From positions 473 through 64,472 of the forward strand of contig JAQYVW010000009.1 in the NCBI GenBank assembly GCA_030145325.1: a DNA stretch of 64,000 nucleotides, written 5' to 3'. Below the pieces are notes generated by a model. It worked only from the letters and a program-made list of their open reading frames with translations, was not told where the DNA came from and made no database searches. Shown in pieces: positions 1 to 64,000 of the stretch (positions within the stretch are counted from its first letter, which is position 1; the number at the start of each line of letters is the position of its first letter). This DNA comes from Desulfurivibrionaceae bacterium. Its GTDB lineage: Bacteria; Desulfobacterota; Desulfobulbia; Desulfobulbales; UBA5123. The position numbers were made by a program, and so were the translations under genes.

Positions 1-395
1 TGCGAACCATCAGCAACAATGGCGGCAACGCGATCCTTCTGCATCCAGTCCATCATTCCCCGCATGGCCTTCACCCCGCCCTTCCCCCGCGACCCCCTGA
101 CAATGGCGCAGCCACGACGAGCAAGCAACCGGGCCACGTATTCGGCATCAGCACTGCCGCTGACCATGGCCACCCATTTCCTCCCGCCACGACGTTGCAT
201 CTCGATGATGCAGAATACCGAGTAATGCCAGAAGGCAGCAATAAATCCTTTCCCGGCCTGATCACATTGTTGCTGATACTCGCGGCCATGGGTCGTCACC
301 CGACAGGTGCCGAAAAGTACCCTACTAAGAAGCTCAAACAGTAAAGGGACGATACGCAACGACAACTGATACCCAAAACCTTTCTTCACAGCCAT
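1..395 (-). CDS. DUF374 / lysophospholipid-acyltransferase-like protein (3' end cut by window edge)
   Basis: Absent from the ORF track because it runs off the window. My minus-strand translation from the ATG at 395-393 reads [40 protein letters not shown]...[79 protein letters not shown]. The WH...MVS.S.D.E....G...VRGS..KGG pattern is typical of DUF374. The ATG overlaps the uvrB stop (ATGGCTGTGA). Confidence 0.7.
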
Positions 396-2377
396 GCCAG
401 TTCCCGCTCCCGTAATTCCTTGATCCGATCCCGCAACCGGGCCGCCTCCTCAAACTCCAGCTCCTTGGCCGCCGCCTGCATCTCCTTGTCAAACCGCTTA
501 ATATCATTTCGCAAGTCAGCCAGATTTTCATAGACCAACTCATCCTCGGCGGCCTCGGCCTCAACGGTGACATAATCCTGCTCGTAGACGGTCTCCATGA
601 GATCCTTGATCCGCGACTTGATGGTTTCCGGCCTGATCCCATGCTCATCATTATAGGCAGCCTGAATCTTGCGCCGCCGTTCAGTCTCCTCAATGGTCTT
701 ACCCATGGCATCAGTGACCCGGTCACCGTAGAGGATCACCTTTCCGCCCACATTCCGGGCTGCGCGACCGCAAGTTTGGATCAATGACCGCTCACTACGC
801 AAAAAACCCTCCTTGTCAGCATCAAGAATCGCCACCAAGGACACCTCCGGGATATCCAGCCCTTCCCGAAGGAGATTGATCCCCACCAAAACATTATATT
901 CACCGCGCCTAAGATCGCGGATTAACTCCATCCGTTGCAGGGTTTTGATGTCCGAGTGCAGATAACGCACCGCCACCTGCAATTTCCCATAATACTCGGT
1001 TAGATCTTCGGCCATCCGCTTGGTCAGGGTGGTGATCAACACCGCCTCACGCCGTTCCGTGCGCAGCCGAACCTCTTCCAGCAGATCATCCACCTGATTG
1101 GTGGCCGGACGGACCTCGATCTCTGGATCCATTAAACCGGTGGGGCGAATAATCTGGTCGACGATTCGTCCCTGCGCCCGCTCAAGCTCAAAATTACCGG
1201 GAGTGGCAGAGACAAAGATAGTCTGGCCAATTCGCGCCTCAAATTCCTCAAAACGGAGGGGCCGATTATCCAGAGCCGACGGCAAGCGAAAACCGAATTC
1301 CACCAAAGTCTTCTTGCGGGAGCGATCTCCTTTATACATGCCGCCAATCTGCGGCACGGTAACATGGCTCTCATCGATGACCAGCAAAAAATCATCCGGG
1401 AAATAATCCAACAAGGTCGGCGGCGGCTCACCCACCTTACGACCGGTAAGATGACGACTATAGTTTTCTATCCCGTGACAGTAGCCGAGCTCAGCCAGCA
1501 TCTCCAAATCAAACTCCACCCGCTGCTCCAACCGCTGCACTTCGAGCAACCTGTTGCCAGCCTGAAATTCCGTCAGCCGCTCCTTTAATTCTTCCTTGAT
1601 GGTGGCCGAGGCGATTTGCAGCCGTTCCTTAGAGGTGACAAAATGGCTACCAGGGAAAACGGTTATTTCATCCATCTCCTCAAGCACCACCCCGCGCAAG
1701 GGATCGACAATCCGGATGGCATCGATGGTATCACCAAACAATTCCACCCGCACCGCATGTTCCTCTTCATAGGCTGGAAAAATCTCCAAGACATCGCCCC
1801 GCACTCTGAAAACGCCGCGATGAAAAGAAACATCGTTCCGTTCGTAAAGCATATAAACCAAACGGCGGGTCATCTCCTCCAGAGGAAACTCTTCCCCCAC
1901 CTTGAGGAGGAGATGCATGTTTTTGTATTCGTCCGGCGAGCCCAGGCCGTAGATACAGGAAACACTGGCAACAATGATCACATCCCGACGGGTGAGCAGC
2001 GAGCGGGTGGCGGAATGACGCATCTTGTCGATGGCATCGTTAATGGCCGAATCTTTTTCGATATAGGTGTCACTCTGGGGGATATATGCTTCCGGCTGAT
2101 AATAATCGTAATAACTGACGAAGTATTCCACTGCGTTATCAGGAAAAAGATCCTTAAACTCACCATACAACTGAGCAGCCAAGGTCTTGTTGGGAGCGAT
2201 CACCAATGTGGGGCGGGAAGCTCGCGCCACCACCTGCGCAACAGTGAAGGTTTTACCGGAACCGGTTACCCCCAACAGTACCTGATCCCTGACCCCCTCG
2301 GCAACACCGCGACTTAGAGTGTCGATGGCGTGGGGCTGATCACCGGCGGGAGAGAATGGAGAATCAAGTCGAAACAT
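386..2377 (-). CDS. uvrB: Excinuclease ABC subunit B
   Basis: The 663-aa ORF has a Walker A motif ([10 protein letters not shown]), helicase motifs and a C-terminal UVR coiled-coil ([16 protein letters not shown]). It is full length for UvrB. Confidence 0.97.
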
Positions 2378-2383
2378 TAGCGG

Positions 2384-3433
2384 CTACCCTTGATGAGCGA
2401 CAAGGTCAGGGGCGAAATGGTCATATCCTTGATAGCTGATATCCAGCCGCTGGCTGCCGTCACAAAGGGTAACGCCATCACCTTCGACAATCCGCCCCAC
2501 GCAATAGATATCACGACCAAGTTCCTTGTTTACCAACGCTTCTAAGGCCAACGTGGCCTCCTCTGGGGCGGTAAAAAGCAGGCGGTAATCCTCACCGCCC
2601 CGCAACGCCCAATCCAAGGCAGCACATTGATAGCGAACCGCTGCCGCCCGCAACAGTGAAGACAATGGCAACTGTTCGGCCACCACCTCCGCTCCCACCC
2701 CGCTAGCGGCGCAGAGATGAGCAAGATCAGTGGCAAGACCGTCGGAAAGATCCATCATCGCATGCACATAGCCGCTGGCCGCAAGTATCGGCCCCAACAG
2801 CAGTTCCGCTTCCGGATCAAGATGGGCCTTGAGCAATTGCTGCCAAGCGGGATCATCAACATCCTTGCCATCCTTACACAAAGCAAGCCCTGCCGCCGCC
2901 TCGCCCAAAGAGCCACTAACCCAGATCAAATCACCATCTTGAGCCCCGGCACGATAACAAACCTGATCCTTGGCAACCTCGCCGCCAACGGTTATCGACA
3001 GCATCAGCTGCCCCCCGCTCTGCACGGTATCACCGCCAACCAGAACAACCTGGGCCTCAGCAAGGGCGGCCAGAAACCCGGCCATAAATCCATCCAGCAA
3101 CGCGGGAGGAAGAGAGGCCGGAACCCCCAGCGACAGAAGAGCGAAACTGGGTGTCGCGCCCATGGCCGCAATATCGCTTAAGTTGACTGCCGCCGCCTTC
3201 CTGCCCAACAACTGGGCAGGATGCCAGCCAAGGTCGAAATGCACCCCCTCCATCAAGGTATCAACGGTGAGAACCTGTAGCAGCTCACCGTCCTGCCGGA
3301 GGACAGCACAATCATCGCCAATCCCTTTCAGTACTCTACCGCCATCTCCCGGCAACTGCGCCCTAATCCCACTGATAATATCCCGCTCACTTCGCGTCCG
3401 AGACATAATCTTATCGTCCCCAACCAAGGCCAA
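2384..3433 (-). CDS. thiL: Thiamine-monophosphate kinase
   Basis: The ORF has an AIR-synthase-like fold signature (GIGDDCAVL, DTLMEGVHF, MDLSDGLATDL). The true start may be an internal Met a few codons in. Confidence 0.85.
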   Translation of the reverse strand: MALVGDDKIMSRTRSERDIISGIRAQLPGDGGRVLKGIGDDCAVLRQDGELLQVLTVDTLMEGVHFDLGWHPAQLLGRKAAAVNLSDIAAMGATPSFALLSLGVPASLPPALLDGFMAGFLAALAEAQVVLVGGDTVQSGGQLMLSITVGGEVAKDQVCYRAGAQDGDLIWVSGSLGEAAAGLALCKDGKDVDDPAWQQLLKAHLDPEAELLLGPILAASGYVHAMMDLSDGLATDLAHLCAASGVGAEVVAEQLPLSSLLRAAAVRYQCAALDWALRGGEDYRLLFTAPEEATLALEALVNKELGRDIYCVGRIVEGDGVTLCDGSQRLDISYQGYDHFAPDLVAHQG

Positions 3434-3566
3434 GGCCCATGTTTACAACAACCTTAAAAACCACCACCGCCCCGGTAAATCGTTCCATCACAGAATATTT
3501 CCTTAAGTTTTAAGATTAATTGTCGATACGTATAGCAACAGAGCAATACAAACCAAGGATAAAAAA

Positions 3567-3740
3567 ATGACCACCATCTGCTGCAAATGCTTAAAAACAA
3601 AAACCGATAACGGCTGGACAAAGACTGATTCCAGAGATGCCAACATACTCTCACACGGTTACTGCCCCGCCTGCTACCAGGAAACAATCAAAAAAATCCA
3701 GAATTATCGCCAGCAACCCTCAGAGCACACCAGCCCCTAA
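3567..3740 (+). CDS. Small (57 aa) CxxC...CxxC zinc-ribbon-like protein, function unknown
   Basis: It falls below the ORF-track size cutoff. My translation is MTTICCKCLKTKTDNGWTKTDSRDANILSHGYCPACYQETIKKIQNYRQQPSEHTSP. An AAGGA Shine-Dalgarno sits about 8 nt upstream of the ATG. It lies in an otherwise empty gap between thiL and a hypothetical gene. Confidence 0.45.
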   Translation: MTTICCKCLKTKTDNGWTKTDSRDANILSHGYCPACYQETIKKIQNYRQQPSEHTSP

Positions 3741-3754
3741 CCCCATTGCCCTGT

Positions 3755-4129
3755 TTACTTCACCAGCCGCAACCCCGGCTTTTTAACTCCCCCCGCAGAT
3801 CCAGCCCCACCTTGATCATCATTATCCAAACTAAACTTAACCGCCTGCATAAATTTCTTTTTCCCAGCCATGGTGAAAATCTCCTGCCCTGAAAACTGGG
3901 TGGTACGCAAAGTCCATACAGTCTGTTGTGGCGGCAGGGTCAAGAACTGTAGCGAGAGATGCCACCACTCGTCCTTCTTGCTTCGATCCCTTTCAATCCC
4001 CATAACCAGGGCGTACAGAATCATTTGCGGCTCCTCAGCAACCACCACCACGATATCCCCAACCTCAGTGGTTTCCTTAAAGGTAAAAATACTCTTTAAT
4101 TCCTCAACTATTTTTTCCATCCCATCCAT
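3755..4129 (-). CDS. Hypothetical protein (124 aa)
   Basis: This is the only long ORF filling the gap, and it is divergent from the ECF sigma operon. I recognise no family for it. It has a Gly-rich basic C-terminal tail. Confidence 0.45.
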   Translation of the reverse strand: MDGMEKIVEELKSIFTFKETTEVGDIVVVVAEEPQMILYALVMGIERDRSKKDEWWHLSLQFLTLPPQQTVWTLRTTQFSGQEIFTMAGKKKFMQAVKFSLDNDDQGGAGSAGGVKKPGLRLVK

Positions 4130-4281
4130 CCTGCGGCTTTCCTGTTGTTCTCTGGCCCGCTTTTGTGTTTAACTCCTAAAATTATTCTCAACATCGACCT
4201 AAAATCGGCATAAGCGCCAACTGGATATCATCTCCATAAAGGTGATTTTCGTTAACAGATAGTCAAAAAAAAATGTCCTAT

Positions 4282-4310
4282 GGAACTTTTCACTCTAACT
4301 GCGTGTCTAA
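4282..4310 (+). promoter_or_regulatory. Putative ECF-sigma (RpoE-type) autoregulated promoter
   Basis: GGAACTT (4282-4288), a 17-nt spacer, then TCTAA (4306-4310) matches the classic AAC / TCT ECF architecture. It lies directly upstream of the ECF sigma gene and inside the N-terminal extension given by the ORF track. Confidence 0.5.
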
Positions 4311-4348
4311 TGGTCATAGTCGTTCTCTTGAACAACTCACCAGGGCAC

Positions 4349-4930
4349 ATGCAACAAAACGGTGATACCTTTGCCAAAACCACCGAACTGGTTCTGGCTT
4401 GTCAGGCTGGAGACAAACAGGCCTTTAATCGTCTGGTTTTACTGTATCAGACAAGAATTTACAATCTAGCCCTCAACTATGTCAAAACCCCTGAAGAGGC
4501 AAAGGATCTTGCTCAGGATATATTCGTCACTGCTTACAGATCGCTGCCAAGCCTCAGGGAGGCCACAAAATTTTCCGCCTGGCTGAATCAGTTAACGATC
4601 AACCACTGTCGCAACCGTTACCGAAAACTACAACGACGCGGATATTTCACCTCAACCTCAACAGATGATATTGTTGTTCCGGCCCTTCTCTCCACAGACA
4701 CCCCGGAAGGTAATCTGGAACGAGATGAACGGATTAGTTTGGTACGAACCGCCATCGCCGCTCTGCCGGAAGCGGAAAAAGAAATTATCATCCTGCGAGA
4801 TTTGCAGGATTTATCCTACGAAGAAATCAGCGCGACCCTGGAGCTGCCGCTGGGGACAGTTAAATCAAAATTGAACCGAGCGCGGCATACCTTGAAAAAT
4901 AAAATAAAACATCTTCTTAGCACGCCATGA
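4349..4930 (+). CDS. ECF-family RNA polymerase sigma factor (sigma-24/RpoE-like)
   Basis: Sigma-70 region 2 (YNLALNYVKTPEEAKDLAQDIFV) and region 4 (ILRDLQDLSYEEISATLELPLGTVKSKLNRAR) are present. I moved the start from 4280 to the ATG at 4349 because the 4280 ATG sits inside the putative promoter and adds a hydrophobic, non-sigma N-terminus. Confidence 0.85.
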   Translation: MQQNGDTFAKTTELVLACQAGDKQAFNRLVLLYQTRIYNLALNYVKTPEEAKDLAQDIFVTAYRSLPSLREATKFSAWLNQLTINHCRNRYRKLQRRGYFTSTSTDDIVVPALLSTDTPEGNLERDERISLVRTAIAALPEAEKEIIILRDLQDLSYEEISATLELPLGTVKSKLNRARHTLKNKIKHLLSTP

Positions 4931-5712
4931 GTGAACCTATGAATTGCACCTCCGCTCAAGACATGTTTTCTGACCTGGCAGACGATGAACTTGCCGCCGT
5001 TGATGTAGTCCGCATTGAAGAGCACCTGGCAACCTGCCGCCAATGCGCACAGGAATGGGGATATTTCAAGAAAAGCCTTGCCTGGCTGCAAGAAGTTCAA
5101 CCCGTTGCTCCCCCCGCCGATTTCCTCATCGGCATCAATGCCAAACTTGATCGTGAGTTTCCCATCACCACCTGGCTACGAGATCTCTTCGGCTCGCCGT
5201 TACGCACCTTATCATCCCTGACGGTCGTCGGCCTGGCCCTCTTCTTCTTAATTGCCAACGACAACGCCAACCCGCCCCCCCTTGGCCACATGGCTGACAC
5301 AGGTTCCTTCACCCATAGCCAGTCTGCGACGAATCAACCCACCCGGCTTCTCTCCAGGCAGCTAAAAACCATCCCAGCCATTAGCCACACCTCGGCAACT
5401 TGGTCAAATAATGTCCAAGCAAATCCATACCGCCTTGCCCCATTGCCGACCTTCACTCCCGACATCGCCATAACCGTGCATGCCCCTTCGGCGGAAACAC
5501 GCAACCTCCTTTACCAACGACTTGTTTCGCAAAAACACTGGCGCGTTCATCCGGTCAGGAACGGCACCCTCCTAATCTATCTCAACGAACGGGAGATCCC
5601 CCACCTGCGGCACACGTTGGCTCCACACCGCTTAACCATGACCCCGAAAACTTCTTTACGCGCGCAAGCAGGACAATTACGATCGGTCAGCCTTAACATC
5701 GAAACACAGTGA
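4927..5712 (+). CDS. Anti-sigma factor, zf-HC2 (ZAS) type, single-pass membrane
   Basis: The ORF overlaps the sigma gene stop by 4 nt. It has the N-terminal H-x3-C-x2-C motif (EEHLATCRQCAQEW) and a transmembrane segment (LSSLTVVGLALFFLIA). Confidence 0.8.
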   Translation: MSEPMNCTSAQDMFSDLADDELAAVDVVRIEEHLATCRQCAQEWGYFKKSLAWLQEVQPVAPPADFLIGINAKLDREFPITTWLRDLFGSPLRTLSSLTVVGLALFFLIANDNANPPPLGHMADTGSFTHSQSATNQPTRLLSRQLKTIPAISHTSATWSNNVQANPYRLAPLPTFTPDIAITVHAPSAETRNLLYQRLVSQKHWRVHPVRNGTLLIYLNEREIPHLRHTLAPHRLTMTPKTSLRAQAGQLRSVSLNIETQ

Positions 5713-5966
5713 TCAAGCCAAAAGAGTTCGCCGTCAATTCTTTCCAGGAACTTTTTCCCAACCACCACTGTCCAACTTAACAAACCAGAGTGAAGAACAG
5801 AATTTCATCAGCAATGGTCGCTTCGCACAAAGCTCCCTTGACATTCATAACCTTACTCCGGCAATATGGGGTTTCGCCTTTGCGACTTCTCTCAGTCAGG
5901 AAGCACCCTCACAAGGTGCTTCAACAAAAGAAACTTACTCCGGATAAAATACCGCAAGGAGACATC

Positions 5967-7415
5967 ATGATTTCTCAGCACCAATATCGCCGATTTCCCG
6001 CTCCGGTCGCACTGTTTTCCATGGCAATCCTCTCGATCTTCCTTTTTTCCGGCTTTGCCTGGGCAAGTACCCCACCAAGCTTTGCCGACCTGGCCGAAAA
6101 TCTCGGCCCCACCGTGGTCAACATCTACACAACCCAAACCGTAAAAGCTCGGTCCCCACATGGCAATCAATTCGGCAACGGCAAGGAAATACCGGAACAG
6201 TTCCGCCGCTTCTTCGGGATTCCTGAGGGGAACGCTCCTCACGGCCAAACCCAACCGCAACGGAAGATGAAACGAACCAGCCTCGGTTCTGGAGTTATTA
6301 TCTCCAAGGATGGTTTTATTGTTACCAACAATCATGTGGTGGAGAATGCCGACGAGATCAAGATACGCCTCACCAATCTCGAGGAATACGACGCCAAACT
6401 CATTGGTCGTGACCCCAAAACAGATCTGGCTTTGATCAAAATTGAGCCTAAAAACGATTTACCAGTGGCAAAATTCGGAGATTCTGAAAAATTACGGGTA
6501 GGTGACTGGGTACTAGCCATTGGTAACCCCTTCGGCCTGGAACAAACGGTCACCGCTGGCATTGTCAGCGCCAAGGGCCGCACCCTGGGCACCACTCCCT
6601 ATGAAAACTTTATCCAAACCGATGCCTCCATCAACCCCGGCAATTCCGGTGGCCCTCTCTTCGACCTGAAAGGCAGGATGGTGGGAATCAACACCGCTAT
6701 TTACAGTCGGGGCGGCGGCAACATTGGCATCGGCTTCGCCATCCCGGTCAAAATGGCTAAGAACGTCATCAACCAATTAAAGGAACATGGCACAGTGGTT
6801 CGCGGCTGGCTGGGAGTAATGATCCAACAGGTTACCCCGGAACTGGCAAAACAGTTCAACCTGGAGCACCCCATTGGCGCCCTAGTTGGTGAAGTTGCGC
6901 CGGATAGCCCGGCTGACAAGGGCGGCATCAAGGACGGAGATGTCATCATTGCCTTTCAAGACCATGAGATAACCCAGATGAGCATGCTGCCATCAATGGT
7001 CGCCCAGACCCCTGTTGGCACTGAGGCTAAAGTCACTGTTGTCCGGCAAGGAAAGAAGAAAAACCTTACCATCAAGATCGCTAAACTCCAGGAAGAGGCG
7101 GTGGCGGCAAATCAATCCGGCACCGACGCCGGTCGCGAACTTGGCCTCACCGCGCAGGAACTCACTCCCGAACTGGCCAAGTCCCTTGACCTTGAAGACG
7201 AAAAGGGCGTTATCGTCGCCGATGTCGAGCCAGGTAGCCCTGCCGCCGAAACAGGCATCCATCGTGGCGACCTGATTCTTGAGATCAACCGGAATCAAAT
7301 TAAAGAAATTAAGGATTATTCGTCTGCCCTAAAAAAGAGTAAAAAAGGGGATTCCATCCTCCTCTGGATCAAACGCGGCGATCATAAACGGTTTGTGGTC
7401 ATCTCCGGCGAATAA
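5967..7415 (+). CDS. htrA: Periplasmic serine endoprotease DegP/DegQ/HtrA with two PDZ domains
   Basis: Trypsin-like motifs are present (TNNHVV, DLALIKI, GNSGGPLF) along with two PDZ regions. I set the start at the ATG at 5967, which has an AAGGAG Shine-Dalgarno and yields a signal peptide (...LFSGFAWAS). The ORF-track start at 5790 adds 59 unlikely residues. Confidence 0.9.
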   Translation: MISQHQYRRFPAPVALFSMAILSIFLFSGFAWASTPPSFADLAENLGPTVVNIYTTQTVKARSPHGNQFGNGKEIPEQFRRFFGIPEGNAPHGQTQPQRKMKRTSLGSGVIISKDGFIVTNNHVVENADEIKIRLTNLEEYDAKLIGRDPKTDLALIKIEPKNDLPVAKFGDSEKLRVGDWVLAIGNPFGLEQTVTAGIVSAKGRTLGTTPYENFIQTDASINPGNSGGPLFDLKGRMVGINTAIYSRGGGNIGIGFAIPVKMAKNVINQLKEHGTVVRGWLGVMIQQVTPELAKQFNLEHPIGALVGEVAPDSPADKGGIKDGDVIIAFQDHEITQMSMLPSMVAQTPVGTEAKVTVVRQGKKKNLTIKIAKLQEEAVAANQSGTDAGRELGLTAQELTPELAKSLDLEDEKGVIVADVEPGSPAAETGIHRGDLILEINRNQIKEIKDYSSALKKSKKGDSILLWIKRGDHKRFVVISGE

Positions 7416-7438
7416 ACTGCCCCCTAGCTTGTGAGGCT

Positions 7439-7484
7439 GGCCTACAATTATATTCTCAACAGAAAAGTCTTATAATTGTAGGCC
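7439..7484 (+). terminator. Perfect 14-bp inverted repeat hairpin downstream of htrA
   Basis: GGCCTACAATTATA (7439-7452) pairs with TATAATTGTAGGCC (7471-7484) across an 18-nt loop. There is no clear U-run afterwards, so it could be a terminator, an RNA-stability hairpin or an operator. Confidence 0.35.
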
Positions 7485-7546
7485 GATTCACTACTTGTTA
7501 TAGATTTTGCATTCACTGACAGCCCCTTGACGAGAAAAGGATCACC

Positions 7547-8305
7547 ATGTCTACGACACGACAGTGGCATACATCATTAATCCGCGCCCTAATCGTAATC
7601 CTGCTAGCCTACTCCTTGGCAGGTTGCACCTACCGGGATCGAGTTGCCCCCATCTCCCTACCAGGCAACAGCAACAACAGTATAACCGTTGGCGACGGCC
7701 TGAAAATTTCAGGCTATGCCATCACCGACCCCGAAGAGGCAAAAAAATACTTGGGTTTTAACGCTTTAAAAGCTGGTCTCCTGGCAGTGAGAGTAACTTT
7801 CCAGAATGATGGCAGCCAAATTGCGACCATCAACCCCGACCAGACCTTTCTCATCGACAGCGACAACAATGCCTGGCCCTTACTGAACCAACGACAAGCT
7901 ACGGAACGAGCTGAAAAACATGTTGATATCGGGGAAACGGTCAAGGGCAGCGCCAAACCGGCCTTCCTGCTCGGCGCGGCCGGAGCGGTAGCCGGAGCGG
8001 CCATTGCCATCGTCACCGGCGAAGACGTCGCCGAAGCAATGGGCAAGGGCGCGGCAATGGGTGCCGCTGGTGGCGTTCTCATGGGCGGGACCGCAGCCTA
8101 TTCAGACACCCACGACAAGGTAAAAAAAGGGATGGCCGACAAGGGGCTACCAAACGGGGCAATTATGCCGGGAGAAATTGCCTACGGATTCTTATTTTTC
8201 CCAGGGACACCGGGGGATGAAGCAAAAGATGCCGCAGAATTACGCCTCAGCCTTCACTTAGGAGAATACGCCCAGCCAGAGATCATCAAACTTGATCTCA
8301 GGTAA
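7547..8305 (+). CDS. Lipoprotein with glycine-zipper region, function unknown
   Basis: It has a signal peptide with a lipobox (LLAYSLAGC) and a Gly/Ala zipper (GAAGAVAGAAIAIVTG...GAAMGAAGGVLMGG). Confidence 0.65.
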   Translation: MSTTRQWHTSLIRALIVILLAYSLAGCTYRDRVAPISLPGNSNNSITVGDGLKISGYAITDPEEAKKYLGFNALKAGLLAVRVTFQNDGSQIATINPDQTFLIDSDNNAWPLLNQRQATERAEKHVDIGETVKGSAKPAFLLGAAGAVAGAAIAIVTGEDVAEAMGKGAAMGAAGGVLMGGTAAYSDTHDKVKKGMADKGLPNGAIMPGEIAYGFLFFPGTPGDEAKDAAELRLSLHLGEYAQPEIIKLDLR

Positions 8306-8332
8306 AAAGAACAAGCTCACATTTTCCGGTCG

Positions 8333-8379
8333 GACTTCTTAAGACACGCCCAAGAGCGTGCCTTAAGAGGTCTTTTTTT
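8333..8379 (+). terminator. Rho-independent terminator
   Basis: A long stem (GACTTCTTAAGACACGC ... GCGTGCCTTAAGAGGTC) is followed by a T7 run at 8373-8379, just after the lipoprotein gene. Confidence 0.7.
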
Positions 8380-8598
8380 ACCGGTAGCCTTTTTTCATCC
8401 GTCTTTCCTCGGTTACTAGAGCTTTTTCCCCTACTCAACAAAGCAATTCCCGCAGAACACCTAAGCCATCCCCCACTCACTAAAGTCCACCGCATTTCTA
8501 GCCAATGGTCTAGGTACAGATACGTTGCCATGCATTAGAAAGGTGGCGTCCTAACACCCTTTAGGTTAAAATAGAATATTTCTCATTAGGAGTATTCC

Positions 8599-10128
8599 AT
8601 GCTCGCAAAAGTTATAAGCAGCGCGGTGGTCGGCGTTGACGGTTTGCTCATCGAGGTTGAAACCGACATCGCCTTCGGCTTGCCCACCTTCATGACCGTT
8701 GGCTTACCGGAAGGAGCAGTACGGGAAAGCAAGGATCGGGTCAAGGCGGCAATCAAAAACAGTGGCTATGAATTCCCCAACCGGCGCATCACCGTCAATC
8801 TGGCTCCAGCCGATGTAAAAAAAGCAGGTACCGGTTACGATCTTCCCATGGCCCTTGGCATTCTCGCGGCCTCGGAAACCCTCATCAGCGACAAACTCTC
8901 CCGTTACGCAGCCATCGGCGAACTTTCATTGGACGGTTCACTACGCCCAGCCCAAGGCATTCTCCCCATGGCCCTAGCTGTACGTGACGCCGGGCTGGCT
9001 GGACTGTTGGTACCAAGCGCCAATGCTGCCGAAGCAGCGGTGGTCAAAGGCATCGACACCATCTGTGTTGAAACCCTGGCTCAGGCCGTGGAATTTCTTG
9101 CCGGCAAACGCAACGTCGAACCCACAGTTGTTGACCTCAACCGCATCTTTATCGACAATACCAACCATGGCGTTGATTTTGCCGAGGTCAAGGGACAAGA
9201 ACACGTCAAACGGGCCCTTGAAATTGCTGCCGCCGGAGGCCATAACGTGCTGATGAAGGGACCTCCCGGCTCCGGTAAAACCATGATCGCCCGTCGGTTG
9301 CCAACCATTCTGCCCGACCTCACCTTTGAGGAGTCGCTGGAAACCACCAAGATCTATAGTATCATCGGTTTACTGCCTGAGAATAAGGGTTTGCTGACCA
9401 TTCGCCCCTTTAAATCTCCCCACCATACCATTTCCGACGCCGGACTCATCGGCGGTGGCCAAATCCCCCGCCCCGGTGAGGTTTCTCTGGCCCATAACGG
9501 GGTTCTTTTCCTTGATGAACTGCCGGAATTCAAGAAGAATGTGTTAGAAGTGCTGCGCCAGCCCCTAGAAGATGGCAGGGTGACCATCGCTCGCGCCGCC
9601 TCGTCGTTAAGCTTTCCGGCCCGCTTCATCATGGTTGCCGCCATGAACCCGTGCCCATGTGGTTATCTCGGCGACCCGCAACACGACTGTCACTGCTCAC
9701 CGCCGCAAATCCGCCGCTACGAAAACAAGATTTCCGGGCCACTGCTGGATCGCATCGATCTACACATCGAAGTCCCGGCGGTGCCGGTGCGCGATCTCAC
9801 TGAACATCGCGACGGCGAACCTTCAACCTTGATCAAGGAACGGGTTAATCGGGCCCGGAATATTCAAAAATCTCGCTACCACCGCCATAAACACATCCAC
9901 TGTAACGGGCAAATGGGCGCCAAGGAAATTAATAAATATTGTGTACTTGACACCCCATCCCTTACTTTGCTAGAAACGGCTGTGGAACGACTGGGCCTTT
10001 CTGCCCGCGCTTATCACCGCATCCTCAAGATCAGCCGCACTATCGCCGATCTTGATGGCAACGATCAAATCCACGCCGAGCACCTGGCCGAGGCGATCCA
10101 ATACCGCCGCCTTGAACAAAAACAATAA
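8599..10128 (+). CDS. comM: Mg-chelatase-like AAA+ protein YifB/ComM
   Basis: It has an N-terminal Lon-like domain, a Walker A motif (GPPGSGKTM), the characteristic MNPCPCGY..C.C motif, and a C-terminal Mg-chelatase subunit ChlI-like region. Confidence 0.9.
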   Translation: MLAKVISSAVVGVDGLLIEVETDIAFGLPTFMTVGLPEGAVRESKDRVKAAIKNSGYEFPNRRITVNLAPADVKKAGTGYDLPMALGILAASETLISDKLSRYAAIGELSLDGSLRPAQGILPMALAVRDAGLAGLLVPSANAAEAAVVKGIDTICVETLAQAVEFLAGKRNVEPTVVDLNRIFIDNTNHGVDFAEVKGQEHVKRALEIAAAGGHNVLMKGPPGSGKTMIARRLPTILPDLTFEESLETTKIYSIIGLLPENKGLLTIRPFKSPHHTISDAGLIGGGQIPRPGEVSLAHNGVLFLDELPEFKKNVLEVLRQPLEDGRVTIARAASSLSFPARFIMVAAMNPCPCGYLGDPQHDCHCSPPQIRRYENKISGPLLDRIDLHIEVPAVPVRDLTEHRDGEPSTLIKERVNRARNIQKSRYHRHKHIHCNGQMGAKEINKYCVLDTPSLTLLETAVERLGLSARAYHRILKISRTIADLDGNDQIHAEHLAEAIQYRRLEQKQ

Positions 10129-10173
10129 AAATAATTAGAGCCTCACCGCTCTATTTTTGGGTATTGTACAATA

Positions 10174-13100
10174 ATGAAATCAACACAAGAAACAAAAGCC
10201 AACGATTCGCCGGTCATCCTTAAACCAACCCGACTCGCCACCTATATCATTCTTTTCTCCATCGGCTGGACCATGGTCGTCGCCGGATCGCTGCGCTGGA
10301 ACCAACTCCAGGTACAAGAGTCAATCCATGCCATCGCTCTCAATGTGTCCCGCGCCCATTTTGAAAAAGATTTTCTGTTCCGCAAATGGAATTCCATGCA
10401 CAACGGGGTATATGTCCCTCTCACGGAAAAAACTCCAGCAAATCCACATCTTAAACCAAATTCAAATCCCGAACGAGACATTACAACCCCTTCCGGCAAA
10501 AAATTAACCCTGATCAATCCAGCCTACATGATCAGACAGATCTATGAACTGGCCCAAGAAGATAATCGCGTGGCCGCCCACATCACCAGCCTCACCCCCA
10601 TCCGCAAAGAGAACAAGGCTGACCTCTGGGAAAGAAAGGCCCTTAAATCCTTTCAGACCGGAGAAAAAGAACAGAGCACCGTCGCCTTAATTAACGGCGA
10701 AAAATTTGTCCGCATGATGCGCCCCTTAATCACCGAAAAATCTTGCCTGAAATGCCATACCGATCAAGGGCTTAAAGTGGGTGATATTCGTGGTGGAATG
10801 AGCATTTCAATCCCCATGGCCCCCCTAGAGAATATCTCAAAAAGCCAATTACGGATGTTGCTGCTAACCCACTTCTTTTTTTGGATCATCGGCCTTTTAA
10901 CCATCAACCTCAGCTTTAAAACTATTAAAAACCGCTTCAGAGATCGTAAAATGGCAGCCGAGAAACTAGAGCGGCAGAAAGAACATTTCCGCCTTTTTTA
11001 TGAACGCGCCCCCATCAGTTACCAGGCCCTGGATGCCGATGGCCGTTTACTCAATGTCAATACCGCTTGGCTGGCCATGCTTGGTTATGACCGCAGCGAG
11101 GTAGAAGGACGTTTTTTCACAGATTTCATTGGCCCTGAACATAACAACAGTTTCAATCAACGTTACAGTCACCTCAAGAAAGAGGACTCAGGAACCTGCT
11201 ACGTCGAACTCAGCCTACGCAGCAAGGACGGAGGAGAAAGATTTGCCCTCCTTACCGGCACCATCATCAACGACGAAGAAGGTAACTTCAAACACACCCA
11301 GTGCACGCTTCAGGATGTCACCGATCGCACCAGAGCCGAACAAAATCTGGAGAAACTACGCCGCCAACAAGAACAAATCTTGAACTCTGCCGGTGAGGGC
11401 ATCTACGGTCTGGACTGCGACGGCATAACCACCTTTGTCAACCCGGCCGCCGCTCGTTTCCTTGGCTGGTCACAGGAAGAATTGATCGGCAAGCCTCACC
11501 ACACCATGGTCCACTATGCCAAGCCGGATGGCAGCCCTTATCCACTTGCCGAGTGCCCGATCCACGCCGCAATCAGGGATGGTCAACTTCACCACGGCAT
11601 CGGTGAATTTTTCTGGCGACGGGACGGATCTCAATTCCCAGCAGAATACACCAGTACCCCAATTATAGAGGATGGTTCCATAAAGGGGGCGGTGGTTGTT
11701 TTTAACGATATTTCGGCCAGCCATGAAGCGGAAATTGCTCTCCGAGAGCAACGCAACCTCTTTGAAACCATCCTCGCCTCAACCAGCGACCTTATCGCCC
11801 TCAAAAATCGCGATGCTGTTTATCTCGCCGTCAACGCCGCTTTCTGCAAAAATATCGGCAAAAACGAGGACGAAATTATCGGCAAGACCGACGTTGACCT
11901 TTTCAGCGCAGAAGCTGCCGCCGTCTACCAAAAAGAGGATGACGAAGTCATGTCCTCAGTGCAGCCCTGCTTCCACGACATGAAAATTACTAAAGAGGCT
12001 CAAGGGGAAAGCCAATGGCTGCACATAACCAAAACCCCGGTGGTTGATGATCAAGGCGACTGCATCGGCCTGCTCTGCTCCATCCATGATATCACCGACC
12101 GCAAACAGGCGGAGGAAATCCTTGAGAACAACGAGGCCAGGTTCAGGGGGTTGTTCAACAACATGAACAGCGGTGCTGCTGTCTTCAAGACCACTGATAA
12201 CGGCAAAAAATTTACAGTTGTGGATTTCAATCAGGCGGCAGAAAGAATCGAAAAACTAGAGAAAGAACAGGTGCTTGGCAAAGACATCACGGATATCTTC
12301 CCTAATATTCAAGAACTCGGGCTCACTAACATATTACAAACGGTTTGGCGAACCGGCCTTCCCGAACACAGCCCACCAACCTTCTATCAGGATGAACGGA
12401 TCAGCGGCTGGCGGGAACATCACATCTACAAACTGCCCTCCGGTGAACTAGTTGCCCTATTTGACGATGTTACCCTCCGCAAACAGGTTGAAGAGGAATT
12501 ACGCCAAGCCCAAAAAATGGAGGCCATCGGCACCCTGGCAGGCGGCATTGCCCACGATTTTAACAACATCCTCACTGCCATTATCGGCTACACCCAACTG
12601 ATGCTCTATGATGCCCCGTCCGAGAACAAAAACTATCCACTTTTAAAAGAGGTACTTAACGCCTCAAAACGGGCCACCAACCTGGTCAACCAGATTCTCA
12701 CCTTCAGTCGCCAGACCGAGAAGGAACGAAAGCCCATCGAGATCCAACCGGTGATCAAGGAAGCGCTCAAGCTGCTCCGTGGCACCCTGCCCACCACCAT
12801 TGAGATCATTCAGGAAATAGGTGCCAACTGCCGGATGGTAATGGCCGATCCGGTACAGGTTCACCAGATTTTCATGAATCTCTGTACCAATGCTTACCAC
12901 GCGATGCGAAAAGACGGCGGCACCCTTACCATACGCATGGACGAAACCACAATCGCCCCTGGCTTTACCGACGTCCAGGACCATGAACTAACCCCTGGCT
13001 CCTACCTCCGTCTGGCCATCCATGATTCCGGCACAGGCATGGACGAAGAAACCAAGGCCAAGATCTTTGCTCCCTACTTCACCACCAAGGGGAAGAGCGA

Positions 13101-13644
13101 AGGAACCGGCCTTGGCCTCTCCACCGTTCTCGGCCTGGCTCGAAGCTATAACGGCGGTGTCACCGTGAAAAGCACTCCCGACCAAGGCAGCGTTTTTACA
13201 GTTTACCTCCCCATCATCGCTCAAGAAGAAAGCAGAGACGCTGACGAAGAGAGCGGGGCAACACAACATATTTCCGCGCGCATCCTCTTTGTTGATGATG
13301 AGGAAACCATCGTCCGCCTTGGCAAAATAACCTTGGAGCGCCTGGGCTGCGAGGTGACTGCCCTCAGCAGCGGCGTTGACGCTCTGGCCCTGTTTAAACA
13401 AAACCCACAACGGTTTGACATGGTTATCACCGACCAGACCATGCCGGGCCTCACCGGCGCAGCACTGTCGCGACATATCCTTGCCATCCGACCAGAACTA
13501 CCGATTATTATGGCCACCGGCTACAGTGAAACAATCAACGCAGAACAGGCTGAAGAAATCGGCATCAGGGAACTGCTCATGAAGCCGCTGGATCTGCATG
13601 ATTTTGAACGAGTCATCATTCGCAATCTGCCCCCCAAAGTTTGA
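10174..13644 (+). CDS. Hybrid sensor histidine kinase: DUF3365-like CXXCH sensor, multiple PAS, HisKA-HATPase, C-terminal receiver
   Basis: The extracytoplasmic region after the N-terminal TM segment contains CLKCH (nt 10744-10758) within the KFVRMMRPL...CLKCH...GD.RGG context typical of DUF3365. Several PAS-like segments follow. The H-box is AHDFNNIL, the G-boxes are GTGLGLS, and the receiver contains VDDEE...DQTMPGLTG. Confidence 0.85.
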
Positions 13645-13881
13645 TTGCCGAACTCGCAAAAATCAGTGGTACCACTTAAGATGATTAAGGGTAAAATTCG
13701 GCCAACAAGTGAGTGCCCCGGTGGGAAGATTAGAAGGCGTGGTGACATCGCGAGAGCGGAGGCACATAGATGGAGGCAATATCCAGCCTTTCATATACCT
13801 GCCAGGGCGCATTCCATGGGACTTGTTGCAGTCTTCGTTTAACCGCGAGGCCTTCTCCACTGGCAAACAGGAGATTTCATC

Positions 13882-15231
13882 ATGACAAACGAACATCTCT
13901 TCCGCAACTCGCCCCTTACCAGGCGTTGTTTTATCAAGCTCACCACCCTTTCCGTTGCAGGCCTCGCCGCCGGTTGCGCCGTCAACCCGGTGACCGGACG
14001 GCAACAACTAATGCTGATTTCACCAGAACAAGAAATCAGTATCGACAAGAAAAACTCCCCCCAGCAATTCTCAGTTGACTACGGCACCATTCAAGATCCG
14101 CTCCTAAACAACTACATCAGTACTGTTGGCATGAAACTCGCCGCCCGTACCCATCGCCCAGAGATGCCCTACTCATTCCGGGGGGTCAACGCCGCCTACA
14201 TCAATGCCTATGCTTTCCCCGGCGGCAGCATCGCCGTAACTCGCGGGATACTTCTAGCCATGGAAAACGAAGCGCAACTGGCCGCCCTGCTGGGTCATGA
14301 GCTAGCCCATGTCAATGCCCGCCACACCGCCAACCAGATGAGCAAAAGCATCCTTGGCAACGTTTTCATCGCCGGAGCCGTTGCCTACGCCAACCAAAGC
14401 CGATATGGTGAACTAACAGAACAAATAGGCATGTTGGGCGCAGGTCTCCTACTCGCCTCCTACAGTCGCGACAACGAACGGGAAGCAGACGCCATCGGCA
14501 TGGAATACATGGTCAGCGCTGGTTACAACCCCCAAGGGATGATCGGTTTGATGGCCATCCTGCAAAAAATTTCGCACCGTAAACCAGGGGCTCTTGAACT
14601 GATGTTCTCCACCCATCCCATGAGCGACGAACGATATCAAAACGCCCTGGACAATGCTCTCACTTACTCCCGTTCATCCCGTGCCCTTAAGCTGGACAAA
14701 GAACGTTACCTGGATAAAACCGCTAAGCTACGCAAGATAAAAGACGCCATCAGAGACATCCAAAACGGCGACGAAGCAATGAGTAAAAATGAATATGAAA
14801 CCGCCCAGAAATTGTTCACCCAGGCCTTAAAGAAAGCGCCCAACGATTATGCGGCTCTGGTGATGATGGCCAAATGTCAGCTGGCTAAAAAGAACTATTC
14901 GGAAGCGAGCCGCTACGCTGAACTGGCTCGCAAGGCGTATCCGCAAGAAGCCCAATCGTACCACCTGCAAGGAATCACCAAGATTATGCAAAAAAAATAC
15001 GGTGCCGCCTTGCAGTCATTTACCACCTGCGAACAACTACTACCTGGCAATCCCAACCTTTCCTTCTTTAAAGGGATATCCCTTGAGGGTCTGCAACGGC
15101 GAAGGGATGCAGCAATGGAATATCGTCGTTACCTGCAAAGCAGCGGCGGACAAGGAAACCAGGCAGGGCATGCCTACCAGCGCCTGGTTGACTGGGGCTA
15201 TATCAACCCCAAACCTCAACCAAAACGGTAA
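13882..15231 (+). CDS. M48-family Zn metalloprotease with C-terminal TPR repeats (BepA-like)
   Basis: It carries the HELAHV zinc motif, an N-terminal signal/lipobox-like sequence (LAAGCAV) and TPR-like helical repeats in the C-terminal third. Confidence 0.8.
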   Translation: MTNEHLFRNSPLTRRCFIKLTTLSVAGLAAGCAVNPVTGRQQLMLISPEQEISIDKKNSPQQFSVDYGTIQDPLLNNYISTVGMKLAARTHRPEMPYSFRGVNAAYINAYAFPGGSIAVTRGILLAMENEAQLAALLGHELAHVNARHTANQMSKSILGNVFIAGAVAYANQSRYGELTEQIGMLGAGLLLASYSRDNEREADAIGMEYMVSAGYNPQGMIGLMAILQKISHRKPGALELMFSTHPMSDERYQNALDNALTYSRSSRALKLDKERYLDKTAKLRKIKDAIRDIQNGDEAMSKNEYETAQKLFTQALKKAPNDYAALVMMAKCQLAKKNYSEASRYAELARKAYPQEAQSYHLQGITKIMQKKYGAALQSFTTCEQLLPGNPNLSFFKGISLEGLQRRRDAAMEYRRYLQSSGGQGNQAGHAYQRLVDWGYINPKPQPKR

Positions 15232-15252
15232 TCCCAACAGGACCTCACCACC

Positions 15253-16080
15253 ATGAATGAATTCCACCAGCCCAGCACTATCTTGCCGGCAGGGCAAGCC
15301 AACGGGATGATCGACAAATTACAAATCGCCCAAAATTGGCTGCCGCGTTATACCGGGATGCCCATTGACAAATTCGGCGATTACATCCTTCTCACCAACT
15401 TCCAACACTATATCACCCGCTTTGCCGAAATGTTCGGTTGCAACCTTTACGGCGAAGATCGCCCCATGCAGGCAGCCACCAACCATGAAGGCCTGTCCAT
15501 GGTCAACTTCGGCATCGGCTCACCCAATGCCGCCACCATCATGGATCTGCTCAGTGCCAGGCAACCGGAAGGAGTCCTCTTTCTCGGCAAATGCGGCGGG
15601 CTCAAAACCTCCTCGGAAATAGGCCATCTGATCCTGCCCACCGCCGCCATCCGCGGCGAGGGAACCAGCGATGACTACTATCCGTCGGCGGTGCCGGCTC
15701 TACCTTCATTTAAACTCCATAAGTATGTGTCGGAAAAAATCATTGACCACGATTGCGATTACCGCACCGGTGTTGTTTACACCACCAACCGGCGAGTGTG
15801 GGAACATGACATCCGTTTTCGAGAACGATTGCAAATGATGACCTGCCTGGCCATCGACATGGAAACCGCCACCCTCTTCGTGGTCGGCCACTACAACCAA
15901 ATCCCCCGCGGTGCCCTCTTACTGGTTTCAGACGTCCCACTAACCCCGGAGGGGGTCAAGACTGAAGAATCTGACGAACTGGTCACCCAACAGTGGACGG
16001 AAAAACACCTCCAGATCGGTATCGACGCCATGAGCGGAATGGCCGAAGGATGCGAACAGATCCGCCACTTCAAATACTAA
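15253..16080 (+). CDS. AMP nucleosidase-like (PNP/UDP phosphorylase fold), short form
   Basis: It aligns by eye with the catalytic domain of E. coli Amn (YILLTNF..Y, VNFGIGSPNAAT, GKCGGL, AIDMETAT, LLLVSDVPL, EKHLQIGI). The long N-terminal regulatory domain is missing. Confidence 0.7.
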   Translation: MNEFHQPSTILPAGQANGMIDKLQIAQNWLPRYTGMPIDKFGDYILLTNFQHYITRFAEMFGCNLYGEDRPMQAATNHEGLSMVNFGIGSPNAATIMDLLSARQPEGVLFLGKCGGLKTSSEIGHLILPTAAIRGEGTSDDYYPSAVPALPSFKLHKYVSEKIIDHDCDYRTGVVYTTNRRVWEHDIRFRERLQMMTCLAIDMETATLFVVGHYNQIPRGALLLVSDVPLTPEGVKTEESDELVTQQWTEKHLQIGIDAMSGMAEGCEQIRHFKY

Positions 16081-16093
16081 AAAGAGGAAGCCC

Positions 16094-17800
16094 ATGAACC
16101 TGCCCACCATTAACCGTGCCCTCGCCCCTTGGGCTGTTATCCTCTTGTTGAGCGGATTCTTTTGTCTGGCAACCAGCGATGCATATGCCTCCACAACAAT
16201 CTCCCCTGCGGAGGCAACCGAGAAGGGATATGACTTGCTACAACTCTACCAAAAGGTTCTGGCCAATGATCCCGACGGTTCCATTCAACAACGCCGAAAA
16301 CTTGGTTCCCTGAGCTTGTTGGAAGCCGTGGAAACGTCCCTGACAAAATCACTAAATCTCTTCATCCAAAAAGAGACGGTTAACATTGCTGAAGGTCAAT
16401 ACCAGAGTCAGAGTGGCGCCTTTGGGTTCATGCTTTCCGGCGGAATCAACTACGGATTAAATGCCACCAAACTTGACTCGGTAGCCAGAACCAACATCCC
16501 TTATAAAGCGCTGGACGCCAACCAGACAACCACCACTCTGGCCCTGTCCAGGCAATTGCGGCTAGGTCCCTCCCTATCACTCTCTTCACAGCTATTACGT
16601 GCCCATTACACCGAAGACATGATGGCAACCTATGCCGGATCACCAAACCCGAAAACCACCGCTATTGTTAGGCTTGAAGCCAAAATCCCTCTGCTTAACG
16701 GGGCAGGCCACCTTGCCGCTGCTGCCGAAACCGCAGCCAGGCTTAATTATGAGGCAGGACAATATAGTTATCTACAAGCCATGTCGCAAAACACCCTTAC
16801 CGTGGTTCAAAAATACTGGGATTACAGAACCTCTTTTTTGGCATATGATGTCAACGTGTCCATACAAGGGTTGCTCAAGCAATGGCTAAAACACGAGCAG
16901 GACAAAACCGATCATTCCTCCAGCCATATCACCAATCCCAAACAGCAGTCTATTGTTCTCAGCACCTTGCGTGCTAAGCTGGCTGACGCCTCCAGAGAGA
17001 CCTCCAGAACCCGGCAAAACATCACCACCACCCGTCAGGCCCTTGCCATGGCCATAGGAATCGAACCAGCTAATTTCGGCAAACTGGCTATCCCATCAAA
17101 CAATTTCAACGTAGAGAGTATTTCCTTTAACCAAGACAAGGCATCCTATCTGCACCTTCTCACCCAAACGGCCATGGATAAACGTCCCGATCTTAAATCT
17201 CTTTCTCTTAAAGTAAAAGCGGCCGACGTAATGGTTAAAAGAGCGCAAAACAATCTCAAACCTCACTTGGACCTTATCGGCAACATCGGCTATATGGGCC
17301 TGAACGAAGACTCAGGAGTCGACAATTATCTTTCTGCTGCCACTGACAGGAAAAACGGGGAATCTTGGGCGGTAGGCGCCTCCTTTTCCTACCCCTTGGG
17401 AAATCAGAGCGCCAAAGGAGCCTTGCTAAGCCAGAACTCAACCCGAAGGATCAGTGCAATCCAAGAAAAGAACCTGACTCGGCAAATTAAGTCCCAACTC
17501 ACCGTTGACATCTCCTCACTGAAGCATTGGATCTCAAGCCTCAAACAAACCAACACCTCCGTTGAACAGTATTGGCAAGCCTTAAACATCGTCAGGGAGA
17601 GCCCGATCAAGAACAACTCGGACCTTGTGAACCTCTTGGATCTACAAGATAAACTTAGAGACGCCATCATTAGCCGTTCCGACACCATCAATGGTTTTGC
17701 CAAAGCCATTGCTTTGATCCGTTTCGACTCGGGAACACTTGTAGGGCTGGAAGGAACAAAACCGATCATCGATCTTAAAAGTCTGACCACCCTGCCGTAA
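16094..17800 (+). CDS. TolC-family outer membrane efflux protein
   Basis: It has a signal peptide and two OEP-type repeats with the coiled-coil-rich composition typical of TolC-like proteins. No adjacent pump genes are present. Confidence 0.65.
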   Translation: MNLPTINRALAPWAVILLLSGFFCLATSDAYASTTISPAEATEKGYDLLQLYQKVLANDPDGSIQQRRKLGSLSLLEAVETSLTKSLNLFIQKETVNIAEGQYQSQSGAFGFMLSGGINYGLNATKLDSVARTNIPYKALDANQTTTTLALSRQLRLGPSLSLSSQLLRAHYTEDMMATYAGSPNPKTTAIVRLEAKIPLLNGAGHLAAAAETAARLNYEAGQYSYLQAMSQNTLTVVQKYWDYRTSFLAYDVNVSIQGLLKQWLKHEQDKTDHSSSHITNPKQQSIVLSTLRAKLADASRETSRTRQNITTTRQALAMAIGIEPANFGKLAIPSNNFNVESISFNQDKASYLHLLTQTAMDKRPDLKSLSLKVKAADVMVKRAQNNLKPHLDLIGNIGYMGLNEDSGVDNYLSAATDRKNGESWAVGASFSYPLGNQSAKGALLSQNSTRRISAIQEKNLTRQIKSQLTVDISSLKHWISSLKQTNTSVEQYWQALNIVRESPIKNNSDLVNLLDLQDKLRDAIISRSDTINGFAKAIALIRFDSGTLVGLEGTKPIIDLKSLTTLP

Positions 17801-17810
17801 GTAAGCTTGT

Positions 17811-18467
17811 ATGATTAAAGTTTTTATCACCTCTTTCGCAACAAAGCTGCCAGATCCCATCATGGCGGGGTATTTAGTTTCCTTACCGGCAACCATGCAA
17901 AGATCCATCCTCTCTTATAAACGATGGCAAGATAGACAAAGGGCCCTCCTCGCCAAGCTTCTGCTCAGGTTTGGGCTGCAATCCTTTGGCTTTCCAGGCG
18001 AATCTCTCAGCTCAATCCAGCTTGATACCTTTGGCCGCCCCTTTATCTGTCGAGAAGTTGATTTCAATATTTCCCACTCGGGAAACTTCGTTATCTGCGC
18101 CATGGCCCAAGGTCAACGCGTAGGCATCGACATTGAGGCCATTCAGAATATCAATCTCACCGATTTTGATTCAGCCTTTTCTGCTGAGCAATGGGATGCA
18201 ATCACCCACGCCCCCGCCCCACACACCGCCTTTTTCAACAGCTGGACAAAAAAAGAGAGTGCCAGCAAAGCCGATGGTCGCGGCCTCTCCATCCCCCTGG
18301 CCCAGATTGACCTCCACAAAAACAGTGCCAAGATAGATACCTCCAACTGGCATCTTGTCCCCCTTCACATCCATCCGGCCTACAGTTGCCACCTGGCAAC
18401 CGATGGCTCAAGCGACTTCAAACTTACAGAAATAGATTGTCTCTCCGACTTAATGGTCAGAGGATAA
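17811..18467 (+). CDS. 4'-phosphopantetheinyl transferase (Sfp type)
   Basis: It carries the FNISHSG, GIDIE and W(T)KKES.SKA motifs. Confidence 0.8.
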   Translation: MIKVFITSFATKLPDPIMAGYLVSLPATMQRSILSYKRWQDRQRALLAKLLLRFGLQSFGFPGESLSSIQLDTFGRPFICREVDFNISHSGNFVICAMAQGQRVGIDIEAIQNINLTDFDSAFSAEQWDAITHAPAPHTAFFNSWTKKESASKADGRGLSIPLAQIDLHKNSAKIDTSNWHLVPLHIHPAYSCHLATDGSSDFKLTEIDCLSDLMVRG

Positions 18468-18564
18468 AAACGATGGGGGGATTTCCAACAGGAGTAGACA
18501 ACATGCGCAGCTAAACATAAAACGGCAAAAATCATACTAAATGAAGATCACTTTACCCTGACCT

Positions 18565-19539
18565 CTAAAACGAAGAAGGATCATGCTGATAAACACTGGT
18601 TGCAGAAATACGTGGCGATACTTTCTCAGCCTGCCAGTTACAGATCGCCCATTGCCAGAACTCTTCAACGCTCCCCTTGCTCAATTCTAACGGTGGCGAT
18701 TGACCAAGAAAATCCAGGGCCTGCCAAAGAGCCGGCAGTGGCTTACTAAGCGATAAGGGAGGTGCATGGGTCTGCTTGGAAAGCTTTGCCCCATCTTCGT
18801 TAACCGCCACGGGCAGATGCAGATAACGGGGTGTCAAAACCCCCAAAGCCTGTTGGAGATAAATCTGCCGAGGCGTTGAGTCAAGAAGGTCGCTGCCTCG
18901 CACCACCTCGGTAATCCCTTGGGCGGCGTCATCAACCACCACCGCCAACTGGTAAGCAACCAAGCCATCAGCCCGAAAAACAACGAAATCGCCCACCTCA
19001 TTCCCAAGATTTTGTCGTTGCTCACCCTGTAACCGATCTACGAAAGAAATATCCTCTGCCGCGACCATAATCCGCACCGCCTGTCTCCCTTGATGCTCAG
19101 AAATTCTCTTCCCGCGACAGGTTCCGGCATAGACGCCTGTCGGCAAACTCAATGCCGCCTGACACTCCACCTGCCGTTTGCGAGAACATGTGCAGGGATA
19201 GGCAAGACCTCTTTTACAAAGATCATCCAGCGCCGCTCGGTAAGCCTCGCGGCGACGACTCTGCCACACCACCTCCCCATGCCATACAAAACCATAAGCC
19301 TCCAGGGTACGAAGGATCAAATCAGCAGCGCCGCCAACCTCCCGGGGAGGGTCAATATCCTCCATCCGCACCAACCAGCGACCATGACAACTCTTCGCTT
19401 GCAGGTAGCTACCCATGGCCGCCACCAGAGACCCGAAATGCAATGGCCCGGTGGGAGAAGGAGCAAAACGCCCCACGTAGAGTCCCTCTCTTTTTGCACC
19501 GTCCCAACGCCCTGCCCCAGCCATCTCCACCCCATCCAT
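18565..19539 (-). CDS. gluQ: Glutamyl-Q tRNA(Asp) synthetase
   Basis: It has a class I synthetase core (GRFAPSPTGPLHFGSL; KLSKQ) with the truncated GluRS-like length and no anticodon-binding domain. The start may be the second Met. Confidence 0.85.
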   Translation of the reverse strand: MDGVEMAGAGRWDGAKREGLYVGRFAPSPTGPLHFGSLVAAMGSYLQAKSCHGRWLVRMEDIDPPREVGGAADLILRTLEAYGFVWHGEVVWQSRRREAYRAALDDLCKRGLAYPCTCSRKRQVECQAALSLPTGVYAGTCRGKRISEHQGRQAVRIMVAAEDISFVDRLQGEQRQNLGNEVGDFVVFRADGLVAYQLAVVVDDAAQGITEVVRGSDLLDSTPRQIYLQQALGVLTPRYLHLPVAVNEDGAKLSKQTHAPPLSLSKPLPALWQALDFLGQSPPLELSKGSVEEFWQWAICNWQAEKVSPRISATSVYQHDPSSF

Positions 19540-19873
19540 AAATTATCGTAATAACTATTAGAAAAAGAACCACAACACCCGCTTTCAAGAGAAAAAAACA
19601 TCTTACCCACAAATGATACTCTTTTACATTTCACTTTCCCTTTGCAATATTGCTAATAATCAATAATAAACTAATAATAATCTCGAAATACGGCATCTAC
19701 ACCTGCTAGCAACTTATCAAGTTCCAATATACTGTTGCACACGGAGACAACTCACACCTATAACATGAATAACCACCCACATCCAAAAGACATAGATTGA
19801 ATAGGGAACAGATACTTAATGAACAGCCAATATTATCCTTTAATATAATAGCTACCCCACCCAAAGAGCCGCC

Positions 19874-20539
19874 ATGACAGAAGCCAACGAAACCACCCAA
19901 CCTACGACAAGTCCTAAAAGCAGTCAGGAAGGAAAATACCTCACCTTCTCCCTGGCTGGCGAGGAGTACGGCATCCCGGTACTCAAGGTAAAAGAGATCC
20001 TCGGCATGATGCCGATCAACACCATCCCCCATACCCCCGAAGCCGTCAGGGGCATAATCAACCTTCGGGACAAAGTAATCCCCATCTTGGACCTGCGGGC
20101 TCGTTTTCAAATGGACGCAACCGCAGAAACCAGCACCACCTGCATCATCGTGGTGGAAGGGCAACGGGCAGATCTTGAACCTTGCTGGGAGGTCAAACAA
20201 TGCGGCAAACCGGACTGCCCTGCCCACGGGAGCACCGACCATCGTTGCTGGATGGTTTCGGGAACATTCTGCCGCGATGAAATCCAAGGTGCCTTTCATG
20301 AAAAAATCAAGTCGTGCCGGAAGTGTAATTTTTACCAATCAATGCACGAAGAGAAGGCGATGTTCGTGATGGGGATCATCGTGGATGCGGTGCAAGAGGT
20401 TTCAATCTTCAAAGATGAGGAGATTGAAGATGCCCCACCCATGAGCGGTAATATCCAGCTCAACTACATTCGCGGCATTGCCAAAAAAGAAGGCTCGGTA
20501 AAAATCCTCCTGGATGTGGATAAGGTTCTGATCGGCTAA
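19874..20539 (+). CDS. CheW-like coupling protein interrupted by a Cys-rich (two-CW-like) insertion
   Basis: The CheW core aligns with the two canonical CheWs in this window (KYLTF.LAGE.YG, G.INLR.KVIP..D.R.RF, TCI.VV ... G..VD.V.EV). About 66 aa (R98-M163) with 7 Cys and two CW dipeptides are inserted between the two halves. Confidence 0.85.
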   Translation: MTEANETTQPTTSPKSSQEGKYLTFSLAGEEYGIPVLKVKEILGMMPINTIPHTPEAVRGIINLRDKVIPILDLRARFQMDATAETSTTCIIVVEGQRADLEPCWEVKQCGKPDCPAHGSTDHRCWMVSGTFCRDEIQGAFHEKIKSCRKCNFYQSMHEEKAMFVMGIIVDAVQEVSIFKDEEIEDAPPMSGNIQLNYIRGIAKKEGSVKILLDVDKVLIG

Positions 20540-20582
20540 AGAGCAGCACATTGCCCGAACTGACTACCCATCACCCTCCTTT

Positions 20583-22805
20583 TCAACGCAGAGTACCAAG
20601 GTAATTAAAGGTGGAGGGGCGCTGCCGGAGAGGTTTCCCGCCCTTACCTGCCGCCAAACCGGCAAGCTGTTCCAAATCCCCCTTCCGCAAACGCAGCAAG
20701 GAAACATCAACCACCCCGTAACGAATCCCCATCCCGGCCAACTCACTCTGCTTGCCCAACAAAGAAAAAACCTGATCGGCTACCGCCACGGTCTGCCCCC
20801 AGGCCTCCTTGAGCATAAATCCCTCCCCTTTGGGGCTAAGAAAAGGTCGATCATACTGGAAATGTCCCGCCTTGAGCCGGGCAATGAACAGTGGGATGGC
20901 CCCATAAATGGTCAACCCCGTTTCCACTCCCTTAGCGCCAGCAACCAGAGCAGCCAGATTGTCATGATCACTCTCAATGGAGCATTGCGCCTTACCGATG
21001 CCAAGCTCAGTAACACAACGTAAGGCCAGGGAGTTGAGAATATTGAGGGTATAATCGCCGTTGATGGACAAACGACGGCGACGCGGTGGCCGCTTTTTCT
21101 TCTTCCCCTTACTGACCCGCCGCACCGGCTCGCTCTGTAACAAACTCAACTGGCCAATGTGCCCAACCTGCCACTCAACAAAGCCACTGCGGGTCAACTC
21201 AGCAATGGTACGTCGATAAAAAGAGAGATCTTTTTCAAGAATAATTGGCGGCAAGGCCCAGACCAAGCGGCCCAAGACATCCTCCAAGCGGCGGCGTTGG
21301 TGCTTAAATTGACTCAATGATTCCGGGGTCAAGGTCACCACGATTCGCTCTGGAGATGCAGGCAAATGCTTCCGTAACAAGCTGAAATCACCGACCTTCA
21401 ACCACCACCGCAACACCCGGGCACCCTTGCCAACTGCCAGCGCTGCTGGCGGCGACTCAATTTCACCGGCTAACGAAGCAAATCCTTCGGCGCGCAAAGA
21501 GTCCAGCACCAAATGCATTTTTTTACGGATAGCCGGATCATCCGCCTCCTTGCGGAACAACTCCGGCCTCACCTGGTCATCCTTCATCCCCTCTGCTCGC
21601 CGCTCACAGCTATCCACCTTGTACAAACTATCGCCGGGAGTGGCGTTTTCCGGCAGCTCAATGGTAACTCCGGCCCCCACGGCGGCCTGATCAATCTCCC
21701 CCCCCTCACTGCGCATCTCCTTCAGGGTAAAAGCCAATCGTTCCCCACTCTTCTCCTGATGCAGTCGCAAGCGGTCACCACCACGAAGGGGTTCTTTCAA
21801 GACCAAGCGGGCCGACTTGCCACGGCTGGACTCAATGCGGCCAAGGAATAGGCCGATATTGCCGGAATGCTGCGGTGAGATAGCGTCCACCGGCTGGGGA
21901 GTAGTAAAATAACCACTGGTGGAACGCCGCCCCATGGCCTCACGCAATCTTTCATGGGCAACAGCCAAGGTTTTACGATCACCGGGCTGGGCATCAATGG
22001 CCAGCCGATAAGCGGCAGTCACCGCCCCCACATAACTGGCGCTGCGCATCCGCCCCTCGATTTTAAGGGAAGTCACCCCGGCCTCACGAAGTTGCGGGAT
22101 AAGATCGATTCCAGCCAGATCATTCATGGAAAACAGGTAGCCGGACTGGGCACCGCCTTTCCCCTTGCCACTCCAAGTATAACGACGTCGACAAGGTTGC
22201 ACACAGCGACCACGCAGGCCACTTTTCCCACCTTGGTAGCTACTGAACAGACACAACCCCGAATAACTAAAGCAGAGGGCGCCATGGATAAAAACTTCCA
22301 ACTCCACCTTGTTCTGCTGGTGGATATAGGCTATCTCCGGGAGGGTCATTTCTCGAGATAACACCACCCGCTGAAAGCCCATTTTGCTAAACTGCCGCAC
22401 CGCCACAGAATTATGCCCGGCCAACAGGGTACTGGCATGCAAGCGCAGGTTTGGGAAATATTTTCGGGCCAACCGATACAGTCCCAAATCTTGAAGGATT
22501 AAAGCGTCCACCCCCAGATGCTCCAAAGCGGCCAGGGTATGAGTGGCAGTGGGGATATCCTCTTCCTTCATCAGGCTGTTCATGGCCACATAGACCTTAA
22601 CCCCATGGCGGTGGGCATAGTCAACCATGGCCGCGATCTCAGCCATGACAAAATGCTTGGCCAGGGCGCGGGCATTGAGGGTCGGAGCGCCGATATAGAT
22701 AGCATCCGCCCCTGCCGCCACCGCAGCCTCAAAGGCTTCGAGAGTTCCGGCCGGAGCCAGCAATTCAAGGGGTTGATTGCTCTTTTCCGTTACCAAGGTC
22801 TTCAT
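20583..22805 (-). CDS. U32-family peptidase-like protein (long form)
   Basis: It has an N-terminal U32 TIM-barrel signature (LELLAPAG..E...AAV.AGADAIYIG; E.F.HGALC.SYSG.C) plus a long C-terminal extension. Confidence 0.8.
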   Translation of the reverse strand: MKTLVTEKSNQPLELLAPAGTLEAFEAAVAAGADAIYIGAPTLNARALAKHFVMAEIAAMVDYAHRHGVKVYVAMNSLMKEEDIPTATHTLAALEHLGVDALILQDLGLYRLARKYFPNLRLHASTLLAGHNSVAVRQFSKMGFQRVVLSREMTLPEIAYIHQQNKVELEVFIHGALCFSYSGLCLFSSYQGGKSGLRGRCVQPCRRRYTWSGKGKGGAQSGYLFSMNDLAGIDLIPQLREAGVTSLKIEGRMRSASYVGAVTAAYRLAIDAQPGDRKTLAVAHERLREAMGRRSTSGYFTTPQPVDAISPQHSGNIGLFLGRIESSRGKSARLVLKEPLRGGDRLRLHQEKSGERLAFTLKEMRSEGGEIDQAAVGAGVTIELPENATPGDSLYKVDSCERRAEGMKDDQVRPELFRKEADDPAIRKKMHLVLDSLRAEGFASLAGEIESPPAALAVGKGARVLRWWLKVGDFSLLRKHLPASPERIVVTLTPESLSQFKHQRRRLEDVLGRLVWALPPIILEKDLSFYRRTIAELTRSGFVEWQVGHIGQLSLLQSEPVRRVSKGKKKKRPPRRRRLSINGDYTLNILNSLALRCVTELGIGKAQCSIESDHDNLAALVAGAKGVETGLTIYGAIPLFIARLKAGHFQYDRPFLSPKGEGFMLKEAWGQTVAVADQVFSLLGKQSELAGMGIRYGVVDVSLLRLRKGDLEQLAGLAAGKGGKPLRQRPSTFNYLGTLR

Positions 22806-22937
22806 GCAGCTATTCTCCCCTAACGGGTATCTTTAAATTGATGGACTTGAAAAAAGTCCGATGAAAAACAGTACATGATCAGAAAAAAACCTTTCTCGAC
22901 CAAAATTCTTCCGCCCCCACCCCGCGCCGGGATTGGC

Positions 22938-23135
22938 GAGAAATAAGGTAACTATTCACAGGGTGGCGACCTTATTTCCTTGATACCCCGGAACTGTAAC
23001 TGTTTACAGGGTGCCGGAGATGCAGATAGCGAGCCTGCGAGACCTTCGAGGCATCGTCCTGTAAACTATACATCGGTATGTGAGCAGGGCGCTAACGCAG
23101 CAAATTCGGTACCCTGTGAGCAGTTACGAAATAAG
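22938..23135 (+). repeat. Family-A intergenic inverted-repeat element, copy 1 (core stem 22996-23016 / 23107-23127)
   Basis: GTAACTGTTTACAGGGTGCCG pairs with CGGTACCCTGTGAGCAGTTAC in a 21-bp stem that includes G-T pairs. It is preceded by a second partial left arm and a GAAATAAGG/CCTTATTTC hairpin. The same arms recur near 36.8 kb and 39.7 kb. Confidence 0.75.
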
Positions 23136-23140
23136 AACAA

Positions 23141-24547
23141 CTACGGCAACTGAGGTGGCCCCACCACCACCGCCAAGGCCAACTCCTTTGCTGGTAGCGG
23201 CAGAACAAAATAGAAGTTATTGCCCTCGGCGGTGGCTTCATAACCAACCACCCCACCATGGATATCAATCACCTGTTTGACAAAGGTCAGGCCATGACCA
23301 CTGCCAGGCTGATCCTTAAACTGCTCACCCCGAAACCCTTCGCTGAAAACGCTGGCCGCTTCTTCATGGCCCAAATGAGGGCCGGTGGTAAAAACATTGA
23401 GTTTGATCCCGTGCCGACCCGGCCCGAAAAAATCAGCGACAAATTCACGGCCATAGGTCATCGCCTTCCGCGACTTACCGCGATGATCGGTAATCTCCTC
23501 AACATATTTCAGGGCGTTAGAGAAAAAATTGGCATAAACCTGCGACAAGAGCCCCACATCAACAACCAGCAGCAGCTCTTCTCCACCCATGTCAACAGGA
23601 GTTTCGACAACAATCCCCCGATCCACAAAACGACTGGCGAAATGATCCAGTTGGGGAGCAATAATCTCCTCTTCCACCTTGCAGTAGCGGGGACGAAGGA
23701 CAAGATGGCCCTGCACAAAATGATCACGCCGGAACAAACTTTCAAGAAATAGACTGGTGGTGGAATGATGCTCCTGCAACTGGTGGTGTTGTTTGATCAG
23801 CTGCTGATGGAGATGACCGACTCGCTGGCCAATGTCGGCCCAATCTTTGTTCGGCCCCGATGACTTTTCTTTGAGCTCAATCATCGCCACCTCGATCCCG
23901 GCGATCTCGGCAACGCTCTTCTTGAGATCATTGAAGAGATGGCGGAAATACATGTTGGGGACAATGACATTATGCTCGATGTCCATCACCAGGCCGTTGA
24001 TGAACTTGAGATGACTTATATTTTGCTGCGCCAACAAACGACTCTGAAGATTAACCGCGATCCGGTTGACGTACTTGCCTAGAAATTGAACCTCCATATC
24101 TGCAAGGCTGCTGGCGCCACCCACCACCAAAAGACCCAAGATGCCTTCGCCAGCAGAAGAGTCCTGATCCAGGCCGACATTTCCCTGGCGACAAATGGGC
24201 AGCACGTAACTGCCGTTTGCTTCGTAAGTATCCACGGAGGGATGCAAAAGCGCTGAGGCCGAAACCGACTCCACCACACCCTCCCCGGCCTCACTGGCCA
24301 GATGAAAAGAAACGGTGTCCTCGGCAAAAAGATACAAGGCACAGGCAAGCCCCAGAAACTCTTTAGGCGCCACCACGCAAAGACCGTAAAAGTCCTCTAA
24401 GGAATCAAGATCTTGTGCCAGATCGGAAAAAACCCGCAACAGGGTATTCTGCTCGCAACTAAAATTATAGCGGCGGTAATCAATTTCCTTACCTTTGATC
24501 AGCTCACGAATCCTTTGCAGATCGGCACAACCGGCATCGTCTGCCAT
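23141..24547 (-). CDS. Cytoplasmic sensor kinase-like protein (GAF-like N-terminus, HATPase_c C-terminus)
   Basis: The C-terminus has an N-box (FFSNALKY) and a G-box (GSGHGLTFVKQVIDIHGG). I cannot identify the phospho-acceptor His region with confidence. Confidence 0.65.
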   Translation of the reverse strand: MADDAGCADLQRIRELIKGKEIDYRRYNFSCEQNTLLRVFSDLAQDLDSLEDFYGLCVVAPKEFLGLACALYLFAEDTVSFHLASEAGEGVVESVSASALLHPSVDTYEANGSYVLPICRQGNVGLDQDSSAGEGILGLLVVGGASSLADMEVQFLGKYVNRIAVNLQSRLLAQQNISHLKFINGLVMDIEHNVIVPNMYFRHLFNDLKKSVAEIAGIEVAMIELKEKSSGPNKDWADIGQRVGHLHQQLIKQHHQLQEHHSTTSLFLESLFRRDHFVQGHLVLRPRYCKVEEEIIAPQLDHFASRFVDRGIVVETPVDMGGEELLLVVDVGLLSQVYANFFSNALKYVEEITDHRGKSRKAMTYGREFVADFFGPGRHGIKLNVFTTGPHLGHEEAASVFSEGFRGEQFKDQPGSGHGLTFVKQVIDIHGGVVGYEATAEGNNFYFVLPLPAKELALAVVVGPPQLP

Positions 24548-24565
24548 GGAAGATCCCTCGCTTGT

Positions 24566-25159
24566 TCAGGAACGGCTCTCCAGAACAACCTCATCAACAA
24601 CTTCACCGGCAGCGGAGCTTTCCCGCAACAAGACATGGACATGCTCATTATCGAGAACGCTGAGTTCCAAACCGGCATAATCCGGCTGAATGGGCAACTC
24701 CCTACCCCCCCGGTCAACCAAAACCGCCAACTGCATGGAGAGGGGTCGACCGAAATCCATAATCGCGTCCATGGCGGCGCGAATGGTGCGCCCAGTGAAG
24801 ATAACGTCATCAACAAGAATCAGATTCTGCTCACCCACCGCAAAAGAAATATCGGTGGTCTTGACAATGGGGTTCTGGGCCACAAGACTCCAATCATCAC
24901 GGTAGAGAGTGATGTCCAGGGTTCCAGAGTCAACCTTTTGCCCCTCTCGTTCCTCGATGATGGTGCGAATCCGGTCAGCGAGGTAAACGCCACCGGTATG
25001 AATGCCAACGATGGCCAGATTGTCAACTCCATGATTACGCTCCACGATCTGGAGAGCGATTCGATCCAGGGAACGAGCAATATCCTCCGGCGACATGAGC
25101 TGATTGCGATATGATGGCACGGTTGTTTCTCCCTTGCTCAGCCTACGAGCTTTACACAT
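24566..25159 (-). CDS. pyrR: Bifunctional pyrimidine regulator / uracil phosphoribosyltransferase
   Basis: It has the PRTase motif (ILVDDVIFTGRTIRAA) and PyrR-like length and N-terminus (I.RSLDRIALQIVE.N). The real start is probably downstream of the ORF-track Met. Confidence 0.85.
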   Translation of the reverse strand: MCKARRLSKGETTVPSYRNQLMSPEDIARSLDRIALQIVERNHGVDNLAIVGIHTGGVYLADRIRTIIEEREGQKVDSGTLDITLYRDDWSLVAQNPIVKTTDISFAVGEQNLILVDDVIFTGRTIRAAMDAIMDFGRPLSMQLAVLVDRGGRELPIQPDYAGLELSVLDNEHVHVLLRESSAAGEVVDEVVLESRS

Positions 25160-25211
25160 TTTCCCCGGTTGGCTTTCCTTGCCCCCCTAAGGATCTCACA
25201 ACAAACGCCAA

Positions 25212-25784
25212 TTATCCGGCGGGCCAGAAAGCATCCACTCCCTTGGCCGCCACCAAATTGATCGCCTCAGGAAACGCCTCGCATTCCGCCGCAAAAACCT
25301 TCGCGGCAATATCATCGGGGCTGTCATCCTCAGCAACCGGCACACATCTTTGCACCACAATGGGACCTTCGTCATACACCTCATTGGCAAAATGAACCGA
25401 ACACCCGCTCACCTTGACCCCACGCGCCTTCACCGCCCGATGCACCCGCATCCCGTAATATCCTGGTCCGCAGAAGGCAGGAATCAGGGACGGGTGGATA
25501 TTGAGCACCGCCTTCTGCAACCTTGCTGGCGGCGCATAAAGCTTCAGGTATCCAGCCAAACAGACAAGTTCCACATCATAATCACGCAGAATGGCATTAA
25601 TGGCGTCATTATCCACAGCATGAAAAGCCGGATAACCGTATTTTTGCGCTTTTTCAAGGCCCAAAGCGTCGGCAGCATTGGAAATCACCACCTGAATGGA
25701 GGCGTTCAAGGTGCCAGCTTCCATGCGCTCATGAAAGTTGTCCAAGGTTCGACCGGAGCCAGAGAGAAGAACTGCCATCTTCAT
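25212..25784 (-). CDS. purN: Phosphoribosylglycinamide formyltransferase
   Basis: It carries LLSGSGRTL, LAGY..., NIHPSLIPAF.G and CSVHF..E.YDEGPI motifs. Confidence 0.9.
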   Translation of the reverse strand: MKMAVLLSGSGRTLDNFHERMEAGTLNASIQVVISNAADALGLEKAQKYGYPAFHAVDNDAINAILRDYDVELVCLAGYLKLYAPPARLQKAVLNIHPSLIPAFCGPGYYGMRVHRAVKARGVKVSGCSVHFANEVYDEGPIVVQRCVPVAEDDSPDDIAAKVFAAECEAFPEAINLVAAKGVDAFWPAG

Positions 25785-25795
25785 AGCAAGACCCC

Positions 25796-26410
25796 TTATT
25801 TGAAATAATCGTTACTGGCAACATCCACCTTGCCTAGCCAGGCGGCGATGGCGGTGTCATACTTGCTGGTGAGTTCGAAAACCTTGACACAGAGCTTGAA
25901 ACGGGTGGCCAGGGTGGTGTTTCCAGTTTCCTTAATCTCGGCTAAAACTTGCGGATAATCAGCCGGATCGACGATGACCGTGACATCATGAAAGTTCTTG
26001 GCCGCCGCCCTCAGCATGGTGGGGCCGCCGATATCGATGTTTTCGATGGCATCACCTAAGGTGCAGCTGGCATCGGCAGTGGCCTTATCAAAAGCGTAGA
26101 GATTAACCGCAATAATATCGATGGGCTGCAAACCATGCTGGGCCATCTGCTCTTGATGATCCTTGTTTTCACGCTGGGCAAGGATGCCGCCATGAACCTT
26201 GGGATGCAGGGTTTTCACCCGTCCATCCAACATCTCGGGAAAACCGGTGAACTGGGAAACATCGGTGACCTTAACGCCATGATCACGAAGTTTCTTGGCG
26301 GTGCCGCCGGTGGAAAGGATATCAATACCCAAGGCCTCAAGTTCCTTGGCAAAACCCTCAATGCCGGATTTATCGGTGAGACTGATCAACGCCCTGGTCA
26401 CTTTCTTCAT
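25796..26410 (-). CDS. Stand-alone IMP cyclohydrolase (PurH N-terminal MGS-like domain only)
   Basis: The 204-aa ORF ([11 protein letters not shown]...STGGTAK.L...[25 protein letters not shown]) matches the IMPCH half of PurH. The ORF ends where the AICAR transformylase half would begin. Confidence 0.8.
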
Positions 26411-26563
26411 GCTTCTTACTCCTTTTGCAATTTCCGGGGCCGCAAGTTACGACCCCAACTTAATAGAGTCCTCGGAGAGGATAAACATTCATATTATTAT
26501 CGTAAGTCGCCAATAAATTCGCTACAGAGATCTAGTCGGCAACCAGTTTGCGTAAGCTTTTAG

Positions 26564-26983
26564 CTAATCATCCTTGCGGGTAAAGCTGCGGATCAAACGC
26601 CGATCACGCTTTGACGGCCTGCCCTCAGGGGCGCTGCGCTGGGCCGCCAACAACCGCCGCTCTTCGCGATTTGCTTCCCGCGCCGCCATACTGGCCTCGG
26701 TCTCTTCATAAAGTTTTTGGGCCTGCACCGCCGGGCCACGCTTATCGGCAAGGGCCAATACCTGGACGACATACTCAACTTCACCGCGCTGAATACGCAA
26801 GCTATCACCCATCGCCACTATCTTCGATGCCTTGACCCGACCGCCATTAATATGCACCTTACCGCCAGCAACAGCCTGAGAAGAGAGGCTTCTGGTTTTA
26901 AAAAACCGTGCTGCCCACAACCATTTATCAATCCTAACCCCATCTGCCACCGCCAAACCTTTACTCCTTTCAGGGTGCGCCAT
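26564..26983 (-). CDS. hslR: Ribosome-associated heat shock protein Hsp15 (S4 RNA-binding domain)
   Basis: It has RIDKWLWAARFFKTRS....V.GGKV..NG and a basic C-terminal tail. Confidence 0.8.
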   Translation of the reverse strand: MAHPERSKGLAVADGVRIDKWLWAARFFKTRSLSSQAVAGGKVHINGGRVKASKIVAMGDSLRIQRGEVEYVVQVLALADKRGPAVQAQKLYEETEASMAAREANREERRLLAAQRSAPEGRPSKRDRRLIRSFTRKDD

Positions 26984-27236
26984 TAGTCATCCATGACCAT
27001 TACTCCCGGCCAATCCTTGACCGCCTCCGAAACTACCATACTTATACACTATCAGCCATCATCGATCACCGCTTTTGCCAAAAACCACCGTTCAATTTGC
27101 ATGAAGATACTCCCCGCCAATTTACCACTGCGGTCAGCAGTAGACACCATCAACAGGCGGGGCAAAGCAACCAGGCAGCCCATGAGCCCAGAAACAGCTT
27201 GGCGCATGGCAAAAAAAACGGTAAAAAGGGCGCACT

Positions 27237-27974
27237 ATGAAGCTTAAAACCATCGGCATTAAAAACATCCGCTACCCCATCAAGGTTCGCGAAAAAGACG
27301 GCGACCTGCAAGAGACCGTGGCCAGCATCAGCCTTCGGGTCTCCATGCCGCGTCAGTACCGGGGCTCTTGCGTCTCTACCTTTCTGACAGTGCTAAACAA
27401 GCATCAGGATGCCTTAAGCGCCGAGATTTTCCCCGACCTTCTGGCCGAGATCCAAGAAGAGTTACAAGCCGAATCGGCCCACATGGAGATGACCTTCCCC
27501 TATTTCATCGAAAAAACCGCGCCGGTTTCCGGCACCACCAGCTTGATGGAATACACCTGCCGTTTCACCGGCGGCATCGGCAAGGACGAAGACTTTATCC
27601 TCTCCACCTGGGTGCCCACCACCACTCTTTGTCCCTGCTCCAAAGAGATCAGCGACTTCGGCGCCCACAATCAACGAGCCGAAATCAACCTCAACGTCAA
27701 ATGCAAAGGTTTTGTCTGGGTGGAAGATCTGATTAAAATGATCGAAGCCAGTGCTTCCTGCGAAGTTTTTGCCCTGCTCAAACGGCCGGACGAAAAATAT
27801 GTCACCGAGACGGCCTACCAGAACCCGATGTTTGTGGAAGATGCCGCCAGAAGAGTGGCAGAGACCGTTAACCGTCATGACGATATCTATTGGTTCTCAG
27901 TGAGTGTCGAAAGCTTTGAATCCATTCACAAACACAGCGCTTACGCCTATATTGACAGCGACGAAATGCACTGA
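27237..27974 (+). CDS. folE2: GTP cyclohydrolase I type 2 (FolE2/MptA family)
   Basis: It has the CPCSKEIS.FGAHNQR motif and family-typical length. Confidence 0.8.
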   Translation: MKLKTIGIKNIRYPIKVREKDGDLQETVASISLRVSMPRQYRGSCVSTFLTVLNKHQDALSAEIFPDLLAEIQEELQAESAHMEMTFPYFIEKTAPVSGTTSLMEYTCRFTGGIGKDEDFILSTWVPTTTLCPCSKEISDFGAHNQRAEINLNVKCKGFVWVEDLIKMIEASASCEVFALLKRPDEKYVTETAYQNPMFVEDAARRVAETVNRHDDIYWFSVSVESFESIHKHSAYAYIDSDEMH

Positions 27975-28232
27975 GAGAGATAAGCCCCCCCTTAAAATTA
28001 TACTCAGCTCAGATTTGCAACCAAATCCAGCCCCACCGCTGTTTTCACACCCCACTTGACCTTCCCTACCCCCTTGCCCTCAACCCCACCGCGACTTGAC
28101 AATTCAGCAGCCGATCATTGATACTTTGATATCTACTCTATGATATGAGTAGTTACGAAATAACACCACCCCGACCATGGGATCCCGCCTTCGGGATCAA
28201 AGGCAACGAGCCAGCAACCGGGAGAGTGCATT

Positions 28233-30578
28233 TTGAGCGACACAAACCGTATCTATACCCTACCGGTTCTCCCCCTTAAGAATGCGGTGGTGTTTCCCTA
28301 CGTGGCAATGCCGATCTCGGTGGGAAGGCCCCAATCAATGGCCGCCTTGGAAGAAGCTCTGGCCGGACAAACGCAAACCGTACTGGTTTTAGCCCAGAAA
28401 AATACGTCAACAGAAAGCCCTACCCCCGCCGACCTATATTCCATCGGCACCATCGCGCAGATAAAACTTATCAGCCACATTGAGGCAATGATCCAGATTA
28501 TCCTCCAGGGGATAGAACGGGTAATCGTCACCAACTTCAGCCCCCCCCACCCTTATCTGGAAGCACAGGTAAAACCGCTGCCACTCCCCCATGGGGAAAG
28601 TATCGAGCAGGAAGCCCTGCAAAGGGAGGTGATAAATCTTACCGATAAATACTTTTCCCTTGCCCATCCGGAAGTACATCTAAATTTCCCCCCCGTCATT
28701 AACACCGGGGAAGACATCATGCAGCTCCTTTATCCTCTCGGCCAGTTGCTGCCCCTGGACACAGCCAATGCTCAGGCTCTGCTTGAATCAAAAGACCTCT
28801 TCACCACCCTGCATTTTTTGCGCGATTCCCTTCTCCACGAAATTCAGATCCACGAATTACGTCACCAGATTGCCGACCAGGCTGACAAAAAAATAAACCA
28901 CGAACAACGTGACTACATCCTGCGCCAGCAGATGCATGCCATCAAACAAGAACTTGGCGACAAAAATCCTAATGATACCGATATTGAAGAGCTTCGCAAA
29001 CAACTGGCAGAAGCCGGTTTACCCGATGAGGTACTGAAAGAGGCGGAAAGAGAACTGAAAAGACTGGAACAGATTCCCATGGCCGCCCCCGACTATCAGG
29101 TCACCCGAACCCATCTCGAGTTGATAAGCGAGTTACCCTGGCAACAGACAACCACCGACAACCTGAACCTTGACAACGCCCGACAGGTTCTCGACGACGA
29201 CCATTACGGCCTGCAGAAGATCAAGGAACGAATCATCGAACAACTGGCAGTAATGACTTTGAATCCAGACGCCAAGGCCCCCATCCTCTGCTTTGTCGGC
29301 CCGCCGGGGGTGGGCAAAACCTCGCTGGGACAATCCATCAGTCGCGCCTTAGGAAGAAAGTTTGAGCGATTCAGCCTGGGCGGCATGCATGACGAAGCAG
29401 AATTACGTGGACATCGCCGCACCTATATCGGCGCCATGCCTGGCCGGATTATCCAAGCCGTCCGCAGAACAGGGGTAAATAATCCACTGCTGATGCTGGA
29501 CGAGGTGGACAAACTCGGCCATGACTTCCGCGGTGACCCAGCAGCCGCGCTGATGGAAATTCTCGATCCCGCTCAGAACTTTGCTTTCCGCGACAACTAC
29601 CTTGACCTACCCTTTGACCTCTCCAAGGTTTTTTTCATTACCACCGCCAATGCCACTGACACAGTGCCGAAACCCCTTCTCGACCGCATGGAAATGCTGC
29701 CCCTCTCCGGCTACAGCGGTGAGGAAAAAATGGTCATTGCCCGCCGTTATCTGCTCCCTCGGCAGCGGCATGAAGCCGGGCTTAACGAAAACCAATTCAT
29801 GGTTCCGGACGAAACCCTTCTCTCCGTTATCCGCTATTACACCCGCGAAGCCGGGGTTCGAGAACTGGAACGAATGCTGGGAAAACTGGCCCGGAAGGTT
29901 GCCGTCCGTGTCGCCGAGGGCAACACAAACCCGGTAACCGTGACCCCGCCTGATCTTGCCGAAATGGTTGGCCCAGAACGATTCTTCGCTGAAAAAAGAC
30001 GCAAAGAGCTGCCCGCCGGGGTGGCCACCGGTCTCGCCTGGACAGATACTGGCGGTGATGTCCTTTATATCGAGGCCATCGCCTTGCCCGACGGTGAAAA
30101 ACTAACCATCACCGGCCACCTTGGTGAAGTAATGAAAGAATCAGCCATGGCTGCCAACAGTTATGTCACCGCCCATGTCCAGGACTTAGGCATCACTCTC
30201 CCCCTCCCACAGGCAATCCATATCCATGTCCCGGCCGGCGCCATCCCCAAGGACGGCCCTTCGGCCGGATCCACCATCGCCGCAGCCCTGACTTCACTCT
30301 ATACCCATCGCCCAACCCGAAGCGATACCGCCATGACCGGCGAGATAACCCTCAGCGGCCTGGTTCTGCCGGTGGGCGGGGTCAAAGAAAAGGTTCTCGC
30401 CGCCAGACGCGCCGGGATCAAGAGAATCATCCTCCCTGAAGAAAACAAAAACGATCTCCGCGACCTGCCTTCCCACGTCCGGGAAGAGATGGAGTTCATC
30501 ATGGTTCAGCGCATTGAAGATGTCTTACTGGCAGCCATTATCGCCCCGCCAGAGCTTCACAAGGAATGCCCATGCTAA
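28233..30578 (+). CDS. lon: ATP-dependent Lon protease
   Basis: It has a LON N-domain, an AAA+ Walker A (GPPGVGKTS) and a proteolytic Ser-Lys domain (PKDGPSAG..., ...[17 protein letters not shown]). It appears to use a TTG start. Confidence 0.95.
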
Positions 30579-33436
30579 AAAAGGACGGTGCCCCCAACAT
30601 CAAGAAATCAATTTTCTTTCCCCTGGCCATCGTTCTGCTCACCCTATCTATCCTCTCTCTATCCGGACTCTTCTGGCTCCAAGAAACCCATATCCATAAT
30701 CAGATCAGGCAAAAGTTAGACAGCGTCCCTAAACTTCTCGATGTACTGGTGGGTGAAGAAGAAACCATCATCAAGGGACTATTTGTCCGCTTTGAACACT
30801 CCCCTGAGCTACAAAAAGCTTTTCTTAACGGCGACCGGAAGCAATTATTAGCTTCATCCCGGCCAATCTTTAAAGAATTTCTGGCCGCTCACGACATAAC
30901 CCACTTTTATTTCATTGACCGAGAAGGAAGATGTTTTCTTCGCGTCCATAACCCCGACCGCGAGGGTGACACCATAAACCGATGGTCATTTAATACCGCC
31001 CGCCAGTCTCAAAAGATCTCATCCGGCATCGAACTGGGGCCGTTGGGCACCCTTACTCTGCGGGTAGTCGCTCCCTGGCGCGTCAACGACAAGATAATCG
31101 GCTACCTTGAACTGGGTAAAGAAACCACCCTGCTCCTCCCCATGCTTAAAGACGCCTTAAATGTAGAATTGCTCTTTGCCGTTCGCAAAAACTTATTGAA
31201 CCATGATCAATGGCAGGAAGGACGCCGGATGATGGGCTACAGCGACAACTGGGAGGAATTAAGCAATCATGTCATCATCGCCTCCACCCGCCCAGATACG
31301 CCCAGCGACATCGACCCTTTTCTCCAACAAGAACACACCAGCCATAACAATTTCATCATCAGCACAACCATGGGTGATCTCCACTACGATGGAGGATTCA
31401 TCTCCCTTAAGGAAAGTTCTGGCCGTGAGATCGGCGAGATAATCGTTCTTCTAAATTTTAACGCCGAACGTCTTACCCTGCGCCACCTTTACCTATCTCT
31501 GGCCTTAGTCATTCTTACGGCCGGAATTATCCTTTCGATCCTTTTTTACCATTATCTCAACGGCATTGACGCCAGACTGAGTCTGGCTAGCAATCGTCTC
31601 AAGGAAGAGTTGCAAGAGCGCAAACTCACCGAAAAAGCTCTGGCCAGAGCGAAAATAGCTGCCGAAACCGCCAATCGGGCCAAGAGTCAATTTCTCGCCA
31701 GTATGAGCCACGAAATCCGCACCCCCATGAACGGCATCATCGGCATGACCGATCTGGCTCTCGCCACCGACCTCCAACCAGAACAACGTCACTACCTTGC
31801 CATTGTCCAAAACTCGGCAACCTCGCTACTGGGAATTATCAATGACATCCTTGATTTTTCAAAGATTGAGGCCGGCCAGCTGGTTCTGAGCAAAGAACCT
31901 TTCGACCTCCTTGAGGTGATTGAAAACACCCTGCAAACCGTAGCCACCCGGGGCCAGCAGAAAGGACTGGAACTCCTCTATCACCTCTCGCCCGAAGTTC
32001 CGACTATCCTTCGCGGCGATGGGATGCGTCTCCGCCAAATTCTCCTTAATCTGGTGGGCAACGCCATCAAGTTCACCAATGACGGCTATATCTTAATCAA
32101 GGTGGAAACAACCCACGATAGCGAGCACAGAGTCTTACTCCACCTCTCCGTTACGGACACCGGCATCGGCATCCCGAAAAGCAAACAACTCAACATCTTC
32201 AACAGTTTCACTCAGGCTGATGACTCTATTGCCCGCCTATACGGCGGCACCGGCTTGGGTCTAAGTATCTGCTGCAAGTTGGCAGGAATGATGGACGGCG
32301 AACTCTGGGTTGACAGCAAGACGGACAAGGGCAGCACCTTTCATGTTTCCGCCCAATTCGACAAGATCAATAAGGCTGCAGAGGAGACCCCGGAACAAGC
32401 CGCCCCGCCAACGACCTCCACCATCCTGCTCATTGATAATCTTGAGCTCAGCCGCAAAATTCTCCAGGAATTTCTATGTCACCACCACCTGCCCACCGAT
32501 ACCGCGGCTGACAGCAAAACGGCCCTCAAGGCATTACAAGGAGAAGGCAATCAATACCAGATCATCTTAATCAATCTAGCCAATCAGGGAGAAGAGAGTC
32601 CAGGGATCCTTGATAGCCTGGCGGCAGCCAAATTCACCACCATCCCGCTCATTGTCATGAGCGCCGCCGAATCTCTTGATCAACAAAGACGCTATCCAAA
32701 CCTTGCCATTCACTGGGTCTTGCCTAAACCGGTGGCACGGCGCGATCTGATGACTTTAATCAAAGCCACCCTGTCCCCGGAGAACCATTCGCTGTTGCTA
32801 GCCCCCTCTTCTTCCCCAAACCTCGACATCATGACCACCACGAACTCGCCCCTCAACCTCCTACTGGTAGAAGATAATGAAATAAACCGAGAACTTGCCC
32901 AAATCGTCCTCAAACGAGGTGGGCATCGTGTCACCTCGGCGACTAACGGCGTGGAAGCATTGCAAGAACTTGCCAGCCATGGTTTCGATGCCATCCTGAT
33001 GGATATTCAGATGCCGAAAATGGACGGTTTAACGGCCAGCAGAATCATTCGCCAGTGTGAAAAAGGGGCAGTAGGGGAAGGAAAAGATTCCGCATTAATC
33101 AAGAGGGTACGCAGAAAGCTCAAGGGATCCAAGACCCCGATCATCGCCATGACCGCCCACGCCATGGCCGGTGCCCAGGATCAGTGCCTTGAGGCCGGAA
33201 TGGATCATTACGTCACCAAACCATTCCAAGCTCGAGAAGTGCTGGCCGTTTTACAGGAAGTAAGCAGTGGCAAAAAGCATATCCCCCCCCCAGAGTCTCG
33301 CCGTTGGCCGCATCGAGAAATGAACCACTTCCCACAGACAAACCCACCACCATCTCTCGCGCCAAGGTCAGAGAGCACATTAGTAACTCCTACCACATGG
33401 ACTCAAAAAAAATCAGCCATCTCCTGGATTCATTGA
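30566..33436 (+). CDS. Hybrid sensor histidine kinase (periplasmic PDC/Cache-like sensor, HisKA, HATPase, two receiver-like domains); its 3' end is probably frameshifted
   Basis: The H-box is [11 protein letters not shown], with N/G boxes ([15 protein letters not shown]). There is a degenerate first REC and a canonical second REC ([10 protein letters not shown]...DIQMPKMDG...TKP). The last ~48 codons after the C9 run at 33283-33291 read as low-complexity junk. Confidence 0.85.
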
Positions 33437-33669
33437 AAGAAAACCTCGAAGGATATCTTGTGGCCGCAGAAAAAGCGGCAGCCGAAAATGATCTCGACAG
33501 TTTGCGCCTCTCAATCCACAGCATCAAGGGCGTGTTGCTTAATCTCGGCCAGGAAGAGTGCGCCGCCTACCTGCTCACCATCGAAAAAGATGCTCAGGGC
33601 GAAAAAACAAACACCAATTACACAAAAATGCTGGCCGTCCTCCGCACCATCTTACGCCCACTACTCTAA
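33304..33669 (+). CDS. Hpt phosphotransfer domain ORF (probably the displaced C-terminus of the preceding hybrid kinase)
   Basis: It has the Hpt signature ([16 protein letters not shown]). The ORF-track start is TTG and the ORF overlaps the kinase ORF by 133 nt in another frame. Adding one C to the C9 tract fuses the two ORFs. Confidence 0.75.
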
Positions 33670-33786
33670 ATCCGCTCTAACCAGCTTAGGTTAAAGATAC
33701 TTGCCAAATAGTTCATCAGCGCTACTCCACGCGTTGCCGCCCAAAGCAAAAGTAAACAGTTTCGGCAAACCATAGCGACAAAAAAA

Positions 33787-33820
33787 GGGGGAGCACCACC
33801 TCAACCCGGCGATGCTCCCC
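33787..33820. terminator. Bidirectional Rho-independent terminator between convergent genes
   Basis: GGGGAGCA (33787-33794) pairs with TGCTCCCC (33813-33820). It is flanked by an A-run on the left and a T-rich stretch on the right, so either strand sees a stem followed by a U-run. Confidence 0.65.
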
Positions 33821-33851
33821 TTCTTTATCTTTGCTTAGCTGTGACCAAAGT

Positions 33852-34592
33852 CTAGCGACGATCACCCATCAGCCGCAAGAGGCTCAAAAACAGATTGATG
33901 AAATCAAGATAGAGAGCCAACGCACCCATGATCGCACCCTTACGGATAACAGCCTCACCGCCGTTCATAATCCCGCTGCCACCGATGCGTTGGATCTTCT
34001 GGACATCGTAAGCAGTCAGGCCGGTGAAGACCACCACCCCAATAGCGGAGATCACCCAAGACATCATGGAACTGCCGATGAAGATATTGACCACCGAGGC
34101 AATAACCATCCCGATGAGCCCCATGAAGAGAAAGGAACCCATACCAGTAAGATCCTTTTTGGTAACGGTGCCGTAAACAGCCATGGTCGCAAACATGCCG
34201 CCAGCGACAAAAAAGGTGCTGGCCACCGAGGTGGCGGTGTACATGAGCAGAATGGCGGAAAGGGTCGCGCCGTTCAATACCGAATAAGCGATGAAAAGAC
34301 CGGTGGCGGCCTGGGCGGAAATCTTCTCAATACGGGCGGAAAGGTAAAGAACCATCCCCAGTTCACCGAAGATCAACCCATAAAAAACGATCCGGTTACC
34401 GAAGATCATCTGCTGGGCAGCGGAGGAGTTAAAAACCAAAAAGGCGGTAAAACCAGTCAACCCAAGACCGATGGCCATCCAATTAAAAACCTTGGCGAGA
34501 AACATGGTCGAGGCTTCGATATTAGCCCCGCTCAACGCCGTTTGTTGCTTTCCTTGAAATTGGTACATGTTCTTTCCCTCCTGAGAAATCAA
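33852..34592 (-). CDS. Bax inhibitor-1 / YccA family membrane protein
   Basis: It has seven hydrophobic segments and a family-typical N-terminus (...FLAKVFNWMAIGLGLTG) and C-terminus (LALYLDFINLFL.LLR). Confidence 0.8.
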   Translation of the reverse strand: MISQEGKNMYQFQGKQQTALSGANIEASTMFLAKVFNWMAIGLGLTGFTAFLVFNSSAAQQMIFGNRIVFYGLIFGELGMVLYLSARIEKISAQAATGLFIAYSVLNGATLSAILLMYTATSVASTFFVAGGMFATMAVYGTVTKKDLTGMGSFLFMGLIGMVIASVVNIFIGSSMMSWVISAIGVVVFTGLTAYDVQKIQRIGGSGIMNGGEAVIRKGAIMGALALYLDFINLFLSLLRLMGDRR

Positions 34593-34670
34593 CCTCTCAA
34601 CTTCTTTTATTAAATAATGCTCCTCAACCGGTAAAGACCCGCGAAGGCAGATTTTGTTCCATAATTTGCA

Positions 34671-35729
34671 TTATTCACTGGACATCAAAATCGCCGCCGG
34701 GCGGGTTACCTCCAGCTGTTCACAAGCAATCTTAATCGCAGCAGTGAGCGGCACAGCTATCAGCATCCCGACGATTCCCCACATCCACCCCCAAAAGAGC
34801 AGGGACAACAACACCACCAGAGGGCTTAGGTTAAGCCCCTTCCCCATCAAACGCGGCTCAAAGATGTTGCCCACCACTAACTGCACCGCCACCAAAGCCA
34901 GCGCCACCAAGAATGCGCTGAGAAGGGAGCCCGTTTGAAATAGGGCCACCGCCACCGGCGGCAAGGTCGCAACCACCGAGCCGATATTAGGAATAAAGTT
35001 GAGCAAGAAGGTCAAGACCGCCCAGAGAAAGGCAAAGGGCACACCAAAAATTTTCAGGATCACTCCCACCAGTAAGCCGGTCAACAGACTGAGGAAGATT
35101 TTCAGGCCAAGATATTGCTGCACCGCCTGATTCACCCGCGCCAGGGCAGCCAAGACGGTAACCGCCCTTTCGTCCCCCAAACCGCGCACCAGACGCTTGG
35201 TCATACTTTCCCGCTCAGCCAGCATAAAGACCATAAAAAGCAACACCCAAAAAGCATTACCCAGAAAGGAGAAAAAAGAGACCCCAACCTGCCCCATCAT
35301 CGAACCCAGCGGCTTCAAATCGGCATGGCGAAAATTATCAGCAAAGGCGGCAAACATCTGCTGCGCCTCCTGCCGGTTAATTTTCAGATTGGTCAAGACA
35401 CTGTCAGCATAACCCCAAAAGATAGCCTCAAACCCAGGCAACCGTTCCTGTAGTTCAATGAGGTTAGCCTGTAACAAGCGCCCCAGCAGATAAAAAACAA
35501 AGGCGGCGCAAAGCACCACCAGCAAGATCCGTAACCCCACCGGCACCCGCAGCCGTTGCAGTAATTCCATTGGCAAGCCCAGCGCATAACAGCAAAGAAG
35601 CGCCACCGACAGGGGCACAAACAAAAAAGCCAAGGTCTTCAGCACCACCGCCGTCATCAACAATAACGCCAACCAAGACGTAATCGTGATCAACCGAGGG
35701 GAAGTCGGCAAGGCAAGATCAGACCCCAT
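34671..35729 (-). CDS. AI-2E family transporter (PerM/YhhT, UPF0118)
   Basis: It is a polytopic membrane protein with the conserved C-terminal block (NFIPNIGS....P......G.........L...Q...GN...P...G..L.L.PL..L.SL.FWG...G..G...A.P). Confidence 0.8.
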   Translation of the reverse strand: MGSDLALPTSPRLITITSWLALLLMTAVVLKTLAFLFVPLSVALLCCYALGLPMELLQRLRVPVGLRILLVVLCAAFVFYLLGRLLQANLIELQERLPGFEAIFWGYADSVLTNLKINRQEAQQMFAAFADNFRHADLKPLGSMMGQVGVSFFSFLGNAFWVLLFMVFMLAERESMTKRLVRGLGDERAVTVLAALARVNQAVQQYLGLKIFLSLLTGLLVGVILKIFGVPFAFLWAVLTFLLNFIPNIGSVVATLPPVAVALFQTGSLLSAFLVALALVAVQLVVGNIFEPRLMGKGLNLSPLVVLLSLLFWGWMWGIVGMLIAVPLTAAIKIACEQLEVTRPAAILMSSE

Positions 35730-35774
35730 ACATCAACCCCGGTAAGCAGGAAGTCATCAGACCATGGACAAGAT

Positions 35775-36182
35775 TCATTGCACACCCTTGCTATTCAAGA
35801 AGGCGCTGTACTTCATGTCGGTACCGATAATATGTTTGTCCAGCCAATTTTTCAAAAAATTCATCACTTCAATGGTCATCGCCGCCTGCCCAGACTTAAA
35901 CTGGCGCTGGAGGTCAAGAACCTTGGCGGTCATCTTCACATGTTTATCCTTGTGATCCTGATACCCTTCATAACCATGGGTCTGTAACAACCCCTCTTCA
36001 AGGGCAAAATGGCTGGCGGCATAGGAAACAAGCTTATCAAGAATGGCGCCGAGGGCATCCTTGGCCTTACCCTGGGCCATGGCGTCGTTCAGTTCGTTGA
36101 TCATGTCAATCAAAACCTTATGCTGGTCATCAATTTGCTTAATTTTCACACTGTACGCATCTTTCCAAGTTAACAAGGCCAT
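35775..36182 (-). CDS. Bacteriohemerythrin
   Basis: It has W...YSV....ID.QHK.L......L and His/Asp/Glu iron ligands in the H...E / H....H / H....D spacing. Confidence 0.85.
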   Translation of the reverse strand: MALLTWKDAYSVKIKQIDDQHKVLIDMINELNDAMAQGKAKDALGAILDKLVSYAASHFALEEGLLQTHGYEGYQDHKDKHVKMTAKVLDLQRQFKSGQAAMTIEVMNFLKNWLDKHIIGTDMKYSAFLNSKGVQ

Positions 36183-36300
36183 ACCTTTCCTCCATACAAT
36201 TTTTGGTTAAAACAGGACAAGAATAAACGAATTAACTATATTCCCTCAAACAATGCCTAAGAGCAATAATTTTCGGCATCATTAACCGGAGAAAGACTAA

Positions 36301-36714
36301 TCAGCGCACCCCACGGGAAGTAAGAAAATCCCGGTATTCCATATCAGTGCCAAGAATATGCTGATCAAGCCATTGCAAGAGAAAATGCATAACGTCAATA
36401 CTCATTGCCACCCGCCCCTGACGAAAATCGTTCTGAAACGCCCGCACTTTGGCAGTCATCTGTTCATGCACCCTTTGGTGCGAAGCAGAACCGGCAAAAC
36501 CGTGTTCGTTCATCAACCGCTCTTCGGTAATGAAATGAGTGGCCGTATAGTTGACAAGTTGATCAAGAATCCCCTCAAGAACATTCTTGGCCCTTTCTGA
36601 GGCCATGGCATCATTGAGTTCATTCATTATCGCAAACATCCGTTGGTGCTGGGCGTCAATCTCACTGATGCCAACACTGTGTTTTTCCTTCCATTGTAAA
36701 AGAGACATCAACAA
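36301..36714 (-). CDS. Bacteriohemerythrin (paralogue)
   Basis: It shares the hemerythrin signature of the neighbouring gene (WKEKHSVGISEIDAQHQRMF...HF..EE..M). Confidence 0.85.
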   Translation of the reverse strand: MLMSLLQWKEKHSVGISEIDAQHQRMFAIMNELNDAMASERAKNVLEGILDQLVNYTATHFITEERLMNEHGFAGSASHQRVHEQMTAKVRAFQNDFRQGRVAMSIDVMHFLLQWLDQHILGTDMEYRDFLTSRGVR

Positions 36715-36743
36715 CTCCTGCTTATTATTTTGTTAAAGATAAA

Positions 36744-36926
36744 ACGTAACTACACATAAGGTCGCGACCTTATTTCCTCGCCACCTACAACTACAACTGC
36801 TTGCGGGGTGGCGGAGATTCAAGACATCGTCCTGCGAACAGGTAAACGACCGAAGGGAGACTCCGATACCTCGGGAGGTGAGCAAGCCGCTAATACAGCA
36901 TACTCGGTACCCTGTGAGCAGTTACG
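36744..36926 (+). repeat. Family-A intergenic inverted-repeat element, copy 2 (core stem about 36794-36814 / 36903-36926)
   Basis: The right arm CTCGGTACCCTGTGAGCAGTTACG is nearly identical to copies 1 and 3. The left arm is CAACTGCTTGCGGGGTGGCGG. Upstream is the perfect palindrome ATAAGGTCGCGACCTTAT followed by CCTTATTTCC, as in copy 1. Confidence 0.7.
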
Positions 36927-36932
36927 ATAAAA

Positions 36933-37700
36933 CTATAAGGTGACCGTCTCACCCGGCTCCGGTAGCCATACCTTGCAGGTGGAAAGTGATCGGGCCAAAT
37001 ACTTTTCAATTTCGCGGTGGGCAAGCAACCGTTCTTCCCGTTGGATATGCAACAAAGCCAGGGAAGGCAAACCAATCCTCGCCGCCATCTCAAGGCACCC
37101 TTTAATACTTCCATGGCCCGGAGTATCACCGGCAAGACCATAAGCCTCATGCACCGCAAGGGCGCATCCACTAGCCAACTCTTCGCTGGCCGGGGTTGAT
37201 CGCCCATCACCACTGTAGAAAAAAGATTGCTCTGAATTATCGAGGCGCAGCGCCAAAGCGCGTTGCGAGTGGAGGCCGACAGCAGTCCGCCACTGAAACC
37301 CAGCCACCTCCACCATGACACCCGGCTCCACCTCGCGGAACTGTAACGGATAATGCATCCTCGCCGCAAAATTGGGATATGCAAGATCCAGTGCTTGCCG
37401 GACCTTTGTTTTTACCCCAGCTGGCCCCAAAATATACAATGGCTTGCGGCGTTCCATCTCCCATAAGCGCATGAGCAGCAGAGGAATCCCAAAAAAATGA
37501 TCGCCATGAAAATGGGAAATCCAGACGGCGTCAAGATCCCCGGCCCCAGGCTGGCTGGCAAAATATTGATGCGGCACCGTAAAACCACAATCAAGAAGCA
37601 ACTGTCGCCCATGCCCGCCCATTTTCGACTGAACCAGCAAGGATGTATTGGGATAAAGAGAATCGCAGGCCTCACCGACCCCTAAAAAGGTAACTTTCAT
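36933..37700 (-). CDS. MBL-fold metallo-hydrolase (RNase Z-like)
   Basis: It has the HFHGDH metal-binding motif and MBL-type length and organisation. Confidence 0.75.
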   Translation of the reverse strand: MKVTFLGVGEACDSLYPNTSLLVQSKMGGHGRQLLLDCGFTVPHQYFASQPGAGDLDAVWISHFHGDHFFGIPLLLMRLWEMERRKPLYILGPAGVKTKVRQALDLAYPNFAARMHYPLQFREVEPGVMVEVAGFQWRTAVGLHSQRALALRLDNSEQSFFYSGDGRSTPASEELASGCALAVHEAYGLAGDTPGHGSIKGCLEMAARIGLPSLALLHIQREERLLAHREIEKYLARSLSTCKVWLPEPGETVTL

Positions 37701-38044
37701 CTTGCCTCATTTATCGTAATCCTGACAATACAGAATTGTAATTGTACCATGAAGTAGTAGATGGTGAAACGGTTAAACAGCAAGTAAACTCTCAGCCTGA
37801 CCACCATTACCCTAGGTACTAGCATCATATTGATTGCCAATAAAATCAGCCACAAGGCAAATCAAACAATATTGTCTTTTATTATCATGCGCTCTTTAAT
37901 TATCGGTATAAAATATAAATTTAATTGAACTATTCACCTTTCCATGTCTAATATATGCCCTACAAGGTTAAAGGACACCACCAGGGTGATAGTACCACCA
38001 CTACAACATCCCCGGAACATGATGTTTGGATATCGAGACAGAAA

Positions 38045-38199
38045 TTAACTAGTGTCTGTCCATAAATGAGGATTTTTGTCGTAGATTAAGGATTGCGAAA
38101 AAAATAAGCACAGGCATATACATGATATTCCGAGCATTATTTTTTTCGCATGACGCAGAGATACGGCAAAAAGACCATTTATGGACAGGCACTAACTAA
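38045..38199. mobile_element. Family-B 155-bp near-perfect palindromic element (REPIN/MITE-like)
   Basis: The left arm TTAACTAGTGTCTGTCCATAAATGAGGATTTTTGTCGTA (38045-38083) matches the reverse complement of ATACGGCAAAAAGACCATTTATGGACAGGCACTAACTAA (38161-38199). An inner pair, TGCGAAAAAAATAA / TTATTTTTTTCGCA, is also present. A solo arm occurs at 63191-63227. Confidence 0.6.
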
Positions 38200-38279
38200 A
38201 TTGACCACAAAGCATGACCATCGCCGACCTTACGGATTCTTCTGTATTTAAAAGACGTTAAACCTTTTTATAAATAGCC

Positions 38280-39572
38280 ATGCAGCCAAAAGATATCAAA
38301 CCAATCATTAAACCATTTTCTATCCCGGAAAAGTCAGATTTCGACATCCTCATTGTCGACGATGAATTCGTTAACCGGTTCCTGCTTAAGGATATTCTGG
38401 AACAGGACGGTTATCGAACCCACGAGGCAAACAATGGCACCGAGGCCCTTGCCGCTGCCATCAACAACAAAACGGATCTGATTCTGATGGATATCATGAT
38501 GCCGGACATGGATGGCTATGAAACCTGCCGACGGTTGAAGGAAGACCCGTGCACCGCCAACATCCCGGTTATCTTCGTTACCGCCCTCACCGATACTGAA
38601 AATTTGGTCAAGGGATTCTCCGTCGGCGCTGAAGACTACCTGGGCAAACCAATTAAGGACGGTGAGGTAAAGGCCAGGGTGCAAACACACCTGAAACTGA
38701 AAGCCGCCATGGACAAGATCTCTCACTATAATGAAGAACTGGAACAGGTGGTGGCGGAAAGCTCCAAAGAGTTGATCCGCACTGAACGGCAAGCCGCCTT
38801 TGGACAACTCATCCAGGGAATCGTCCATAATCTCAAAGGACCGCTGACCACCATTCGGGGCAGTGCCCAGGCCTGCCGGGCCACGCTGCGGATGATTCGT
38901 ACCGAAATAGACGAGGCCGGAGAAACTCCCTTGCCCGACAACCCCAAAATCACCAAACTTACTGACGGGGCAATAAAGGCCATTGATCTTTCCGAAACCG
39001 CTTCCACTCGCCTCACGGAAATGATCAACTCACTGATGTCAAAAAGCAGCGCCGACCAGGCCAGCAAGCCGGAACGTCTTGACTTAAATACCATTGTCCG
39101 CTCGGAACTGAACTTCATGGAAGGTGATCTGCATTTCAAACACCATATCAAAAAGAATATCGAACTAACCCCTTCTCCGCTCCCGATCATGGCCATTGCC
39201 CCGGAAATAGCCCAGGTTTTCAATAATATAATCGGCAACGCCATTGATGCCATGCATGGCAATGTTGACCAGGCAATATCCATCTCCACAACGAAAAAAA
39301 ACCGGTATGCCAGTCTGTCGATTTCCGATACCGGCAACGGCATTGCCCCTGATAACCTTAACCGAATCTTCGACCCCTTTTTCACCACCAAACCGAAACA
39401 CAACAACGATACACCTCAAAAAAAGGGACCAATCGGCACCGGCTTAGGCCTTTACATGTGTATGCGATCAATAAAAACTATTAATGGCGACATTGTGGTT
39501 GAAAGTAAACCTGGCTCAGGCACGACCTTCAAAATTAAAATACCGCTGGCCGAGCCCATAGATATTTCGTGA
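38280..39572 (+). CDS. Receiver-histidine kinase fusion (REC-HisKA-HATPase)
   Basis: The N-terminal REC contains ILIVDDE...DIMMPDMDG...GKP. The H-box is IVHNLKGPL, followed by N/G boxes (IGNAIDAM, DTGNGI, GTGLGL). It is the first gene of the chemosensory cluster. Confidence 0.85.
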   Translation: MQPKDIKPIIKPFSIPEKSDFDILIVDDEFVNRFLLKDILEQDGYRTHEANNGTEALAAAINNKTDLILMDIMMPDMDGYETCRRLKEDPCTANIPVIFVTALTDTENLVKGFSVGAEDYLGKPIKDGEVKARVQTHLKLKAAMDKISHYNEELEQVVAESSKELIRTERQAAFGQLIQGIVHNLKGPLTTIRGSAQACRATLRMIRTEIDEAGETPLPDNPKITKLTDGAIKAIDLSETASTRLTEMINSLMSKSSADQASKPERLDLNTIVRSELNFMEGDLHFKHHIKKNIELTPSPLPIMAIAPEIAQVFNNIIGNAIDAMHGNVDQAISISTTKKNRYASLSISDTGNGIAPDNLNRIFDPFFTTKPKHNNDTPQKKGPIGTGLGLYMCMRSIKTINGDIVVESKPGSGTTFKIKIPLAEPIDIS

Positions 39573-39651
39573 CCGGCAACGACGAAGATAAATAATTAAA
39601 AAGCAACTACTCACGGGGGCATGGCTAATTCTCCCAATATGAGCGTAATTT

Positions 39652-39758
39652 TAACTGTTTGCAGGGTGCCGGAGATGAAAGGCATCGTTCTGCGAAACAT
39701 ACATTGGTATGTGAGCAGGGCGATAACGCGGCAGATTCGGTACCCTGTGAGCAGTTAC
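39652..39758 (+). repeat. Family-A intergenic inverted-repeat element, copy 3 (minimal 107-nt form)
   Basis: TAACTGTTTGCAGGGTGCCG (39652-39671) pairs with CGGTACCCTGTGAGCAGTTA (39738-39757) over 20 bp. All four non-Watson-Crick pairs are G-T on the + strand. There is also an internal ACATAC/GTATGT hairpin. Confidence 0.75.
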
Positions 39759-39793
39759 ATTAAAAAAATTCACCTCGGGACAAAGAGGAGCAG

Positions 39794-40225
39794 ATGATGG
39801 CTGAGAAACGCAAGAAATACAAAATACTGATCGTCGATGATGATCAAAACATCCTGAACATGCTGGATCTGGCGTTCATTAATACGTCCTACGATATCAC
39901 CACCATCGATCACCCCTTACACGCTTACAAAATGATCGAAAACGAACATTACGACATGGTGATCAGCGATATCCAGATGCCACAGATGGACGGCCTGACC
40001 CTGCTCCGCAAGATCAAAAACTTTAACGGTATGATCCAGGTTGTGATGATGACCGCCCACATTTCCATCAGCAACACCCTGGACGCCTTTCGCTACGGCG
40101 CGGTGGATATATTTTTTAAACCGTTCGCGGATATCAATGAAATCATTCTCGCCGCCGACGGGGTGGCTGCAAAACTGGACAGGGTAAACAACATCTTACG
40201 CCAGCTAACCGATGGAGACAGATAA
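39794..40225 (+). CDS. Single-domain CheY-like response regulator
   Basis: It is a 143-aa REC domain (ILIVDDD...DIQMPQMDG...FKP). Its stop codon is 3 nt before the start of CheA-1. Confidence 0.85.
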   Translation: MMAEKRKKYKILIVDDDQNILNMLDLAFINTSYDITTIDHPLHAYKMIENEHYDMVISDIQMPQMDGLTLLRKIKNFNGMIQVVMMTAHISISNTLDAFRYGAVDIFFKPFADINEIILAADGVAAKLDRVNNILRQLTDGDR

Positions 40226-40228
40226 GCC

Positions 40229-42553
40229 ATGAGCAGCGAAATGGATCTTGATGCCCTGCATGGCTTTCTCGATGAGTCAAGCGACTCCATGCAAGGCATT
40301 GAAGCAGACTTTATCGATCTCGAAAGAGATCCGACCAATATGGAGATCATCAACCGGATATTCCGCCCCATTCACAGCCTGAAAGGGAACTCCGGCTTCT
40401 TCGGCCTAACCAACATCAACAAATTCGCCCACCGCTTGGAAAACCTTCTCGACACCGTCAGACGAGGTGAACTTGCGATCACCAAAGAGATCATCGACAC
40501 CCTTCTCATCGGTGCAGATTTTCTTCGCCAAATGGTGGAACGGGTCTATGAGGACCCCACCGACGTCCTTTTGCGTGACAACGAAGAAGAGTTTTTAGGC
40601 AAGGTCGAACAATTCAAACCGGAAAAACCAACCGGCTCAATTGAGAGCATCCTGACCCTTGAAAAACTCGTCAACGAGGCGATGGATCACGGCATCTCCC
40701 CCACGGACAACACGTTAATCAGTACCCTGCTGGGAAAAATCGAAAAAGCCAACCAAGAAATCAAGCTCATCCTCAGTGACGTCAAAAACGCCGACTCCAC
40801 TGCCAAGCGATCCACCGCCGCCGCTTATATGATTGGTGATGAGGATCACTCCGCAGTGGTCAAACCGCTGCTTGATGTTGCAAGCCAAATGGACAAAAGA
40901 GCAACGGTTGACCGCCAACTCCTAGCTGAGTTCGAAAAATCCCTGGTCACCCTGAACGAGCTTCTTAAAGACGACAGTGACGCCGCCCATGAGTTAGAAG
41001 AACTGCAATCCATGAGCAACTTTCTTGACGATGAATTACTCATCACCAGCCAAGAATTCACCTCATCGACCACAGCATCCATTGATGCCGTTCTGAGCAA
41101 ATTCGACATCGTCAAAACCGAAAGCAAAGATATCGAAGCTGAATCATTTGGCAAGCTCGGAGAAATCCTTATCTCCCAAGACAAGGTCTCACCGGAACAA
41201 CTCACCGATGCGCTTAAAAAACAGAAGAAAGTTGGTGAAATACTGGTGGACGATGGCATTCTCAAGGACCAAGACCTCAAGGAAGCATTAACCATCCAGC
41301 AAAAAAATGCCTTGGCAGAGCATACCAAAAATGAACCTGTTGCTCGCGAAGTTAAAAAAACCATCCGTATCGATCAAGACAAGCTGGACAGTTTTGCCAA
41401 CTTCGTCGGCGAGCTGTTTATCAATATCGATTCTTTCAGCTTCCTGAAAAAGCAATTGGAAGAAACCGACGTCGACTTTGACCTCATGGCCCGCTTCACC
41501 AATACCATCACCTCCCTTGACGAGATGGTGGACACCCTGCAAGAAAGCATCATGGGGATCAGAAAGGTGCCCATCGACACCCTATTCAAACGCTTCCCCC
41601 GCGTAATCCGCCAACTAGCAGGCTCACTGAACAAGGATATCAACTTCAAAATCGTTGGCGAAGATACCGTCATCGACAAAGATCTGCTGGAAAAAATCGA
41701 GAATCCACTGGTCCATATGCTGCGAAATTCGGTGGATCATGGCATCGAAACGCCCGAAGAACGAACCAACAACAACAAGTCTGGCACCGGCACCTTGGAA
41801 CTGAAAGCGGCGGTGGATGAAAATTATGTTTATATCACCATCAACGATGACGGTAAGGGCATTGACCCGCAGATCATCAAGAAAGTGGCGCTGAAGAAAG
41901 AGCTCATCACCCCGGAAGAAGCTGAACAGATGCCAGACAAGGAGTTGATCAACCTCATCTTCAAACCGGGCTTCAGTTTAGCCGAAAAAATCAGCGATGT
42001 CTCAGGACGCGGCGTCGGCATGGATGTGGTGCAGTCGGTATTAAAAGAAACCAGCGGCACGGTGGAGGTAAACTCGGTAATTGACCAAGGCACTAAGGTT
42101 ACGATTAAGATTCCGTTAACCAAAACCCTGGTTGCCAAGGAGGCAATGATTGTTTCCGCTTATGAGCGAACACTGGCCATCCCCTCCGAGGATATTACCG
42201 CCACCATTGAAGCTAAGGACGAGGAAGCAACAAGACTTTTTTCCGGCGACAATTGTATCCAATACCACGGCGCGATTTATCAAGTCATCGATCTTGGCGC
42301 TTTCCTATTCCCCAAAACCATCCGCCAGCGACAAGATGCAGACCGGCATGTTATTATTGTCAGTGAAAAACATAACATCGCCCTATTAGTTGACGAAGTA
42401 TTGAGCCACCAAAAAATTGTCGTCAAAAACTTCACCGGCGGGTACAAAGCTTTAGACAGGGTCCGAGGCATCAACGGCTTTACAATCTTGGGTAACGAGG
42501 ATATTATCCTCATTGCCGATGTACAAAATATTACCGCCCACGCTGTTGATTAA
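40229..42553 (+). CDS. cheA: CheA-type histidine kinase 1 (Hpt, MshEN-like motif pair, dimerisation, HATPase, CheW-like)
   Basis: It has Hpt (FRPIHSLKGNSGFFGL), a P3 region (IRIDQDKLDSFANFVGEL), a kinase core (HMLRNSVDHGIE, DDGKGID, GRGVGMDVV) and a C-terminal CheW-like domain. The LGEILI.../VGEILV... tandem motif lies at aa 309-358. Confidence 0.9.
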   Translation: MSSEMDLDALHGFLDESSDSMQGIEADFIDLERDPTNMEIINRIFRPIHSLKGNSGFFGLTNINKFAHRLENLLDTVRRGELAITKEIIDTLLIGADFLRQMVERVYEDPTDVLLRDNEEEFLGKVEQFKPEKPTGSIESILTLEKLVNEAMDHGISPTDNTLISTLLGKIEKANQEIKLILSDVKNADSTAKRSTAAAYMIGDEDHSAVVKPLLDVASQMDKRATVDRQLLAEFEKSLVTLNELLKDDSDAAHELEELQSMSNFLDDELLITSQEFTSSTTASIDAVLSKFDIVKTESKDIEAESFGKLGEILISQDKVSPEQLTDALKKQKKVGEILVDDGILKDQDLKEALTIQQKNALAEHTKNEPVAREVKKTIRIDQDKLDSFANFVGELFINIDSFSFLKKQLEETDVDFDLMARFTNTITSLDEMVDTLQESIMGIRKVPIDTLFKRFPRVIRQLAGSLNKDINFKIVGEDTVIDKDLLEKIENPLVHMLRNSVDHGIETPEERTNNNKSGTGTLELKAAVDENYVYITINDDGKGIDPQIIKKVALKKELITPEEAEQMPDKELINLIFKPGFSLAEKISDVSGRGVGMDVVQSVLKETSGTVEVNSVIDQGTKVTIKIPLTKTLVAKEAMIVSAYERTLAIPSEDITATIEAKDEEATRLFSGDNCIQYHGAIYQVIDLGAFLFPKTIRQRQDADRHVIIVSEKHNIALLVDEVLSHQKIVVKNFTGGYKALDRVRGINGFTILGNEDIILIADVQNITAHAVD

Positions 42554-42733
42554 AGTCAAGGCGACAACACTCAACGGTTATGTTAAATACTTAAACACCT
42601 CTGACACTCATAACACGATGTGTTGCGAGCAACCGAAACAAAGAACTTCGCAATACTTATTTACGAAATAAACAAACCGGATCAGCACATTATAACCAAG
42701 ATCCTCCAGTAAACATATTCACCAGGCCATTTC

Positions 42734-44047
42734 ATGGGAACAATGGAATCAGATATTTTCAAGGAAGAAGCTTATGATCTTCTTGATGATATAGAAGAAG
42801 CACTCCTTGAATTACGTGACAACCCCGCTGACAGCGAACTAATTAACCGCCTATTCCGCGCCTTTCATACCATCAAGGGATCGGGGGCCATGTTCGGCTT
42901 CAAAGAGGTGTCAAAATTCACCCATGAGGTGGAAACCGCCATCGACAAAATCCGCGAAGGGACCGGGGTGGTGCCGGACGCACTGCGCGAAGTCCTTCTC
43001 ACCGCTCGCGACCAGATCCTCGCCATGATCGAGACGGAAGACCCTGACGCCCCAGAGATTCAGGAAGCGGCACAACTCATCCTCAAGCAACTGGCGCCTG
43101 CTGTCTCAGCAAAAGAAGCGCCACCCGTACAGCAGCCCCCCACCCCCAAGCCTGAACCTGCCGCCGCCCCGCCCGTTATTGCCACGGAAATGCCGACAGT
43201 CCCAAAAACAGAGCCCAAAATCAATAAAGATCCGGACCCTGAAACGCAAGCGCTGCTAACCGAACTTGCAGAACTACTCAATGAAGTTCGAGACTTGTTA
43301 CAAAAACTGCACGAAGAACCCGGCGCCAATAAACTTTGCAAAAAGCTCCACCGATCAATTCATACCGTTGCCGGCACAGCGGCCATGTATGACATGGAAG
43401 CCCTTGCCGAATTCAGCAACAAACTTACCGATATCACTGCCACCATCAAACAAGCTGAAGAACCAGTCAATGATGAAGTGTTAAAAGTACTCACCGCAGC
43501 TATCGACCACTGCTTTTCCCTTCTCCGTTCCACCGACCCATCGGGGCAGGTTCTACAAAGACGCTCAGGCAAAATTACCACCGAACTTGAAGCAATGGTC
43601 AACAAAGACCAAACCAGTATCGGAACAGCGCCGGAAACTTTACGATTCCTTATTGTTGAAGACGAATTCATTAGCCGTTACCTTCTCCAAGAATTCCTGA
43701 CTCCATACGGTAATAGCCATGTTGCCATAGACGGTTACGAGGCTGTCTTGGCTTTTAAAAACGCCATTATCGAAAAGAAACCATACAATATCGTCTGTCT
43801 CGATATCATGATGCCGGGACTTGATGGTCGACAAGTGGCCAAAGAAATTCGCCGCCTGGAAAAAGAAATGGGCAACAACAATTTCTGCAAGATAGTAATG
43901 ACCACGGCTTTAGACGACGAAAGCATCAAGAACGAGTTATTGTCAGATAAACGGTGTGATGCCTATCTGACCAAACCCATACGATTTGAAGACCTTGACC
44001 AATTAATAAAATCATACTTTCCAGACTTCAATACGACAAATAGCTAA
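42734..44047 (+). CDS. Hpt-Hpt-REC phosphorelay protein
   Basis: It has two Hpt signatures (FRAFHTIKGSGAMFGF; HRSIHTVAGTAAMYDM) separated by a Pro-rich linker. A C-terminal receiver follows (FLIVEDEF...DIMMPGLDG...TKP). Confidence 0.85.
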   Translation: MGTMESDIFKEEAYDLLDDIEEALLELRDNPADSELINRLFRAFHTIKGSGAMFGFKEVSKFTHEVETAIDKIREGTGVVPDALREVLLTARDQILAMIETEDPDAPEIQEAAQLILKQLAPAVSAKEAPPVQQPPTPKPEPAAAPPVIATEMPTVPKTEPKINKDPDPETQALLTELAELLNEVRDLLQKLHEEPGANKLCKKLHRSIHTVAGTAAMYDMEALAEFSNKLTDITATIKQAEEPVNDEVLKVLTAAIDHCFSLLRSTDPSGQVLQRRSGKITTELEAMVNKDQTSIGTAPETLRFLIVEDEFISRYLLQEFLTPYGNSHVAIDGYEAVLAFKNAIIEKKPYNIVCLDIMMPGLDGRQVAKEIRRLEKEMGNNNFCKIVMTTALDDESIKNELLSDKRCDAYLTKPIRFEDLDQLIKSYFPDFNTTNS

Positions 44048-44190
44048 CAATCACGACAACCTTTAAGGTAGCCAAAGAATTAACATGTTATAGACTTCCA
44101 AATCAATTACCATACCAGTAAGAGCTACCATTCCAATTAGTATTGATATCAGCAAGCATCGCTGACAAAAATGGCAAAAGGTGAACAAAC

Positions 44191-46500
44191 ATGTCCGACA
44201 AGCTGACGGATGAACAAGTAGAGATCATTGAAGAGTTCATTTGTGAAGTCCGCGACCTGATAGAGACTGCGGAGTCCGATATAATCGGTTTATCCTCCAT
44301 TTACAAAAACAATGAGTCCCAAACCTCAACCGAAAACCTAAAAACTCTTCACACCATCTTTCGTTGCTTCCATTCCATCAAGGGTGGCGCAGCCTTCCTG
44401 CAGTTCAACAATATGGTCACTTGCGCGCACAGCGCGGAAAATCTTCTCGATCTACTCCGAAATGATGAAATAACCCTTCTGCCAGGGCATATCGATCTGC
44501 TCTGCCAAGCCTGCGACTTCATCTCGATTGCTCTGGAACAACTTGAAACCAACCTCAATGATCACGAGCTCACAGAGCAAGCTAACGCCATCCACGATAA
44601 ATTTGAACGCGCCATCGCTGGTATCCCAGAACCGGAAGAATCCCCATCTGAGAACGAAAGCAATGACGACAGTTTATTAATCAATCTTGACCTCAACCCT
44701 TCTCAACTTATCAACCCGGACACACTTCACCATTTCATCGAGGAGTCCAGGGAACTTATTCAGAAAAGCGAAGCGGCTTTACTTGACTGGAGCAAAAACC
44801 CTAACGACTCCGACCCAGAACTAGTTGCGCAACTTTTTCGCAACATTCACAGCATTAAAGGCAACAGCGGTTTTCTCGGATTCTCCGACATGGAGCGCTT
44901 GGCCCACGGGATGGAGAACCTCCTTGATGCTGCCAGAGAAGGCGCCGCCATTAACCGCGGCAAAGCAGCAGAGACCCTCTTGGGGCTTGTAGACATAATC
45001 AGTCATGCCATGGAAGATATCGCCCAGGGAGAAGAATGTAAAATCAAAGGCATAGGCCTTCATCTCGAGGCATTGGCTGATCTTCTCCCCGACACCCCTT
45101 CCTCCAATGTACCGTTACCAAAACTTGGTGAAATTCTTGTCGATCAAGGCGTTGTCAGTGAAGACGCCCTGGAAAATGCCTTGGATGTCCAGAATAAACC
45201 TCTCGGTGAAATCCTGGTCGAAACCGGCGCAGCCACAGAAGAGCAAGTCGCGCAGGCCGTGCAAACTCAGAAGAAACAAGCAATCGTCCCAGGCAAGGCC
45301 ACAAAAACAACCGCTCGTCAGGACATCCGAGTTGACCTCGGCAAACTTGACAGTCTCATCAACCTCATCGGCGAAATGGTTATTGCTGAAAATATGTTGA
45401 TCAACAACCCTGATCTGCAAGATCTGGAATTGGAAAATTTCAACAAAGCCGGCCAGCACATGGACAAAATCATCCGTGAATTACAGGAAATGGCCATGTT
45501 TATCCGCATGGTGCCGGTGGCAGGCCTCTTTCGGCGCATGACCCGGCTGGTACATGATCTTTCCCGAAAATCCGGCAAAAAAGTTGACCTGCAACTGGTT
45601 GGAGAGACCACCGAGGTCGACAAAACGGTTATCGAATTAATTACTGACCCCCTGGTTCACCTTCTTCGCAACTCCATGGATCACGGCCTTGAGCCCCCAG
45701 AGGAACGCTTGCAAGCAGGCAAAAAAGATACCGGGATTCTACGTTTGTCCGCAACCCATGAAGAAGGCGAAGTCCTGATCACCATCACCGATGATGGGCG
45801 GGGGTTGAACAGAGAAAAAATCATCGCTAAAGCCATGGAAAAAGGTGTCCTTGACGATGATGGATCTCAGATGAGCGATTCAGATGTCTTTAACCTCATT
45901 TTCCTGCCCGGCTTTTCCACCGCCGACCAGGTTACCGATGTTTCTGGTCGCGGTGTTGGGATGGATGTGGTTCGCAAGAACCTTGAAAAGATCAAGGGCA
46001 AAATTGAAATTAAGAGCAAGCAAGGGGGCGGCACCACCATTATCTTGCGCATTCCGCTGACCCTGGCAATCATCGACGGGATGATGATCCGGGTGGGCAC
46101 TGCGCTATACATCGTGCCGCTTCTCTCAATCCGCGAATCATTCCGTCCCAGCCACGAATTGATTACCGTTTCTCCAGATGGTCAAGAACTGGCCAAGGTA
46201 CGCGAGAACCTGCTGCCGGTGGTGAGACTCCACGATCTTCACAAAATCAGCCCAGACTTCGATGAACTAGACAAAGGTATCCTCATTGTCCTTGAAGGCC
46301 AGGATCTTAATTTTTGCCTTTTTGTCGACGAAATCATGGGTCAGCAACAGACGGTTATCAAAGGTCTATCAGAATACATCTCCGTACTTGGCAATGTCGG
46401 CGGTGTTTCCGGCTGCACCATTCTCGGCAATGGCGATGTCTGCCTGATCCTTGATGTACATTCATTGGTGGATGTCGCTCTCAGCGATAACGAAGAGTGA
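44191..46500 (+). CDS. cheA: CheA-type histidine kinase 2 (two Hpt domains, MshEN-like motif pair, dimerisation, HATPase, CheW-like)
   Basis: It has Hpt1 (FRCFHSIKGGAAFLQF), Hpt2 (FRNIHSIKGNSGFLGF), a P3 region (IRVDLGKLDSLINLIGEM), a kinase core (HLLRNSMDHGLE, DDGRGL, GRGVGMDVV) and a CheW-like C-terminus. The tandem LGEILV motif lies at aa 311-360. Confidence 0.9.
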   Translation: MSDKLTDEQVEIIEEFICEVRDLIETAESDIIGLSSIYKNNESQTSTENLKTLHTIFRCFHSIKGGAAFLQFNNMVTCAHSAENLLDLLRNDEITLLPGHIDLLCQACDFISIALEQLETNLNDHELTEQANAIHDKFERAIAGIPEPEESPSENESNDDSLLINLDLNPSQLINPDTLHHFIEESRELIQKSEAALLDWSKNPNDSDPELVAQLFRNIHSIKGNSGFLGFSDMERLAHGMENLLDAAREGAAINRGKAAETLLGLVDIISHAMEDIAQGEECKIKGIGLHLEALADLLPDTPSSNVPLPKLGEILVDQGVVSEDALENALDVQNKPLGEILVETGAATEEQVAQAVQTQKKQAIVPGKATKTTARQDIRVDLGKLDSLINLIGEMVIAENMLINNPDLQDLELENFNKAGQHMDKIIRELQEMAMFIRMVPVAGLFRRMTRLVHDLSRKSGKKVDLQLVGETTEVDKTVIELITDPLVHLLRNSMDHGLEPPEERLQAGKKDTGILRLSATHEEGEVLITITDDGRGLNREKIIAKAMEKGVLDDDGSQMSDSDVFNLIFLPGFSTADQVTDVSGRGVGMDVVRKNLEKIKGKIEIKSKQGGGTTIILRIPLTLAIIDGMMIRVGTALYIVPLLSIRESFRPSHELITVSPDGQELAKVRENLLPVVRLHDLHKISPDFDELDKGILIVLEGQDLNFCLFVDEIMGQQQTVIKGLSEYISVLGNVGGVSGCTILGNGDVCLILDVHSLVDVALSDNEE

Positions 46501-46668
46501 TTCACCCGCATCGCACGTCCCTCCCCGCCCTCCACACTACAAAGCTGTAAACATCCCACGACTTTGTTAACAATTACGTAACACTCACCCCACACCTTTC
46601 TCGCTCGCCCCTTCACCCTACGTATAAAAAGTTCCTAATTACAACACAATGAGATGGCTGTTCCAGCC

Positions 46669-46685
46669 TGGCACATTTCGTGCAT
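46669..46685 (+). promoter_or_regulatory. Putative sigma-54 (-24/-12) promoter for MCP-1
   Basis: The sequence is TGGCACATTTCGTGCAT. GG and GC are separated by exactly 10 nt, as in the TGGCAC-N5-TTGCW consensus. It lies about 110 nt upstream of the MCP-1 ATG. Confidence 0.55.
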
Positions 46686-46794
46686 TTCCTTCTCAAGTTC
46701 GAGGAAGATGCTCAATCACCTTCACTGGTCTAAAAAATGGCATCGTCAAAACAAAAAAGCCATTACCGGCCTTTCATTTTATGGAGAACTATTA

Positions 46795-49737
46795 ATGTTC
46801 AAGAATCTTAAACTTACCAAAAAACTCCTTATTGCTTTTCTCGGCGTAGGGCTAATCCCTTTTGCTGCCGTTGGCCTTACCGCTCTACTTAAAGCCAGTA
46901 GCGCCCTTGATCAGTCGGCATTTAATCAATTGCAGTCGGTTCAGGCAATCAAGAAAGCTCAGATCCAACGCTTCTTCACCGAGCGTAAAGGCGACATGGC
47001 CGTGTTACTGAATACCACTGCCGCTTTTGACGATGAGGTAAGCAGTAAAATTTACGCCATCCAAAACAACAAGAAAGAAGCGCTGGAACTGATCAGCCAG
47101 CAATGGTTCACCGATATCAAGATCCAGCAAGGTCAGGACATTTCCAGCAAAGGTTTGCCGCACTTCCAAAATTATCTCAAAACAGGCAAGAAATCGGCGC
47201 AATACAAACACTACGCCACGCAAGTTTCGCAATTCATGAAGGCCACCGGCTACTACGATTACTTTGTCATCGACAAATCCGGCCTTTGCGTCTTCACCGA
47301 CGCCAAGGAGGCGGATTACAAAACAAACCTTCTTAACGGCCCCTACAAAGACTCCGGCCTTGGAGTCGCCACCAAACGCGCCTTCAATGGAGAAACAGCC
47401 ATTGAAGATTTCGCTTCCTATGCACCCTCAAACGGCGCCCCAGCTGCTTTTATTGCTGCCCCGATCCGAAGAGGGAAAAACATCATCGGGGTTGTCGCCC
47501 TGCAAATCCCCCATGAAAAGGTGCAAGCCATTGTTGCCGAACGCACCGGCCTCGGCATAAGCGGCGAGGCTTACCTTGTGGGCAGAAAGGACGGCAAAAC
47601 CGGCTATCGCAGCAATCGCGTCATCAAGAACGGCAAGCTCGGCCAGGATAAAAATGGTGCCGACATCAACAAGGCGCTGGTAGGCGAAGCAGGGGTTCGC
47701 TTCAAGAAGGGCAGCACCGGCGACATGGAACTGGTCGCCTATACACCGGTTAAGATCCCCGGCCTTGACTGGGCTTTAATCACCTCCATGAGTCTCGAAG
47801 AGGCCATGGCTCACAAAGAAAAAGGCGATAAAGAGGATTACTTTGCAAAATACGTCAGGCAATACGGCTACTACGACCTCTTCCTGATTGAACCGGAAGG
47901 CAAGGTTTATTACTCGGTGACCCATGAGGCCGATTACGATACCAATATGATTAATGGCAAGTACGCCGATTCCGGGCTCGGTAAACTGGTCCGCCGGGTT
48001 ATTCAGGAAAAGAAATACGGGGTAGCAGACTTCGCCCCCTATGCACCCAGCAACAACGAACCAGCCGCTTTCATCGCCGCTCCTGTTTTTCGCAACGGCG
48101 AACTCCAACAGATCGTCGCCCTGCAACTGTCACTGGAGGCGATCAACAACATCATGCAGCAGCGTGAAGGGATGGGCGAAACCGGCGAGACTTATCTGGT
48201 TGGCCCGGACAAACTTATGCGTTCGGACTCCTTCCTTGACCCCACCAATCATTCGGTCAAAGCCTCGTTTGCCAACCCAACCACCGGCAGTGTCAACACC
48301 GAGGCCGCCCGCGAAGCACTGGCCGGACAGTCCGATTCTAAAATCATCATCGACTATAACGGCAATCCGGTTCTTTCCGCCTACACCCCACTGAAGGTTG
48401 GCGACAGCACCTGGGCAGTCATCGCCGAAATTGATGAAGCAGAGGCCTTTGCGGCCATCAACACCTTGAAATGGGTAATAGGTATCGTCTTTGTCGTCGG
48501 CATGGCCGCCATTATCGTCGTTGCCCTGACCATCACCCGTTCCATCACTCAGCCGGTGAGCAAAACCGTCCTCATGCTTGACGAGATGGCCAAGGGTCAC
48601 CTGGACAACCGACTAAACATGGATCGAGGCGACGAGATCGGCCAGATGGCTAAGACCATGGACTCTTTTGCCGATAGTTTGCAAAACGAAATGGTGGCAG
48701 CGCTGAACAAGCTGGCTGACGGCGACCTAACCTTTGATGCCAATCCACACGATGAGAATGACACCATCAGAAACTCGCTGAAAAAAACCGGTGACGACCT
48801 GAACAAACTGATCTCCGAAATCCTCACCGCCACCGAACAGATCGCCAGCGGTTCCGGCCAGGTTTCCGATTCCAGCCAGGCCCTCTCCCAAGGGGCGACA
48901 GAACAGGCGGCATCACTTGAGCAGATCACCAGCTCCATGACCGAGATGGGCTCACAAACCAGATTAAACGCCGAGAACGCCACCCAGGCCAATCAGTTAG
49001 CCAGCCAGACCAGGAGTGCAGCAGAAAGCGGCAATACGAAAATGCAGGAGATGGTCTCGGCCATGGGTGAAATCAACGAGGCGGGCCAAAGCATCTCCAA
49101 GATCATCAAGGTTATTGATGAGATTGCCTTTCAGACCAACCTACTGGCCTTGAACGCGGCAGTGGAAGCGGCCCGGGCCGGGCGTCATGGCAAGGGTTTT
49201 GCGGTGGTTGCAGAAGAGGTACGCAACCTGGCTGCCCGTAGCGCCAAGGCAGCTAAAGAAACCGCAGAGCTCATCGAAAGCTCGGTGGAAAAAACCAAGA
49301 ACGGCACCCAAATCGCCGAGGCGACCAGCGAGGCACTGGCCGAAATAGTCGGCTCGGTCACCAAGGTCACCGATCTTGTCGGCGAAATCGCTGCCGCTTC
49401 TAATGAGCAGGCGCAAGGAATCAACCAGACAAATCAGGCCTTGGGCCAGATCGATCAGGTAACCCAGCAGAACACCGCCAGCGCCGAAGAGAGCGCCGCT
49501 GCCTCGGAAGAGCTTTCCGGCCAGGCCATGCACATGAAAGAGATGATGAGCCGCTTCCGGGTCCGCGACATGGGCCAAGGAGGGATGCGCCAGCAACCCA
49601 TGTCACGGCAACAAAACGGCTGGGGAAACGCAACGCAACAACCACTGCCGCAACCACAGGCCCCAGGCCATTTACCCCGCCCCTTTGCGCCAAGTGAAAT
49701 AATAACCTTGGACGACAAGGAATTCGGTAAATATTAA
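46795..49737 (+). CDS. Methyl-accepting chemotaxis protein 1 (duplicated double-Cache-like periplasmic sensor, HAMP, MA domain)
   Basis: I set the start at the ATG at 46795, which has a GGAG Shine-Dalgarno 8 nt upstream and aligns with the MF(K/S)..KL..KLLIAFL N-termini of the other two MCPs. The signalling hairpin is [21 protein letters not shown]. The ORF-track start at 46654 adds 47 non-homologous residues. Confidence 0.9.
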
Positions 49738-49762
49738 TCGCTATAATAGCGAATGTTTCCAA

Positions 49763-49797
49763 ATGGCGTCCCTAGGTTCAGGGACGCCATTTTTTTT
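49763..49797 (+). terminator. Rho-independent terminator after MCP-1
   Basis: ATGGCGTCCCT pairs with AGGGACGCCAT in an 11-bp stem with a 6-nt loop, followed by T7. Confidence 0.85.
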
Positions 49798-49931
49798 AAT
49801 TTTTTTCTATCAAATAACTACCCAAAAGCGTTCAACAAAAGTGTACACATCTATTCAATTTTGTTGAACATTCACCTTACGCCTAACAATGCACATATGC
49901 ACAACACCTTTAAATCATTGTAAAAAATAAT

Positions 49932-49960
49932 TTGACAGCTTTACAACAGTTACTGATAAT
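49932..49960 (+). promoter_or_regulatory. Putative sigma-70-type promoter of cheW-mcp cassette 1
   Basis: TTGACA (49932-49937), a 17-nt spacer, then GATAAT (49955-49960). The block is conserved in cassette 2. Confidence 0.55.
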
Positions 49961-50095
49961 AAAAATCCTAGGCATTCTCAGTTGGTAATATCATAAAACA
50001 CTGCCCCTTAACCCCATTTCCAAAAGACTCCTTTGGCAACCTCACTTTCGCAACAGGAATTGCTAAAATAGAGCATTTTAACAAGGAGAGAAGCT

Positions 50096-50602
50096 ATGGC
50101 TGAAGATCAAGTTGTCGACATGGAGGATGATCTCTACGACGACGAAGACACCATGAAGGACAAGTACCTCACCTTCCATCTGGCCGGTGAGGATTACGGC
50201 CTTGACATCGTTTTTGTCACCGAGATCATCGGCATCCAGAAAATCACCGAAGTGCCGGACATGCCTAACTTTGTTAAGGGGGTAATCAACCTACGCGGCA
50301 AGGTAATCCCGGTGATGGACGTACGGTTACGTTTCAACTTGCAGGAACGTGATTACGACGAACGCACCTGTATCGTAGTCGTTGATATTAACGGCACCGC
50401 CGTCGGCCTTGTTGTTGATCAGGTCAACGAGGTGGCCGATATCCCCGAGGCACAGGTCGAGCCGCCCCCACGCACCACCAAGGGGACGACCAGCCGCTTC
50501 TTAAAGGGCATGGGCAAGGTGGATGAAGAAGTCCGCATCCTGCTCAATGTCGACAAGCTGCTCTACGACGAAGAAATGGAAATGCTTGCTGGTGCGGCGT
50601 AA
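50096..50602 (+). CDS. cheW: CheW coupling protein (copy 1)
   Basis: It is a 168-aa canonical CheW domain with an acidic N-terminal extension (MAEDQVVDMEDDLYDDED). Confidence 0.9.
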   Translation: MAEDQVVDMEDDLYDDEDTMKDKYLTFHLAGEDYGLDIVFVTEIIGIQKITEVPDMPNFVKGVINLRGKVIPVMDVRLRFNLQERDYDERTCIVVVDINGTAVGLVVDQVNEVADIPEAQVEPPPRTTKGTTSRFLKGMGKVDEEVRILLNVDKLLYDEEMEMLAGAA

Positions 50603-50648
50603 TCTTTCCTGAGAAAAAATCACAACATAACAAATAACGAGGTGAACA

Positions 50649-53588
50649 ATGTTTAGTAGACTTAAATTGGGCCAAAAACTTCTTATCGCCTTCCTCTGCG
50701 TCGGGGTTATCCCCTTTGCGGTGGTCGGCCTAAGTTCGCTGATCAAGGCCAGTAATGCCTTGGAGTATGCAGCCTTCAACCAGCTGAACGCCGTTCAGGG
50801 AATCAAAAAGAAACAGATTGAAAATTTCTTCAACGAGCGCAAAGGCGACATGACGGTTTTGCTTGATACCATTGAAACATTTGTCGATGAAAACGCCGAC
50901 AAAATGTTGGCCATCCAGAAGAACAAGAAGGAAGCCATTGAAGAGATTGGTGAGCAATGGATCTTGGATGTTGAAGGAATGTCCGACGATGATCTTCTCA
51001 GCGAAGGCATAGATCACTGTAAGCAATTTATTAAAACCGGCAAAAAAACCGCAGCATATCGTGAATTTTCCCTTGAAGTTGATACGTTTACCAAAAGGTC
51101 CGGCTATTACGATTTCTTCGTCATCGACACAACGGGTCTTTGTGTCTACAGCACTGCCAAAGAAGCGGACTACAAATCAAATCTCCTCACCGGTCCCTAC
51201 AAAAATAGCGGCCTGGGCCACGCCACCCGCAACGCCATGCAGGGCAAGACTTACATTGATGACTTTTCCCCCTACGCCCCTTCAAACGGTGAGCAGTCTG
51301 CTTTTATTGCCGCCCCGATTAAAGATGGCGACAAGATTGTCGGGGTTGTAGCTTTACAGATCCCCACCGACGAGATTCAAGCCATCACGGCTGACCGCAC
51401 CGGCCTTGGTCACAGCGGCGAAGCGTACCTGATCGGCACTCTTGACGGCCAGATCGCGATGCGCTCCAATCGGACCGTCAAGAGTGACAAAATCGGCGAC
51501 GCAAAAAAAGGACAAGATATCGACAAGGCCATGGCTGGCGAAACCGGTTGGATGTTCAAGAAGGGCAGCAGCGGCGCCATGGAGATGAGTACCTATACCC
51601 CTCTTGAGATCCCCGGTCTTAAATGGGCGATGGTCACCTCCATGAGCCTAGAGGAGGCAATAGCCAAAAAAGAAGAAGGCGCTAGCGAGGATTACTTCTC
51701 TCGTTATATCCAGCAGTACGGCTATTACGATCTCTTCCTCATTGAACCGGGTGGGCAAGCGTATTACACGGTGAGCAAGGAGGCGGATTACAAAACCAAC
51801 ATGGTAAACGGAAAATACGCCGACTCGAACTTGGGCGAACTGGTCCGGCAGGTCCTGCAAACCAGGCAGTACGGGGTGGCCGATTTCGCCCCTTACGCAC
51901 CCTCAAACAACGAACCCTGCGCTTTTATCGCTGCTCCGATCATCCACCAAGGCAAGGTGGAACAGGTCATCGCCATGCAGTTGTCGCTTGAAGCGATCAA
52001 CTCCATCATGCAACAACGCGACGGGATGGGCGAAACCGGAGAAACCTACTTGGTCGGCCCTGATAAGTTGATGCGTTCCGATTCCTTTCTTGACCCCACC
52101 AACCATTCGGTCAAGGCCTCCTTTGCCAACCCGGCCACCGGTAGCGTTGACACCGAGGCCGCCCGCGAGGCCCTGGCAGGCAGGAACGATGCCAAGATCA
52201 TTATTGATTACAACGGCCAACCGGTTCTTTCCGACTATGCACCGCTGAAGATCGGTGACAAAACCTGGGCAGTCATCGCCGAGATCGATGAGGCCGAGGC
52301 CTTTGCCGCCGTCAACTCCTTGAAATGGGTAATAGGCATCGTCTTTGTCATCGGCCTCGGTGCCATTATATCCGTAGCGTTGATGATCACCCGCTCCATT
52401 ACCCAACCGGTAACCAAAACCGTGCACATGCTTGAGGAGATGGCCAAGGGCCACCTGAATATCCGCCTCAACATGGACCGTGCCGATGAAATCGGCCAGA
52501 TGGCCAAAACCATGGACGCCTTTGCCGACAGCCTGCAGAACGAGATGGTGGCGGCGCTCAACAAACTGGCCGCTGGCGATCTCACCTTTGACGCCACCCC
52601 CCATGATGAAGCCGACGCGATTAGAAACTCTCTGAAGAAGACCGGAGACGATCTCAATACCCTGATCAGCGACATCCTCACCGCCACCGAACAGGTGGCC
52701 AGCGGTTCTGGCCAGGTCTCAGACTCCAGCCAATCCCTCTCTCAAGGTGCCACCGAACAGGCGGCCTCCCTGGAAGAGATCACCAGTTCAATGACCGAGA
52801 TGGGCTCACAGACCAAGTTGAATGCCGAAAATGCCACCCAGGCCAACCAATTGGCAGGCCAAACCAAAACTGCGGCTGAAGGCGGCAACGCCAAAATGCA
52901 GGAGATGGTCACCGCCATGGGCGAGATCAACGAGGCAGGGCAAAACATCTCGAAGATCATCAAGGTTATCGACGAGATCGCCTTCCAGACCAACCTGTTG
53001 GCCTTAAACGCAGCGGTGGAAGCCGCCCGCGCCGGTCGCCATGGCAAGGGCTTTGCCGTGGTCGCCGAAGAGGTCCGCAATCTCGCCGCTCGTAGCGCCA
53101 AAGCGGCCAAGGAAACCGCCGAGCTCATCGAGGGCTCGGTGGAAAAAACCAAGAACGGTACCAAAATCGCCGAAGCAACCAGCGATGCATTGGCCGAAAT
53201 CGTTACCTCGGTCACCAAGGTGACGGACCTGGTCGGTGAGATCGCCGCCGCCTCCAACGAGCAGGCGCAGGGGATCAACCAGACCAATCAGGCCTTGGGC
53301 CAGATCGATCAAGTGACCCAGCAGAACACCGCCAGCGCTGAAGAGAGTGCGGCGGCCTCGGAAGAACTATCCGGGCAGGCCATGAACATGAAAGAAATGA
53401 TGAGCCGCTTCACGGTTCGTGATATGGGCAGCGGCTCTGGCCGTCAGCAAGCCTCCCTGCCGAGTCCAACTCAATCCACGCCACAAAACGGCTCTTGGGG
53501 AGGAGGCCAGCAAACAGCCGCGAGAAAATCCGCTCCGGCCCCCAGCGACCTCATCGCCCTTGACGACAAGGAGTTCGGCAAGTACTAA
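50649..53588 (+). CDS. Methyl-accepting chemotaxis protein 2 (duplicated double-Cache-like sensor, HAMP, MA domain)
   Basis: It is a full-length paralogue of MCP-1 with the same architecture and the same C-terminal LDDKEFGKY tail. Confidence 0.9.
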
Positions 53589-53611
53589 CAACGTAAAAAT
53601 ATCATAAAAAA

Positions 53612-53650
53612 ATGGCGTCCCTGGTTTTCCCAGGTGACGCCATTTTTTTT
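53612..53650 (+). terminator. Rho-independent terminator after MCP-2
   Basis: ATGGCGTCCCTGG pairs with CCAGGTGACGCCAT (one bulge), followed by T8. It is homologous to the MCP-1 terminator. Confidence 0.85.
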
Positions 53651-53780
53651 ACTATTTCTATCGACCTACCACAAGAAGGCAGTTCAACAGATTTGAACAT
53701 ATGTTCTCAGTTTTGTTTAACATTTCACAAGACCTAACCACAAGCACACCCACACCTTCAACATAATTACAAAAAATAAT

Positions 53781-53810
53781 TTGACACCTTCATGTACGTC
53801 TGCTGATAAT
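53781..53810 (+). promoter_or_regulatory. Putative sigma-70-type promoter of cheW-mcp cassette 2
   Basis: TTGACA (53781-53786), a 17-18-nt spacer, then (T)GATAAT. It is a paralogous copy of the 49932 promoter block. Confidence 0.55.
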
Positions 53811-53944
53811 AAAAACTCTAGGCATTATCAGTTGGCAATATAGTAAGATCCTAATCCTTATCACCATCACAAAATGTTCTTTTGCAACTACACCTCCGCA
53901 AGAGGAATTGCAAAAACAGAACACTTTAAACCAGGAGAGAAGCA

Positions 53945-54451
53945 ATGGCAGAAGATCAAGTTGTCGACATGGAGGATGACCTCTACGACGACGAAGACAC
54001 CATGAAGGACAAGTACCTCACCTTTCACCTGGCCGGTGAGGATTACGGCATCGACATCGCCTTTGTCACTGAGATTATCGGTATCCAAAAGATTACCGAA
54101 GTTCCGGACATGCCTGACTTTGTCAAGGGGGTAATCAACCTGCGCGGCAAGGTGATCCCGGTGATGGATGTGCGCTTGCGCTTTCATCTGGATGAGCGCG
54201 ATTACGACGAACGCACCTGTATCGTGGTGGTTGATATCAACGGCACTGCTGTCGGTTTGGTGGTTGATCAGGTTAACGAAGTAGCCGACATCCCGGAAGC
54301 GGATGTGGAGCCGCCGCCCCGCACCACCAAGGGTAGCAGCAGCCGCTATCTAAAAGGAATGGGCAAGGTGGAAGAACAAGTCCGCATCCTCCTGAATGTG
54401 GACAAACTACTCTACGACGAAGAAATTGAACAAATCGTCGCGGCAGCTTAA
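53945..54451 (+). CDS. cheW: CheW coupling protein (copy 2)
   Basis: It is 168 aa. By my manual alignment it differs from copy 1 at 16 positions. Confidence 0.9.
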   Translation: MAEDQVVDMEDDLYDDEDTMKDKYLTFHLAGEDYGIDIAFVTEIIGIQKITEVPDMPDFVKGVINLRGKVIPVMDVRLRFHLDERDYDERTCIVVVDINGTAVGLVVDQVNEVADIPEADVEPPPRTTKGSSSRYLKGMGKVEEQVRILLNVDKLLYDEEIEQIVAAA

Positions 54452-54497
54452 TCAATCGCCACAACAACACTTTATAAAACTAAAATGAGGTATTCAT

Positions 54498-56678
54498 ATG
54501 TTCAGTAGACTGAAACTAGGTCAAAAACTTCTTATCGCCTTCCTCTGCGTCGGGGTGATCCCCTTCTCGGTGGTAGGTCTCACCGCCTTGCTCAAAGCCA
54601 GCGCCGCCTTAAATCAATCCTCCTTTAACCAGCTCAATGCGGTGCAGGGGATCAAGAAAGCGCAGATCACCACCTTCTTTGACGAACGGCATGGCGATAT
54701 GAACGTGCTGGTGAACACGGTGGGCAATTTCATTAAAGAAGCCGGCACCATTGATGCCGCCATGGCAGGCCTGACCGAGGGAGGTACTGACTACTTCGCC
54801 GACTACATCAAGGATTACGGTTACTATGACCTCTTCCTCATTGACGCTCAGGGGAAGGCGTTCTACACCGTCGCCAAGGAGTCTGATTACAACAGTAACT
54901 TTGTCAACGGCAAGTACGCCAGCTCCAACCTGGGCAAACTGGTTCGTCAGGTCATCCAGACCAGACAATACGGGATGGCCGATTTCGCCCCTTACGCCGC
55001 CAGCAATAACGAGCCATGCGGCTTCATCGCCGCGCCACTTATTGAAAATGGTGAGGTAAAATTGGTCATCGGTCTACAGTTGTCGCTGGAAGCAATGAAC
55101 CGGATTATGCAACAGCGCGACGGGATGGGCAAAACCGGCGAAACCTATCTGGTCGGTTCCGACAAGTTGATGCGTTCTGATTCCTTCCTTGACCCCACCG
55201 GCCATTCGGTTAAAGCCTCTTTTGCCAACCCAGCCACCGGCAGTGTCGACACCGAGGCCGCCCGTGATGCGCTGGCCGGGCGCACCGATTCGAAAATCAT
55301 CATCGACTACAACGGCAACCCGGTTCTCTCCTCCTATGCACCAATGAAAATCGGCGACACCACCTGGGCGGTTATCGCCGAGATCGACGAGTCGGAAGCC
55401 TTTGCCGCCGTCAACGCCTTGAAATGGGTCATCGGCATCGTCTTTGTCATCGGTGTGGCCGGTATTATCACCGTGGCCCTGATGATCACTCGCTCCATCA
55501 CCCAGCCGGTGGGCAAGACGGTACACATGCTCGAGGAAATGTCCAAAGGCCACCTTGACTTACGCCTTAACATGGACCGCGCCGATGAGATCGGCCAGAT
55601 GGCCAAAACCATGGACTCCTTTGCCGACAGCCTGCAAAAAGAGATGGTGGGCGCGCTAAACATGTTAGCCGACGGCGATCTTACCTTTGACGCCACCCCC
55701 CAAGACGAGAACGACGCCATCAGGAACTCGCTGAAGAAAACCGGCGATGACCTCAATATCCTGATCACCGATATCCTCACCGCCACCGAACAAGTGGCCA
55801 GCGGCTCCGGCCAGGTATCAGATTCCAGCCAAGCCCTTTCCCAGGGTGCCACTGAACAGGCAGCATCCTTGGAAGAGATCACCAGTTCCATGACCGAGAT
55901 GGGCTCTCAAACTAAACTGAATGCCGAAAACGCTACTCAGGCTAACCAGTTGGCCAGTCAGACCAAAACCGCTGCGGAAGGCGGCAACGCCAAGATGCAG
56001 GAAATGGTTTCGGCCATGGGCCAGATCAACGAGGCAGGTCAGAATATCTCCAAGATCATCAAGGTTATCGATGAGATCGCCTTTCAAACCAACCTTCTTG
56101 CCTTAAACGCAGCCGTGGAAGCGGCACGGGCTGGTCGTCATGGCAAGGGCTTTGCTGTGGTTGCCGAAGAGGTACGAAACCTCGCCGCTCGTAGCGCCAA
56201 GGCCGCTAAAGAAACCGCTGAGCTCATTGAAGGGTCGGTGGAAAAAACCAAGAACGGCACCGCCATCGCCGAATCAACCAGCGAAGCGTTGGCTGAAATT
56301 GTTTCCTCCGTAACCAAGGTGACTGATCTGGTGGGAGAAATCGCTGCCGCTTCCAACGAACAGGCCCAAGGCATCAACCAGACCAATCAGGCCCTGGGCC
56401 AGATTGATCAAGTAACCCAACAGAACACTGCCAGCGCCGAAGAAAGTGCGGCCGCCTCGGAAGAGCTTTCCGGCCAAGCGATGAATATGAAAGAGATGAT
56501 GAGCCGCTTCAAGGTTCGCGACATGGGCCGTAGCGCCGGAATACGCCAACAACCTACAAGGCCAACGCCGCAGCAAAACGACTGGGGTACCAGTCAGCAA
56601 AAACCGCTGCCGAGAGCTCAGGCTCCTGCCGCCCATGAGGTTATAGCCTTGGATGACAAGGAGTTTGGTAAATACTAA
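54498..56678 (+). CDS. Methyl-accepting chemotaxis protein 3 (single double-Cache-like sensor, HAMP, MA domain)
   Basis: Its N-terminus, TM segments, HAMP, MA domain and tail match MCP-2. It lacks the first sensor module, roughly 250 aa. Confidence 0.9.
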
Positions 56679-56705
56679 ATAAACAAAGAGAATAATAACC
56701 TACTA

Positions 56706-56738
56706 GCGCCGTTGGCATTGCCAACGGCGCTTTTTTTT
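56706..56738 (+). terminator. Rho-independent terminator after MCP-3
   Basis: GCGCCGTTGGC pairs with GCCAACGGCGC in an 11-bp stem with a 3-nt loop, followed by T8. Confidence 0.85.
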
Positions 56739-56740
56739 CA

Positions 56741-56817
56741 CCAGCGCCTGAAGGCATCAGCCTCGGAAGACCTTTCTGCCCAGGCCTTGCCCATGAAGGA
56801 AATAATGAATCGACCGC
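56741..56817 (+). pseudogene. Relic of an MCP 3' end
   Basis: CCAGCGCCTGAAG..GCCTCGGAAGACCTTTCTGCCCAGGCCTTGCCCATGAAGGAAATAATGAATCG aligns, with indels, to the ...[25 protein letters not shown] coding region of the three MCPs. There is no upstream MCP body. Confidence 0.6.
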
Positions 56818-57052
56818 AAAATGCGGGCAAGGTTCCAATTGATTTAATCAGGCTTCATATTCATCTTTCACCGTGGAGCCTTTTTAAGCTCAAGATGATT
56901 TTTTCAAAAAAACAGGAACAAAATCAAAACACGTTTGTCTTACTAACTAAGGAGCAACAACAAGGGTCCTCCACCCTTGCTAAATTATTAGTTACTCCTT
57001 ATTTTCTCTCTCCTTCTTGATAGGCTTCGGTTAAACCGAAGCAAAACTGAAA

Positions 57053-57087
57053 GGGCCGACGCCTCCCCGCGTCGGCCCTTTTTTTTT
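57053..57087. terminator. Rho-independent terminator, probably bidirectional
   Basis: GGGCCGACGC pairs with GCGTCGGCCC in a 10-bp stem followed by T9 on the + strand. On the - strand the stem is followed by TTTCAGTTTT, 40 nt after the ThDP-enzyme stop. Confidence 0.7.
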
Positions 57088-57126
57088 GCCCTTTCCGAAA
57101 CTCAGCAACAGCAGCAGAACCATTCG

Positions 57127-58932
57127 CTAGCGGTACTGATTGGCCACCGCCTCTATGCGGCTGTGTATAGGCGGCACGGCCGTCTCATCGATCCAGACAT
57201 CAATCACCGTCGGTCGGCCACTGGCAATCACCTGGGCCATAAGTTCCGGGGTCAACATCCCAGGGCAATCGATGCGAAGCCCTTTGGCACCGAGCCCCTC
57301 GGCAACCTTGACAAAATCATAACGGTGCCCGAAACCTGAGCGCAGCCCTTCCGGCACCTGCGGATTGAACAGTTTGCGACCGTGGTGAACCATCCCCAGC
57401 ATGCCGTTATTGAAAATAATCCAGATCACCGGAATACCGTACTCAACGGCAGTGGCCACCTCCATGCCGTGCATGAGAAAACATCCGTCCCCCACCAGCG
57501 CAACCACCGGCTGATCGGGGCGGGCTAGTTTTGCGCCCACCGGGGCGGCCACAGAATGCCCCATGGAACTAAAACCCAAAGGCACATGGAAGGAATAGGG
57601 CTGCTCGATAACCATATACCGTATCGCCCACGCCATGGTGGCACCCATGTCGACGAAATAGATTGTTTCGCCCGGACAGGCCGCCTGGATATCGGCAACC
57701 AATGCCCGGGGGTGATAATACTCACCTGCAACAATCGGCGAATCAGGATGCTGCTCTTTAACCATGGTGATCTCTGTCAACTGCTCCGCCCCACGCGCCT
57801 TCATCCGCTGACAGAGCTTCCCCAGACAGTGGCCGAGTCCTCCCCCCCCATCTTTCTGGAGAACGGCAGCAGCAATCTCCTCCCAGGCGGAAACCGTGCC
57901 GCCAACCTCCCGCAGGGAGGCGTAGAGGATTTCTTTAAGGATGGTCCGGGCGTCGCCGGTAAGGGCCAGGGAGACCGGATAATTCTTGCCGATCTCCTCA
58001 CCGTCCACATCGATTTGAATCAGATGATCGGTGGGGCGCAACCGCGTGTCCCAGCCGCTGGTCATCCACTCGTTAAAACTGGTCCCCACCGCCAGCAGGA
58101 CGTCCAATTCCCGCTCCACCAGATAATCCTTAGCCGCCGGCGAACCGGCAAAACCGAGACATCCCAAGGAGAGCGGATCCGACTCCGGAAACACCCCCTT
58201 GGCCTTGGGTGAGGTGACCACCGGAATCTTAAGCAGCCGCGCTAGGACCAGGAGCGCCTCAGCCCCACGCGACAGGACGGTTCCCCAACCAACGACGATG
58301 ACAGGACGCTTGGCCGCAAGCAGAATTCTTGCCGCCTCCTGCACCCCTTGCCGTTCAAACATCTTGGCGGCATACCCCCTCTGGTTGGCGGAGGCAACTC
58401 GCTCCACCGACATCTTCATCACGTCCACCGGCAGACTCAGATGCACCGGCCCCATGCGGCCAGACATGGCCAGACGAATGGACTTTTCCACCATATACTG
58501 CACCCGTTTGACGTTGAGCAGCATGCCGCTGTACTTGGTGAAGTTGCCGAAGATACTCACCAGGTTCACCCCCTCGGCACCAGACTCCTGGATGGCCCCC
58601 TTGCCGAAAACCGAGGTAGCCACCTGGCCGGTAAGGGCACAGACCGGCACCGAATCGGCATAGGAACAAACGAGGGCAGTGATCAGGTTGGTGGCTCCCG
58701 GCCCGGCGGTGGCACAGCAAACCCCAAGCTTGCCGGAAACCCTGGCGTAACCATCAGCCATGAAGGCGGCGCCGCCCTCATGCTTGGCGACAATGGGCTG
58801 AATCTTGCCGTTGGTGTAAAGAGCGGTGTTCAACTCCTCAATGGCGCCCCCCGGTACCCCAAAGACATACCGCACCCCGGCTTCCGCCAACAACGCCACA
58901 ACAAGTTCCGACGTTTTCATAAATCTCCCCAT
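57127..58932 (-). CDS. Thiamine-diphosphate-dependent enzyme, acetolactate synthase large-subunit-like
   Basis: It has an N-terminal Pyr domain (GVPGG...HEGGAAFMADGYAR), a central domain and a C-terminal PP domain (GDGCFLM...NNG.LGMV). The substrate cannot be assigned from sequence alone. Confidence 0.75.
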   Translation of the reverse strand: MGRFMKTSELVVALLAEAGVRYVFGVPGGAIEELNTALYTNGKIQPIVAKHEGGAAFMADGYARVSGKLGVCCATAGPGATNLITALVCSYADSVPVCALTGQVATSVFGKGAIQESGAEGVNLVSIFGNFTKYSGMLLNVKRVQYMVEKSIRLAMSGRMGPVHLSLPVDVMKMSVERVASANQRGYAAKMFERQGVQEAARILLAAKRPVIVVGWGTVLSRGAEALLVLARLLKIPVVTSPKAKGVFPESDPLSLGCLGFAGSPAAKDYLVERELDVLLAVGTSFNEWMTSGWDTRLRPTDHLIQIDVDGEEIGKNYPVSLALTGDARTILKEILYASLREVGGTVSAWEEIAAAVLQKDGGGGLGHCLGKLCQRMKARGAEQLTEITMVKEQHPDSPIVAGEYYHPRALVADIQAACPGETIYFVDMGATMAWAIRYMVIEQPYSFHVPLGFSSMGHSVAAPVGAKLARPDQPVVALVGDGCFLMHGMEVATAVEYGIPVIWIIFNNGMLGMVHHGRKLFNPQVPEGLRSGFGHRYDFVKVAEGLGAKGLRIDCPGMLTPELMAQVIASGRPTVIDVWIDETAVPPIHSRIEAVANQYR

Positions 58933-59598
58933 TTAAAATACGAACCGATTCCGCCTACCGACTAGCGCAGCAATATCTCTCGCGGCTCATGGTCGTTTCC
59001 CAACCAACGATCACCTCCAGGGGGCACCATACCGAAACCCACGCACCGAACAACGACCGACACAATCGTAAAACGCTGAGATTGCCTACCTTTTTCTGCA
59101 ACTTACAGATTCTTGGGTGCAGTCAACCTGTCATTGCCACCGTGCAATGAAACAACATGAGGAAAACTGATCAACCAGAAGAGAAAGCAGTAACGCAGAT
59201 AACCGAGCAGACGGACAGTTCTCCGAGGGACCAGGACCCCTGGGGCCCACCACAACGTACTTGCCCGGAAAGATAATGACATTGAGGATAAACAACGCCG
59301 GCGAACAGCAAATGCCTCGCAAGAAGAACCGAGGCTTTATGCGGAGGAAACAAGCGAAAATCGAGCTGGCGAAGCGTCTTTATACCGGTTGCCACCCTAC
59401 TCCGTTCCGCCAGGCCAATACCTCGGTTTTATGCTGTTGAGAATAACGTTACCAACGTCTTGCCCGCCTGTATCTGATTGGCCACCACAGGACCGCCTCT
59501 ATTGCGAGATTTACACGCTTAACATGGTGCCGTTCGCTGGCAGATGAAATCATGAGGCAAGGAATGTCATCTTCAGGCCAATTCAGGAAAAGGGGGCC

Positions 59599-61686
59599 TC
59601 AAAACTTGTAGCCCACCGTCAGCATCCCGGAGATTCCCGCCCGAGGGTAGTCATTGGGAATATACTGGGCTGCCCCGGAAAGATCAGGATCAACGTACTT
59701 TTTATCGAAAAGATTGTAAATCACACCTCGAATCTCCATTTCACGATAGAAGTGTTTGGCGGTTACCGCCAGATCCACCTTGGTAAAGGAATCCACCTCC
59801 GCTCTGGAATCGCCTGCCGGTCGAGACCGCTCCCCTGTCCAGGATACATCCACATTGGCCGATATTATCCGCGACAACGCATAATTGACAGTACCTCCGG
59901 CCCGCTGCTTGGGCACGAAGGGTAAGGCCTCGCCGGTGGCGGTATCGCGCGGGGCCTGATAAGTGTAGGTAAGTTTCAGGTAATCTTCCACGCCGAACTG
60001 GTAGTTCAAGGCAAACTCAATACCGTCGGATTCACTGCCGCCGATATTGGCATACTCGTTTGGCGCTACGGAGGTGTCACGCGTGATCTGATTGGTTATC
60101 TCCATATAGAAATAATTGAGGTCAACCCCAAGCTTCTCGGTCAGGCGGTAGCCGATGGCCGCTTCATAGGTGGTGATCTGTTCCGCCTCCAGAGCTTCAT
60201 TGCCCACCAGCGAGGTATTGTTGTCATTATATAACTCACTGAAGTTGGGAGCCCTAAATGCCTCGCCGTACAGCAGCTTTATTTCCCCCTGCTTGGAGAA
60301 ATTCCAAACTACGCCTGCCCGGGGATTGGTGGTGTCGCCAAAGTCGCTGTAATGATCGTAGCGGACGCCGGCGGTCAACTTGACATCGTTGACGACCTCC
60401 CATTCATCCTGCAGATAGGTGGCGTAACTCTCCCTGATCGCATCCTTGTTCCAGTTACCCCAGGCGGAGATATCTTGTACCCCGCCGAGATAGGCGTAGG
60501 TGTTGGGGTTGAAGTTAGAAATTGACTTCACGTCATACTGTCGCATCTTTTCGTAATGCAGCCCCCAAAGCAGGTGGTTTCTGGCCGTCAGGTCGTAATC
60601 GAGCTGCAACTCGCCGCCCACCGTGTTGTCCGTACAGAGAGGGCCGCCGATCATACCTTCAGGGAAACTGCCGATAAATCCCGGCGGCATGAGCTTCACC
60701 GAGGCGTCCTGCTCGAAATGGTCCCAGTACAATTTGGCCGAACCGGTCAGCGATGGGGTAAGGGCGTGCCGGTAGGCAATCTCGTGCCAGAAATTTTTAA
60801 ATTCCAGGTGATTATCGTCGGTAATGGCGTTAGCAAAGCCCACATACACACCGCGACTGTTGTCGACGAAGTGCCCCTCGTAGGAGAAGTCCTTGTAGGC
60901 AAGTTTAACAAAGAGTTCCAATGCCTCGTAGGTCGTATCGGCATCGCCGGGAGCCTTGGTGATCGGATTTCCACTCCAGCGATCCTCAGCGATGGTGAGA
61001 CCCGGGCCATGGGTCTGCCAATAGTCGAGACTGCCGAAAACCTGCAGGCCGTTGTCAAAAATATTGCCGCCAAGGATACTGAACTTGGAGGTGTCAAAGC
61101 TGCCGCCCGAAAGTTTCACCTCCACCCCTTCAAGGTCGTAAGCCTCCTTGGTAATGACATTGATGACGGCAACAAAGGCGTTGTCGCCGTATAGGGCGGA
61201 ACCGGGGCCGCGGACGATTTCTATCTGGCGGATGTTGTCCACGCTGAGATAGTCACCGAAATTCACCAAACCGCTGCTGGCATAGTTTTTGTTGAGGGAG
61301 TGGCCGTCAATCATAAGAAGGATCTTTTCGGACTTAACCGTGCTGATCCCGCGCACGTCAAACATGAAGAAACCTTGCTCATTCCTGGAAACGCCGATGC
61401 CGGGCACTGTTTGCAAGACATCCATAAGATTCCTGGCCCCCATGGCGGCAATCTCATCGGCAGTGATCACGGTGGCGATGGCCGGCGCTTCCCGAAGCGA
61501 CATCATGCGCTTGGTAGCAGTGAGCAGCAACCGGTCGGCACGGTAGTAGTCCACCTCCTGATAGGGCGAGGAGAACATTTCACGCACATCCTGCATTCTA
61601 TCCTCAACCGTAATGTCGGCGGCAAAGGAGACGATGGGGAACAAAGTCAAACAACCCAGCCCGGCGGCCAATATCAATCGTTTCAT
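59599..61686 (-). CDS. TonB-dependent outer-membrane receptor
   Basis: It has a signal peptide, a plug domain (LREAPAIATVITADEI...RNLMDVLQTVPGI; IEIVRGPGSALYG), a beta-barrel and a terminal aromatic residue (..VGYKF). Confidence 0.9.
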   Translation of the reverse strand: MKRLILAAGLGCLTLFPIVSFAADITVEDRMQDVREMFSSPYQEVDYYRADRLLLTATKRMMSLREAPAIATVITADEIAAMGARNLMDVLQTVPGIGVSRNEQGFFMFDVRGISTVKSEKILLMIDGHSLNKNYASSGLVNFGDYLSVDNIRQIEIVRGPGSALYGDNAFVAVINVITKEAYDLEGVEVKLSGGSFDTSKFSILGGNIFDNGLQVFGSLDYWQTHGPGLTIAEDRWSGNPITKAPGDADTTYEALELFVKLAYKDFSYEGHFVDNSRGVYVGFANAITDDNHLEFKNFWHEIAYRHALTPSLTGSAKLYWDHFEQDASVKLMPPGFIGSFPEGMIGGPLCTDNTVGGELQLDYDLTARNHLLWGLHYEKMRQYDVKSISNFNPNTYAYLGGVQDISAWGNWNKDAIRESYATYLQDEWEVVNDVKLTAGVRYDHYSDFGDTTNPRAGVVWNFSKQGEIKLLYGEAFRAPNFSELYNDNNTSLVGNEALEAEQITTYEAAIGYRLTEKLGVDLNYFYMEITNQITRDTSVAPNEYANIGGSESDGIEFALNYQFGVEDYLKLTYTYQAPRDTATGEALPFVPKQRAGGTVNYALSRIISANVDVSWTGERSRPAGDSRAEVDSFTKVDLAVTAKHFYREMEIRGVIYNLFDKKYVDPDLSGAAQYIPNDYPRAGISGMLTVGYKF

Positions 61687-61956
61687 AACTTTACGTCCTC
61701 CTCCCAGAGTTATGTTATTACACCCGTAATATCTCTGATAACTTATCTCATCGGGTCAAAAAATGATATTATATATTTTTTCCCATACACTTCGCCCTGT
61801 TGCGCACGACAGAGACCCTGCCCAACAGGGCAAGGTGTTTTCCTCAGCAACGGCACCCAGTACCCCAAAACGCGTTATTAAAAGTTTACAACAACGGAAA
61901 AAAGATCGAGAAGGAGCAAACAAAGGCAGAGAGAGTCAGGGATGTTGGCCAATTGG

Positions 61957-62997
61957 TCAGCATGAAGGATCGACCTTGACCCCGGTAACCATCTGCCAGT
62001 CACCAAACCCGGTGGGAAGCACCTCAATTTCCTGAAAACCGACAGCCGCCAGCAAGTTGCGTAGTTCTCCGCCGGAAAATTGCTGTCCTCTCGTCCACTG
62101 CATCATTCGGACATTATAGGCGGCAACGGAGAGAGGCCCTGTCTTGGTATCGTTGAACAACATTTCATGAATAATGATTCGACTGCCATGGTCCATTTCC
62201 GCATAACTTTTTTCAACCAAAAATTGACATTTCTCCGGTGGCCAGTCATGAAAGATATCGCTATAAAAATGGATATCGGCCTCAGGTAAGCGGTCATGCC
62301 ACATATCCCCATGCACGGTGTTGATCCGGTCCCGGAAGCTGTTGGCAGCGATAAACTCCTCGGCCACCTGGCAAACCAGAGGACGGTCATAGACCGTGGC
62401 CTGCAAATGTGGCCAGCAAGATACCACCCCGATGGAATGAGCCCCGGAACCGCCGCCGATGTCCAACAGTCTCTGGTAGCCACTGAGGTCGATGACATGG
62501 GGCCAGGCTATGGCGGCGGCCATGCTTTTACTGTGCATGCAACGGGTGAACGCCCTTGCCTGCTCCTCTTTTTGTTCATTGGTCTCAAAAAGGTCATTTC
62601 CACCGTAAACTTGGGGCGCATCGGTCAACAACGACTCTTTCAGTGAGGCAAAAGAGGAAAGTTCGGGATTCCTCAATCCCTGATCCAGGATGGCCCCCAT
62701 AGAGGTGGGACTCTCCGGCAGAAGAAATCGACGGGCAACCTCAGACAGTACATAAAGTCCCTGTGCATCCAGCCGAAGAAGTTTCTGGGCACAACAGATG
62801 GATACCAGGGCCTGGACGGACCGAGGCCGCAAGCTGAGCCGTGCCGCCAACTCCGCCAGGGACAAGGGGGCATCCGCCAGCACGGAAAAGAGTTTCAGAT
62901 CATGGGCAACATACAGGGCCTGGGCACTGGTCATTCCAAATATGATACCAAGGATGTGCCTGTCATCCATCTCTGGTGTAACGAGAGGATCTTTCAT
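61957..62997 (-). CDS. Class I SAM-dependent O-methyltransferase (Methyltransf_2-like, with N-terminal dimerisation/wHTH domain)
   Basis: It has the SAM motif LLDIGGGSGAHS and acidic-loop and C-terminal motifs consistent with small-molecule O-methyltransferases. Confidence 0.75.
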   Translation of the reverse strand: MKDPLVTPEMDDRHILGIIFGMTSAQALYVAHDLKLFSVLADAPLSLAELAARLSLRPRSVQALVSICCAQKLLRLDAQGLYVLSEVARRFLLPESPTSMGAILDQGLRNPELSSFASLKESLLTDAPQVYGGNDLFETNEQKEEQARAFTRCMHSKSMAAAIAWPHVIDLSGYQRLLDIGGGSGAHSIGVVSCWPHLQATVYDRPLVCQVAEEFIAANSFRDRINTVHGDMWHDRLPEADIHFYSDIFHDWPPEKCQFLVEKSYAEMDHGSRIIIHEMLFNDTKTGPLSVAAYNVRMMQWTRGQQFSGGELRNLLAAVGFQEIEVLPTGFGDWQMVTGVKVDPSC

Positions 62998-63001
62998 AAA
63001 G

Positions 63002-63178
63002 TTATATTTTCCTTATAGGTACGAAGAAGAAAAGGAGACAATTTTTTTCTTTCCTCGGACAGACCGGGCTCATCAACTCAAGACGACGAACGATCTTCTC
63101 CGAAATCTGCCGATAATGCCCGCGCTGAATGATGTGATGAGGACCATTTGGAAGGGCTAAACGAACTCGTCTTGGCAT
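63002..63178 (-). pseudogene. Truncated Y1 (IS200/RAYT-like) transposase N-terminal stub
   Basis: My translation from the ATG at 63178 is MPRRVRLALPNGPHHIIQRGHYRQISEKIVRRLELM... The MPR.PR....G..H.IQRG..RQ opening is characteristic of PF01797-type Y1 transposases. The rest is lost or degenerate. The stub is 58 codons, whereas these transposases normally run to a few hundred residues. Confidence 0.55.
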
Positions 63179-63190
63179 TGAGTTATGGTA

Positions 63191-63227
63191 ACAAGTGTCT
63201 GTCCACAAATGAGGATTTTTGTCGGAG
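63191..63227 (+). repeat. Solo family-B repeat arm
   Basis: ACAAGTGTCTGTCCACAAATGAGGATTTTTGTCGGAG closely matches the left arm of the 38045-38199 palindrome. It lies 13 nt upstream of the transposase stub's ATG. Confidence 0.65.
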
Positions 63228-63234
63228 ATCGATG

Positions 63235-63325
63235 CCCCATCCCAAGATCAATGCCAGCGCCTTGAGCAACGACCGCATGGTTAGCAGCAACCGATCGGCG
63301 CGGTAATAATCCTCCTACTGATACC
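63235..63325 (-). pseudogene. Fragment homologous to the 5' region of the TonB-dependent receptor gene
   Basis: On the minus strand, TATCAGTAGGAGGATTATTACCGCGCCGATCGGTTGCTGCTAAC aligns with TATCAGGAGGTGGACTACTACCGTGCCGACCGGTTGCTGCTCAC at 61516-61559 (YQEVDYYRADRLLL). The fragment reads YQ*EDYYRADRLLL with an in-frame stop, then decays. Confidence 0.6.
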
Positions 63326-63346
63326 GGGAACTGCCCACACCGGAAA

Positions 63347-64000
63347 TCAGGAGCCCTTGCCCACTCGATCCAATAACCCCCGCACCGCCTGTACCAGAGC
63401 CGCCTGCCGGAACGGCTTCTGCAGGAACAACGAATTGTCCTCCCTATCCAGATCCTTGGTTGACATGTCAAAGGTGTAGCCGCTGACATAGAGCACCGGC
63501 AAATCCGGTTTACTCTCCCGAAGGGTCTTGGCCACCTGATCGCCGTGGATACCAGGCATGATCACATCGGTGAGCAACAGATCGATGCCCCCCTGTTCCT
63601 TTGCAAAGACCTTGACCGCTTCGCCACCGTTAACCGCCTCAATCACCCGATAGCCGTAATCCCGTAAGGTGGCAACGGCAACCTCCCGGACGCCGGGGTC
63701 GTCCTCCGCCAGCAGAATGGTTTCGTCGCCAGTGGCGATCCGTACCCCTTCCGGCTTTTCCGCAGGCGTATCCCGCTGGGTCGTCTGTTGGAGATAGATA
63801 TAAAAGGTGGTACCTTGGCCCGCCGTTGTTTCAATACGCAAATGCCCACTGTGCTGCTGAACAATGCCATAGACGGTGGAGAGACCCATGCCGGTCCCCT
63901 TGCCCACCTCCTTGGTGGTAAAAAATGGCTCAAAGATCCGCGGCAGGGTTTCCTGATCCATGCCCGTGCCATCATCACAGATGGAAAGCACCACAAAGTC
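63347..64000 (-). CDS. Hybrid histidine kinase, C-terminal part (HATPase plus receiver); 5' end lies outside the window
   Basis: It has G-boxes (DDGTGMD, GTGMGLSTVYGIV) followed by a REC domain (ILLAEDD...DVIMPGIHG...QKP). The ORF is open to the window edge. Confidence 0.85.
   Translation of the reverse strand, partial: DFVVLSICDDGTGMDQETLPRIFEPFFTTKEVGKGTGMGLSTVYGIVQQHSGHLRIETTAGQGTTFYIYLQQTTQRDTPAEKPEGVRIATGDETILLAEDDPGVREVAVATLRDYGYRVIEAVNGGEAVKVFAKEQGGIDLLLTDVIMPGIHGDQVAKTLRESKPDLPVLYVSGYTFDMSTKDLDREDNSLFLQKPFRQAALVQAVRGLLDRVGKGS

Follow-up and report, generated by a model that had tools for sequence, protein, structure and literature searches.

A solitary CheW protein with a seven-cysteine two-CW domain nested at its predicted β6–β7 hairpin

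The window, a 64,000-nucleotide stretch of a Desulfurivibrionaceae contig, contained a gene (positions 19874–20539, + strand) for a solitary CheW protein, named here CheW-2CW, in which the CheW sequence was interrupted by a cysteine-rich domain of the two-CW family (residues 98–163; positions 20165–20362, + strand). That the insert belongs to this family, and hence the identity of both protein parts, is near certain. CheW-2CW proteins formed an old, conserved and selected family of solitary genes. The domain was placed by homology at the tip of the β6–β7 hairpin, and CheW-2CW is likely a sensor-bearing CheW of a new type, with the additional domain nested within the coupling protein and not fused to its terminus.

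Domain composition of CheW-2CW

The open reading frame was translated into 221 residues plus a stop codon. The translation matched exactly the sequence quoted in the initial annotation, and an identical protein was present on the NCBI record (P0001). When it was scanned against Pfam, the CheW model (PF01584) matched with 112.8 bits against a cut-off of 23.5, and the match was split into two stretches. The E-value of the match was 1.2e-32. The first stretch (residues 21–97; positions 19934–20164, + strand) covered profile positions 1–77 of 138 and comprised strands β1–β6. The C-terminal CheW part (residues 164–221; positions 20363–20536, + strand), which held the second stretch detected by Pfam and phmmer, comprised strands β7–β10 and the terminal helix, and its residues 164–219 were aligned by phmmer to residues 96–151 of Escherichia coli CheW. 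The interruption of the CheW fold that the initial annotation had drawn at 20165–20362 coincided exactly with residues 98–163. The insert was flanked by TCIIVVEGQ on its N-terminal side and FVMGIIVDAVQEV on its C-terminal side, and the two canonical 168-residue CheW proteins of the window (positions 50096–50602 and 53945–54451) read TCIVVVDINGTAVGLVVDQVNEV across the same site. These two proteins were 90% identical to each other, whereas CheW-2CW was only 37–39% identical to them. Its closest insert-less relatives were ordinary 170-residue deltaproteobacterial CheW proteins, with an identity of 56–57%.

The insert was composed of 66 residues (RADLEPCWEV...HEEKAM) and broke the Pfam CheW profile at about position 77. 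It contained seven cysteines, Cys104, Cys110, Cys115, Cys125, Cys133, Cys148, and Cys151, and two CW dipeptides, Cys104-Trp105 and Cys125-Trp126, as had been read from the translation earlier. The spacing of the cysteines was C-x5-C-x4-CP...C-x7-C-x14-C-x2-C. On the basis of homologue conservation, a seven-cysteine core (C-x5-C-x4-C-P-x8-C-W-x6-C-x14-C-x2-C, Cys104 to Cys151; positions 20183–20326, + strand) was defined, together with a clade-specific His141. The suggested resemblance to a two-CW domain was borne out when the insert alone was compared with the NCBIfam model NF045718 (two_CW_domain), which gave 51.4 bits and an E-value of 1.1e-13 against a curated cut-off of 35; the whole protein scored 47.3 bits. 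A Pfam scan of the insert alone returned no family at E ≤ 1, and Pfam has no two-CW model. Membership of the eukaryotic CW-type zinc finger family (zf-CW) was rejected, as the insert had no Pfam match at that threshold. A ferredoxin-type 4Fe-4S domain was also rejected, as the CxxCxxCxxxCP spacing was absent and no Fer4 or other Pfam match was obtained at E ≤ 1. In all six frames of the window, no further two-CW pattern was found. The seven cysteines do not correspond to two classical four-ligand sites.

Predicted structure and site of insertion

The AF2 model of the whole protein, with a mean pLDDT of 82 and a pTM of 0.75, contained all ten CheW strands and was well matched by Foldseek to the CheW chains 2qdl_B, 8c5v_E, and 6s1k_C (PDB codes 2QDL, 8C5V, and 6S1K), with target-normalised TM values of 0.82–0.85. 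In this model the insert, with pLDDT values of 69–84, left the CheW body after the strand of residues 90–97 and re-entered it at the adjacent strand of residues 163–170. The isolated two-CW domain was modelled as a compact unit with a core pLDDT of ~90 and little regular secondary structure. The CheW fold, a barrel of two β-subdomains, is therefore intact in the prediction, and the insert appears as a separate folded unit between adjacent strands, a point that the initial annotation had proposed to check by structure prediction.

When CheW-2CW was aligned by phmmer with E. coli CheW (2HO9/6S1K and 8C5V), Arg98 was placed on Arg96 and Phe164 resumed the alignment on Arg96/Val97. These alignments map the insertion point to approximately Gln95/Arg96 of E. 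coli CheW (between Gln95 and Val97), at the putative tip of the β6–β7 hairpin. In the two best models of the E. coli core signalling unit, 6S1K and 8C5V, Arg96 lies within 4 Å of CheA, and its contact with CheA-P5 belongs to interface 1, whereas residues Gln95, Val97, and Val98 lie within 4 Å of CheA in 8C5V only (PMC13098124; Allen, Shah and Thompson 2026, Table 1). In CheW-only rings, disulfide crosslinks connect R96C of one CheW to E121C, F122C, and A123C of its neighbour (PMC13098124). Because Arg96 touches both CheA-P5 and the neighbouring CheW, the insertion site, described as a surface loop in the initial annotation, is not a neutral loop; it is the hairpin tip that corresponds to Gln95/Arg96. 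By homology to E. coli, the insert would border the contact from which the CheA/CheW and CheW/CheW rings are built. The ring contact may differ in these organisms, because the mapping is based on E. coli and the hairpin is longer in the closest relatives that lack the insert.

The receptor-contact residues of E. coli CheW, as listed in Table 1 of PMC13098124, were kept in the alignments: residues Ile33, Val36, Glu38, Ile39, Val105, and Val108 corresponded to Val36, Val39, Glu41, Ile42, Val173, and Val176 of CheW-2CW, respectively. Residue Arg62 was likewise kept as Arg65, and Gly63, an interface-1 residue of E. coli CheW, was replaced by Asp in the CheW-2CW clade. Compared with canonical E. 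coli CheW (2HO9, 6S1K, and 8C5V), CheW-2CW shared the fold and the receptor-contact residues, but had 66 extra residues at Gln95/Arg96, and its clade had no C-terminal acidic tail helix.

Conservation of the insert

The initial annotation had made its case depend on homologues with conserved cysteines and on a genuine junction, and both were found. When 5.8 billion proteins were searched, the best matches were about 45 insert-bearing clusters (90% identity level) of 200–295 residues, with 47–84% identity to the query, and ordinary CheW proteins of 160–170 residues ranked below them. The same junctions and all seven cysteines were common to these ~45 homologues, which came from independent assemblies (NCBI MAGs, ENA, JGI, and Logan). 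Each of the seven cysteines was kept in 43–44 of the 44 aligned insert-bearing homologues, and His141, in the motif FHEK, was kept in 43 of 44 sequences of the close CheW clade. The mean pairwise identity was 73% in the insert core, 68% in the N-terminal CheW part, and 60% in the C-terminal CheW part. When compared with the Desulfobulbaceae orthologues, the insert had a pN of ~0.09 and a pS of ~0.72, equal to those of its flanks; the insert and the CheW halves were under equally strong purifying selection. The GC content of the insert was the same as that of the rest of the gene.

An assembly chimera or a chance cysteine-rich insertion was excluded, because independent assemblies shared the junctions, the seven cysteines were conserved, the insert was under purifying selection, and its GC content matched that of the gene. 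Although the window was derived from a metagenome-type contig, nothing was found in support of an artefact or a pseudogene, and the probability of such an explanation is considered negligible: the junctions recurred in dozens of assemblies, the synteny was kept in three Desulfobulbaceae genomes, and the match to the curated model lay above its cut-off. A recent foreign insertion was rejected on the same agreement in GC content and on the age of the family.

Distribution of CheW-embedded two-CW domains

When species-representative genomes were scanned with a pattern derived from the insert, 80 loci were obtained, and both CheW halves were present around the two-CW domain in nine of them. These nine loci belonged to three Desulfobulbaceae MAGs (UBA5123, UBA5121, and Bin57), the Olavius-associated Delta 1, two uncultured deltaproteobacteria, two Desulfobacterales, and one Planctomycetia MAG. 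The architecture is thus found in Desulfobulbaceae, in other Desulfobacterota, and in at least one Planctomycetia MAG. Among the sequences that carry the gene, CP070697.1, CAWCGB010000001.1, and CAWGVV010000002.1 are from complete or near-complete genomes. The remaining 71 loci carried the two-CW domain in open reading frames of ~190–1380 residues, none of which matched the CheW model used, a narrow one; comparable two-CW proteins, when scanned with Pfam, were kinases and cyclases. Many Nitrospirota and Actinomycetota loci, in which tblastn matches ran past the insert, were rejected as CheW-2CW candidates, as only those nine of the 80 had both CheW halves.

More distant relatives with 23–41% identity (P0129, P0137, P0146, P0196, P0197, P0209, and P0215) also broke the CheW profile, at positions 76–80, and the profile was broken in the same range in the PAS-CheW-2CW fusions P0125 and P0135. 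The CheW-embedded two-CW domains tended to be mutual nearest neighbours. The sequences are consistent with, but do not prove, a single old insertion event.

Genomic setting

The CheW-2CW gene was located between a divergent GluQ-RS-like gene containing the class I Glu/Gln tRNA-synthetase catalytic domain (PF00749; positions 18565–19539, − strand) and a convergent gene for a peptidase U32 family protein (PF01136; positions 20583–22805, − strand). Because the genes on both flanks are on the opposite strand, the gene is monocistronic by its layout, as had been stated. The divergent intergenic region between the GluQ-RS-like gene and CheW-2CW (positions 19540–19873) was A+T-rich, with a GC content of ~0.35–0.41. 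It contained a promoter-like TGAACA-18-TATAAT (positions 19820–19849, + strand), 25 nt upstream of the ATG, which is a consensus match only (10 of 12 positions) in a region with 4 such sites versus 1.3 expected. No intrinsic terminator was predicted on the + strand after the gene.

Among the Desulfobulbaceae relatives, synteny with the GluQ-RS-like gene was kept in L001–L003, L005, and L007, and synteny with the U32 peptidase gene in L001–L003 and L005–L007; the relatives retaining the arrangement on both flanks had 62–79% identity. In every more distant relative examined the neighbours differed, and no cheA was present within 6–8 kb of the CheW-2CW gene. Since cheA never adjoined the gene in any context examined, the solitary location is a trait of the family. 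In L004 and L086, CheW-2CW was located near an unusual REC-NMT1_2-CheW protein.

The candidate partners of CheW-2CW in the window were found by Pfam scans in a che cluster (positions 38280–56678, + strand). Its order was REC-HK, CheY-like REC, CheA (40229–42553), Hpt-REC, CheA (44191–46500), MCP (46654–49737), CheW and MCP (50096–53588), and CheW and MCP (53945–56678), so that it comprised two CheA, one Hpt-REC, one CheY-like REC, three MCP, and two CheW proteins. The CheW-2CW gene had been described as far from the che cluster. This needs qualification, as the cluster begins at ~38.3 kb, which is 17.7 kb downstream of the gene and still within the window.

The two-CW family

The two-CW domain was not restricted to CheW. 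When 1.84 billion representatives of 50% identity clusters were searched exhaustively with HMMER, 1213 proteins matched at E ≤ 1e-3, of which 191 reached E ≤ 1e-10. Among 92 two-CW proteins that were scanned, the partner domains were HisKA/HATPase_c (31), PAS (~19), HAMP (16), GGDEF (15), CheW (9), MCPsignal (7), and HD-GYP (3), and ten proteins contained two copies of the two-CW domain. It is a widespread module at the input positions of histidine kinases, GGDEF/HD-GYP proteins, and MCPs. An input role is suggested because the domain is located just upstream of HisKA or GGDEF (by 40–55 residues in several kinases and a cyclase, as in P0149, P0166, P0171, and P0188) or among HAMP, PAS, and GAF modules. 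Counted at the 50% identity level, no fewer than 1200 clusters contain the two-CW domain, and they range from kinases, c-di-GMP enzymes, and MCPs to stand-alone proteins; the domain represents a large unstudied signalling module.

The seven cysteines were nearly invariant across the family. Each was kept in 156–159 of 159 two-CW domains from other proteins, and tryptophan followed the first cysteine in 139 and the fourth in 156 of them; the fifth cysteine (Cys133 in CheW-2CW), the least conserved of the seven, was replaced by serine in a few members. The consensus was C-W-e-x-k-x-C-x-k-x2-C-P-a-y-x5-r-C-W-x2-a-G-T-x-C-x-g-e-v-Q-G-x-f-a-x-K-x3-C-x2-C. Among the two-CW sequences inspected, the spacing C4-x7-C5-x14-C6-x2-C7 was fixed, and the C2–C3 and C3–C4 distances were variable. 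Because seven invariant cysteines are present in a cytoplasmic module of 50 residues, it is reasonable to infer that the two-CW domain folds around a bound metal (Zn and/or an Fe-S cluster). His141 was rejected as a universal eighth ligand, as most two-CW domains have Ala at this position and divergent CheW-2CW proteins have Tyr.

Stand-alone proteins of ~100 residues, annotated as 'two-CW domain-containing protein', were found in Bryobacteraceae and Paludibaculum (Acidobacteria), and unnamed stand-alone homologues in Bacteroidetes, Deferribacteres, and one Aenigmarchaeota MAG. They shared the same seven cysteines and had longer loops. The initial annotation had associated the domain with anaerobes, which is too narrow because stand-alone two-CW proteins also occur in Acidobacteria, Bacteroidetes, and an archaeon. 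The insert of CheW-2CW shared with the NF045718 proteins the curated model match and the seven-cysteine pattern. However, NF045718 is a family defined by sequence alone, and most of its members are either stand-alone proteins of ~100 residues, in which the loops are longer, or kinases, cyclases, and MCPs, whereas the CheW-embedded domains have shortened loops and, in the close clade, an extra conserved histidine. A literature search for the two-CW domain, NF045718, and cysteine-rich CheW proteins returned no paper on the domain, and neither the family profile against PDB sequences nor the isolated two-CW model against the PDB by Foldseek gave a match at E ≤ 10.

Comparison with sensor-fused CheW proteins

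Sensing through domains fused to CheW is documented for CheWS, CheW-CZB, and PAS-CheW (PMC10653840; Muok et al. 2023, on CheWS of Treponema denticola). In CheWS, as in CheW-2CW, an additional input module is attached to the CheW scaffold; in CheWS this module is a CheR-like SAM-sensing domain, which is proposed to relay a signal from inside the cell to the array and perhaps to touch CheA (PMC10653840). However, the CheWS sensor is appended and modelled below the ring, whereas the domain of CheW-2CW is nested at the interface-1 hairpin, and the CheR-like domain is unrelated to the two-CW family. CheW-CZB and PAS-CheW also combine CheW with a cytoplasmic sensor domain, and CZB, a Zn-thiolate redox (HOCl) sensor, is a plausible functional analogue of the two-CW domain (PMC10653840). 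These proteins differ in being terminal fusions that are detectable by Pfam, and the two-CW domain has no sequence relationship to CZB. CheV (CheW-REC) is likewise a coupling protein with a built-in regulatory domain, but its REC domain is C-terminal and phosphorylation-controlled, and no REC domain was present in CheW-2CW in the Pfam and NCBIfam scans.

The domain of CheW-2CW was nested between positions ~77 and 78 of the CheW profile, in contrast to the terminal fusions of CheV, CheW-CZB, and CheWS. Because of this nested position, the resemblance to the sensor-fused CheW proteins is one of function and not of membership, and by analogy CheW-2CW probably works like them.

Possible function of the nested domain

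The preferred reading, plausible but still tentative, is that CheW-2CW is a sensor-CheW with a metal- or redox-responsive domain at the kinase/ring contact. The CheW body would dock on the receptors and into the ring, and the nested seven-cysteine domain would bind metal (Zn and/or Fe-S) and sense a cytoplasmic redox, metal, or thiol-reactive cue. A changed metal or oxidation state would alter the CheW–P5 or CheW–CheW contact, or the contact with the CheA domains beneath the ring, and the altered contact would tune kinase coupling or array connectivity. It is because the domain hangs on the interface-1 hairpin that its state is proposed to affect the ring contact. A wider proposal, possible although not very likely, is that two-CW domains represent a new sensor fold used across bacterial signalling, which would hold a metal cluster (Fe-S or Zn-thiolate) and respond to redox state or metal, and that the domain serves in CheW-2CW as a switch within the CheW/CheA-P5 contact, and the CheW/CheW contact as well. 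If such a switch operates, the cytoplasmic redox state would gate kinase coupling or array connectivity through the coupling protein, bypassing the receptors, and sensory input at interface 1 would represent a previously undescribed route.

Small cysteine-rich domains are often structural zinc modules, and the insert could be a constitutively metal-stabilised knob, probably with Zn, that adds a docking surface or changes the ring geometry and carries no signal. Such a knob might favour one CheA paralogue, CheW-only rings, or a cytoplasmic array. The confident, compact AF2 unit with little secondary structure and the location at a protein–protein interface are compatible with it, and conservation by itself cannot separate structure from sensing. 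It is nevertheless considered unlikely, since two-CW domains are nearly confined to signal-transduction proteins, where they are found at input positions and in tandem, a pattern unusual for a pure knob, and since stand-alone versions of ~100 residues exist. The insertion exactly at the CheA-contact residue, with the receptor-contact residues conserved, would also fit a decoy that retains receptor binding, is blocked at interface 1 for CheA-P5, and competes with canonical CheW, so that arrays would be capped or loosened, perhaps under certain conditions. The replacement of Gly63 by Asp in the clade and the transcription of the orphan gene apart from che operons in every context examined point in the same direction. 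However, the CheW sequence is well conserved at most other interface-1 positions, an insertion at the hairpin tip need not disturb the strand contacts, and no experimental hint exists, so that this anti-coupling role seems quite unlikely.

The orphan location among housekeeping neighbours, the low identity to the che-cluster CheW proteins of the same window, and the nearby REC-NMT1_2-CheW protein in L004 and L086 raise the question of whether the protein is a CheW scaffold outside motility arrays, coupled to a kinase pathway (CheA-like or other) that does not serve chemotaxis, or acting with stand-alone partners encoded elsewhere. This assignment is judged improbable, because the closest insert-less relatives are ordinary CheW proteins and the receptor-binding residues are kept.

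The passage of signals across the CheW/CheA ring interfaces is described as an open question in a 2026 review (PMC13098124). A natural CheW with a probably switchable domain at an interface-1 contact residue would provide a ready-made probe of that interface, and the soluble 221-residue CheW-2CW is a convenient biochemical entry point to the two-CW domain.

Since the two-CW domain is outside Pfam, Pfam-based censuses of CheW proteins are blind to the CheW-2CW architecture. A broad survey of CheW-like domains retains only those columns that E. coli CheW possesses and does not mention insertions (bioRxiv 10.1101/2022.05.07.491035). In the PGAP annotation, CheW-2CW proteins are named simply 'chemotaxis protein CheW'.

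Genomic context of the CheW-2CW gene

The CheW-2CW gene, which encodes the solitary 221-residue CheW with a nested two-CW domain (window 19874–20539, + strand), was overlapped by an antisense ORF of 210 residues (19706–20338, − strand). Because the protein of the + strand explains all of the conservation in the sequence, this ORF is probably no gene but a side effect of the coding strand. A divergent, A+T-rich intergenic region of 334 bp (19540–19873) had a GC content of 0.35–0.41 vs 0.52 for the window, and of the four sigma-70-like sites predicted by scanning, three were in this region, all on the + strand.

The che cluster and its duplicated module

Among the ORFs scanned in the che cluster (38280–56678), two CheA paralogues were found, at 40229–42553 and 44191–46500, the second of which contained two Hpt stretches, and neither CheB nor CheR was seen. 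The cluster also encoded a REC-HATPase protein (38280–39572), a CheY-like REC protein (39794–40225), and an Hpt-REC protein (42734–44047). A CheW+MCP module was duplicated in tandem (50096–53588 and 53945–56678). The CheWs of the two modules shared 90% identity, and the MCPs shared 84% identity over 649 compared residues. The periplasmic sensor region was present in an additional, N-terminal copy in the 979-residue MCP; residues 333–979 of this MCP were the counterpart of residues 84–726 of the 726-residue MCP, and residues 1–339 of the longer protein were 37% identical to residues 1–303 of the shorter one. Most of the sensor regions had no Pfam match at E ≤ 1e-5.

Two-CW domains in related proteins

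Two proteins of the representative library, P0125 and P0135, were PAS_3-CheW-2CW fusions of 344–346 residues, in which two candidate input modules are together on one CheW. In P0144 (826 residues), the PAS profile matches (residues 279–321) covered only the first ~40 profile positions and were directly followed by a two-CW domain (residues 341–396), which may be nested in a PAS domain in parallel with its nesting in CheW.

Two tandem two-CW domains per protein were observed in P0121–P0128, P0153, P0159, and P0164. The matched stretches of P0153 (187 residues) numbered four in the full-library search vs two in the local re-scan, and this protein seems to repeat a shortened two-CW unit that lacks the first two cysteines. 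Neighbouring paralogous two-CW genes were present at loci L023, L039, L049, L074, L082, and others in Actinomycetota/Thermoleophilia MAGs, each product having roughly 590 residues with the domain at about residues 100–175. Some of these MAGs contained several such loci per genome, which indicates that the family has expanded strongly in Actinomycetota of the deep subsurface.

In L004 and L086, the loci of distant CheW-2CW relatives, the CheW-2CW gene lay a few kb away from the gene of an unusual REC-NMT1_2-CheW protein (577–650 residues; L004 10856–12589; L086 10550–12502). In L004, the CheW-2CW gene was followed by that of a second, canonical CheW of 165 residues. The CheW-named database entries P0273 and P0096 (131 residues) started within the two-CW domain, at MTKCWEV.

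Follow-up and report, generated by a model that had tools for sequence, protein, structure and literature searches.

A strand-specifically folded repeat element of Desulfobulbales as a probable non-autonomous DNA transposon

We propose that the structured repeats present at three places of the window, i.e., the whole analysed stretch of 64,000 nucleotides from a Desulfurivibrionaceae bacterium, are copies of a non-coding, non-autonomous DNA transposon (MITE) that has spread in Desulfobulbales, a reading to which we assign a probability of roughly 0.85. The identification is made because the repeats have terminal inverted repeats and 8-bp target-site duplications, occur in many copies and show a filled site with an empty counterpart. 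Moreover, it is probable that the strand-specific fold of the element is under selection in the lineage that spawns new copies, with neutral decay following the insertion. This MITE family has not been described previously, while MITEs as such are ordinary. What is particular to the element is that it carries three copies of its repeat with two alternative left ends, and that it gives clear evidence of a structure selected during propagation only.

Results

The original prediction held that an inverted-repeat element is present in three copies on the + strand of the window, all in the same orientation. This is confirmed, with exactly three occurrences in the window, in the expected orientation, both of the right arm (21 nt) and of the left-arm pattern (24 nt), as compared with 0.00 expected from shuffles, and with a repeat search of the window independently recovering the three copies (families D8 and D17). 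The interior blocks said to be common to the copies are also recovered by alignment. When the copies are aligned with wider flanks, about 48 further 5' bases are seen to be common to all three. The second partial left arm that had been ascribed to copy 1 does exist, but all three copies have it and the element truly begins there, and thus copy 3 starts at position 39603 rather than at 39652.

All three window copies lie on the + strand and are flanked by a perfect 8-bp target-site duplication. Copy 1 occupies 22948-23127, between the duplication GAAATAAG at 22940-22947 and the same 8-mer at 23128-23135. It begins with the 5' terminal inverted repeat L, GTAACTATTCAC, at 22948-22959, which is an inverted match to the 3' end, and continues with a variable linker at 22960-22995, which contains CCTTATTTCC, differs among subfamilies and is without consensus structure. 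The internal repeat L', forming the 5' arm of the outer stem, lies at 22996-23018 and makes 23 pairs with the 3' arm R at 23105-23127, 4 of which are G-U. R terminates in the 3' terminal inverted repeat GTGAGCAGTTAC, with conservation dropping sharply after GTTAC. Copy 2 occupies 36746-36925, between the duplication GATAAAAC at 36738-36745 and the same 8-mer at 36926-36933, the latter being the T-tract of a terminator-like hairpin 3' of the minus-strand gene of a beta-lactamase-fold protein; its L, L' and R are at 36746-36757, 36793-36815 and 36903-36925, respectively. Copy 3, the minimal form of 156 nt, occupies 39603-39758, between the duplication ATTAAAAA at 39595-39602 and the same 8-mer at 39759-39766, and consists of L (GCAACTACTCAC, 39603-39614), the linker (39615-39650), L' (39651-39673), the interior and R (39736-39758). 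An optional inserted module of 24 nt is found in copy 1 (GATAGCGAGCCTGCGAGACCTTCG, 23025-23048) and, at a different place, in copy 2 (GGTAAACGACCGAAGGGAGACTCC, 36841-36864), and is missing in copy 3. There is no ORF of at least 60 aa wholly inside a window copy. It is noted that a hairpin GAAATAAGG/CCTTATTTC that had been drawn in copy 1 is an accidental pairing of the target-site duplication GAAATAAG with the linker; since this linker is also that of copy 2, whose duplication is another one, the complementarity between GAAATAAG and CCTTATTTC is incidental.

The order of parts in the element is L (the 12-nt 5' repeat), a variable linker of about 36 nt, L', the interior and R, with a basic form of about 156 nt, a form of about 180 nt when the optional 24-nt module is present, and a range of 156-230 nt across the copies. 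The 5' terminal inverted repeat GTAACTACTCAC matches the 3' one, GTGAGCAGTTAC, at 11 of 12 positions. In 46 full copies, positions 1-12 of L and the 3' terminal repeat are at least 90% conserved, being the best-conserved portions of the element, and the conservation starts at GTAACTACTCAC, about 48 nt 5' of the left arm as first described, and stops exactly at the final GAGCAGTTAC. L' (GTAACTGYTTRCAGGGTGCCGGAGAT) is an internal direct copy of the terminal repeat, and is thus the third repeat copy in the element. It pairs with R (TTCGGTRCCCTGTGAGCAGTTAC) to form stem P1, which had been put at about 20 bp and is measured here at 22-23 bp. The region from L' to R makes up a rod hairpin of about 110 nt with three stems, P1, P2 and P3, where the 5' arm is L' and the 3' arm ends in the terminal repeat. 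Inside P1 there is an internal loop with conserved GGAGAU and GAUUCGG, followed by P2 of 10-14 bp, a small purine loop, and P3 of 5-6 bp closed by a loop of 4-5 nt. The interior occurs in two subtypes, type A, starting with GGAGATGCGAGGCATCGTCCTGCGAA, to which the window copies belong, and type B, starting with GGAGATTTTCGTGATCAG, which differ in sequence and are equal in architecture. No conserved structure was found across the copies in the linker or 5' module.

Besides the full form, there are hairpin-only copies that extend from L' to R and carry their own 8-bp duplications, in the related loci L048 (TTTTTCAT on both sides) and L087 (7 of 8 positions), and a mini form of 62 nt in L043 that is flanked on both sides by AGCGCGAC. 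Since the hairpin-only copies have duplications of their own, L' serves as an end, i.e., it is usable as an alternative left end, and either L or L' works with R. Note also that the 24-nt insert of copies 1 and 2 has relatives in other copies, that the module in general, of 16-40 nt with GGTAAGC, a variable middle and GACTCC, changes its position from copy to copy, and that head-to-tail arrays of such modules, in units of about 25 nt, are present in L022 (about 4850-5018), L025 (about 100-290) and L069 (about 5790-5976). The module may have arisen inside the element by partial duplication of the segment running from GTAAGC to GATTCGG.

The element had been regarded as a three-copy one. Instead it is mobile, with a genome scan that covered one genome per species and used a degenerate right-arm pattern giving at least 103 loci, almost all in Desulfobulbales MAGs. 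Among the matches listed, MAGs of Desulfobulbaceae, Desulfocapsaceae, Desulfurivibrionaceae and Desulfopila predominate, dozens of loci come from one MAG, and many lie at contig ends. With nhmmer, 172 non-overlapping matches to the element are obtained. Target-site duplications are the rule outside the window as well: among 62 full copies elsewhere, 32 have a perfect 8-bp duplication and 14 more have one matching at 7 of 8 positions, while about a quarter of full copies are without a recognisable 8-bp duplication. Several of these apparent failures are due to an offset, as in L038, where the 5' end is shifted, or to a longer duplication, of 9 bp in L018 and of 27 bp in L040. The duplicated sites have an A+T content of 71%, as compared with 51% in the background, and their centre is W-rich. 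Direct evidence of insertion comes from L040, where the element at 7051-7207 fills a site that is empty at the syntenic position in L039. On both sides of the L040 copy there is a direct duplication of 27 bp, TTTTCATCAATTATATTCCTTGTTCAG, rather than one of 8 bp, and the empty site in L039 has a single TTTTCATCAATTATATTCCTTGTTCAG. In L036, the ortholog of the copy 1 site is a gene junction of about 10 nt, with no space for the element. The family thus shows what defines a MITE, namely terminal inverted repeats, a duplication of fixed length, a small size without a transposase gene, and presence/absence variation.

As regards the gene context, copy 1 lies between the genes of a histidine kinase and a U32 peptidase, and copy 2 between those of a metallo-beta-lactamase-fold protein and a hemerythrin, each copy being antisense to both of its neighbours. 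Copy 3 is in the sense direction, with a hybrid kinase/receiver gene on one side and, on the other, a CheY-like gene (start codon at 39794), which is followed by CheA. The genes next to the window copies have ordinary housekeeping and signalling functions, and there is no transposase among them. Neither a sigma-70-type promoter nor an intrinsic terminator was found inside the element. Over 86 copies, the element is co-oriented with the upstream gene in 29 cases and opposite in 39, and co-oriented with the downstream gene in 30 cases and opposite in 36, while neighbouring copies in one locus have the same orientation in 37 cases and the opposite one in 36. An orientation that follows transcription or replication is therefore rejected, there being no bias relative to flanking genes or between neighbouring copies. 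Since the copies of the family lie both ways relative to genes and to each other, the shared orientation of the three window copies is due to chance (p = 0.25).

Some other features of the window and of the related loci are noted here. At 38042-38202, just upstream of the hybrid kinase gene, the window has a further foldback element, which is unrelated to the one described here. It measures about 161 bp, its arms of 27 nt show 85% complementarity and its energy when folded as RNA is -67 kcal/mol; it has a 41-nt relative at 63189-63229 and a weak match in L007, and probably represents a different MITE family. In the MAGs that carry the present element there is also a sister MITE family whose termini are GTAACTRTTCAG and CTGAACAGTTAC (L044 4632-4879, L070 192-249, L043 3818-4583 and others), and which is sometimes fused to the same 5' module consisting of L plus linker. 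Throughout positions 1-64000 the GC skew is negative (-0.04 to -0.20) and the AT skew positive, the + strand being strongly C- and A-rich. At about 46800-56800 there are three tandem paralogous units, two of about 3.85 kb and then one of about 3.1 kb, which have an identity of 68-88% and contain coding repeats of CheW-like and chemoreceptor-like type (families D1-D13).

We now consider the fold. As + strand RNA, the cores of copies 1, 2 and 3 fold with energies of -71.5, -48.7 and -62.8 kcal/mol and z-scores of -8.2, -2.7 and -11.9, respectively. The outer stem of copy 1 is, apart from its G-U pairs, without mismatch; that of copy 3 has 5 G-U pairs and one terminal T.C; and that of copy 2 has 5 G-U pairs, a G.G at pair 19 and an A.C at pair 23, with its first two bases mutated (ACAACTG rather than GTAACTG). 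The original prediction that every non-Watson-Crick pair in the stems is G-T on the + strand holds for copy 1, for copy 3 save its terminal T.C and for most of copy 2, but not for the G.G and the A.C of copy 2, whereas the replacement of a T-G in copies 1 and 3 by C-G in copy 2 is found as described, at pair 8.

The strand preference seen in the window is a property of the whole family. The mean fold energy is -66.8 kcal/mol for the sense strand versus -46.3 kcal/mol for the antisense strand, with the sense strand being more stable in 85 of 86 copies, and in the outer stem P1 of the 86 copies there are 343 G-U cells versus 19 A-C cells. RNAalifold applied to 59 cores gives 30 pairs, 13 of them with compensatory double changes. 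For the covariation test we specified a structure of 43 pairs covering P1-P3 and used as controls 500 shuffles and structures with slid partners. In this structure 91.9% of the cells pair, as compared with 25-38% when the partners are slid, and the covariation score is 0.232, as compared with 0.149 ± 0.005 in the shuffles, none of the 500 reaching it, and with at most 0.073 for the slid partners. Changes on both sides of a pair, i.e., compensatory ones, occur in 18 of the 43 pairs. It had been stated that a plain MITE or REP would show many copies in both orientations with no compensatory substitutions; the many copies and both orientations are indeed found, but so are the compensatory substitutions.

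To see where in the history of the element the pairing is kept, we call private those pair types that are present in at most 3 copies and shared those that are present in more than 3. Shared variants, almost all of which are of the G-U type or completely compensated, comprise 333 G-U cells versus 5 A-C cells, while private variants comprise 10 versus 14, a balance that is as expected for neutral decay. Because the copies are related by descent, the cell counts overstate the number of independent events, and the conservative figure is that by stem column, where a common G-U state is present in 10 columns and a common A-C state in 1. Stem sites toggle among C-G, U-G and U-A (or G-C, G-U and A-U) without an A-C intermediate, and mutational bias alone fits this poorly, because the toggling requires G-to-A changes specifically opposite U. 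Since the shared variants preserve pairing and the private ones are balanced, the selection is probably to be placed in the propagating lineage and not in the resident copies. This split and the unbiased orientation both speak against a function for the host at the individual loci, and in favour of one in the cycle of the element itself or in its parent. Of the earlier claim of selection on a structure read from the + strand, what stands is thus the sense-only pairing with its covariation, and what does not is the idea of a host small-RNA or cis-regulatory locus.

A comparison with Rfam, proposed earlier as a check, gives 0 matches at the gathering score over the whole window, and for copies 1 and 3 at E values up to 10 there are only chance-level matches, with mir-8186 at E = 5.1 over the element. 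Outside the element, a small hairpin GGACUUUUUUCAAGUCC is present on the minus strand at 22818-22864, just 5' of the start codon of the U32 peptidase gene; its match to Histone3 (19.8 bits versus a gathering score of 34, E = 0.0057) is almost certainly due to chance.

Discussion

In the mechanism that we propose, a DDE-type transposase supplied in trans would recognise the GTAACT termini and cut with an 8-bp stagger, and an autonomous parent would carry GTAACTRCTCAC as an inverted repeat at its two ends and lie between matching 8-mers. The source element or a parent IS would be read as sense-strand RNA, in which the hairpin would act as a transcript-end, insulator or stability structure. Judging from the sequences, such a role as sense-strand RNA in the source or parent element would be the most likely one and is favoured over a role of a folded single strand in mobilisation, while for the more general question of whether the fold would act as RNA rather than as single-stranded DNA we see about even chances.

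Neither a transposase gene nor an autonomous element that has these termini was found in the window, in 691 kb of related loci, in plasmids or in viral contigs. A blastn search against plasmids gives no match to the element, the scan of viral contigs gives 0 matches, and a metagenome scan with the linker of the window lineage gives one match, which falls by chance inside a coding region. Among 747 ORFs of the related loci, the multi-copy ones are only response regulators and the like. The solitary R ends and the partial matches to L plus linker turn out to be nested or deleted copies and hybrids with a second MITE family, with no transposase. The motif CwAH-rR of the IS66 TnpC DDE transposase, searched for as a regular expression, is not present in the six-frame translations of the related loci. 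When pairs of repeats 0.5-6 kb apart with matching flanks are searched for, the only one in the window is that of 22948 and 28156 (7 of 8 flank positions), and its interval, which holds housekeeping genes, is rejected as a parent IS and is either a coincidence or a remnant. The second member of this pair, at 28145-28156 on the minus strand, is a solitary 12-nt repeat-like sequence, GTAACTACTCAT, which is followed by a short self-complementary stretch and lies upstream of lon; its flank GAAATAAC resembles the duplication GAAATAAG of copy 1. The sequence is either a decayed remnant or a product of chance.

Other explanations of the strand-specific fold have to be weighed against this proposal. 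It could be that the hairpin is needed in cis for mobilisation, with an enzyme recognising a folded single strand, which would be either ssDNA, in the manner of attC or IS608, or an RNA cofactor. The observations that the pairing is selected in the propagating lineage and not in the resident copies, that the asymmetry is strong and family-wide, and that the hairpin arms are copies of the terminal repeat, with L' working as an end, are all in favour of this. On the other hand, it is by a fixed-length duplication combined with terminal inverted repeats that double-strand DDE transposition is recognised, and ssDNA elements that are coupled to replication are strongly oriented, whereas here the duplication has a fixed length of 8 bp, the two relative orientations of neighbouring copies are almost equally frequent and no enzyme has been found; moreover, the known single-strand transposons (IS200/IS605 and IS91) make, to our knowledge, no target duplications. 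We thus regard the explanation as unlikely. Quite unlikely, too, is a reading in which the element is a duplication-forming inverted-repeat (DDE-type) MITE whose proliferation would depend on a strand-specific folded single strand, this strand being either an RNA from the element or an ssDNA hairpin that would present the L':R stem to the transposase. The reading fits the data in that the shared variants preserve pairing and the private ones are neutral, and, if it is true, structure and not only the double-stranded end sequence would decide which copies multiply. Selection of the sense-strand structure in the propagating lineage would also be expected of a SINE-like retroelement that is copied via RNA, with a reverse transcriptase recognising the 3' hairpin, and the sharp 3' boundary and the occasional longer duplications of 9 and 27 bp are consistent with such a route. 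But the element has a conserved 5' terminal repeat that is the inverse of its 3' end, its duplications hardly depart from a length of 8 bp and no reverse transcriptase is seen nearby, and we consider this route extremely improbable.

The two remaining explanations are closer to what was originally envisaged. In one, the repeats would be a host-encoded sRNA family or cis-regulatory mRNA elements that are kept for a host function, as might be suspected from the covariation and the G-U strand bias, from the intergenic location of the copies and from the position of copy 3 in the 5' region of a response-regulator gene. We hold this to be very unlikely: the target-site duplications and the filled and empty sites demonstrate insertion, the orientation relative to genes is unbiased, the functions of the flanking genes are unrelated, the element has no Rfam match and neither promoter nor terminator was found in it, and the loss of a pair is as frequent among private mutations as the formation of G-U, which implies that the resident copies are without structural selection. 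In the other, the repeats would be REP/BIME-like or IS200/IS605-derived palindromic elements (PATEs), moved by an HUH/Y1 enzyme, e.g., RAYT. REP elements are 20-40 nt long, and REP and PATE elements have hairpins for HUH enzymes and a replication-linked orientation. The present element resembles them in being palindromic, extragenic, multi-copy and strand-specifically folded; it is, however, 110-180 nt long, its neighbouring copies have no orientation concordance, and such elements are without terminal inverted repeats of this kind and make no duplications, so that the 8-bp duplications, which are the rule here, contradict the explanation and leave it with hardly any probability. An integron attC site was also considered and is rejected on sequence, there being no GTTRRRY core and no cassette array, with duplications present. 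Having weighed these explanations, we retain the reading of a MITE whose fold would most likely serve as sense-strand RNA in the source or parent element.

It is useful to compare the element with known systems. Bacterial MITEs such as Correia/nemis, ERIC, RUP, Chunjie and MITEAba12 (PMC3184786) are alike in being shorter than 200 bp and non-coding, in having terminal inverted repeats and target-site duplications, and in occurring as many intergenic copies with a long predicted stem-loop; that MITEs fold as RNA into long stem-loops is well known (PMC3184786). By contrast with Correia and ERIC, which duplicate TA, the Desulfobulbales element duplicates 8 bp, and it differs from the known bacterial MITEs in its unrelated sequence, in its arrangement of L, L' and R with two left ends, and in its host clade. 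In the behaviour of its fold the element is like bcr1 of the Bacillus cereus group (Klevan 2007; Kristoffersen 2011), which, as it is summarised in PMC3184786, is mobile, has about 155 bp with flanking direct repeats and keeps its fold by compensatory base-pair changes; according to the same summary, the direct repeats of bcr1 are of 5 bp, its fold is a cruciform with two stem-loops and it is known to be transcribed, whereas in the present element the duplications are of 8 bp and the fold is one rod hairpin. The BrickBuilt MITE of Porphyromonas gingivalis has an internal short tandem repeat with 23-nt units (PMC4596501), to which the tandem arrays of about 25-nt modules in some relatives (L022, L025 and L069) are alike, with the differences that the sequences are unrelated and that window copies carry single modules only. 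As for the partner that would supply the transposase, the direct repeats of the IS66 family are of 8 bp, and its terminal repeats measure 20-30 bp and begin with GTAAGCG (PMC11946415, PMC12888890). The element shares with it the 8-bp duplication, the range of repeat length (L' and R match over 22-23 bp) and the initial GTAA, but this GTAA is all that is shared between the termini, which read GTAACTR rather than GTAAGCG, and neither the tnpA, tnpB and tnpC genes nor the CwAH-rR motif is found near any copy. A partner of the IS66 family is thus our best lead, although a tentative one. The literature on MITEs in Desulfobulbaceae or cable bacteria yielded nothing relevant to this element.

Conclusions

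For the genomes that carry it, the element means that these repeats are to be masked as mobile DNA rather than called sRNA genes, and it explains many contig breaks in Desulfobulbaceae MAGs. Copy 3 would put a hairpin of -63 kcal/mol into the intercistronic RNA of a chemotaxis/signalling operon, while copies 1 and 2 would be positioned antisense between co-directional genes; very stable hairpins inside operons, or an insertion in the T-tract of a terminator, could alter expression.

With its more than 100 copies, its subfamilies and its short forms, the family makes up a clean natural data set on a structure that is selected during propagation and decays in the resident copies, and with it one can ask whether the spread of some MITEs depends on a folded single strand.

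Follow-up and report, generated by a model that had tools for sequence, protein, structure and literature searches.

Downstream of lon, in the 64-kb stretch of DNA analysed here (the window), a hybrid sensor kinase runs into a tract of nine cytosines (C9), after which its reading frame and that of a small Hpt domain part ways. This raises the question of whether the locus holds two genes, a kinase and a free Hpt protein, or a single gene whose frame is broken, and in the latter case what broke it. Judged by its sequence, the locus is one ancestrally fused hybrid sensor kinase (dCache_3-TM-HisKA-HATPase_c-pseudoREC-REC-Hpt) and not two genes.

Domain organization and position of the frame break

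As deposited, the kinase ORF extends from 30566 (or 30572) to 33436. The true start is probably the ATG at 30572, on which P0001, tblastn and the orthologue alignment agree; if the kinase begins there, as in the orthologues, its start is overlapped by the lon stop by 7 nt. Pfam places a dCache_3 sensor domain at aa 60-215, followed by the TM, then HisKA at aa 372-437 (E = 1.4e-22; H-box SHEIRTP), HATPase_c at aa 484-597 (E = 4.5e-26) and a receiver, REC2, from aa 766 to about 890 (Response_reg, E = 6e-34; acceptor motif AILMDIQMP). Aligning REC2 with the preceding receiver, REC1 (about aa 620-740), reveals an Asn at the acceptor position of the latter (IILINL), and by this alignment REC1 is a pseudo-receiver. 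The HisKA-HATPase_c-REC-Hpt order and the HxxKG histidine are common to this protein and to kinases of the ArcB/BarA/TorS/EvgS type, from which it differs by its dCache_3 sensor, its extra Asn pseudo-receiver and, as deposited, an out-of-frame Hpt domain.

Table 1. Features of the lon-kinase unit and of the region around the C9 tract (positions in the window).
Feature	Position	Strand	Basis or remark
lon protease gene	28233..30578	+	directly upstream of the kinase; translation; same lon-kinase overlap in L001, L002, L083
Kinase frame through the end of the tract	30566..33291	+	Pfam, translation, REC alignment
C9 homopolymer, frame-break site	33283..33291	+	kinase-frame codons CCC CCC CCA, for Pro-Pro-Pro in the REC-Hpt linker
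Kinase tail, out of frame	33292..33436	+	codons from 33293: 47 sense, then TGA 33434-33436
Linker and Hpt domain	33292..33669	+	-1 frame relative to the kinase; Pfam Hpt, orthologue identity
TTG	33304..33306	+	sole in-frame start retaining the whole Hpt domain (121 aa); 13 nt past the tract
P0121, 90-aa ORF annotated by the gene caller as a separate Hpt protein	33397..33669	+	first in-frame ATG; without helix 1, without Shine-Dalgarno
Terminator-like GC-rich hairpin with A run and T run at its flanks	33788..33820	.	closes the lon-kinase unit, faces the convergent Bax1-I gene

The tract (TAT CCCCCCCCC AGAG) lies about 88% along the kinase gene, inside the REC-Hpt linker, and its exact position is the one given by a first-pass annotation of this DNA. 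In the kinase 0 frame it contains two overlapping slippery heptamers of the X_XXZ_ZZN form, C_CCC_CCC (33283-33289) and C_CCC_CCA (33286-33292). Past the tract, the kinase frame continues for the 48 codons counted at first pass (stop included), and the 47-aa tail that they encode, which had been called implausible, shows no similarity to the orthologues and aligns to nothing. The Hpt frame lies at -1 relative to that of the kinase. Its open stretch begins at 33193, ends with the stop at 33667-33669 and hence crosses the tract, as had also been claimed. Codon usage after the tract scores -0.30/-0.14 per codon in the kinase frame and +0.10/+0.31 in the Hpt frame. Adding one C (C10) does restore, as proposed, a continuous HK-REC-REC-Hpt frame, and removing two (C7) likewise restores the Hpt frame with one proline fewer.

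We then looked at C9 among the homopolymers of the window, where it is the longest within any ORF and also the longest G/C run. Out of 45 runs of at least 7 nt, 26 of them in ORFs, C9 alone carries a frame-break signature; the remaining 25 in-ORF runs (three C8/G8 and three A8 among them) all keep the frame, and the 64 kb showed no further split gene. C8 words occur 5 times, where shuffles that preserve dinucleotides predict 6.6 +/- 3.3. Since the C-run counts match this expectation, the window shows no enrichment of mutable tracts. The tract by itself is no statistical anomaly; its coincidence with the frame break is non-random. Separately, a suspected split purH at 25796-26410 turned out, from its purN and phosphoribosyltransferase neighbours, to be a short MGS/IMPCH-type protein with no break.

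Orthologues and integrity of the Hpt domain

Three orthologous loci were found (62-63% identity over the whole protein), each with the lon-kinase arrangement, and all three encode single fused HK-REC-REC-Hpt proteins, P0002 (1034 aa), P0003 and P0123 (both 1033 aa). One polypeptide therefore carries all domains of an unorthodox hybrid kinase in these three proteins, and here too once one C is added, whereas the deposited sequence puts the Hpt domain, beyond C9, into the -1 frame. We looked among the orthologues for separate genes, a conserved start of the Hpt and a conserved kinase tail, and found none of them. By tblastn with the orthologues, the frame switches at 33283-33292, where the P0003 HSPs abut, and the post-tract linker aligns to the orthologues solely in the -1 frame (R-x-S..P..A...LP..P..IS). 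With the additional C, the stretch that begins at MDGL and runs to the end comes to 216 aa, as it does in both orthologues compared. The comparison of tract length proposed at first pass thus bore out the fused gene but not the tract, as the linker prolines of the orthologues are written CCG CCG, with no homopolymer, no slippery heptamer and no frameshift. The C tract is therefore lineage-specific.

Sequence searches returned no same-species sequence or closer relative. Scanning genome contigs with an alignment of the REC end and Hpt, with generic receiver peptides as patterns, gave at least 80 unrelated hybrid kinases among the matches listed (27-36% identical over long matches, and as much as 75% where a short segment of receiver alone was matched), and the kinase orthologues were not among these listed matches. 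When metagenome contigs were scanned with an Hpt-only alignment and degenerate patterns, the matches listed held just the known L001 contig (as L084). A word-index search with a 145-aa query spanning the junction and the Hpt found P0121 alone and no same-species fragments; this search is non-exhaustive, having missed P0002 and P0003.

The Hpt domain itself is intact. First, the downstream frame matches Pfam Hpt with 26.2 bits (cutoff 24.6) and has the phospho-accepting His of HSIKG (HxxKG motif, IHSIKG) at 33517-33519. Second, the segment is 68-71% identical to the Hpt of the orthologues, with no gaps and no stops. Third, its AF2 model is a helical bundle (pLDDT 75-89), for which a fold search returned the Hpt structures 7c1i, 3myf and 1wn0 among the best PDB matches, all with weak E-values (>=0.07); a profile search of PDB sequences gave a weak match to HptB only (E = 0.25). 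P. aeruginosa HptB (7c1i) is hence the best match in both sequence and fold, and the Hpt domains of ArcB (1fr0), BarA (3iqt) and a Shewanella hybrid kinase (3myf) are among the structural matches. Because the Hpt shows no decay, the break should be young, leaky or not real.

Origin of the frame break

The first-pass annotation had offered an artefact, a fixed frameshift and a contingency tract as possible causes; our data narrow this choice without establishing a single one. The cause that we tentatively favour is a real and recent slipped-strand contraction, from C10 to C9, of a mutable, lineage-specific tract in one ancestral gene, arisen within the population that was sampled. The ancestral fused kinase would have been co-transcribed with lon, and its REC-Hpt linker has three prolines written as an unbroken poly-C, a run that would be intrinsically hypermutable. 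Pro codons on this strand are most often CCC, and an uninterrupted C run can thus come about by drift. The run would now be off register by one base: C9 is out of frame, C10 (or C7) in frame. The C9 allele is then predicted to give HK-REC-REC with a 47-aa nonsense tail and without a covalently attached Hpt, which would uncouple the phosphorelay output (His -> Asp -> His-Hpt -> response regulator). A one-base gain in the tract would lead to reversion, and -1 ribosomal slippage on C_CCC_CCC may supply a trace of full-length protein.

The main rival, which we take as a serious possibility, is a sequencing or assembly miscall. The length of the tract at this locus is known from one deposited sequence, and the organism could have C10 (or C7), and with it an unbroken kinase of ~1032-1034 aa, one C having been lost in the consensus. 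The break does coincide with the longest in-ORF homopolymer of the window, and an Hpt that is intact, well conserved and free of decay is what an artefact predicts too, as is the match in length to the orthologues after adding one C. Also, for lineage-singleton frameshifts with validation by homology, Antonov et al. expected sequencing error to be the cause in most cases (PMC3711429), and our locus resembles the singletons of that GeneTack survey in showing a frame transition in one genome with intact homologues elsewhere. However, none of the 25 other in-ORF runs of at least 7 nt, A8, C8 and G8 included, breaks the frame. Systematic homopolymer error is therefore low in this assembly, which is not generally error-prone at homopolymers, and the artefact is less favoured. 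In comparison with the GeneTack cases, the rest of this assembly being free of homopolymer errors makes a real variant at least as likely.

BvgS is an unorthodox HK-REC-Hpt kinase. It offers a precedent for a real break of the present kind, since in Bordetella pertussis this sensor kinase is truncated when a poly-C tract in its gene changes by one C (PMC1891110), and the present gene likewise has a cytosine homopolymer in a sensor-kinase coding sequence where a one-C change frameshifts and truncates the product. The tract could be maintained because one-C changes toggle Hpt attachment, and with it kinase output, within the population. We consider such a switch improbable; an evolved bvgS-like switch is possible but unsupported. 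At 9-10 nt, a G/C run is longer than those accepted as phase-variable, the bvgS tract being just C6/C7 (PMC1891110). The tract lies between domains, in a linker that is dispensable, so that a shift of frame takes away the output domain alone, and the synonymous Pro codons that interrupt the run in the orthologues are unused here. As in a contingency locus, a long mononucleotide tract within the coding sequence sets the reading frame, the frame switch mapping to C9. In contrast to such loci, the tract is not kept in related lineages, being missing from the orthologues, and C8 is not in excess; moreover, CCC CCC CCC for PPP is occasionally expected from codon usage alone. For bvgS, experiments showed both alleles and their switching; here we have a single sequence, with a tract that is longer (9), sits in the REC-Hpt linker, costs only the Hpt and is not conserved in the orthologues.

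Programmed recoding would instead make C9 the normal state, with HK-REC-REC as the standard product and HK-REC-REC-Hpt as a second one, made when ribosomes slip by -1 on C_CCC_CCC/C_CCC_CCA or when RNA polymerase adds a C. The shift to the Hpt frame is exactly -1 and the two heptamers are correctly registered, yet we judge this scenario very unlikely. Given a stimulator, C_CC.C_CC.C is one of the efficient -1 motifs in E. coli; C_CC.C_CC.A needs none to shift at >0.1%, but -1 shifting without stimulators stays at no more than about 10 times a background of 0.055% (PMC4066793). No stimulatory structure was found downstream of the tract, where 69 nt fold with -7.4 kcal/mol (z = +0.78; 164 of 200 shuffles fold as well); the wider 191-nt context gives z = 0.03. 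An Rfam search of the region found no match, and no upstream SD-like stimulator element was seen. The dnaX and IS3/IS911 systems of -1 frameshifting are similar to this locus in their registered heptamers, in the -1 shift and in products that would share their N-terminus and differ in the C-terminal domain, but this locus lacks a hairpin or pseudoknot downstream and an SD-like stimulator upstream, and its site is not conserved, the orthologues having neither frameshift nor tract.

For slippage of the polymerase, the tract has the length (9, against about 8 or more) but not the typical base, which is A or T: transcriptional insertions in homopolymers of E. coli and Buchnera were all in A/T runs and none in G/C, although long G/C runs are rare in these genomes, so that this is no direct test (PMC5574713). 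Low-level bypass of frameshifting indels in G and C repeats is possible (PMC3812077), and -1 ribosomal slippage on C_CCC_CCC is, for this gene, possible but unsupported. Such a -1 ribosomal slip is the shift needed to enter the Hpt frame, a possibility that the first-pass annotation had not raised. We also considered +1 slippage at CCC-C and rejected it, as the +1 frame, read by eye, ends after 12 codons and is not the Hpt frame.

A stable split into a three-component relay appears just as remote. The Hpt would be free, starting at TTG 33304 or ATG 33397 or coupled to the kinase through the overlap at 33433-33436, where TTG 33433 and the kinase-frame stop form TTGA. The same subfamily has many free-standing Hpt proteins, 103-133 aa long, and the gene caller did annotate P0121. 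Nevertheless, neither TTG 33304 nor ATG 33397 has a Shine-Dalgarno, whereas 24 of the 43 ORF starts in the window have one, and ATG 33397 and later starts remove helix 1 or more of the Hpt, while natural stand-alone homologues retain helix 1 and start just upstream of it. Here, by contrast, no start is credible, the orthologues found are all fused, and the linker between tract and Hpt can still be aligned to them. Finally, synteny, the linker alignment and the abutting tblastn HSPs exclude that a small Hpt gene, unrelated to the kinase, came to lie here by chance.

Meaning for annotation and signalling

The current evidence supports no more than an ordinary homopolymer indel. The present calls of a 954-aa kinase and a 90-aa Hpt protein would be better replaced by one frameshifted hybrid kinase, or by a pseudogene or low-quality protein. 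The locus is no new gene arrangement and should not pass for a novel split phosphorelay.

A more speculative idea, to which we give little credence, casts the tract as a switch at work in a free-living, Desulfobulbaceae-like bacterium: one-C slips would toggle the Hpt on the lon-linked kinase, and -1 slippage on C_CCC_CCC at an EF-P-dependent PPP stall would give a low constant level of full-length protein from the 'off' allele. If true, this would be phase variation of phosphorelay wiring at the level of a domain instead of whole-gene ON/OFF. If C9 is real and variable, the locus would be a rare case, in a non-pathogen, of homopolymer switching in a two-component sensor that affects the output domain only, and it would bear on how signalling diversifies within populations of environmental bacteria.

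Reading frames and domains of the kinase gene

The nine C's of the TAT-C9-AGAG stretch occupy exactly positions 33283-33291. The sensor kinase frame runs through them, continues for 47 sense codons (ending ...SAISWIH) and stops at TGA 33434-33436. The frame at -1 to the kinase is open from 33193 to 33669, thus across the tract, and encodes the Hpt domain; the two frames are joined at the tract by adding one C or removing two. Pfam profiles matched dCache_3, HisKA, HATPase_c and Response_reg in the kinase ORF, and Hpt in the -1 frame (26.2 bits for a gathering cutoff of 24.6). The first-pass annotation had claimed that the C9 cuts the Hpt off the kinase and that one more C would give an HK-REC-REC-Hpt protein; its description of the tract, of both frames and of this repair was accurate in every detail (coordinates, translations, Pfam). 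The true kinase start is probably ATG 30572, the first codon of the called product (P0001) and the point from which both orthologues align. A second slippage-prone tract, an in-frame A8 run (33405-33412, D-S-K-K-I), lies inside the Hpt coding sequence, 114 nt past the C9.

The repaired protein is a membrane sensor kinase with, in order, dCache_3, TM, HisKA (SHEIRTP), HATPase_c, a first receiver, a canonical receiver, a Pro-rich linker and Hpt. The first receiver (REC1, ~32429-32785, aa ~620-740) has an Asn at the phospho-acceptor position (IILINL, and MILANL in orthologues; the second receiver, REC2, reads AILMDI). Because of this Asn, REC1 is a pseudo-receiver, conserved in the orthologues and placed after the kinase core, ahead of the true receiver. 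The last 178 aa were modelled with AlphaFold as five helices (pLDDT 75-89 at residues 76-174), and the PDB matches of the model, all with weak E-values of at least 0.07, are led by Hpt proteins and domains: HptB 7c1i, a Shewanella hybrid-kinase Hpt 3myf, ZmHP2 1wn0, ArcB 1fr0 and BarA 3iqt.

The start of the kinase gene (30566-33669) overlaps the stop of lon (28233-30578), and the lon-paired kinase may be a proteostasis-linked sensor. Among the other loci of the window (see table), both CheA genes have the order Hpt-dimerisation-HATPase-CheW, the second with two Hpt stretches. A 203-aa protein adjoining purN (25796-26410, - strand), with an MGS-like domain and only the first 59 positions of the AICARFT/IMPCHase profile, was considered as a broken gene and looks rather like a short IMP-cyclohydrolase-type PurH.

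Features located in the window
Feature	Position	Strand	Content
Kinase ORF	30566-33436	+	long ORF; CAT ATC CCC CCC CCA GAG across tract
Terminator-like hairpin	33788-33820		closes lon-kinase unit
Chemosensory cluster, large	38280-56678
Cluster, kinase/CheA part	38280-56678		REC-HisKA-HATPase protein, CheY-like REC, two CheA genes
Cluster, further genes	38280-56678		Hpt-REC protein (two Hpt stretches here too), three HAMP-MCP genes
Cluster, two CheW+MCP pairs (tandem paralogues)	50096-53588 and 53945-56678
C8 runs in intact genes (two are G8 on the coding strand)	21698-21705, 28541-28548, 57842-57849		U32 peptidase, lon, TPP enzyme

Orthologues and the state of the Hpt segment

Among 5.8 billion proteins searched, the window's own truncated product was recovered (954 aa, 100% identical, on an NCBI contig of 64,824 bp), followed by two full-coverage orthologues, P0002 (1034 aa, 62%) and P0003 (1033 aa, 63%), each with a C-terminal Pfam Hpt. 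On their contigs, and on that of a third variant, P0123 (loci L001, L002 and L083), lon and the kinase start share a 7-nt overlap as well; all three are orthologues by position, and each is fused. The downstream flank differs: L001 and L083 encode HSP20 and another lon there, and in the window this place is taken by a Bax1-I family gene in convergent orientation (33852-34592, - strand) and by a gene for an AI-2E transporter.

Counted from the REC2 motif MDGL to the C-terminal end, both orthologues and the repaired protein are 216 aa long, and the post-tract linker aligns with the orthologues in the -1 frame only. In tblastn, one frame (30572-33292) matched aa 1-911 of P0003 and the other (33283-33666) matched aa 909-1033, the HSPs meeting on the C tract. 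The claim of one fused gene cut at the tract was thus borne out: instead of two genes, with the Hpt start and the kinase tail each conserved, the orthologues have a single fused one, and nothing in them aligns with the 47-aa tail of the kinase frame. For the equivalent prolines their DNA has CCG CCG or CCG CCG CCG, therefore the homopolymer is specific to the window's lineage. All readings share a core that is almost certain: there was a single gene, ancestrally fused, and its break at the tract is unconserved and specific to this lineage. An in-frame C7 run (CTCCCCCCCGGG, L-P-P-G) occurs in each of the two orthologues ~60 nt downstream of the tract-equivalent position (L001 ~5690-5700, and the equivalent in L002); Pro-rich linkers of this kinase family repeatedly produce C runs.

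Over 105 residues aligned without gaps, the Hpt shares 68-71% identity with the orthologues, more than the 62-63% of the whole protein, and it keeps HxxKG. With a codon-usage likelihood trained on other genes of the window, the Hpt frame just after the tract scored +0.10/+0.31 per codon and the kinase frame -0.30/-0.14. Identity, gaps, HxxKG and codon usage thus gave no sign of decay, so that the break is either very recent, functionally bypassed or absent from the organism.

Origin of the frame break

The tract itself is not unusual: the window has 5 C8 words for 6.6 +/- 3.3 expected from dinucleotide-preserving shuffles, and CCC is the most frequent Pro codon in + strand genes (184/531). What is notable is its coincidence with the frame break. 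Among 45 homopolymers of at least 7 bases (26 within ORFs), C9 is the longest in-ORF run and the only one with a frame-break signature; three C8/G8 runs (lon, U32 peptidase, TPP enzyme) and likewise three A8 runs are in frame, and no further split gene was seen among the ~30 annotated ORFs. Strand asymmetry is strong and uniform (GC skew -0.04 to -0.20 and AT skew +0.05 to +0.23 in every 4-kb bin, whatever the gene orientation), and the many C and A runs on the + strand are partly due to its being C- and A-rich.

We tentatively favour a real, incidental slipped-strand contraction. The bvgS C6 tract already gives observable phase variation (PMC1891110), and a C9-C10 tract is intrinsically far more mutable, which we count for a real variant. 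We also count for it that the kinase, as one of many sensors, may be under weak selection; the window alone encodes several sensor kinases.

An assembly or sequencing miscall is possible, if doubtful. The break sits at the longest G/C run, the Hpt is pristine, and the authors of a large survey expected that most singleton frameshifts validated by homology are sequencing errors (PMC3711429); however, the assembly has no other homopolymer error across 25 in-ORF runs of 7-8 bases. For read-level work, the three C8 runs are internal controls of homopolymer calling. It is improbable that this tract, which the orthologues do not share, is a selected contingency switch.

A stable split of kinase and Hpt is very unlikely. 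Stand-alone Hpt proteins of the same subfamily are common in an exhaustive profile search (103-133 aa, starting just ahead of helix 1) and a split relay is biochemically plausible, but neither start, Shine-Dalgarno nor homologue comparison gave any indication that one has evolved. The 90-aa ORF called on the source contig (P0121) begins at ATG 33397, which drops the first helix and has no Shine-Dalgarno; TTG 33304 has none either, though it would retain the complete domain (the check is crude, positive at 24/43 ORF starts of the window). Another TTG of the Hpt frame overlaps the kinase-frame stop as TTGA (33433-33436), resembling ATGA coupling, and is probably coincidental because it would yield only a 78-aa truncated Hpt.

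Programmed recoding is equally hard to credit, and a conserved recoding site is not supported. The required shift is -1, and the kinase-frame run offers C_CCC_CCC and C_CCC_CCA. Work in E. coli counts C_CC.C_CC.C as an efficient -1 heptamer if a stimulator is present; C_CC.C_CC.A exceeds 0.1% without one, motifs without stimulator reaching at most ~10x a 0.055% background (PMC4066793). We found no stimulatory structure in the 69 nt downstream of the tract (-7.4 kcal/mol, z = +0.78) or in its wider context (z = 0.03), no Rfam match in the region and no slippery site in the orthologues. Transcriptome-wide, RNA polymerase insertions occurred in A/T runs only and not in G/C runs (PMC5574713); indels in G/C repeats were bypassed at low level in a selection experiment (PMC3812077). 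It is plausible that a C9 allele yields full-length protein in trace amounts.

Proposed consequence for the phosphorelay

Events of this type, in which a hybrid sensor kinase is frameshifted at a homopolymer, are already known, bvgS being the precedent; the present case differs, as a minor twist, in that the output domain alone is detached. It would be at most one more such event, and may equally be an assembly error. The signalling loss is proposed from what is known of the build of unorthodox kinases such as ArcB and BvgS. If the C9 allele is real, the kinase should be able to autophosphorylate and to pass phosphate to its own REC2, but it would lack the Hpt needed for onward transfer. The pathway would then be off, or REC2 would act as a phosphate sink, and gain of one C or loss of two would restore the relay.

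Follow-up and report, generated by a model that had tools for sequence, protein, structure and literature searches.

The closest described systems to the locus analysed here are the E. coli-like (F7-type) che clusters of Desulfuromonadales and Desulfobulbales, found for example in Desulfuromonas sp. AOP6, in Desulfurivibrio alkaliphilus (CP001940, ~779–801 kb) and, under the name "E. coli-like", in Geobacter (Tran et al. 2008). In Desulfuromonas sp. AOP6, the orthologue of the kinase termed CheA2 below adjoins fliE–fliJ and flgBC and is followed by CheR-CheB-CheD-HDOD-REC-REC-CheX. In many Desulfobacterota, two-Hpt CheA2 orthologues lie beside CheR-CheB-CheD-HDOD-CheX, and the CheB proteins adjoining CheA2 orthologues are 50–53% identical to E. 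coli CheB. The Tfp-class Pil-Chp system of Pseudomonas aeruginosa (ChpA, FimL) unites many Hpt domains and receivers in one pathway; there, ChpA forms one polypeptide chain that carries a receiver at its C-terminus, PilJ is the receptor, PilK and ChpB are the adaptation enzymes, and the genes are linked to pil genes. In the Che3 cluster of Rhodospirillum centenum, CheA3 phosphorylates the receiver of a second histidine kinase, CheS3, and CheS3 alone phosphorylates CheY3 (PMC3868531).

The window, the 64,000-nucleotide stretch of DNA analysed here, comes from an uncultured relative of sulfate reducers and contains ten chemosensory genes, all on the + strand. Pfam scans bear out the gene and domain inventory of an earlier note on this DNA, including its count of five Hpt domains, and the phosphorylatable histidine is kept in all five. 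The first gene (38280–39572) encodes a REC-HisKA-HATPase_c kinase (REC-HK) with an N-terminal receiver, in which the H-box histidine and the N, G1, F and G2 boxes are all kept; orthologues occupy the matching position at loci L001, L002, L034, L035, L036 and L039. It is followed by a single-domain CheY-like receiver (39794–40225), and CheA1 starts only 3 bp beyond the end of this gene. The receiver is 62–65% identical to those immediately 5′ of CheA1 in Thiovibrio (L031) and at L036, and is the conserved partner of CheA1. CheA1 (40229–42553) consists of one Hpt domain (aa 11–106), a long helical linker, an MshEN-like module and P3, P4 and P5, with no P2. Next is an Hpt-Hpt-REC protein (42734–44047), whose first Hpt domain is strongly conserved in alignments and whose second is divergent (HTVAG). 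This two-Hpt form is rare, with only 13 clusters at 90% identity, and the REC of the window protein shares 49% identity with the one located after CheA2-Hpt in D. alkaliphilus. CheA2 (44191–46500) contains two Hpt domains, the norm across its whole family, and P3, P4 and P5, also with no P2.

Three receptors, in each of which Pfam detects HAMP and MCPsignal, and two CheW proteins complete the cluster. The open reading frame of MCP1 opens at 46654, but the probable start is 46795 (46795–49737), preferred because it matches the starts of MCP2 and MCP3. MCP1 is made up of a TM segment, a tandem dCache_1-type periplasmic region, a second TM segment, two HAMP domains and a 36H signalling domain. 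MCP2 (50649–53588), 74% identical to MCP1, has two dCache_1 stretches, HAMP and a 36H signalling domain, while MCP3 (54498–56678) has a single dCache_1, two HAMP domains and a 36H signalling domain. All three are thus Tar-length (36H) dCache_1 receptors; the alignment of MCP3 with Tar is free of gaps between the HAMP junction and the end of the helical hairpin, whose two arms measure 126 aa each. CheW-a (50096–50602; Pfam E 5e-42) is 90% identical to CheW-b (53945–54451; E 4e-42) and 38% identical to E. coli CheW. An additional, third CheW-like ORF is found at 19874–20539, and the gene past the cluster is a convergent TPP-dependent enzyme (57127–58932).

The ten genes had been taken for a single operon, but internal promoters and terminators split them. 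Gaps between genes measure 140–360 nt, a separate sigma70-like promoter precedes each cheW-mcp pair, and a terminator follows each mcp. By pattern match, a candidate sigma54-like sequence, TGGCACATTTCGTGCA (46669–46684, + strand), lies ~110 nt 5′ of the probable MCP1 start. MCP1 is followed by an intrinsic terminator with a 13-bp stem and a T run (49761–49792, +), and a sigma70-like promoter, TTGACA-17-GATAAT (11/12 matches; 49932–49960, +), precedes cheWa. The sequence of this promoter is kept in the second copy, 5′ of cheWb (53781–53810, +; 11/12 matches). Past MCP2, a terminator-like hairpin and T run can be read from the sequence (53612–53650, +); its stem is bulged, and hence it is missing from the terminator scanner's list. 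The intrinsic terminator found by the scan at 56705–56731 (+) closes the cluster.

In both kinases, an MshEN-type module appears to stand in for P2. It spans aa ~309–357 of CheA1 (nt 41153–41299), where the first motif is degenerate, and aa 311–360 of CheA2 (nt 45121–45270), where it is tandem. These motifs, already listed in the earlier note, are real by both motif search and profile match: a kinase-linker profile matches the solved N-domains of PilF, PilB and MshE with E values of 1.7e-30 to 3e-10, and the motif is present in most kinase orthologues. An AF2 model matches MshE weakly (E 0.44, TM 0.41). The kinase linkers share the tandem 24-residue LGxxLVxxG...LxxxLxxQ motifs of MshEN, the c-di-GMP receptor domain of the ATPases MshE, PilB and PilF, but the spacer between motifs is 1–2 residues rather than 5, the first motif residue is K or P in place of R, and the module lies between Hpt and P3 rather than at the N-terminus of an ATPase. 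CheA is already among the known MshEN partner domains (Wang et al. 2016, PMC5013675).

We read this locus, with a probability of about 0.6, as a lineage-specific, reduced composite chemosensory cluster of a small clade of uncultured Desulfobulbaceae. Module B, comprising CheA2, the three 36H dCache_1 receptors and the two CheW proteins, would correspond to an E. coli-like (F7-type) receptor-kinase array. The P3–P5 core of CheA2 is 47% identical to that of E. coli CheA, and the F7-type clusters named above contain a full-length CheA2 orthologue (53–55% identical) with two Hpt domains and an MshEN-like linker, together with 36H receptors bearing the same tail, the same CheW type and an Hpt plus REC accessory pair. 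Their Hpt and REC are separate small genes, whereas the window has a single Hpt-Hpt-REC protein; conversely, they lack the REC-HK/CheY/CheA1 module and possess CheR-CheB beside CheA2 and CheD-HDOD-CheX, none of which is found in the window. The kinase family of module B is flagellum-linked in Desulfuromonas. The window receivers are at most 34% identical to E. coli CheY, as against 43% for the CheY of AOP6; a flagellar output is at most putative for the window.

Module A (REC-HK, CheY and CheA1) is built on a CheY-CheA1 pair so far recorded in Desulfobulbales-type genomes only: CheA1 has ~90 full-length orthologues, and each source name given for them is either a broader label or refers to a Desulfobulbales-type lineage. 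Like the Che3 cluster of R. centenum, the window combines a further REC-containing histidine kinase with a single-domain CheY. Che3 differs in having one CheA, which carries a receiver, in containing CheB and CheR, and in its output, cyst formation; the first gene of the window resembles CheS3 in gene layout. The conserved pairing of the Desulfobulbales-specific CheY-CheA1 with an E. coli-like module is still uncharacterised, and so is this exact two-kinase arrangement, as the earlier note had it.

In the main non-overlapping ORFs of the 64-kb window, Pfam detected no CheR, CheB methylesterase, CheD, CheC/CheX or CheZ, and tblastn with the E. coli adaptation proteins found none in the window. 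When CheR, CheB, CheD, CheX and HDOD proteins of orthologous clusters were used as queries (tblastn, E ≤ 10), the window gave REC-domain matches only and no remnants. With a source contig of just 64,824 bp, this absence applies to ~64 kb of the genome. Nor do the covered stretches of L001, L002 and L039 show CheR, CheB, CheD or CheX. Two metagenome contigs, ERZ27296367 k141_1395559 (L036/L041) and Ga0224496_10000043 (L034/L040/L066), carry a fuller version with the identical order REC-HK, CheY, CheA1, Hpt-REC, CheA2, MCP, CheW, whose proteins are 48–76% identical to those of the window. Here, CheR-CheB-Hpt-REC-(REC-HK) lies downstream and CheD, HDOD-HD and REC-CheX upstream, all missing from the window, which has instead two extra cheW-mcp units and an upstream MBL/hemerythrin/AI-2E/Bax1-I block. 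The reduced version is shared by the window, L001 and L039, with a common upstream block of Bax1-I, AI-2E transporter, hemerythrin and MBL genes (Bax1-I is not covered in L001). From these comparisons, the window's locus appears to be a reduced derivative of the composite cluster. The earlier note's description of a cluster with no methylation or adaptation genes is thus accurate for the window, where Pfam and tblastn agree, but does not extend to same-order clusters, which carry CheR/CheB and CheD/CheX, or to the receptors, which keep their methylation pairs and tail.

One could suppose that CheR, CheB, CheD and CheX have all been lost and that the array works without methylation, with phosphate sinks and c-di-GMP substituting for adaptation and signal termination. 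The lack of genes and remnants in 64 kb fits such a pathway, as do the unrelated genes replacing the CheD-HDOD-CheX block in three genomes and the extra cheW-mcp copies and terminator that fill the CheR-CheB position of L036; the extra receivers and Hpt domains could serve as sinks. We nevertheless consider it unlikely. The EQ/EE pairs at the methylation sites of Tar are kept in all three receptors, and so is the C-terminal tail (E/D)(V/I)IALDDxEFG(K/R)Y (...LDDKEFGKY in MCP1), despite diverged linkers before it. The same tail is found on the CheR/CheB-adjacent receptors of D. alkaliphilus and L036, where the receptor preceding CheW-CheR-CheB is a full-length MCP2 orthologue (76% identity). 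The motif xF/YxxF/Y (consensus EFEKF) is reported as a CheR-tethering pentapeptide, of which the xFxxY form is tied to 34H rather than 36H receptors (Tran et al. 2008). The window tail is at most a putative tether: it has the xFxxY form on 36H receptors, and three residues of the pentapeptide-binding loop of E. coli CheR are missing from the L036 CheR. Signalling domains of the window receptors are ~95% identical to those of CheR-linked orthologues, and the kept methylation sites could simply reflect recent loss. Relatives have several CheR, CheB and CheD copies per genome (two CheB and two CheD inside 22 kb at L036), which makes a trans-acting copy likely, and the sequence on view amounts to only ~64 kb of the genome.

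Less probable still is that two independent systems lie side by side with no cross-talk, REC-HK/CheY/CheA1 serving receptors encoded elsewhere and Hpt-Hpt-REC/CheA2/MCP/CheW forming an E. coli-like system. The two kinases are only ~35% identical and fall on different branches of a neighbour-joining tree, CheA1 on a separate long branch and CheA2 with E. coli CheA. In Thiovibrio and related MAGs, CheY-CheA1 stands alone beside an NtrC-type regulator, in Desulfuromonas and D. alkaliphilus it is CheA2 that lacks the company of module A, and the intergenic gaps, promoters and terminators described above would suit such a division. However, the juxtaposition and order of the two modules are kept across loci whose proteins are 50–80% identical, CheA1 has a P5 domain yet is accompanied by neither a receptor nor a CheW in its standalone context, and a CheW lies directly 3′ of CheA1 at L035. 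The least probable reading is that of the earlier note, a disassembled ChpA-type (Tfp-class) system rather than a flagellar pathway, whose output would lie in type IV pili or elsewhere outside the flagellum. It draws on the five Hpt domains and three receivers spread over adjacent genes, on MshEN modules otherwise typical of pilus ATPases, on a PilT-like ATPase gene near the Thiovibrio CheY-CheA1 pair, and on a faint precomputed FimL_C match for the Hpt-Hpt-REC protein and some CheA2 orthologues. That match is absent from the direct Pfam scan, the receptors are Tar-length rather than PilJ-like, and CheA2, which falls with E. coli CheA in the tree, belongs to a two-Hpt family tied to flagellar genes, as in AOP6, and to CheR/CheB/CheD/CheX. 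Neither window CheA carries a C-terminal receiver, and the window has no single ChpA, PilJ, PilK/ChpB or pil linkage; flagellar genes are absent as well as pilus genes, as had been noted, according to Pfam scans of the main ORFs.

Under the preferred reading of a reduced composite cluster, the ancestral cluster would have carried CheR-CheB behind MCP-CheW, with CheD-HDOD-REC-CheX upstream; in the lineage of the window, the adaptation genes would have disappeared from the locus and the cheW-mcp unit would have undergone duplication. As the receptors still look open to methylation and seem to bear a tether, we predict that the genome encodes CheR and CheB elsewhere, acting in trans, instead of lacking them. 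Both kinases may dock on common receptor arrays through their P5 domains and the CheW proteins. CheA2 would phosphorylate the REC of the Hpt-Hpt-REC protein, a paralogue of the CheY-like gene after CheA2-Hpt in relatives, while CheA1 would phosphorylate its CheY and the receiver of REC-HK, by analogy to CheA3-CheS3 of R. centenum. The outcome would be a branched phosphorelay whose final output is not encoded in the window. The MshEN-type four-helix module that replaces P2 in both kinases probably lets c-di-GMP gate their output.

Pfam scans confirmed ten plus-strand genes at 38280-56678 with the domain content that the earlier note had listed. They encode a REC-HisKA-HATPase kinase (g1), a single-domain receiver (g2) whose gene ends 3 bp before CheA1, CheA1 itself (g3; one Hpt, P3, P4 and P5), a Hpt-Hpt-REC protein (g4), CheA2 (g5; two Hpt, P3, P4 and P5), and three HAMP-MCPsignal receptors (MCP1 to MCP3), interleaved with two CheW genes. 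At the level of sequence, the phospho-accepting His is kept in all five Hpt domains and the acidic pocket, Thr and Lys in all three cluster receivers, and the N, G1, F and G2 boxes are intact in CheA1, CheA2 and g1. These observations stood; the interpretation placed on them was only partly supported. A third, stand-alone CheW-like ORF (221 aa; Pfam CheW E 1e-32, two stretches) lies at a distance from the cluster, at 19874-20539 on the plus strand, and overlaps an unannotated opposite-strand ORF at 19706-20338.

Internal promoters and terminators indicate that the cluster consists of several transcription units, and a single ten-gene operon was rejected on these grounds. Of the sigma70-like sites in the region, the top two (11/12 matches) precede cheWa and cheWb, and hairpins with T-runs, typical of terminators, follow MCP1, MCP2 and MCP3. 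The intergenic regions contain no sigma28-like site and a single sigma54-like site, TGGCAC-N5-GTGCA, at 46669-46684, about 110 nt before the probable start of MCP1. At its N-terminus, the MCP1 ORF is extended by 47 codons (46654-46794) relative to MCP2 and MCP3, and because the sigma54-like site falls inside this extension, the real start of MCP1 is probably at 46795.

The CheA2 half of the cluster resembles the E. coli-like (F7) class. Over P3-P5, CheA2 and E. coli CheA share 47% identity, and a neighbor-joining tree of these core regions puts the CheA2 family, but not CheA1, together with the kinases of E. coli and Polynucleobacter. The CheW of the window shares 38% identity with E. coli CheW. 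CheR and CheB, the latter 50-53% identical to E. coli CheB, adjoin CheA2 orthologues in the related loci L003-L016, L036, L037 and L038, and are absent from the window. The gene order in Desulfurivibrio alkaliphilus is MCP-CheR-CheB-CheA2-Hpt-REC-CheD-HDOD-REC-CheX. In Desulfuromonas sp. AOP6, the only case of flagellar linkage seen among the CheA2 orthologues, the kinase gene abuts flgBC and fliE-fliJ, followed by CheR-CheB-CheD-HDOD-REC-REC-CheX-CheX, and a published comparison found the AOP6 cluster and 36H receptors to be specific to flagellated strains (PMC8235581). Compared with E. coli CheY, the best window receiver is 34% identical and the AOP6 CheY 43%. The window shares with the F7 class its 36H receptors and the grouping of CheA2 with E. 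coli CheA, but differs from it in lacking CheR and CheB encoded with the kinase, a motor-binding CheY and flagellar linkage. The literature searched gave nothing usable on cable bacteria, a possible lineage with chemotaxis genes but no flagella.

The receptors belong to the same picture. The alignment of MCP3 with E. coli Tar is gap-free between the HAMP junction and the end of the helical hairpin; both arms extend 126 residues from the tip, which is the length of the 36H class, a class associated with F7 (10.1101/2022.05.07.491037). The periplasmic parts are dCache_1 domains, present in one copy in MCP3, tandemly doubled in MCP2 and, judging by 74% identity to MCP2, likewise in MCP1. Glu/Gln pairs at the Tar methylation sites are retained in the window MCPs, and two ten-residue stretches fit the methylation consensus and align with Tar sites. 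In the F7 class, a C-terminal xWxxF pentapeptide tethers CheR and CheB. The window MCPs end, in all three cases, in (I/L)I(T/A)LDDKEFGKY, the same tail as the EVIALDDxEFG(K/R)Y of the L036 and D. alkaliphilus MCPs that adjoin CheR/CheB. The P/Q-rich linkers before the tail vary freely, also between the three paralogues of the window, so the conservation of the tail indicates selection on it. Its pentapeptide, EFGKY, is of the xFxxY type assigned to 34H receptors by Tran et al., and xF/YxxF/Y (consensus EFEKF) is described as a CheR-tethering pentapeptide of Geobacter, there on 34H receptors (Tran et al. 2008). A methylation-independent receptor type, with neither consensus methylation sites nor a tether, does not fit these MCPs, in which the sites are present and the tail is conserved.

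The absence of cheR, cheB, cheD, cheC and cheZ from the 64 kb was borne out, as was that of flagellar and pilus genes within the scanned ORFs. Pfam scans covering the main non-overlapping ORFs of the window detected no CheR, CheB, CheD, CheC/X, CheZ, flagellar or pilus genes; outside the cluster, these ORFs encode housekeeping proteins, several hybrid histidine kinases, two hemerythrins and one more CheW-like protein. A tblastn search of the window with E. coli adaptation proteins gave no match, and one at E<=10 with CheR, CheB, CheD, CheX and HDOD queries from orthologous clusters gave receiver-domain matches only, which argues that the window holds no pseudogene remnants of adaptation genes. 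The window is nearly the whole contig (64,824 bp) of a metagenome-assembled genome (MAG), its proteins are singletons from this one NCBI contig, and the closest genomes in a GTDB scan are Desulfobulbaceae MAGs at 70-81% identity.

The gene order of the cluster recurs in relatives, there with adaptation genes inside the cluster. In the locus L036/L041 (ERZ27296367 k141_1395559; L041 from a JGI assembly), REC-HEAT, REC-CheX, HDOD-HD and CheD lie upstream on the minus strand, and REC-HK, CheY, CheA1, Hpt-REC, CheA2, MCP, CheW, CheR, CheB, Hpt, REC and REC-HK follow on the plus strand. The L036 proteins are 48-76% identical to those of the window, with 76% over the full length between the L036 MCP and MCP2. 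The last three genes, encoding a Hpt (128 aa), a REC (136 aa) and a second REC-HK (354 aa), extend this full version of the cluster (L036 18393-21989). The same layout is found in a second lineage (Ga0224496_10000043; L034/L040/L066), with CheD-HDOD-REC-CheX upstream and MCP-MCP-CheW-CheR-CheB downstream.

A reduced version is found in the window, in UBA5121 (L001) and in Ga0224496_10001183 (L039). All three have a common upstream block of Bax1-I, AI-2E transporter, hemerythrin and MBL-fold genes abutting REC-HK (window 33852-37700, minus strand; L001 2-2329; L039 288-3559), which indicates that the reduced form was truly inherited within a subclade and did not arise through misassembly. Bax1-I itself was seen in the window and L039 only, as the covered part of L001 begins within the AI-2E gene. 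There are two hemerythrin genes in the window block (35775-36182 and 36301-36714), and a link of the block to oxygen sensing is possible. Between the MBL gene and REC-HK, one more gene is present in L001 (2380-3855) and L039 (3910-5247); it was rejected as a chemotaxis gene since its product, a multi-pass membrane protein (445-491 aa), is unrelated to chemotaxis. At this place the window has only a 579 bp AT-rich spacer. The downstream end of the reduced cluster is reached in the window only. Here, the position of CheR-CheB in L036 is occupied by two more cheW-mcp units, beyond which lie a strong terminator and a TPP-enzyme gene in convergent orientation. At 49738-56678, the unit of promoter, cheW and mcp is present as a tandem duplication, with 80% DNA identity over the first 988 bp and 74% in the promoter/intergenic region; the two CheW proteins are 90% identical, and the doubled dCache_1 region is found in MCP1 and MCP2 and not in MCP3.

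A genuine loss of methylation, with the reduced clusters now working without adaptation, would fit the empty window, and a recent loss of CheR and CheB is compatible with signalling domains that are still about 95% identical to those of CheR-linked orthologues. Set beside this are the retained Tar-type sites and tail, and a second CheB-CheD pair on the opposite strand in L036, which indicates that adaptation genes are multi-copy in these genomes. The lack of methylation and adaptation was thus not upheld as a trait of the pathway; we consider genuine loss rather unlikely, and infer from the receptor sequences that CheR and CheB act on the window receptors from elsewhere in the genome. The earlier description of the cluster as a disassembled ChpA-type (Tfp-class) pathway took its cue from the many Hpt units. 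In the Tfp class (Pil-Chp), a single CheA carries multiple Hpt domains and a C-terminal receiver, and is linked to pilG/H/I/J/K or type IV pilus genes. The cluster differs in each respect: there is one Hpt in CheA1 and there are two in CheA2, both kinases lack a receiver, a separate protein carries the additional Hpt domains together with the receiver, and the scanned window ORFs include no pilus genes. The abundance of full-length two-Hpt CheA2 orthologues (53-57% identity) in Desulfobulbales and Desulfuromonadales shows two Hpt domains to be the norm of this family rather than a sign of a dismantled ChpA. The PilJ-type receptor is reportedly 40H, a length class other than that of Tar, which MCP3 matches. 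A faint precomputed FimL_C match was not reproduced in the direct Pfam scan. With 36H receptors and CheA2 beside E. coli CheA in the tree, the Tfp-like reading is not borne out and appears very improbable.

A further alternative is that two independent systems happen to be neighbours. The CheA1 family (about 90 full-length clusters at >=47% identity, with source names all of Desulfobulbales-type lineage or a broader label) is on its own long branch in the P3-P5 tree; this, together with an identity of only about 35%, led us to reject a recent duplication of CheA2 as the origin of CheA1. In Thiovibrio sp. JS02 and MAGs related to it, CheA1 is present only as the CheY-CheA1 pair, with neither MCP nor CheW, followed by an NtrC-type sigma54 regulator and with a PilT-like T2SSE ATPase gene nearby (L031/L032 7194-13750), flanks that hint that the output of CheA1 is transcriptional or related to pili. 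The receiver g2 is the conserved partner of CheA1 (62-65% identity), and the REC-HK g1 joins the CheY-CheA1 pair in all composite clusters. Two separate systems seem improbable, and one composite unit remains our preferred reading. The conserved adjacency of g1-g3 is also reminiscent of R. centenum Che3 (CheS3-type, ACF class), in which a REC-containing second kinase and a single-domain CheY are likewise encoded with CheA.

The receiver of g4 shows 66% identity to the corresponding L036 domain and 43-49% to the small REC encoded after CheA2-Hpt in D. alkaliphilus and L036. Proteins with the two-Hpt form of g4 are rare: a set of 5.8 billion proteins contains 13 clusters of them (at 90% identity), besides about 30 shorter Hpt-REC relatives. 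In the UBA5121 homologue (L001 8549-9835; alignment column ~210), the phospho-His of the second Hpt is replaced by Arg, and in the window an Ala stands where a conserved Lys follows the His; this domain may be degenerating or non-catalytic. A hybrid kinase at 30566-33436 (plus strand; dCache_3-HisKA-HATPase, several receiver stretches, no Hpt) may feed the g4 Hpt domains. Its homologues, 38-47% identical, lie in or beside the composite che cluster (L034 12340-15117, L035 360-8111 and L004 2203-4695), and the L034 homologue carries its own Hpt. Hybrid kinases without a Hpt are also found at 10174-13644 (plus strand; Tll0287-like, three PAS, HisKA, HATPase and REC) and, as a truncated HATPase-REC at the contig end, at 63347-63994 (minus strand). 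Kinases that would have to rely on a Hpt protein encoded apart from them are numerous in the source genome.

In E. coli CheA, P2 is located between Hpt and P3. Both window kinases have an MshEN-like module at this position, in agreement with the earlier note. Searches with the relaxed motif (Wang et al. 2016), two tandem 24-residue copies of [RKPN]hGxxhhxx[GAS]hhxxxxhxxxhxx[QNKRYWST], gave two tandem matches in CheA2 (aa 311 and 337) and one match in CheA1 (aa 334) with a degenerate first copy, and most orthologues in the two kinase families share the motif. A profile of the 67-residue linker matched the structurally solved N-domains with which PilF (E 1.7e-30), PilB (4.6e-11) and MshE (5HTL; 3.1e-10) bind c-di-GMP. 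The spacer between the motifs is two residues in CheA2 and one in CheA1, in contrast to five in the MshEN domain. An AF2 model of the module has four helices (mean pLDDT 84), and its top Foldseek match, MshE 5HTL, is non-significant (E 0.44, TM 0.41). CheA is already among the MshEN partner domains in Wang et al. 2016; no experimental study of a CheA kinase with an MshEN module was found in the literature searched.

The most likely arrangement is one in which the three dCache receptors and two CheW proteins form an E. coli-type array, with CheA2 as its ancestral kinase and CheA1 plugged into the same array. Phosphoryl groups would flow to g2, to the receivers of g1 and g4 and to the g4 Hpt domains, the step from CheA to the g1 receiver being modelled on the CheA3-to-CheS3 phosphotransfer of R. 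centenum (PMC3868531). Cyclic di-GMP would modulate both kinases, CheR and CheB would act in trans, and the final output would be encoded outside the cluster. A more far-reaching combination, in which two unrelated CheA share one 36H array, c-di-GMP gates the two kinases directly by way of an MshEN module in place of P2, and methylation adaptation is dispensed with, the rare Hpt-Hpt-REC and REC-HK serving instead as phosphate sinks or relays in a small Desulfobulbaceae clade, seems improbable.

For annotation, the lesson is that cheR and cheB missing from one MAG contig are not evidence for an adaptation-free pathway. Known c-di-GMP inputs act through CheR adaptors, PilZ receptors or the motor; if the MshEN module binds c-di-GMP, it would provide a direct second-messenger input at the kinase itself. 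If the composite cluster functions as a single unit, it would be an example from nature of one receptor array read by two different CheA, with the signal split into a branched phosphorelay. The full and reduced versions in close relatives offer a natural comparison, which could show the fate of an E. coli-type array once the adaptation genes leave the operon.
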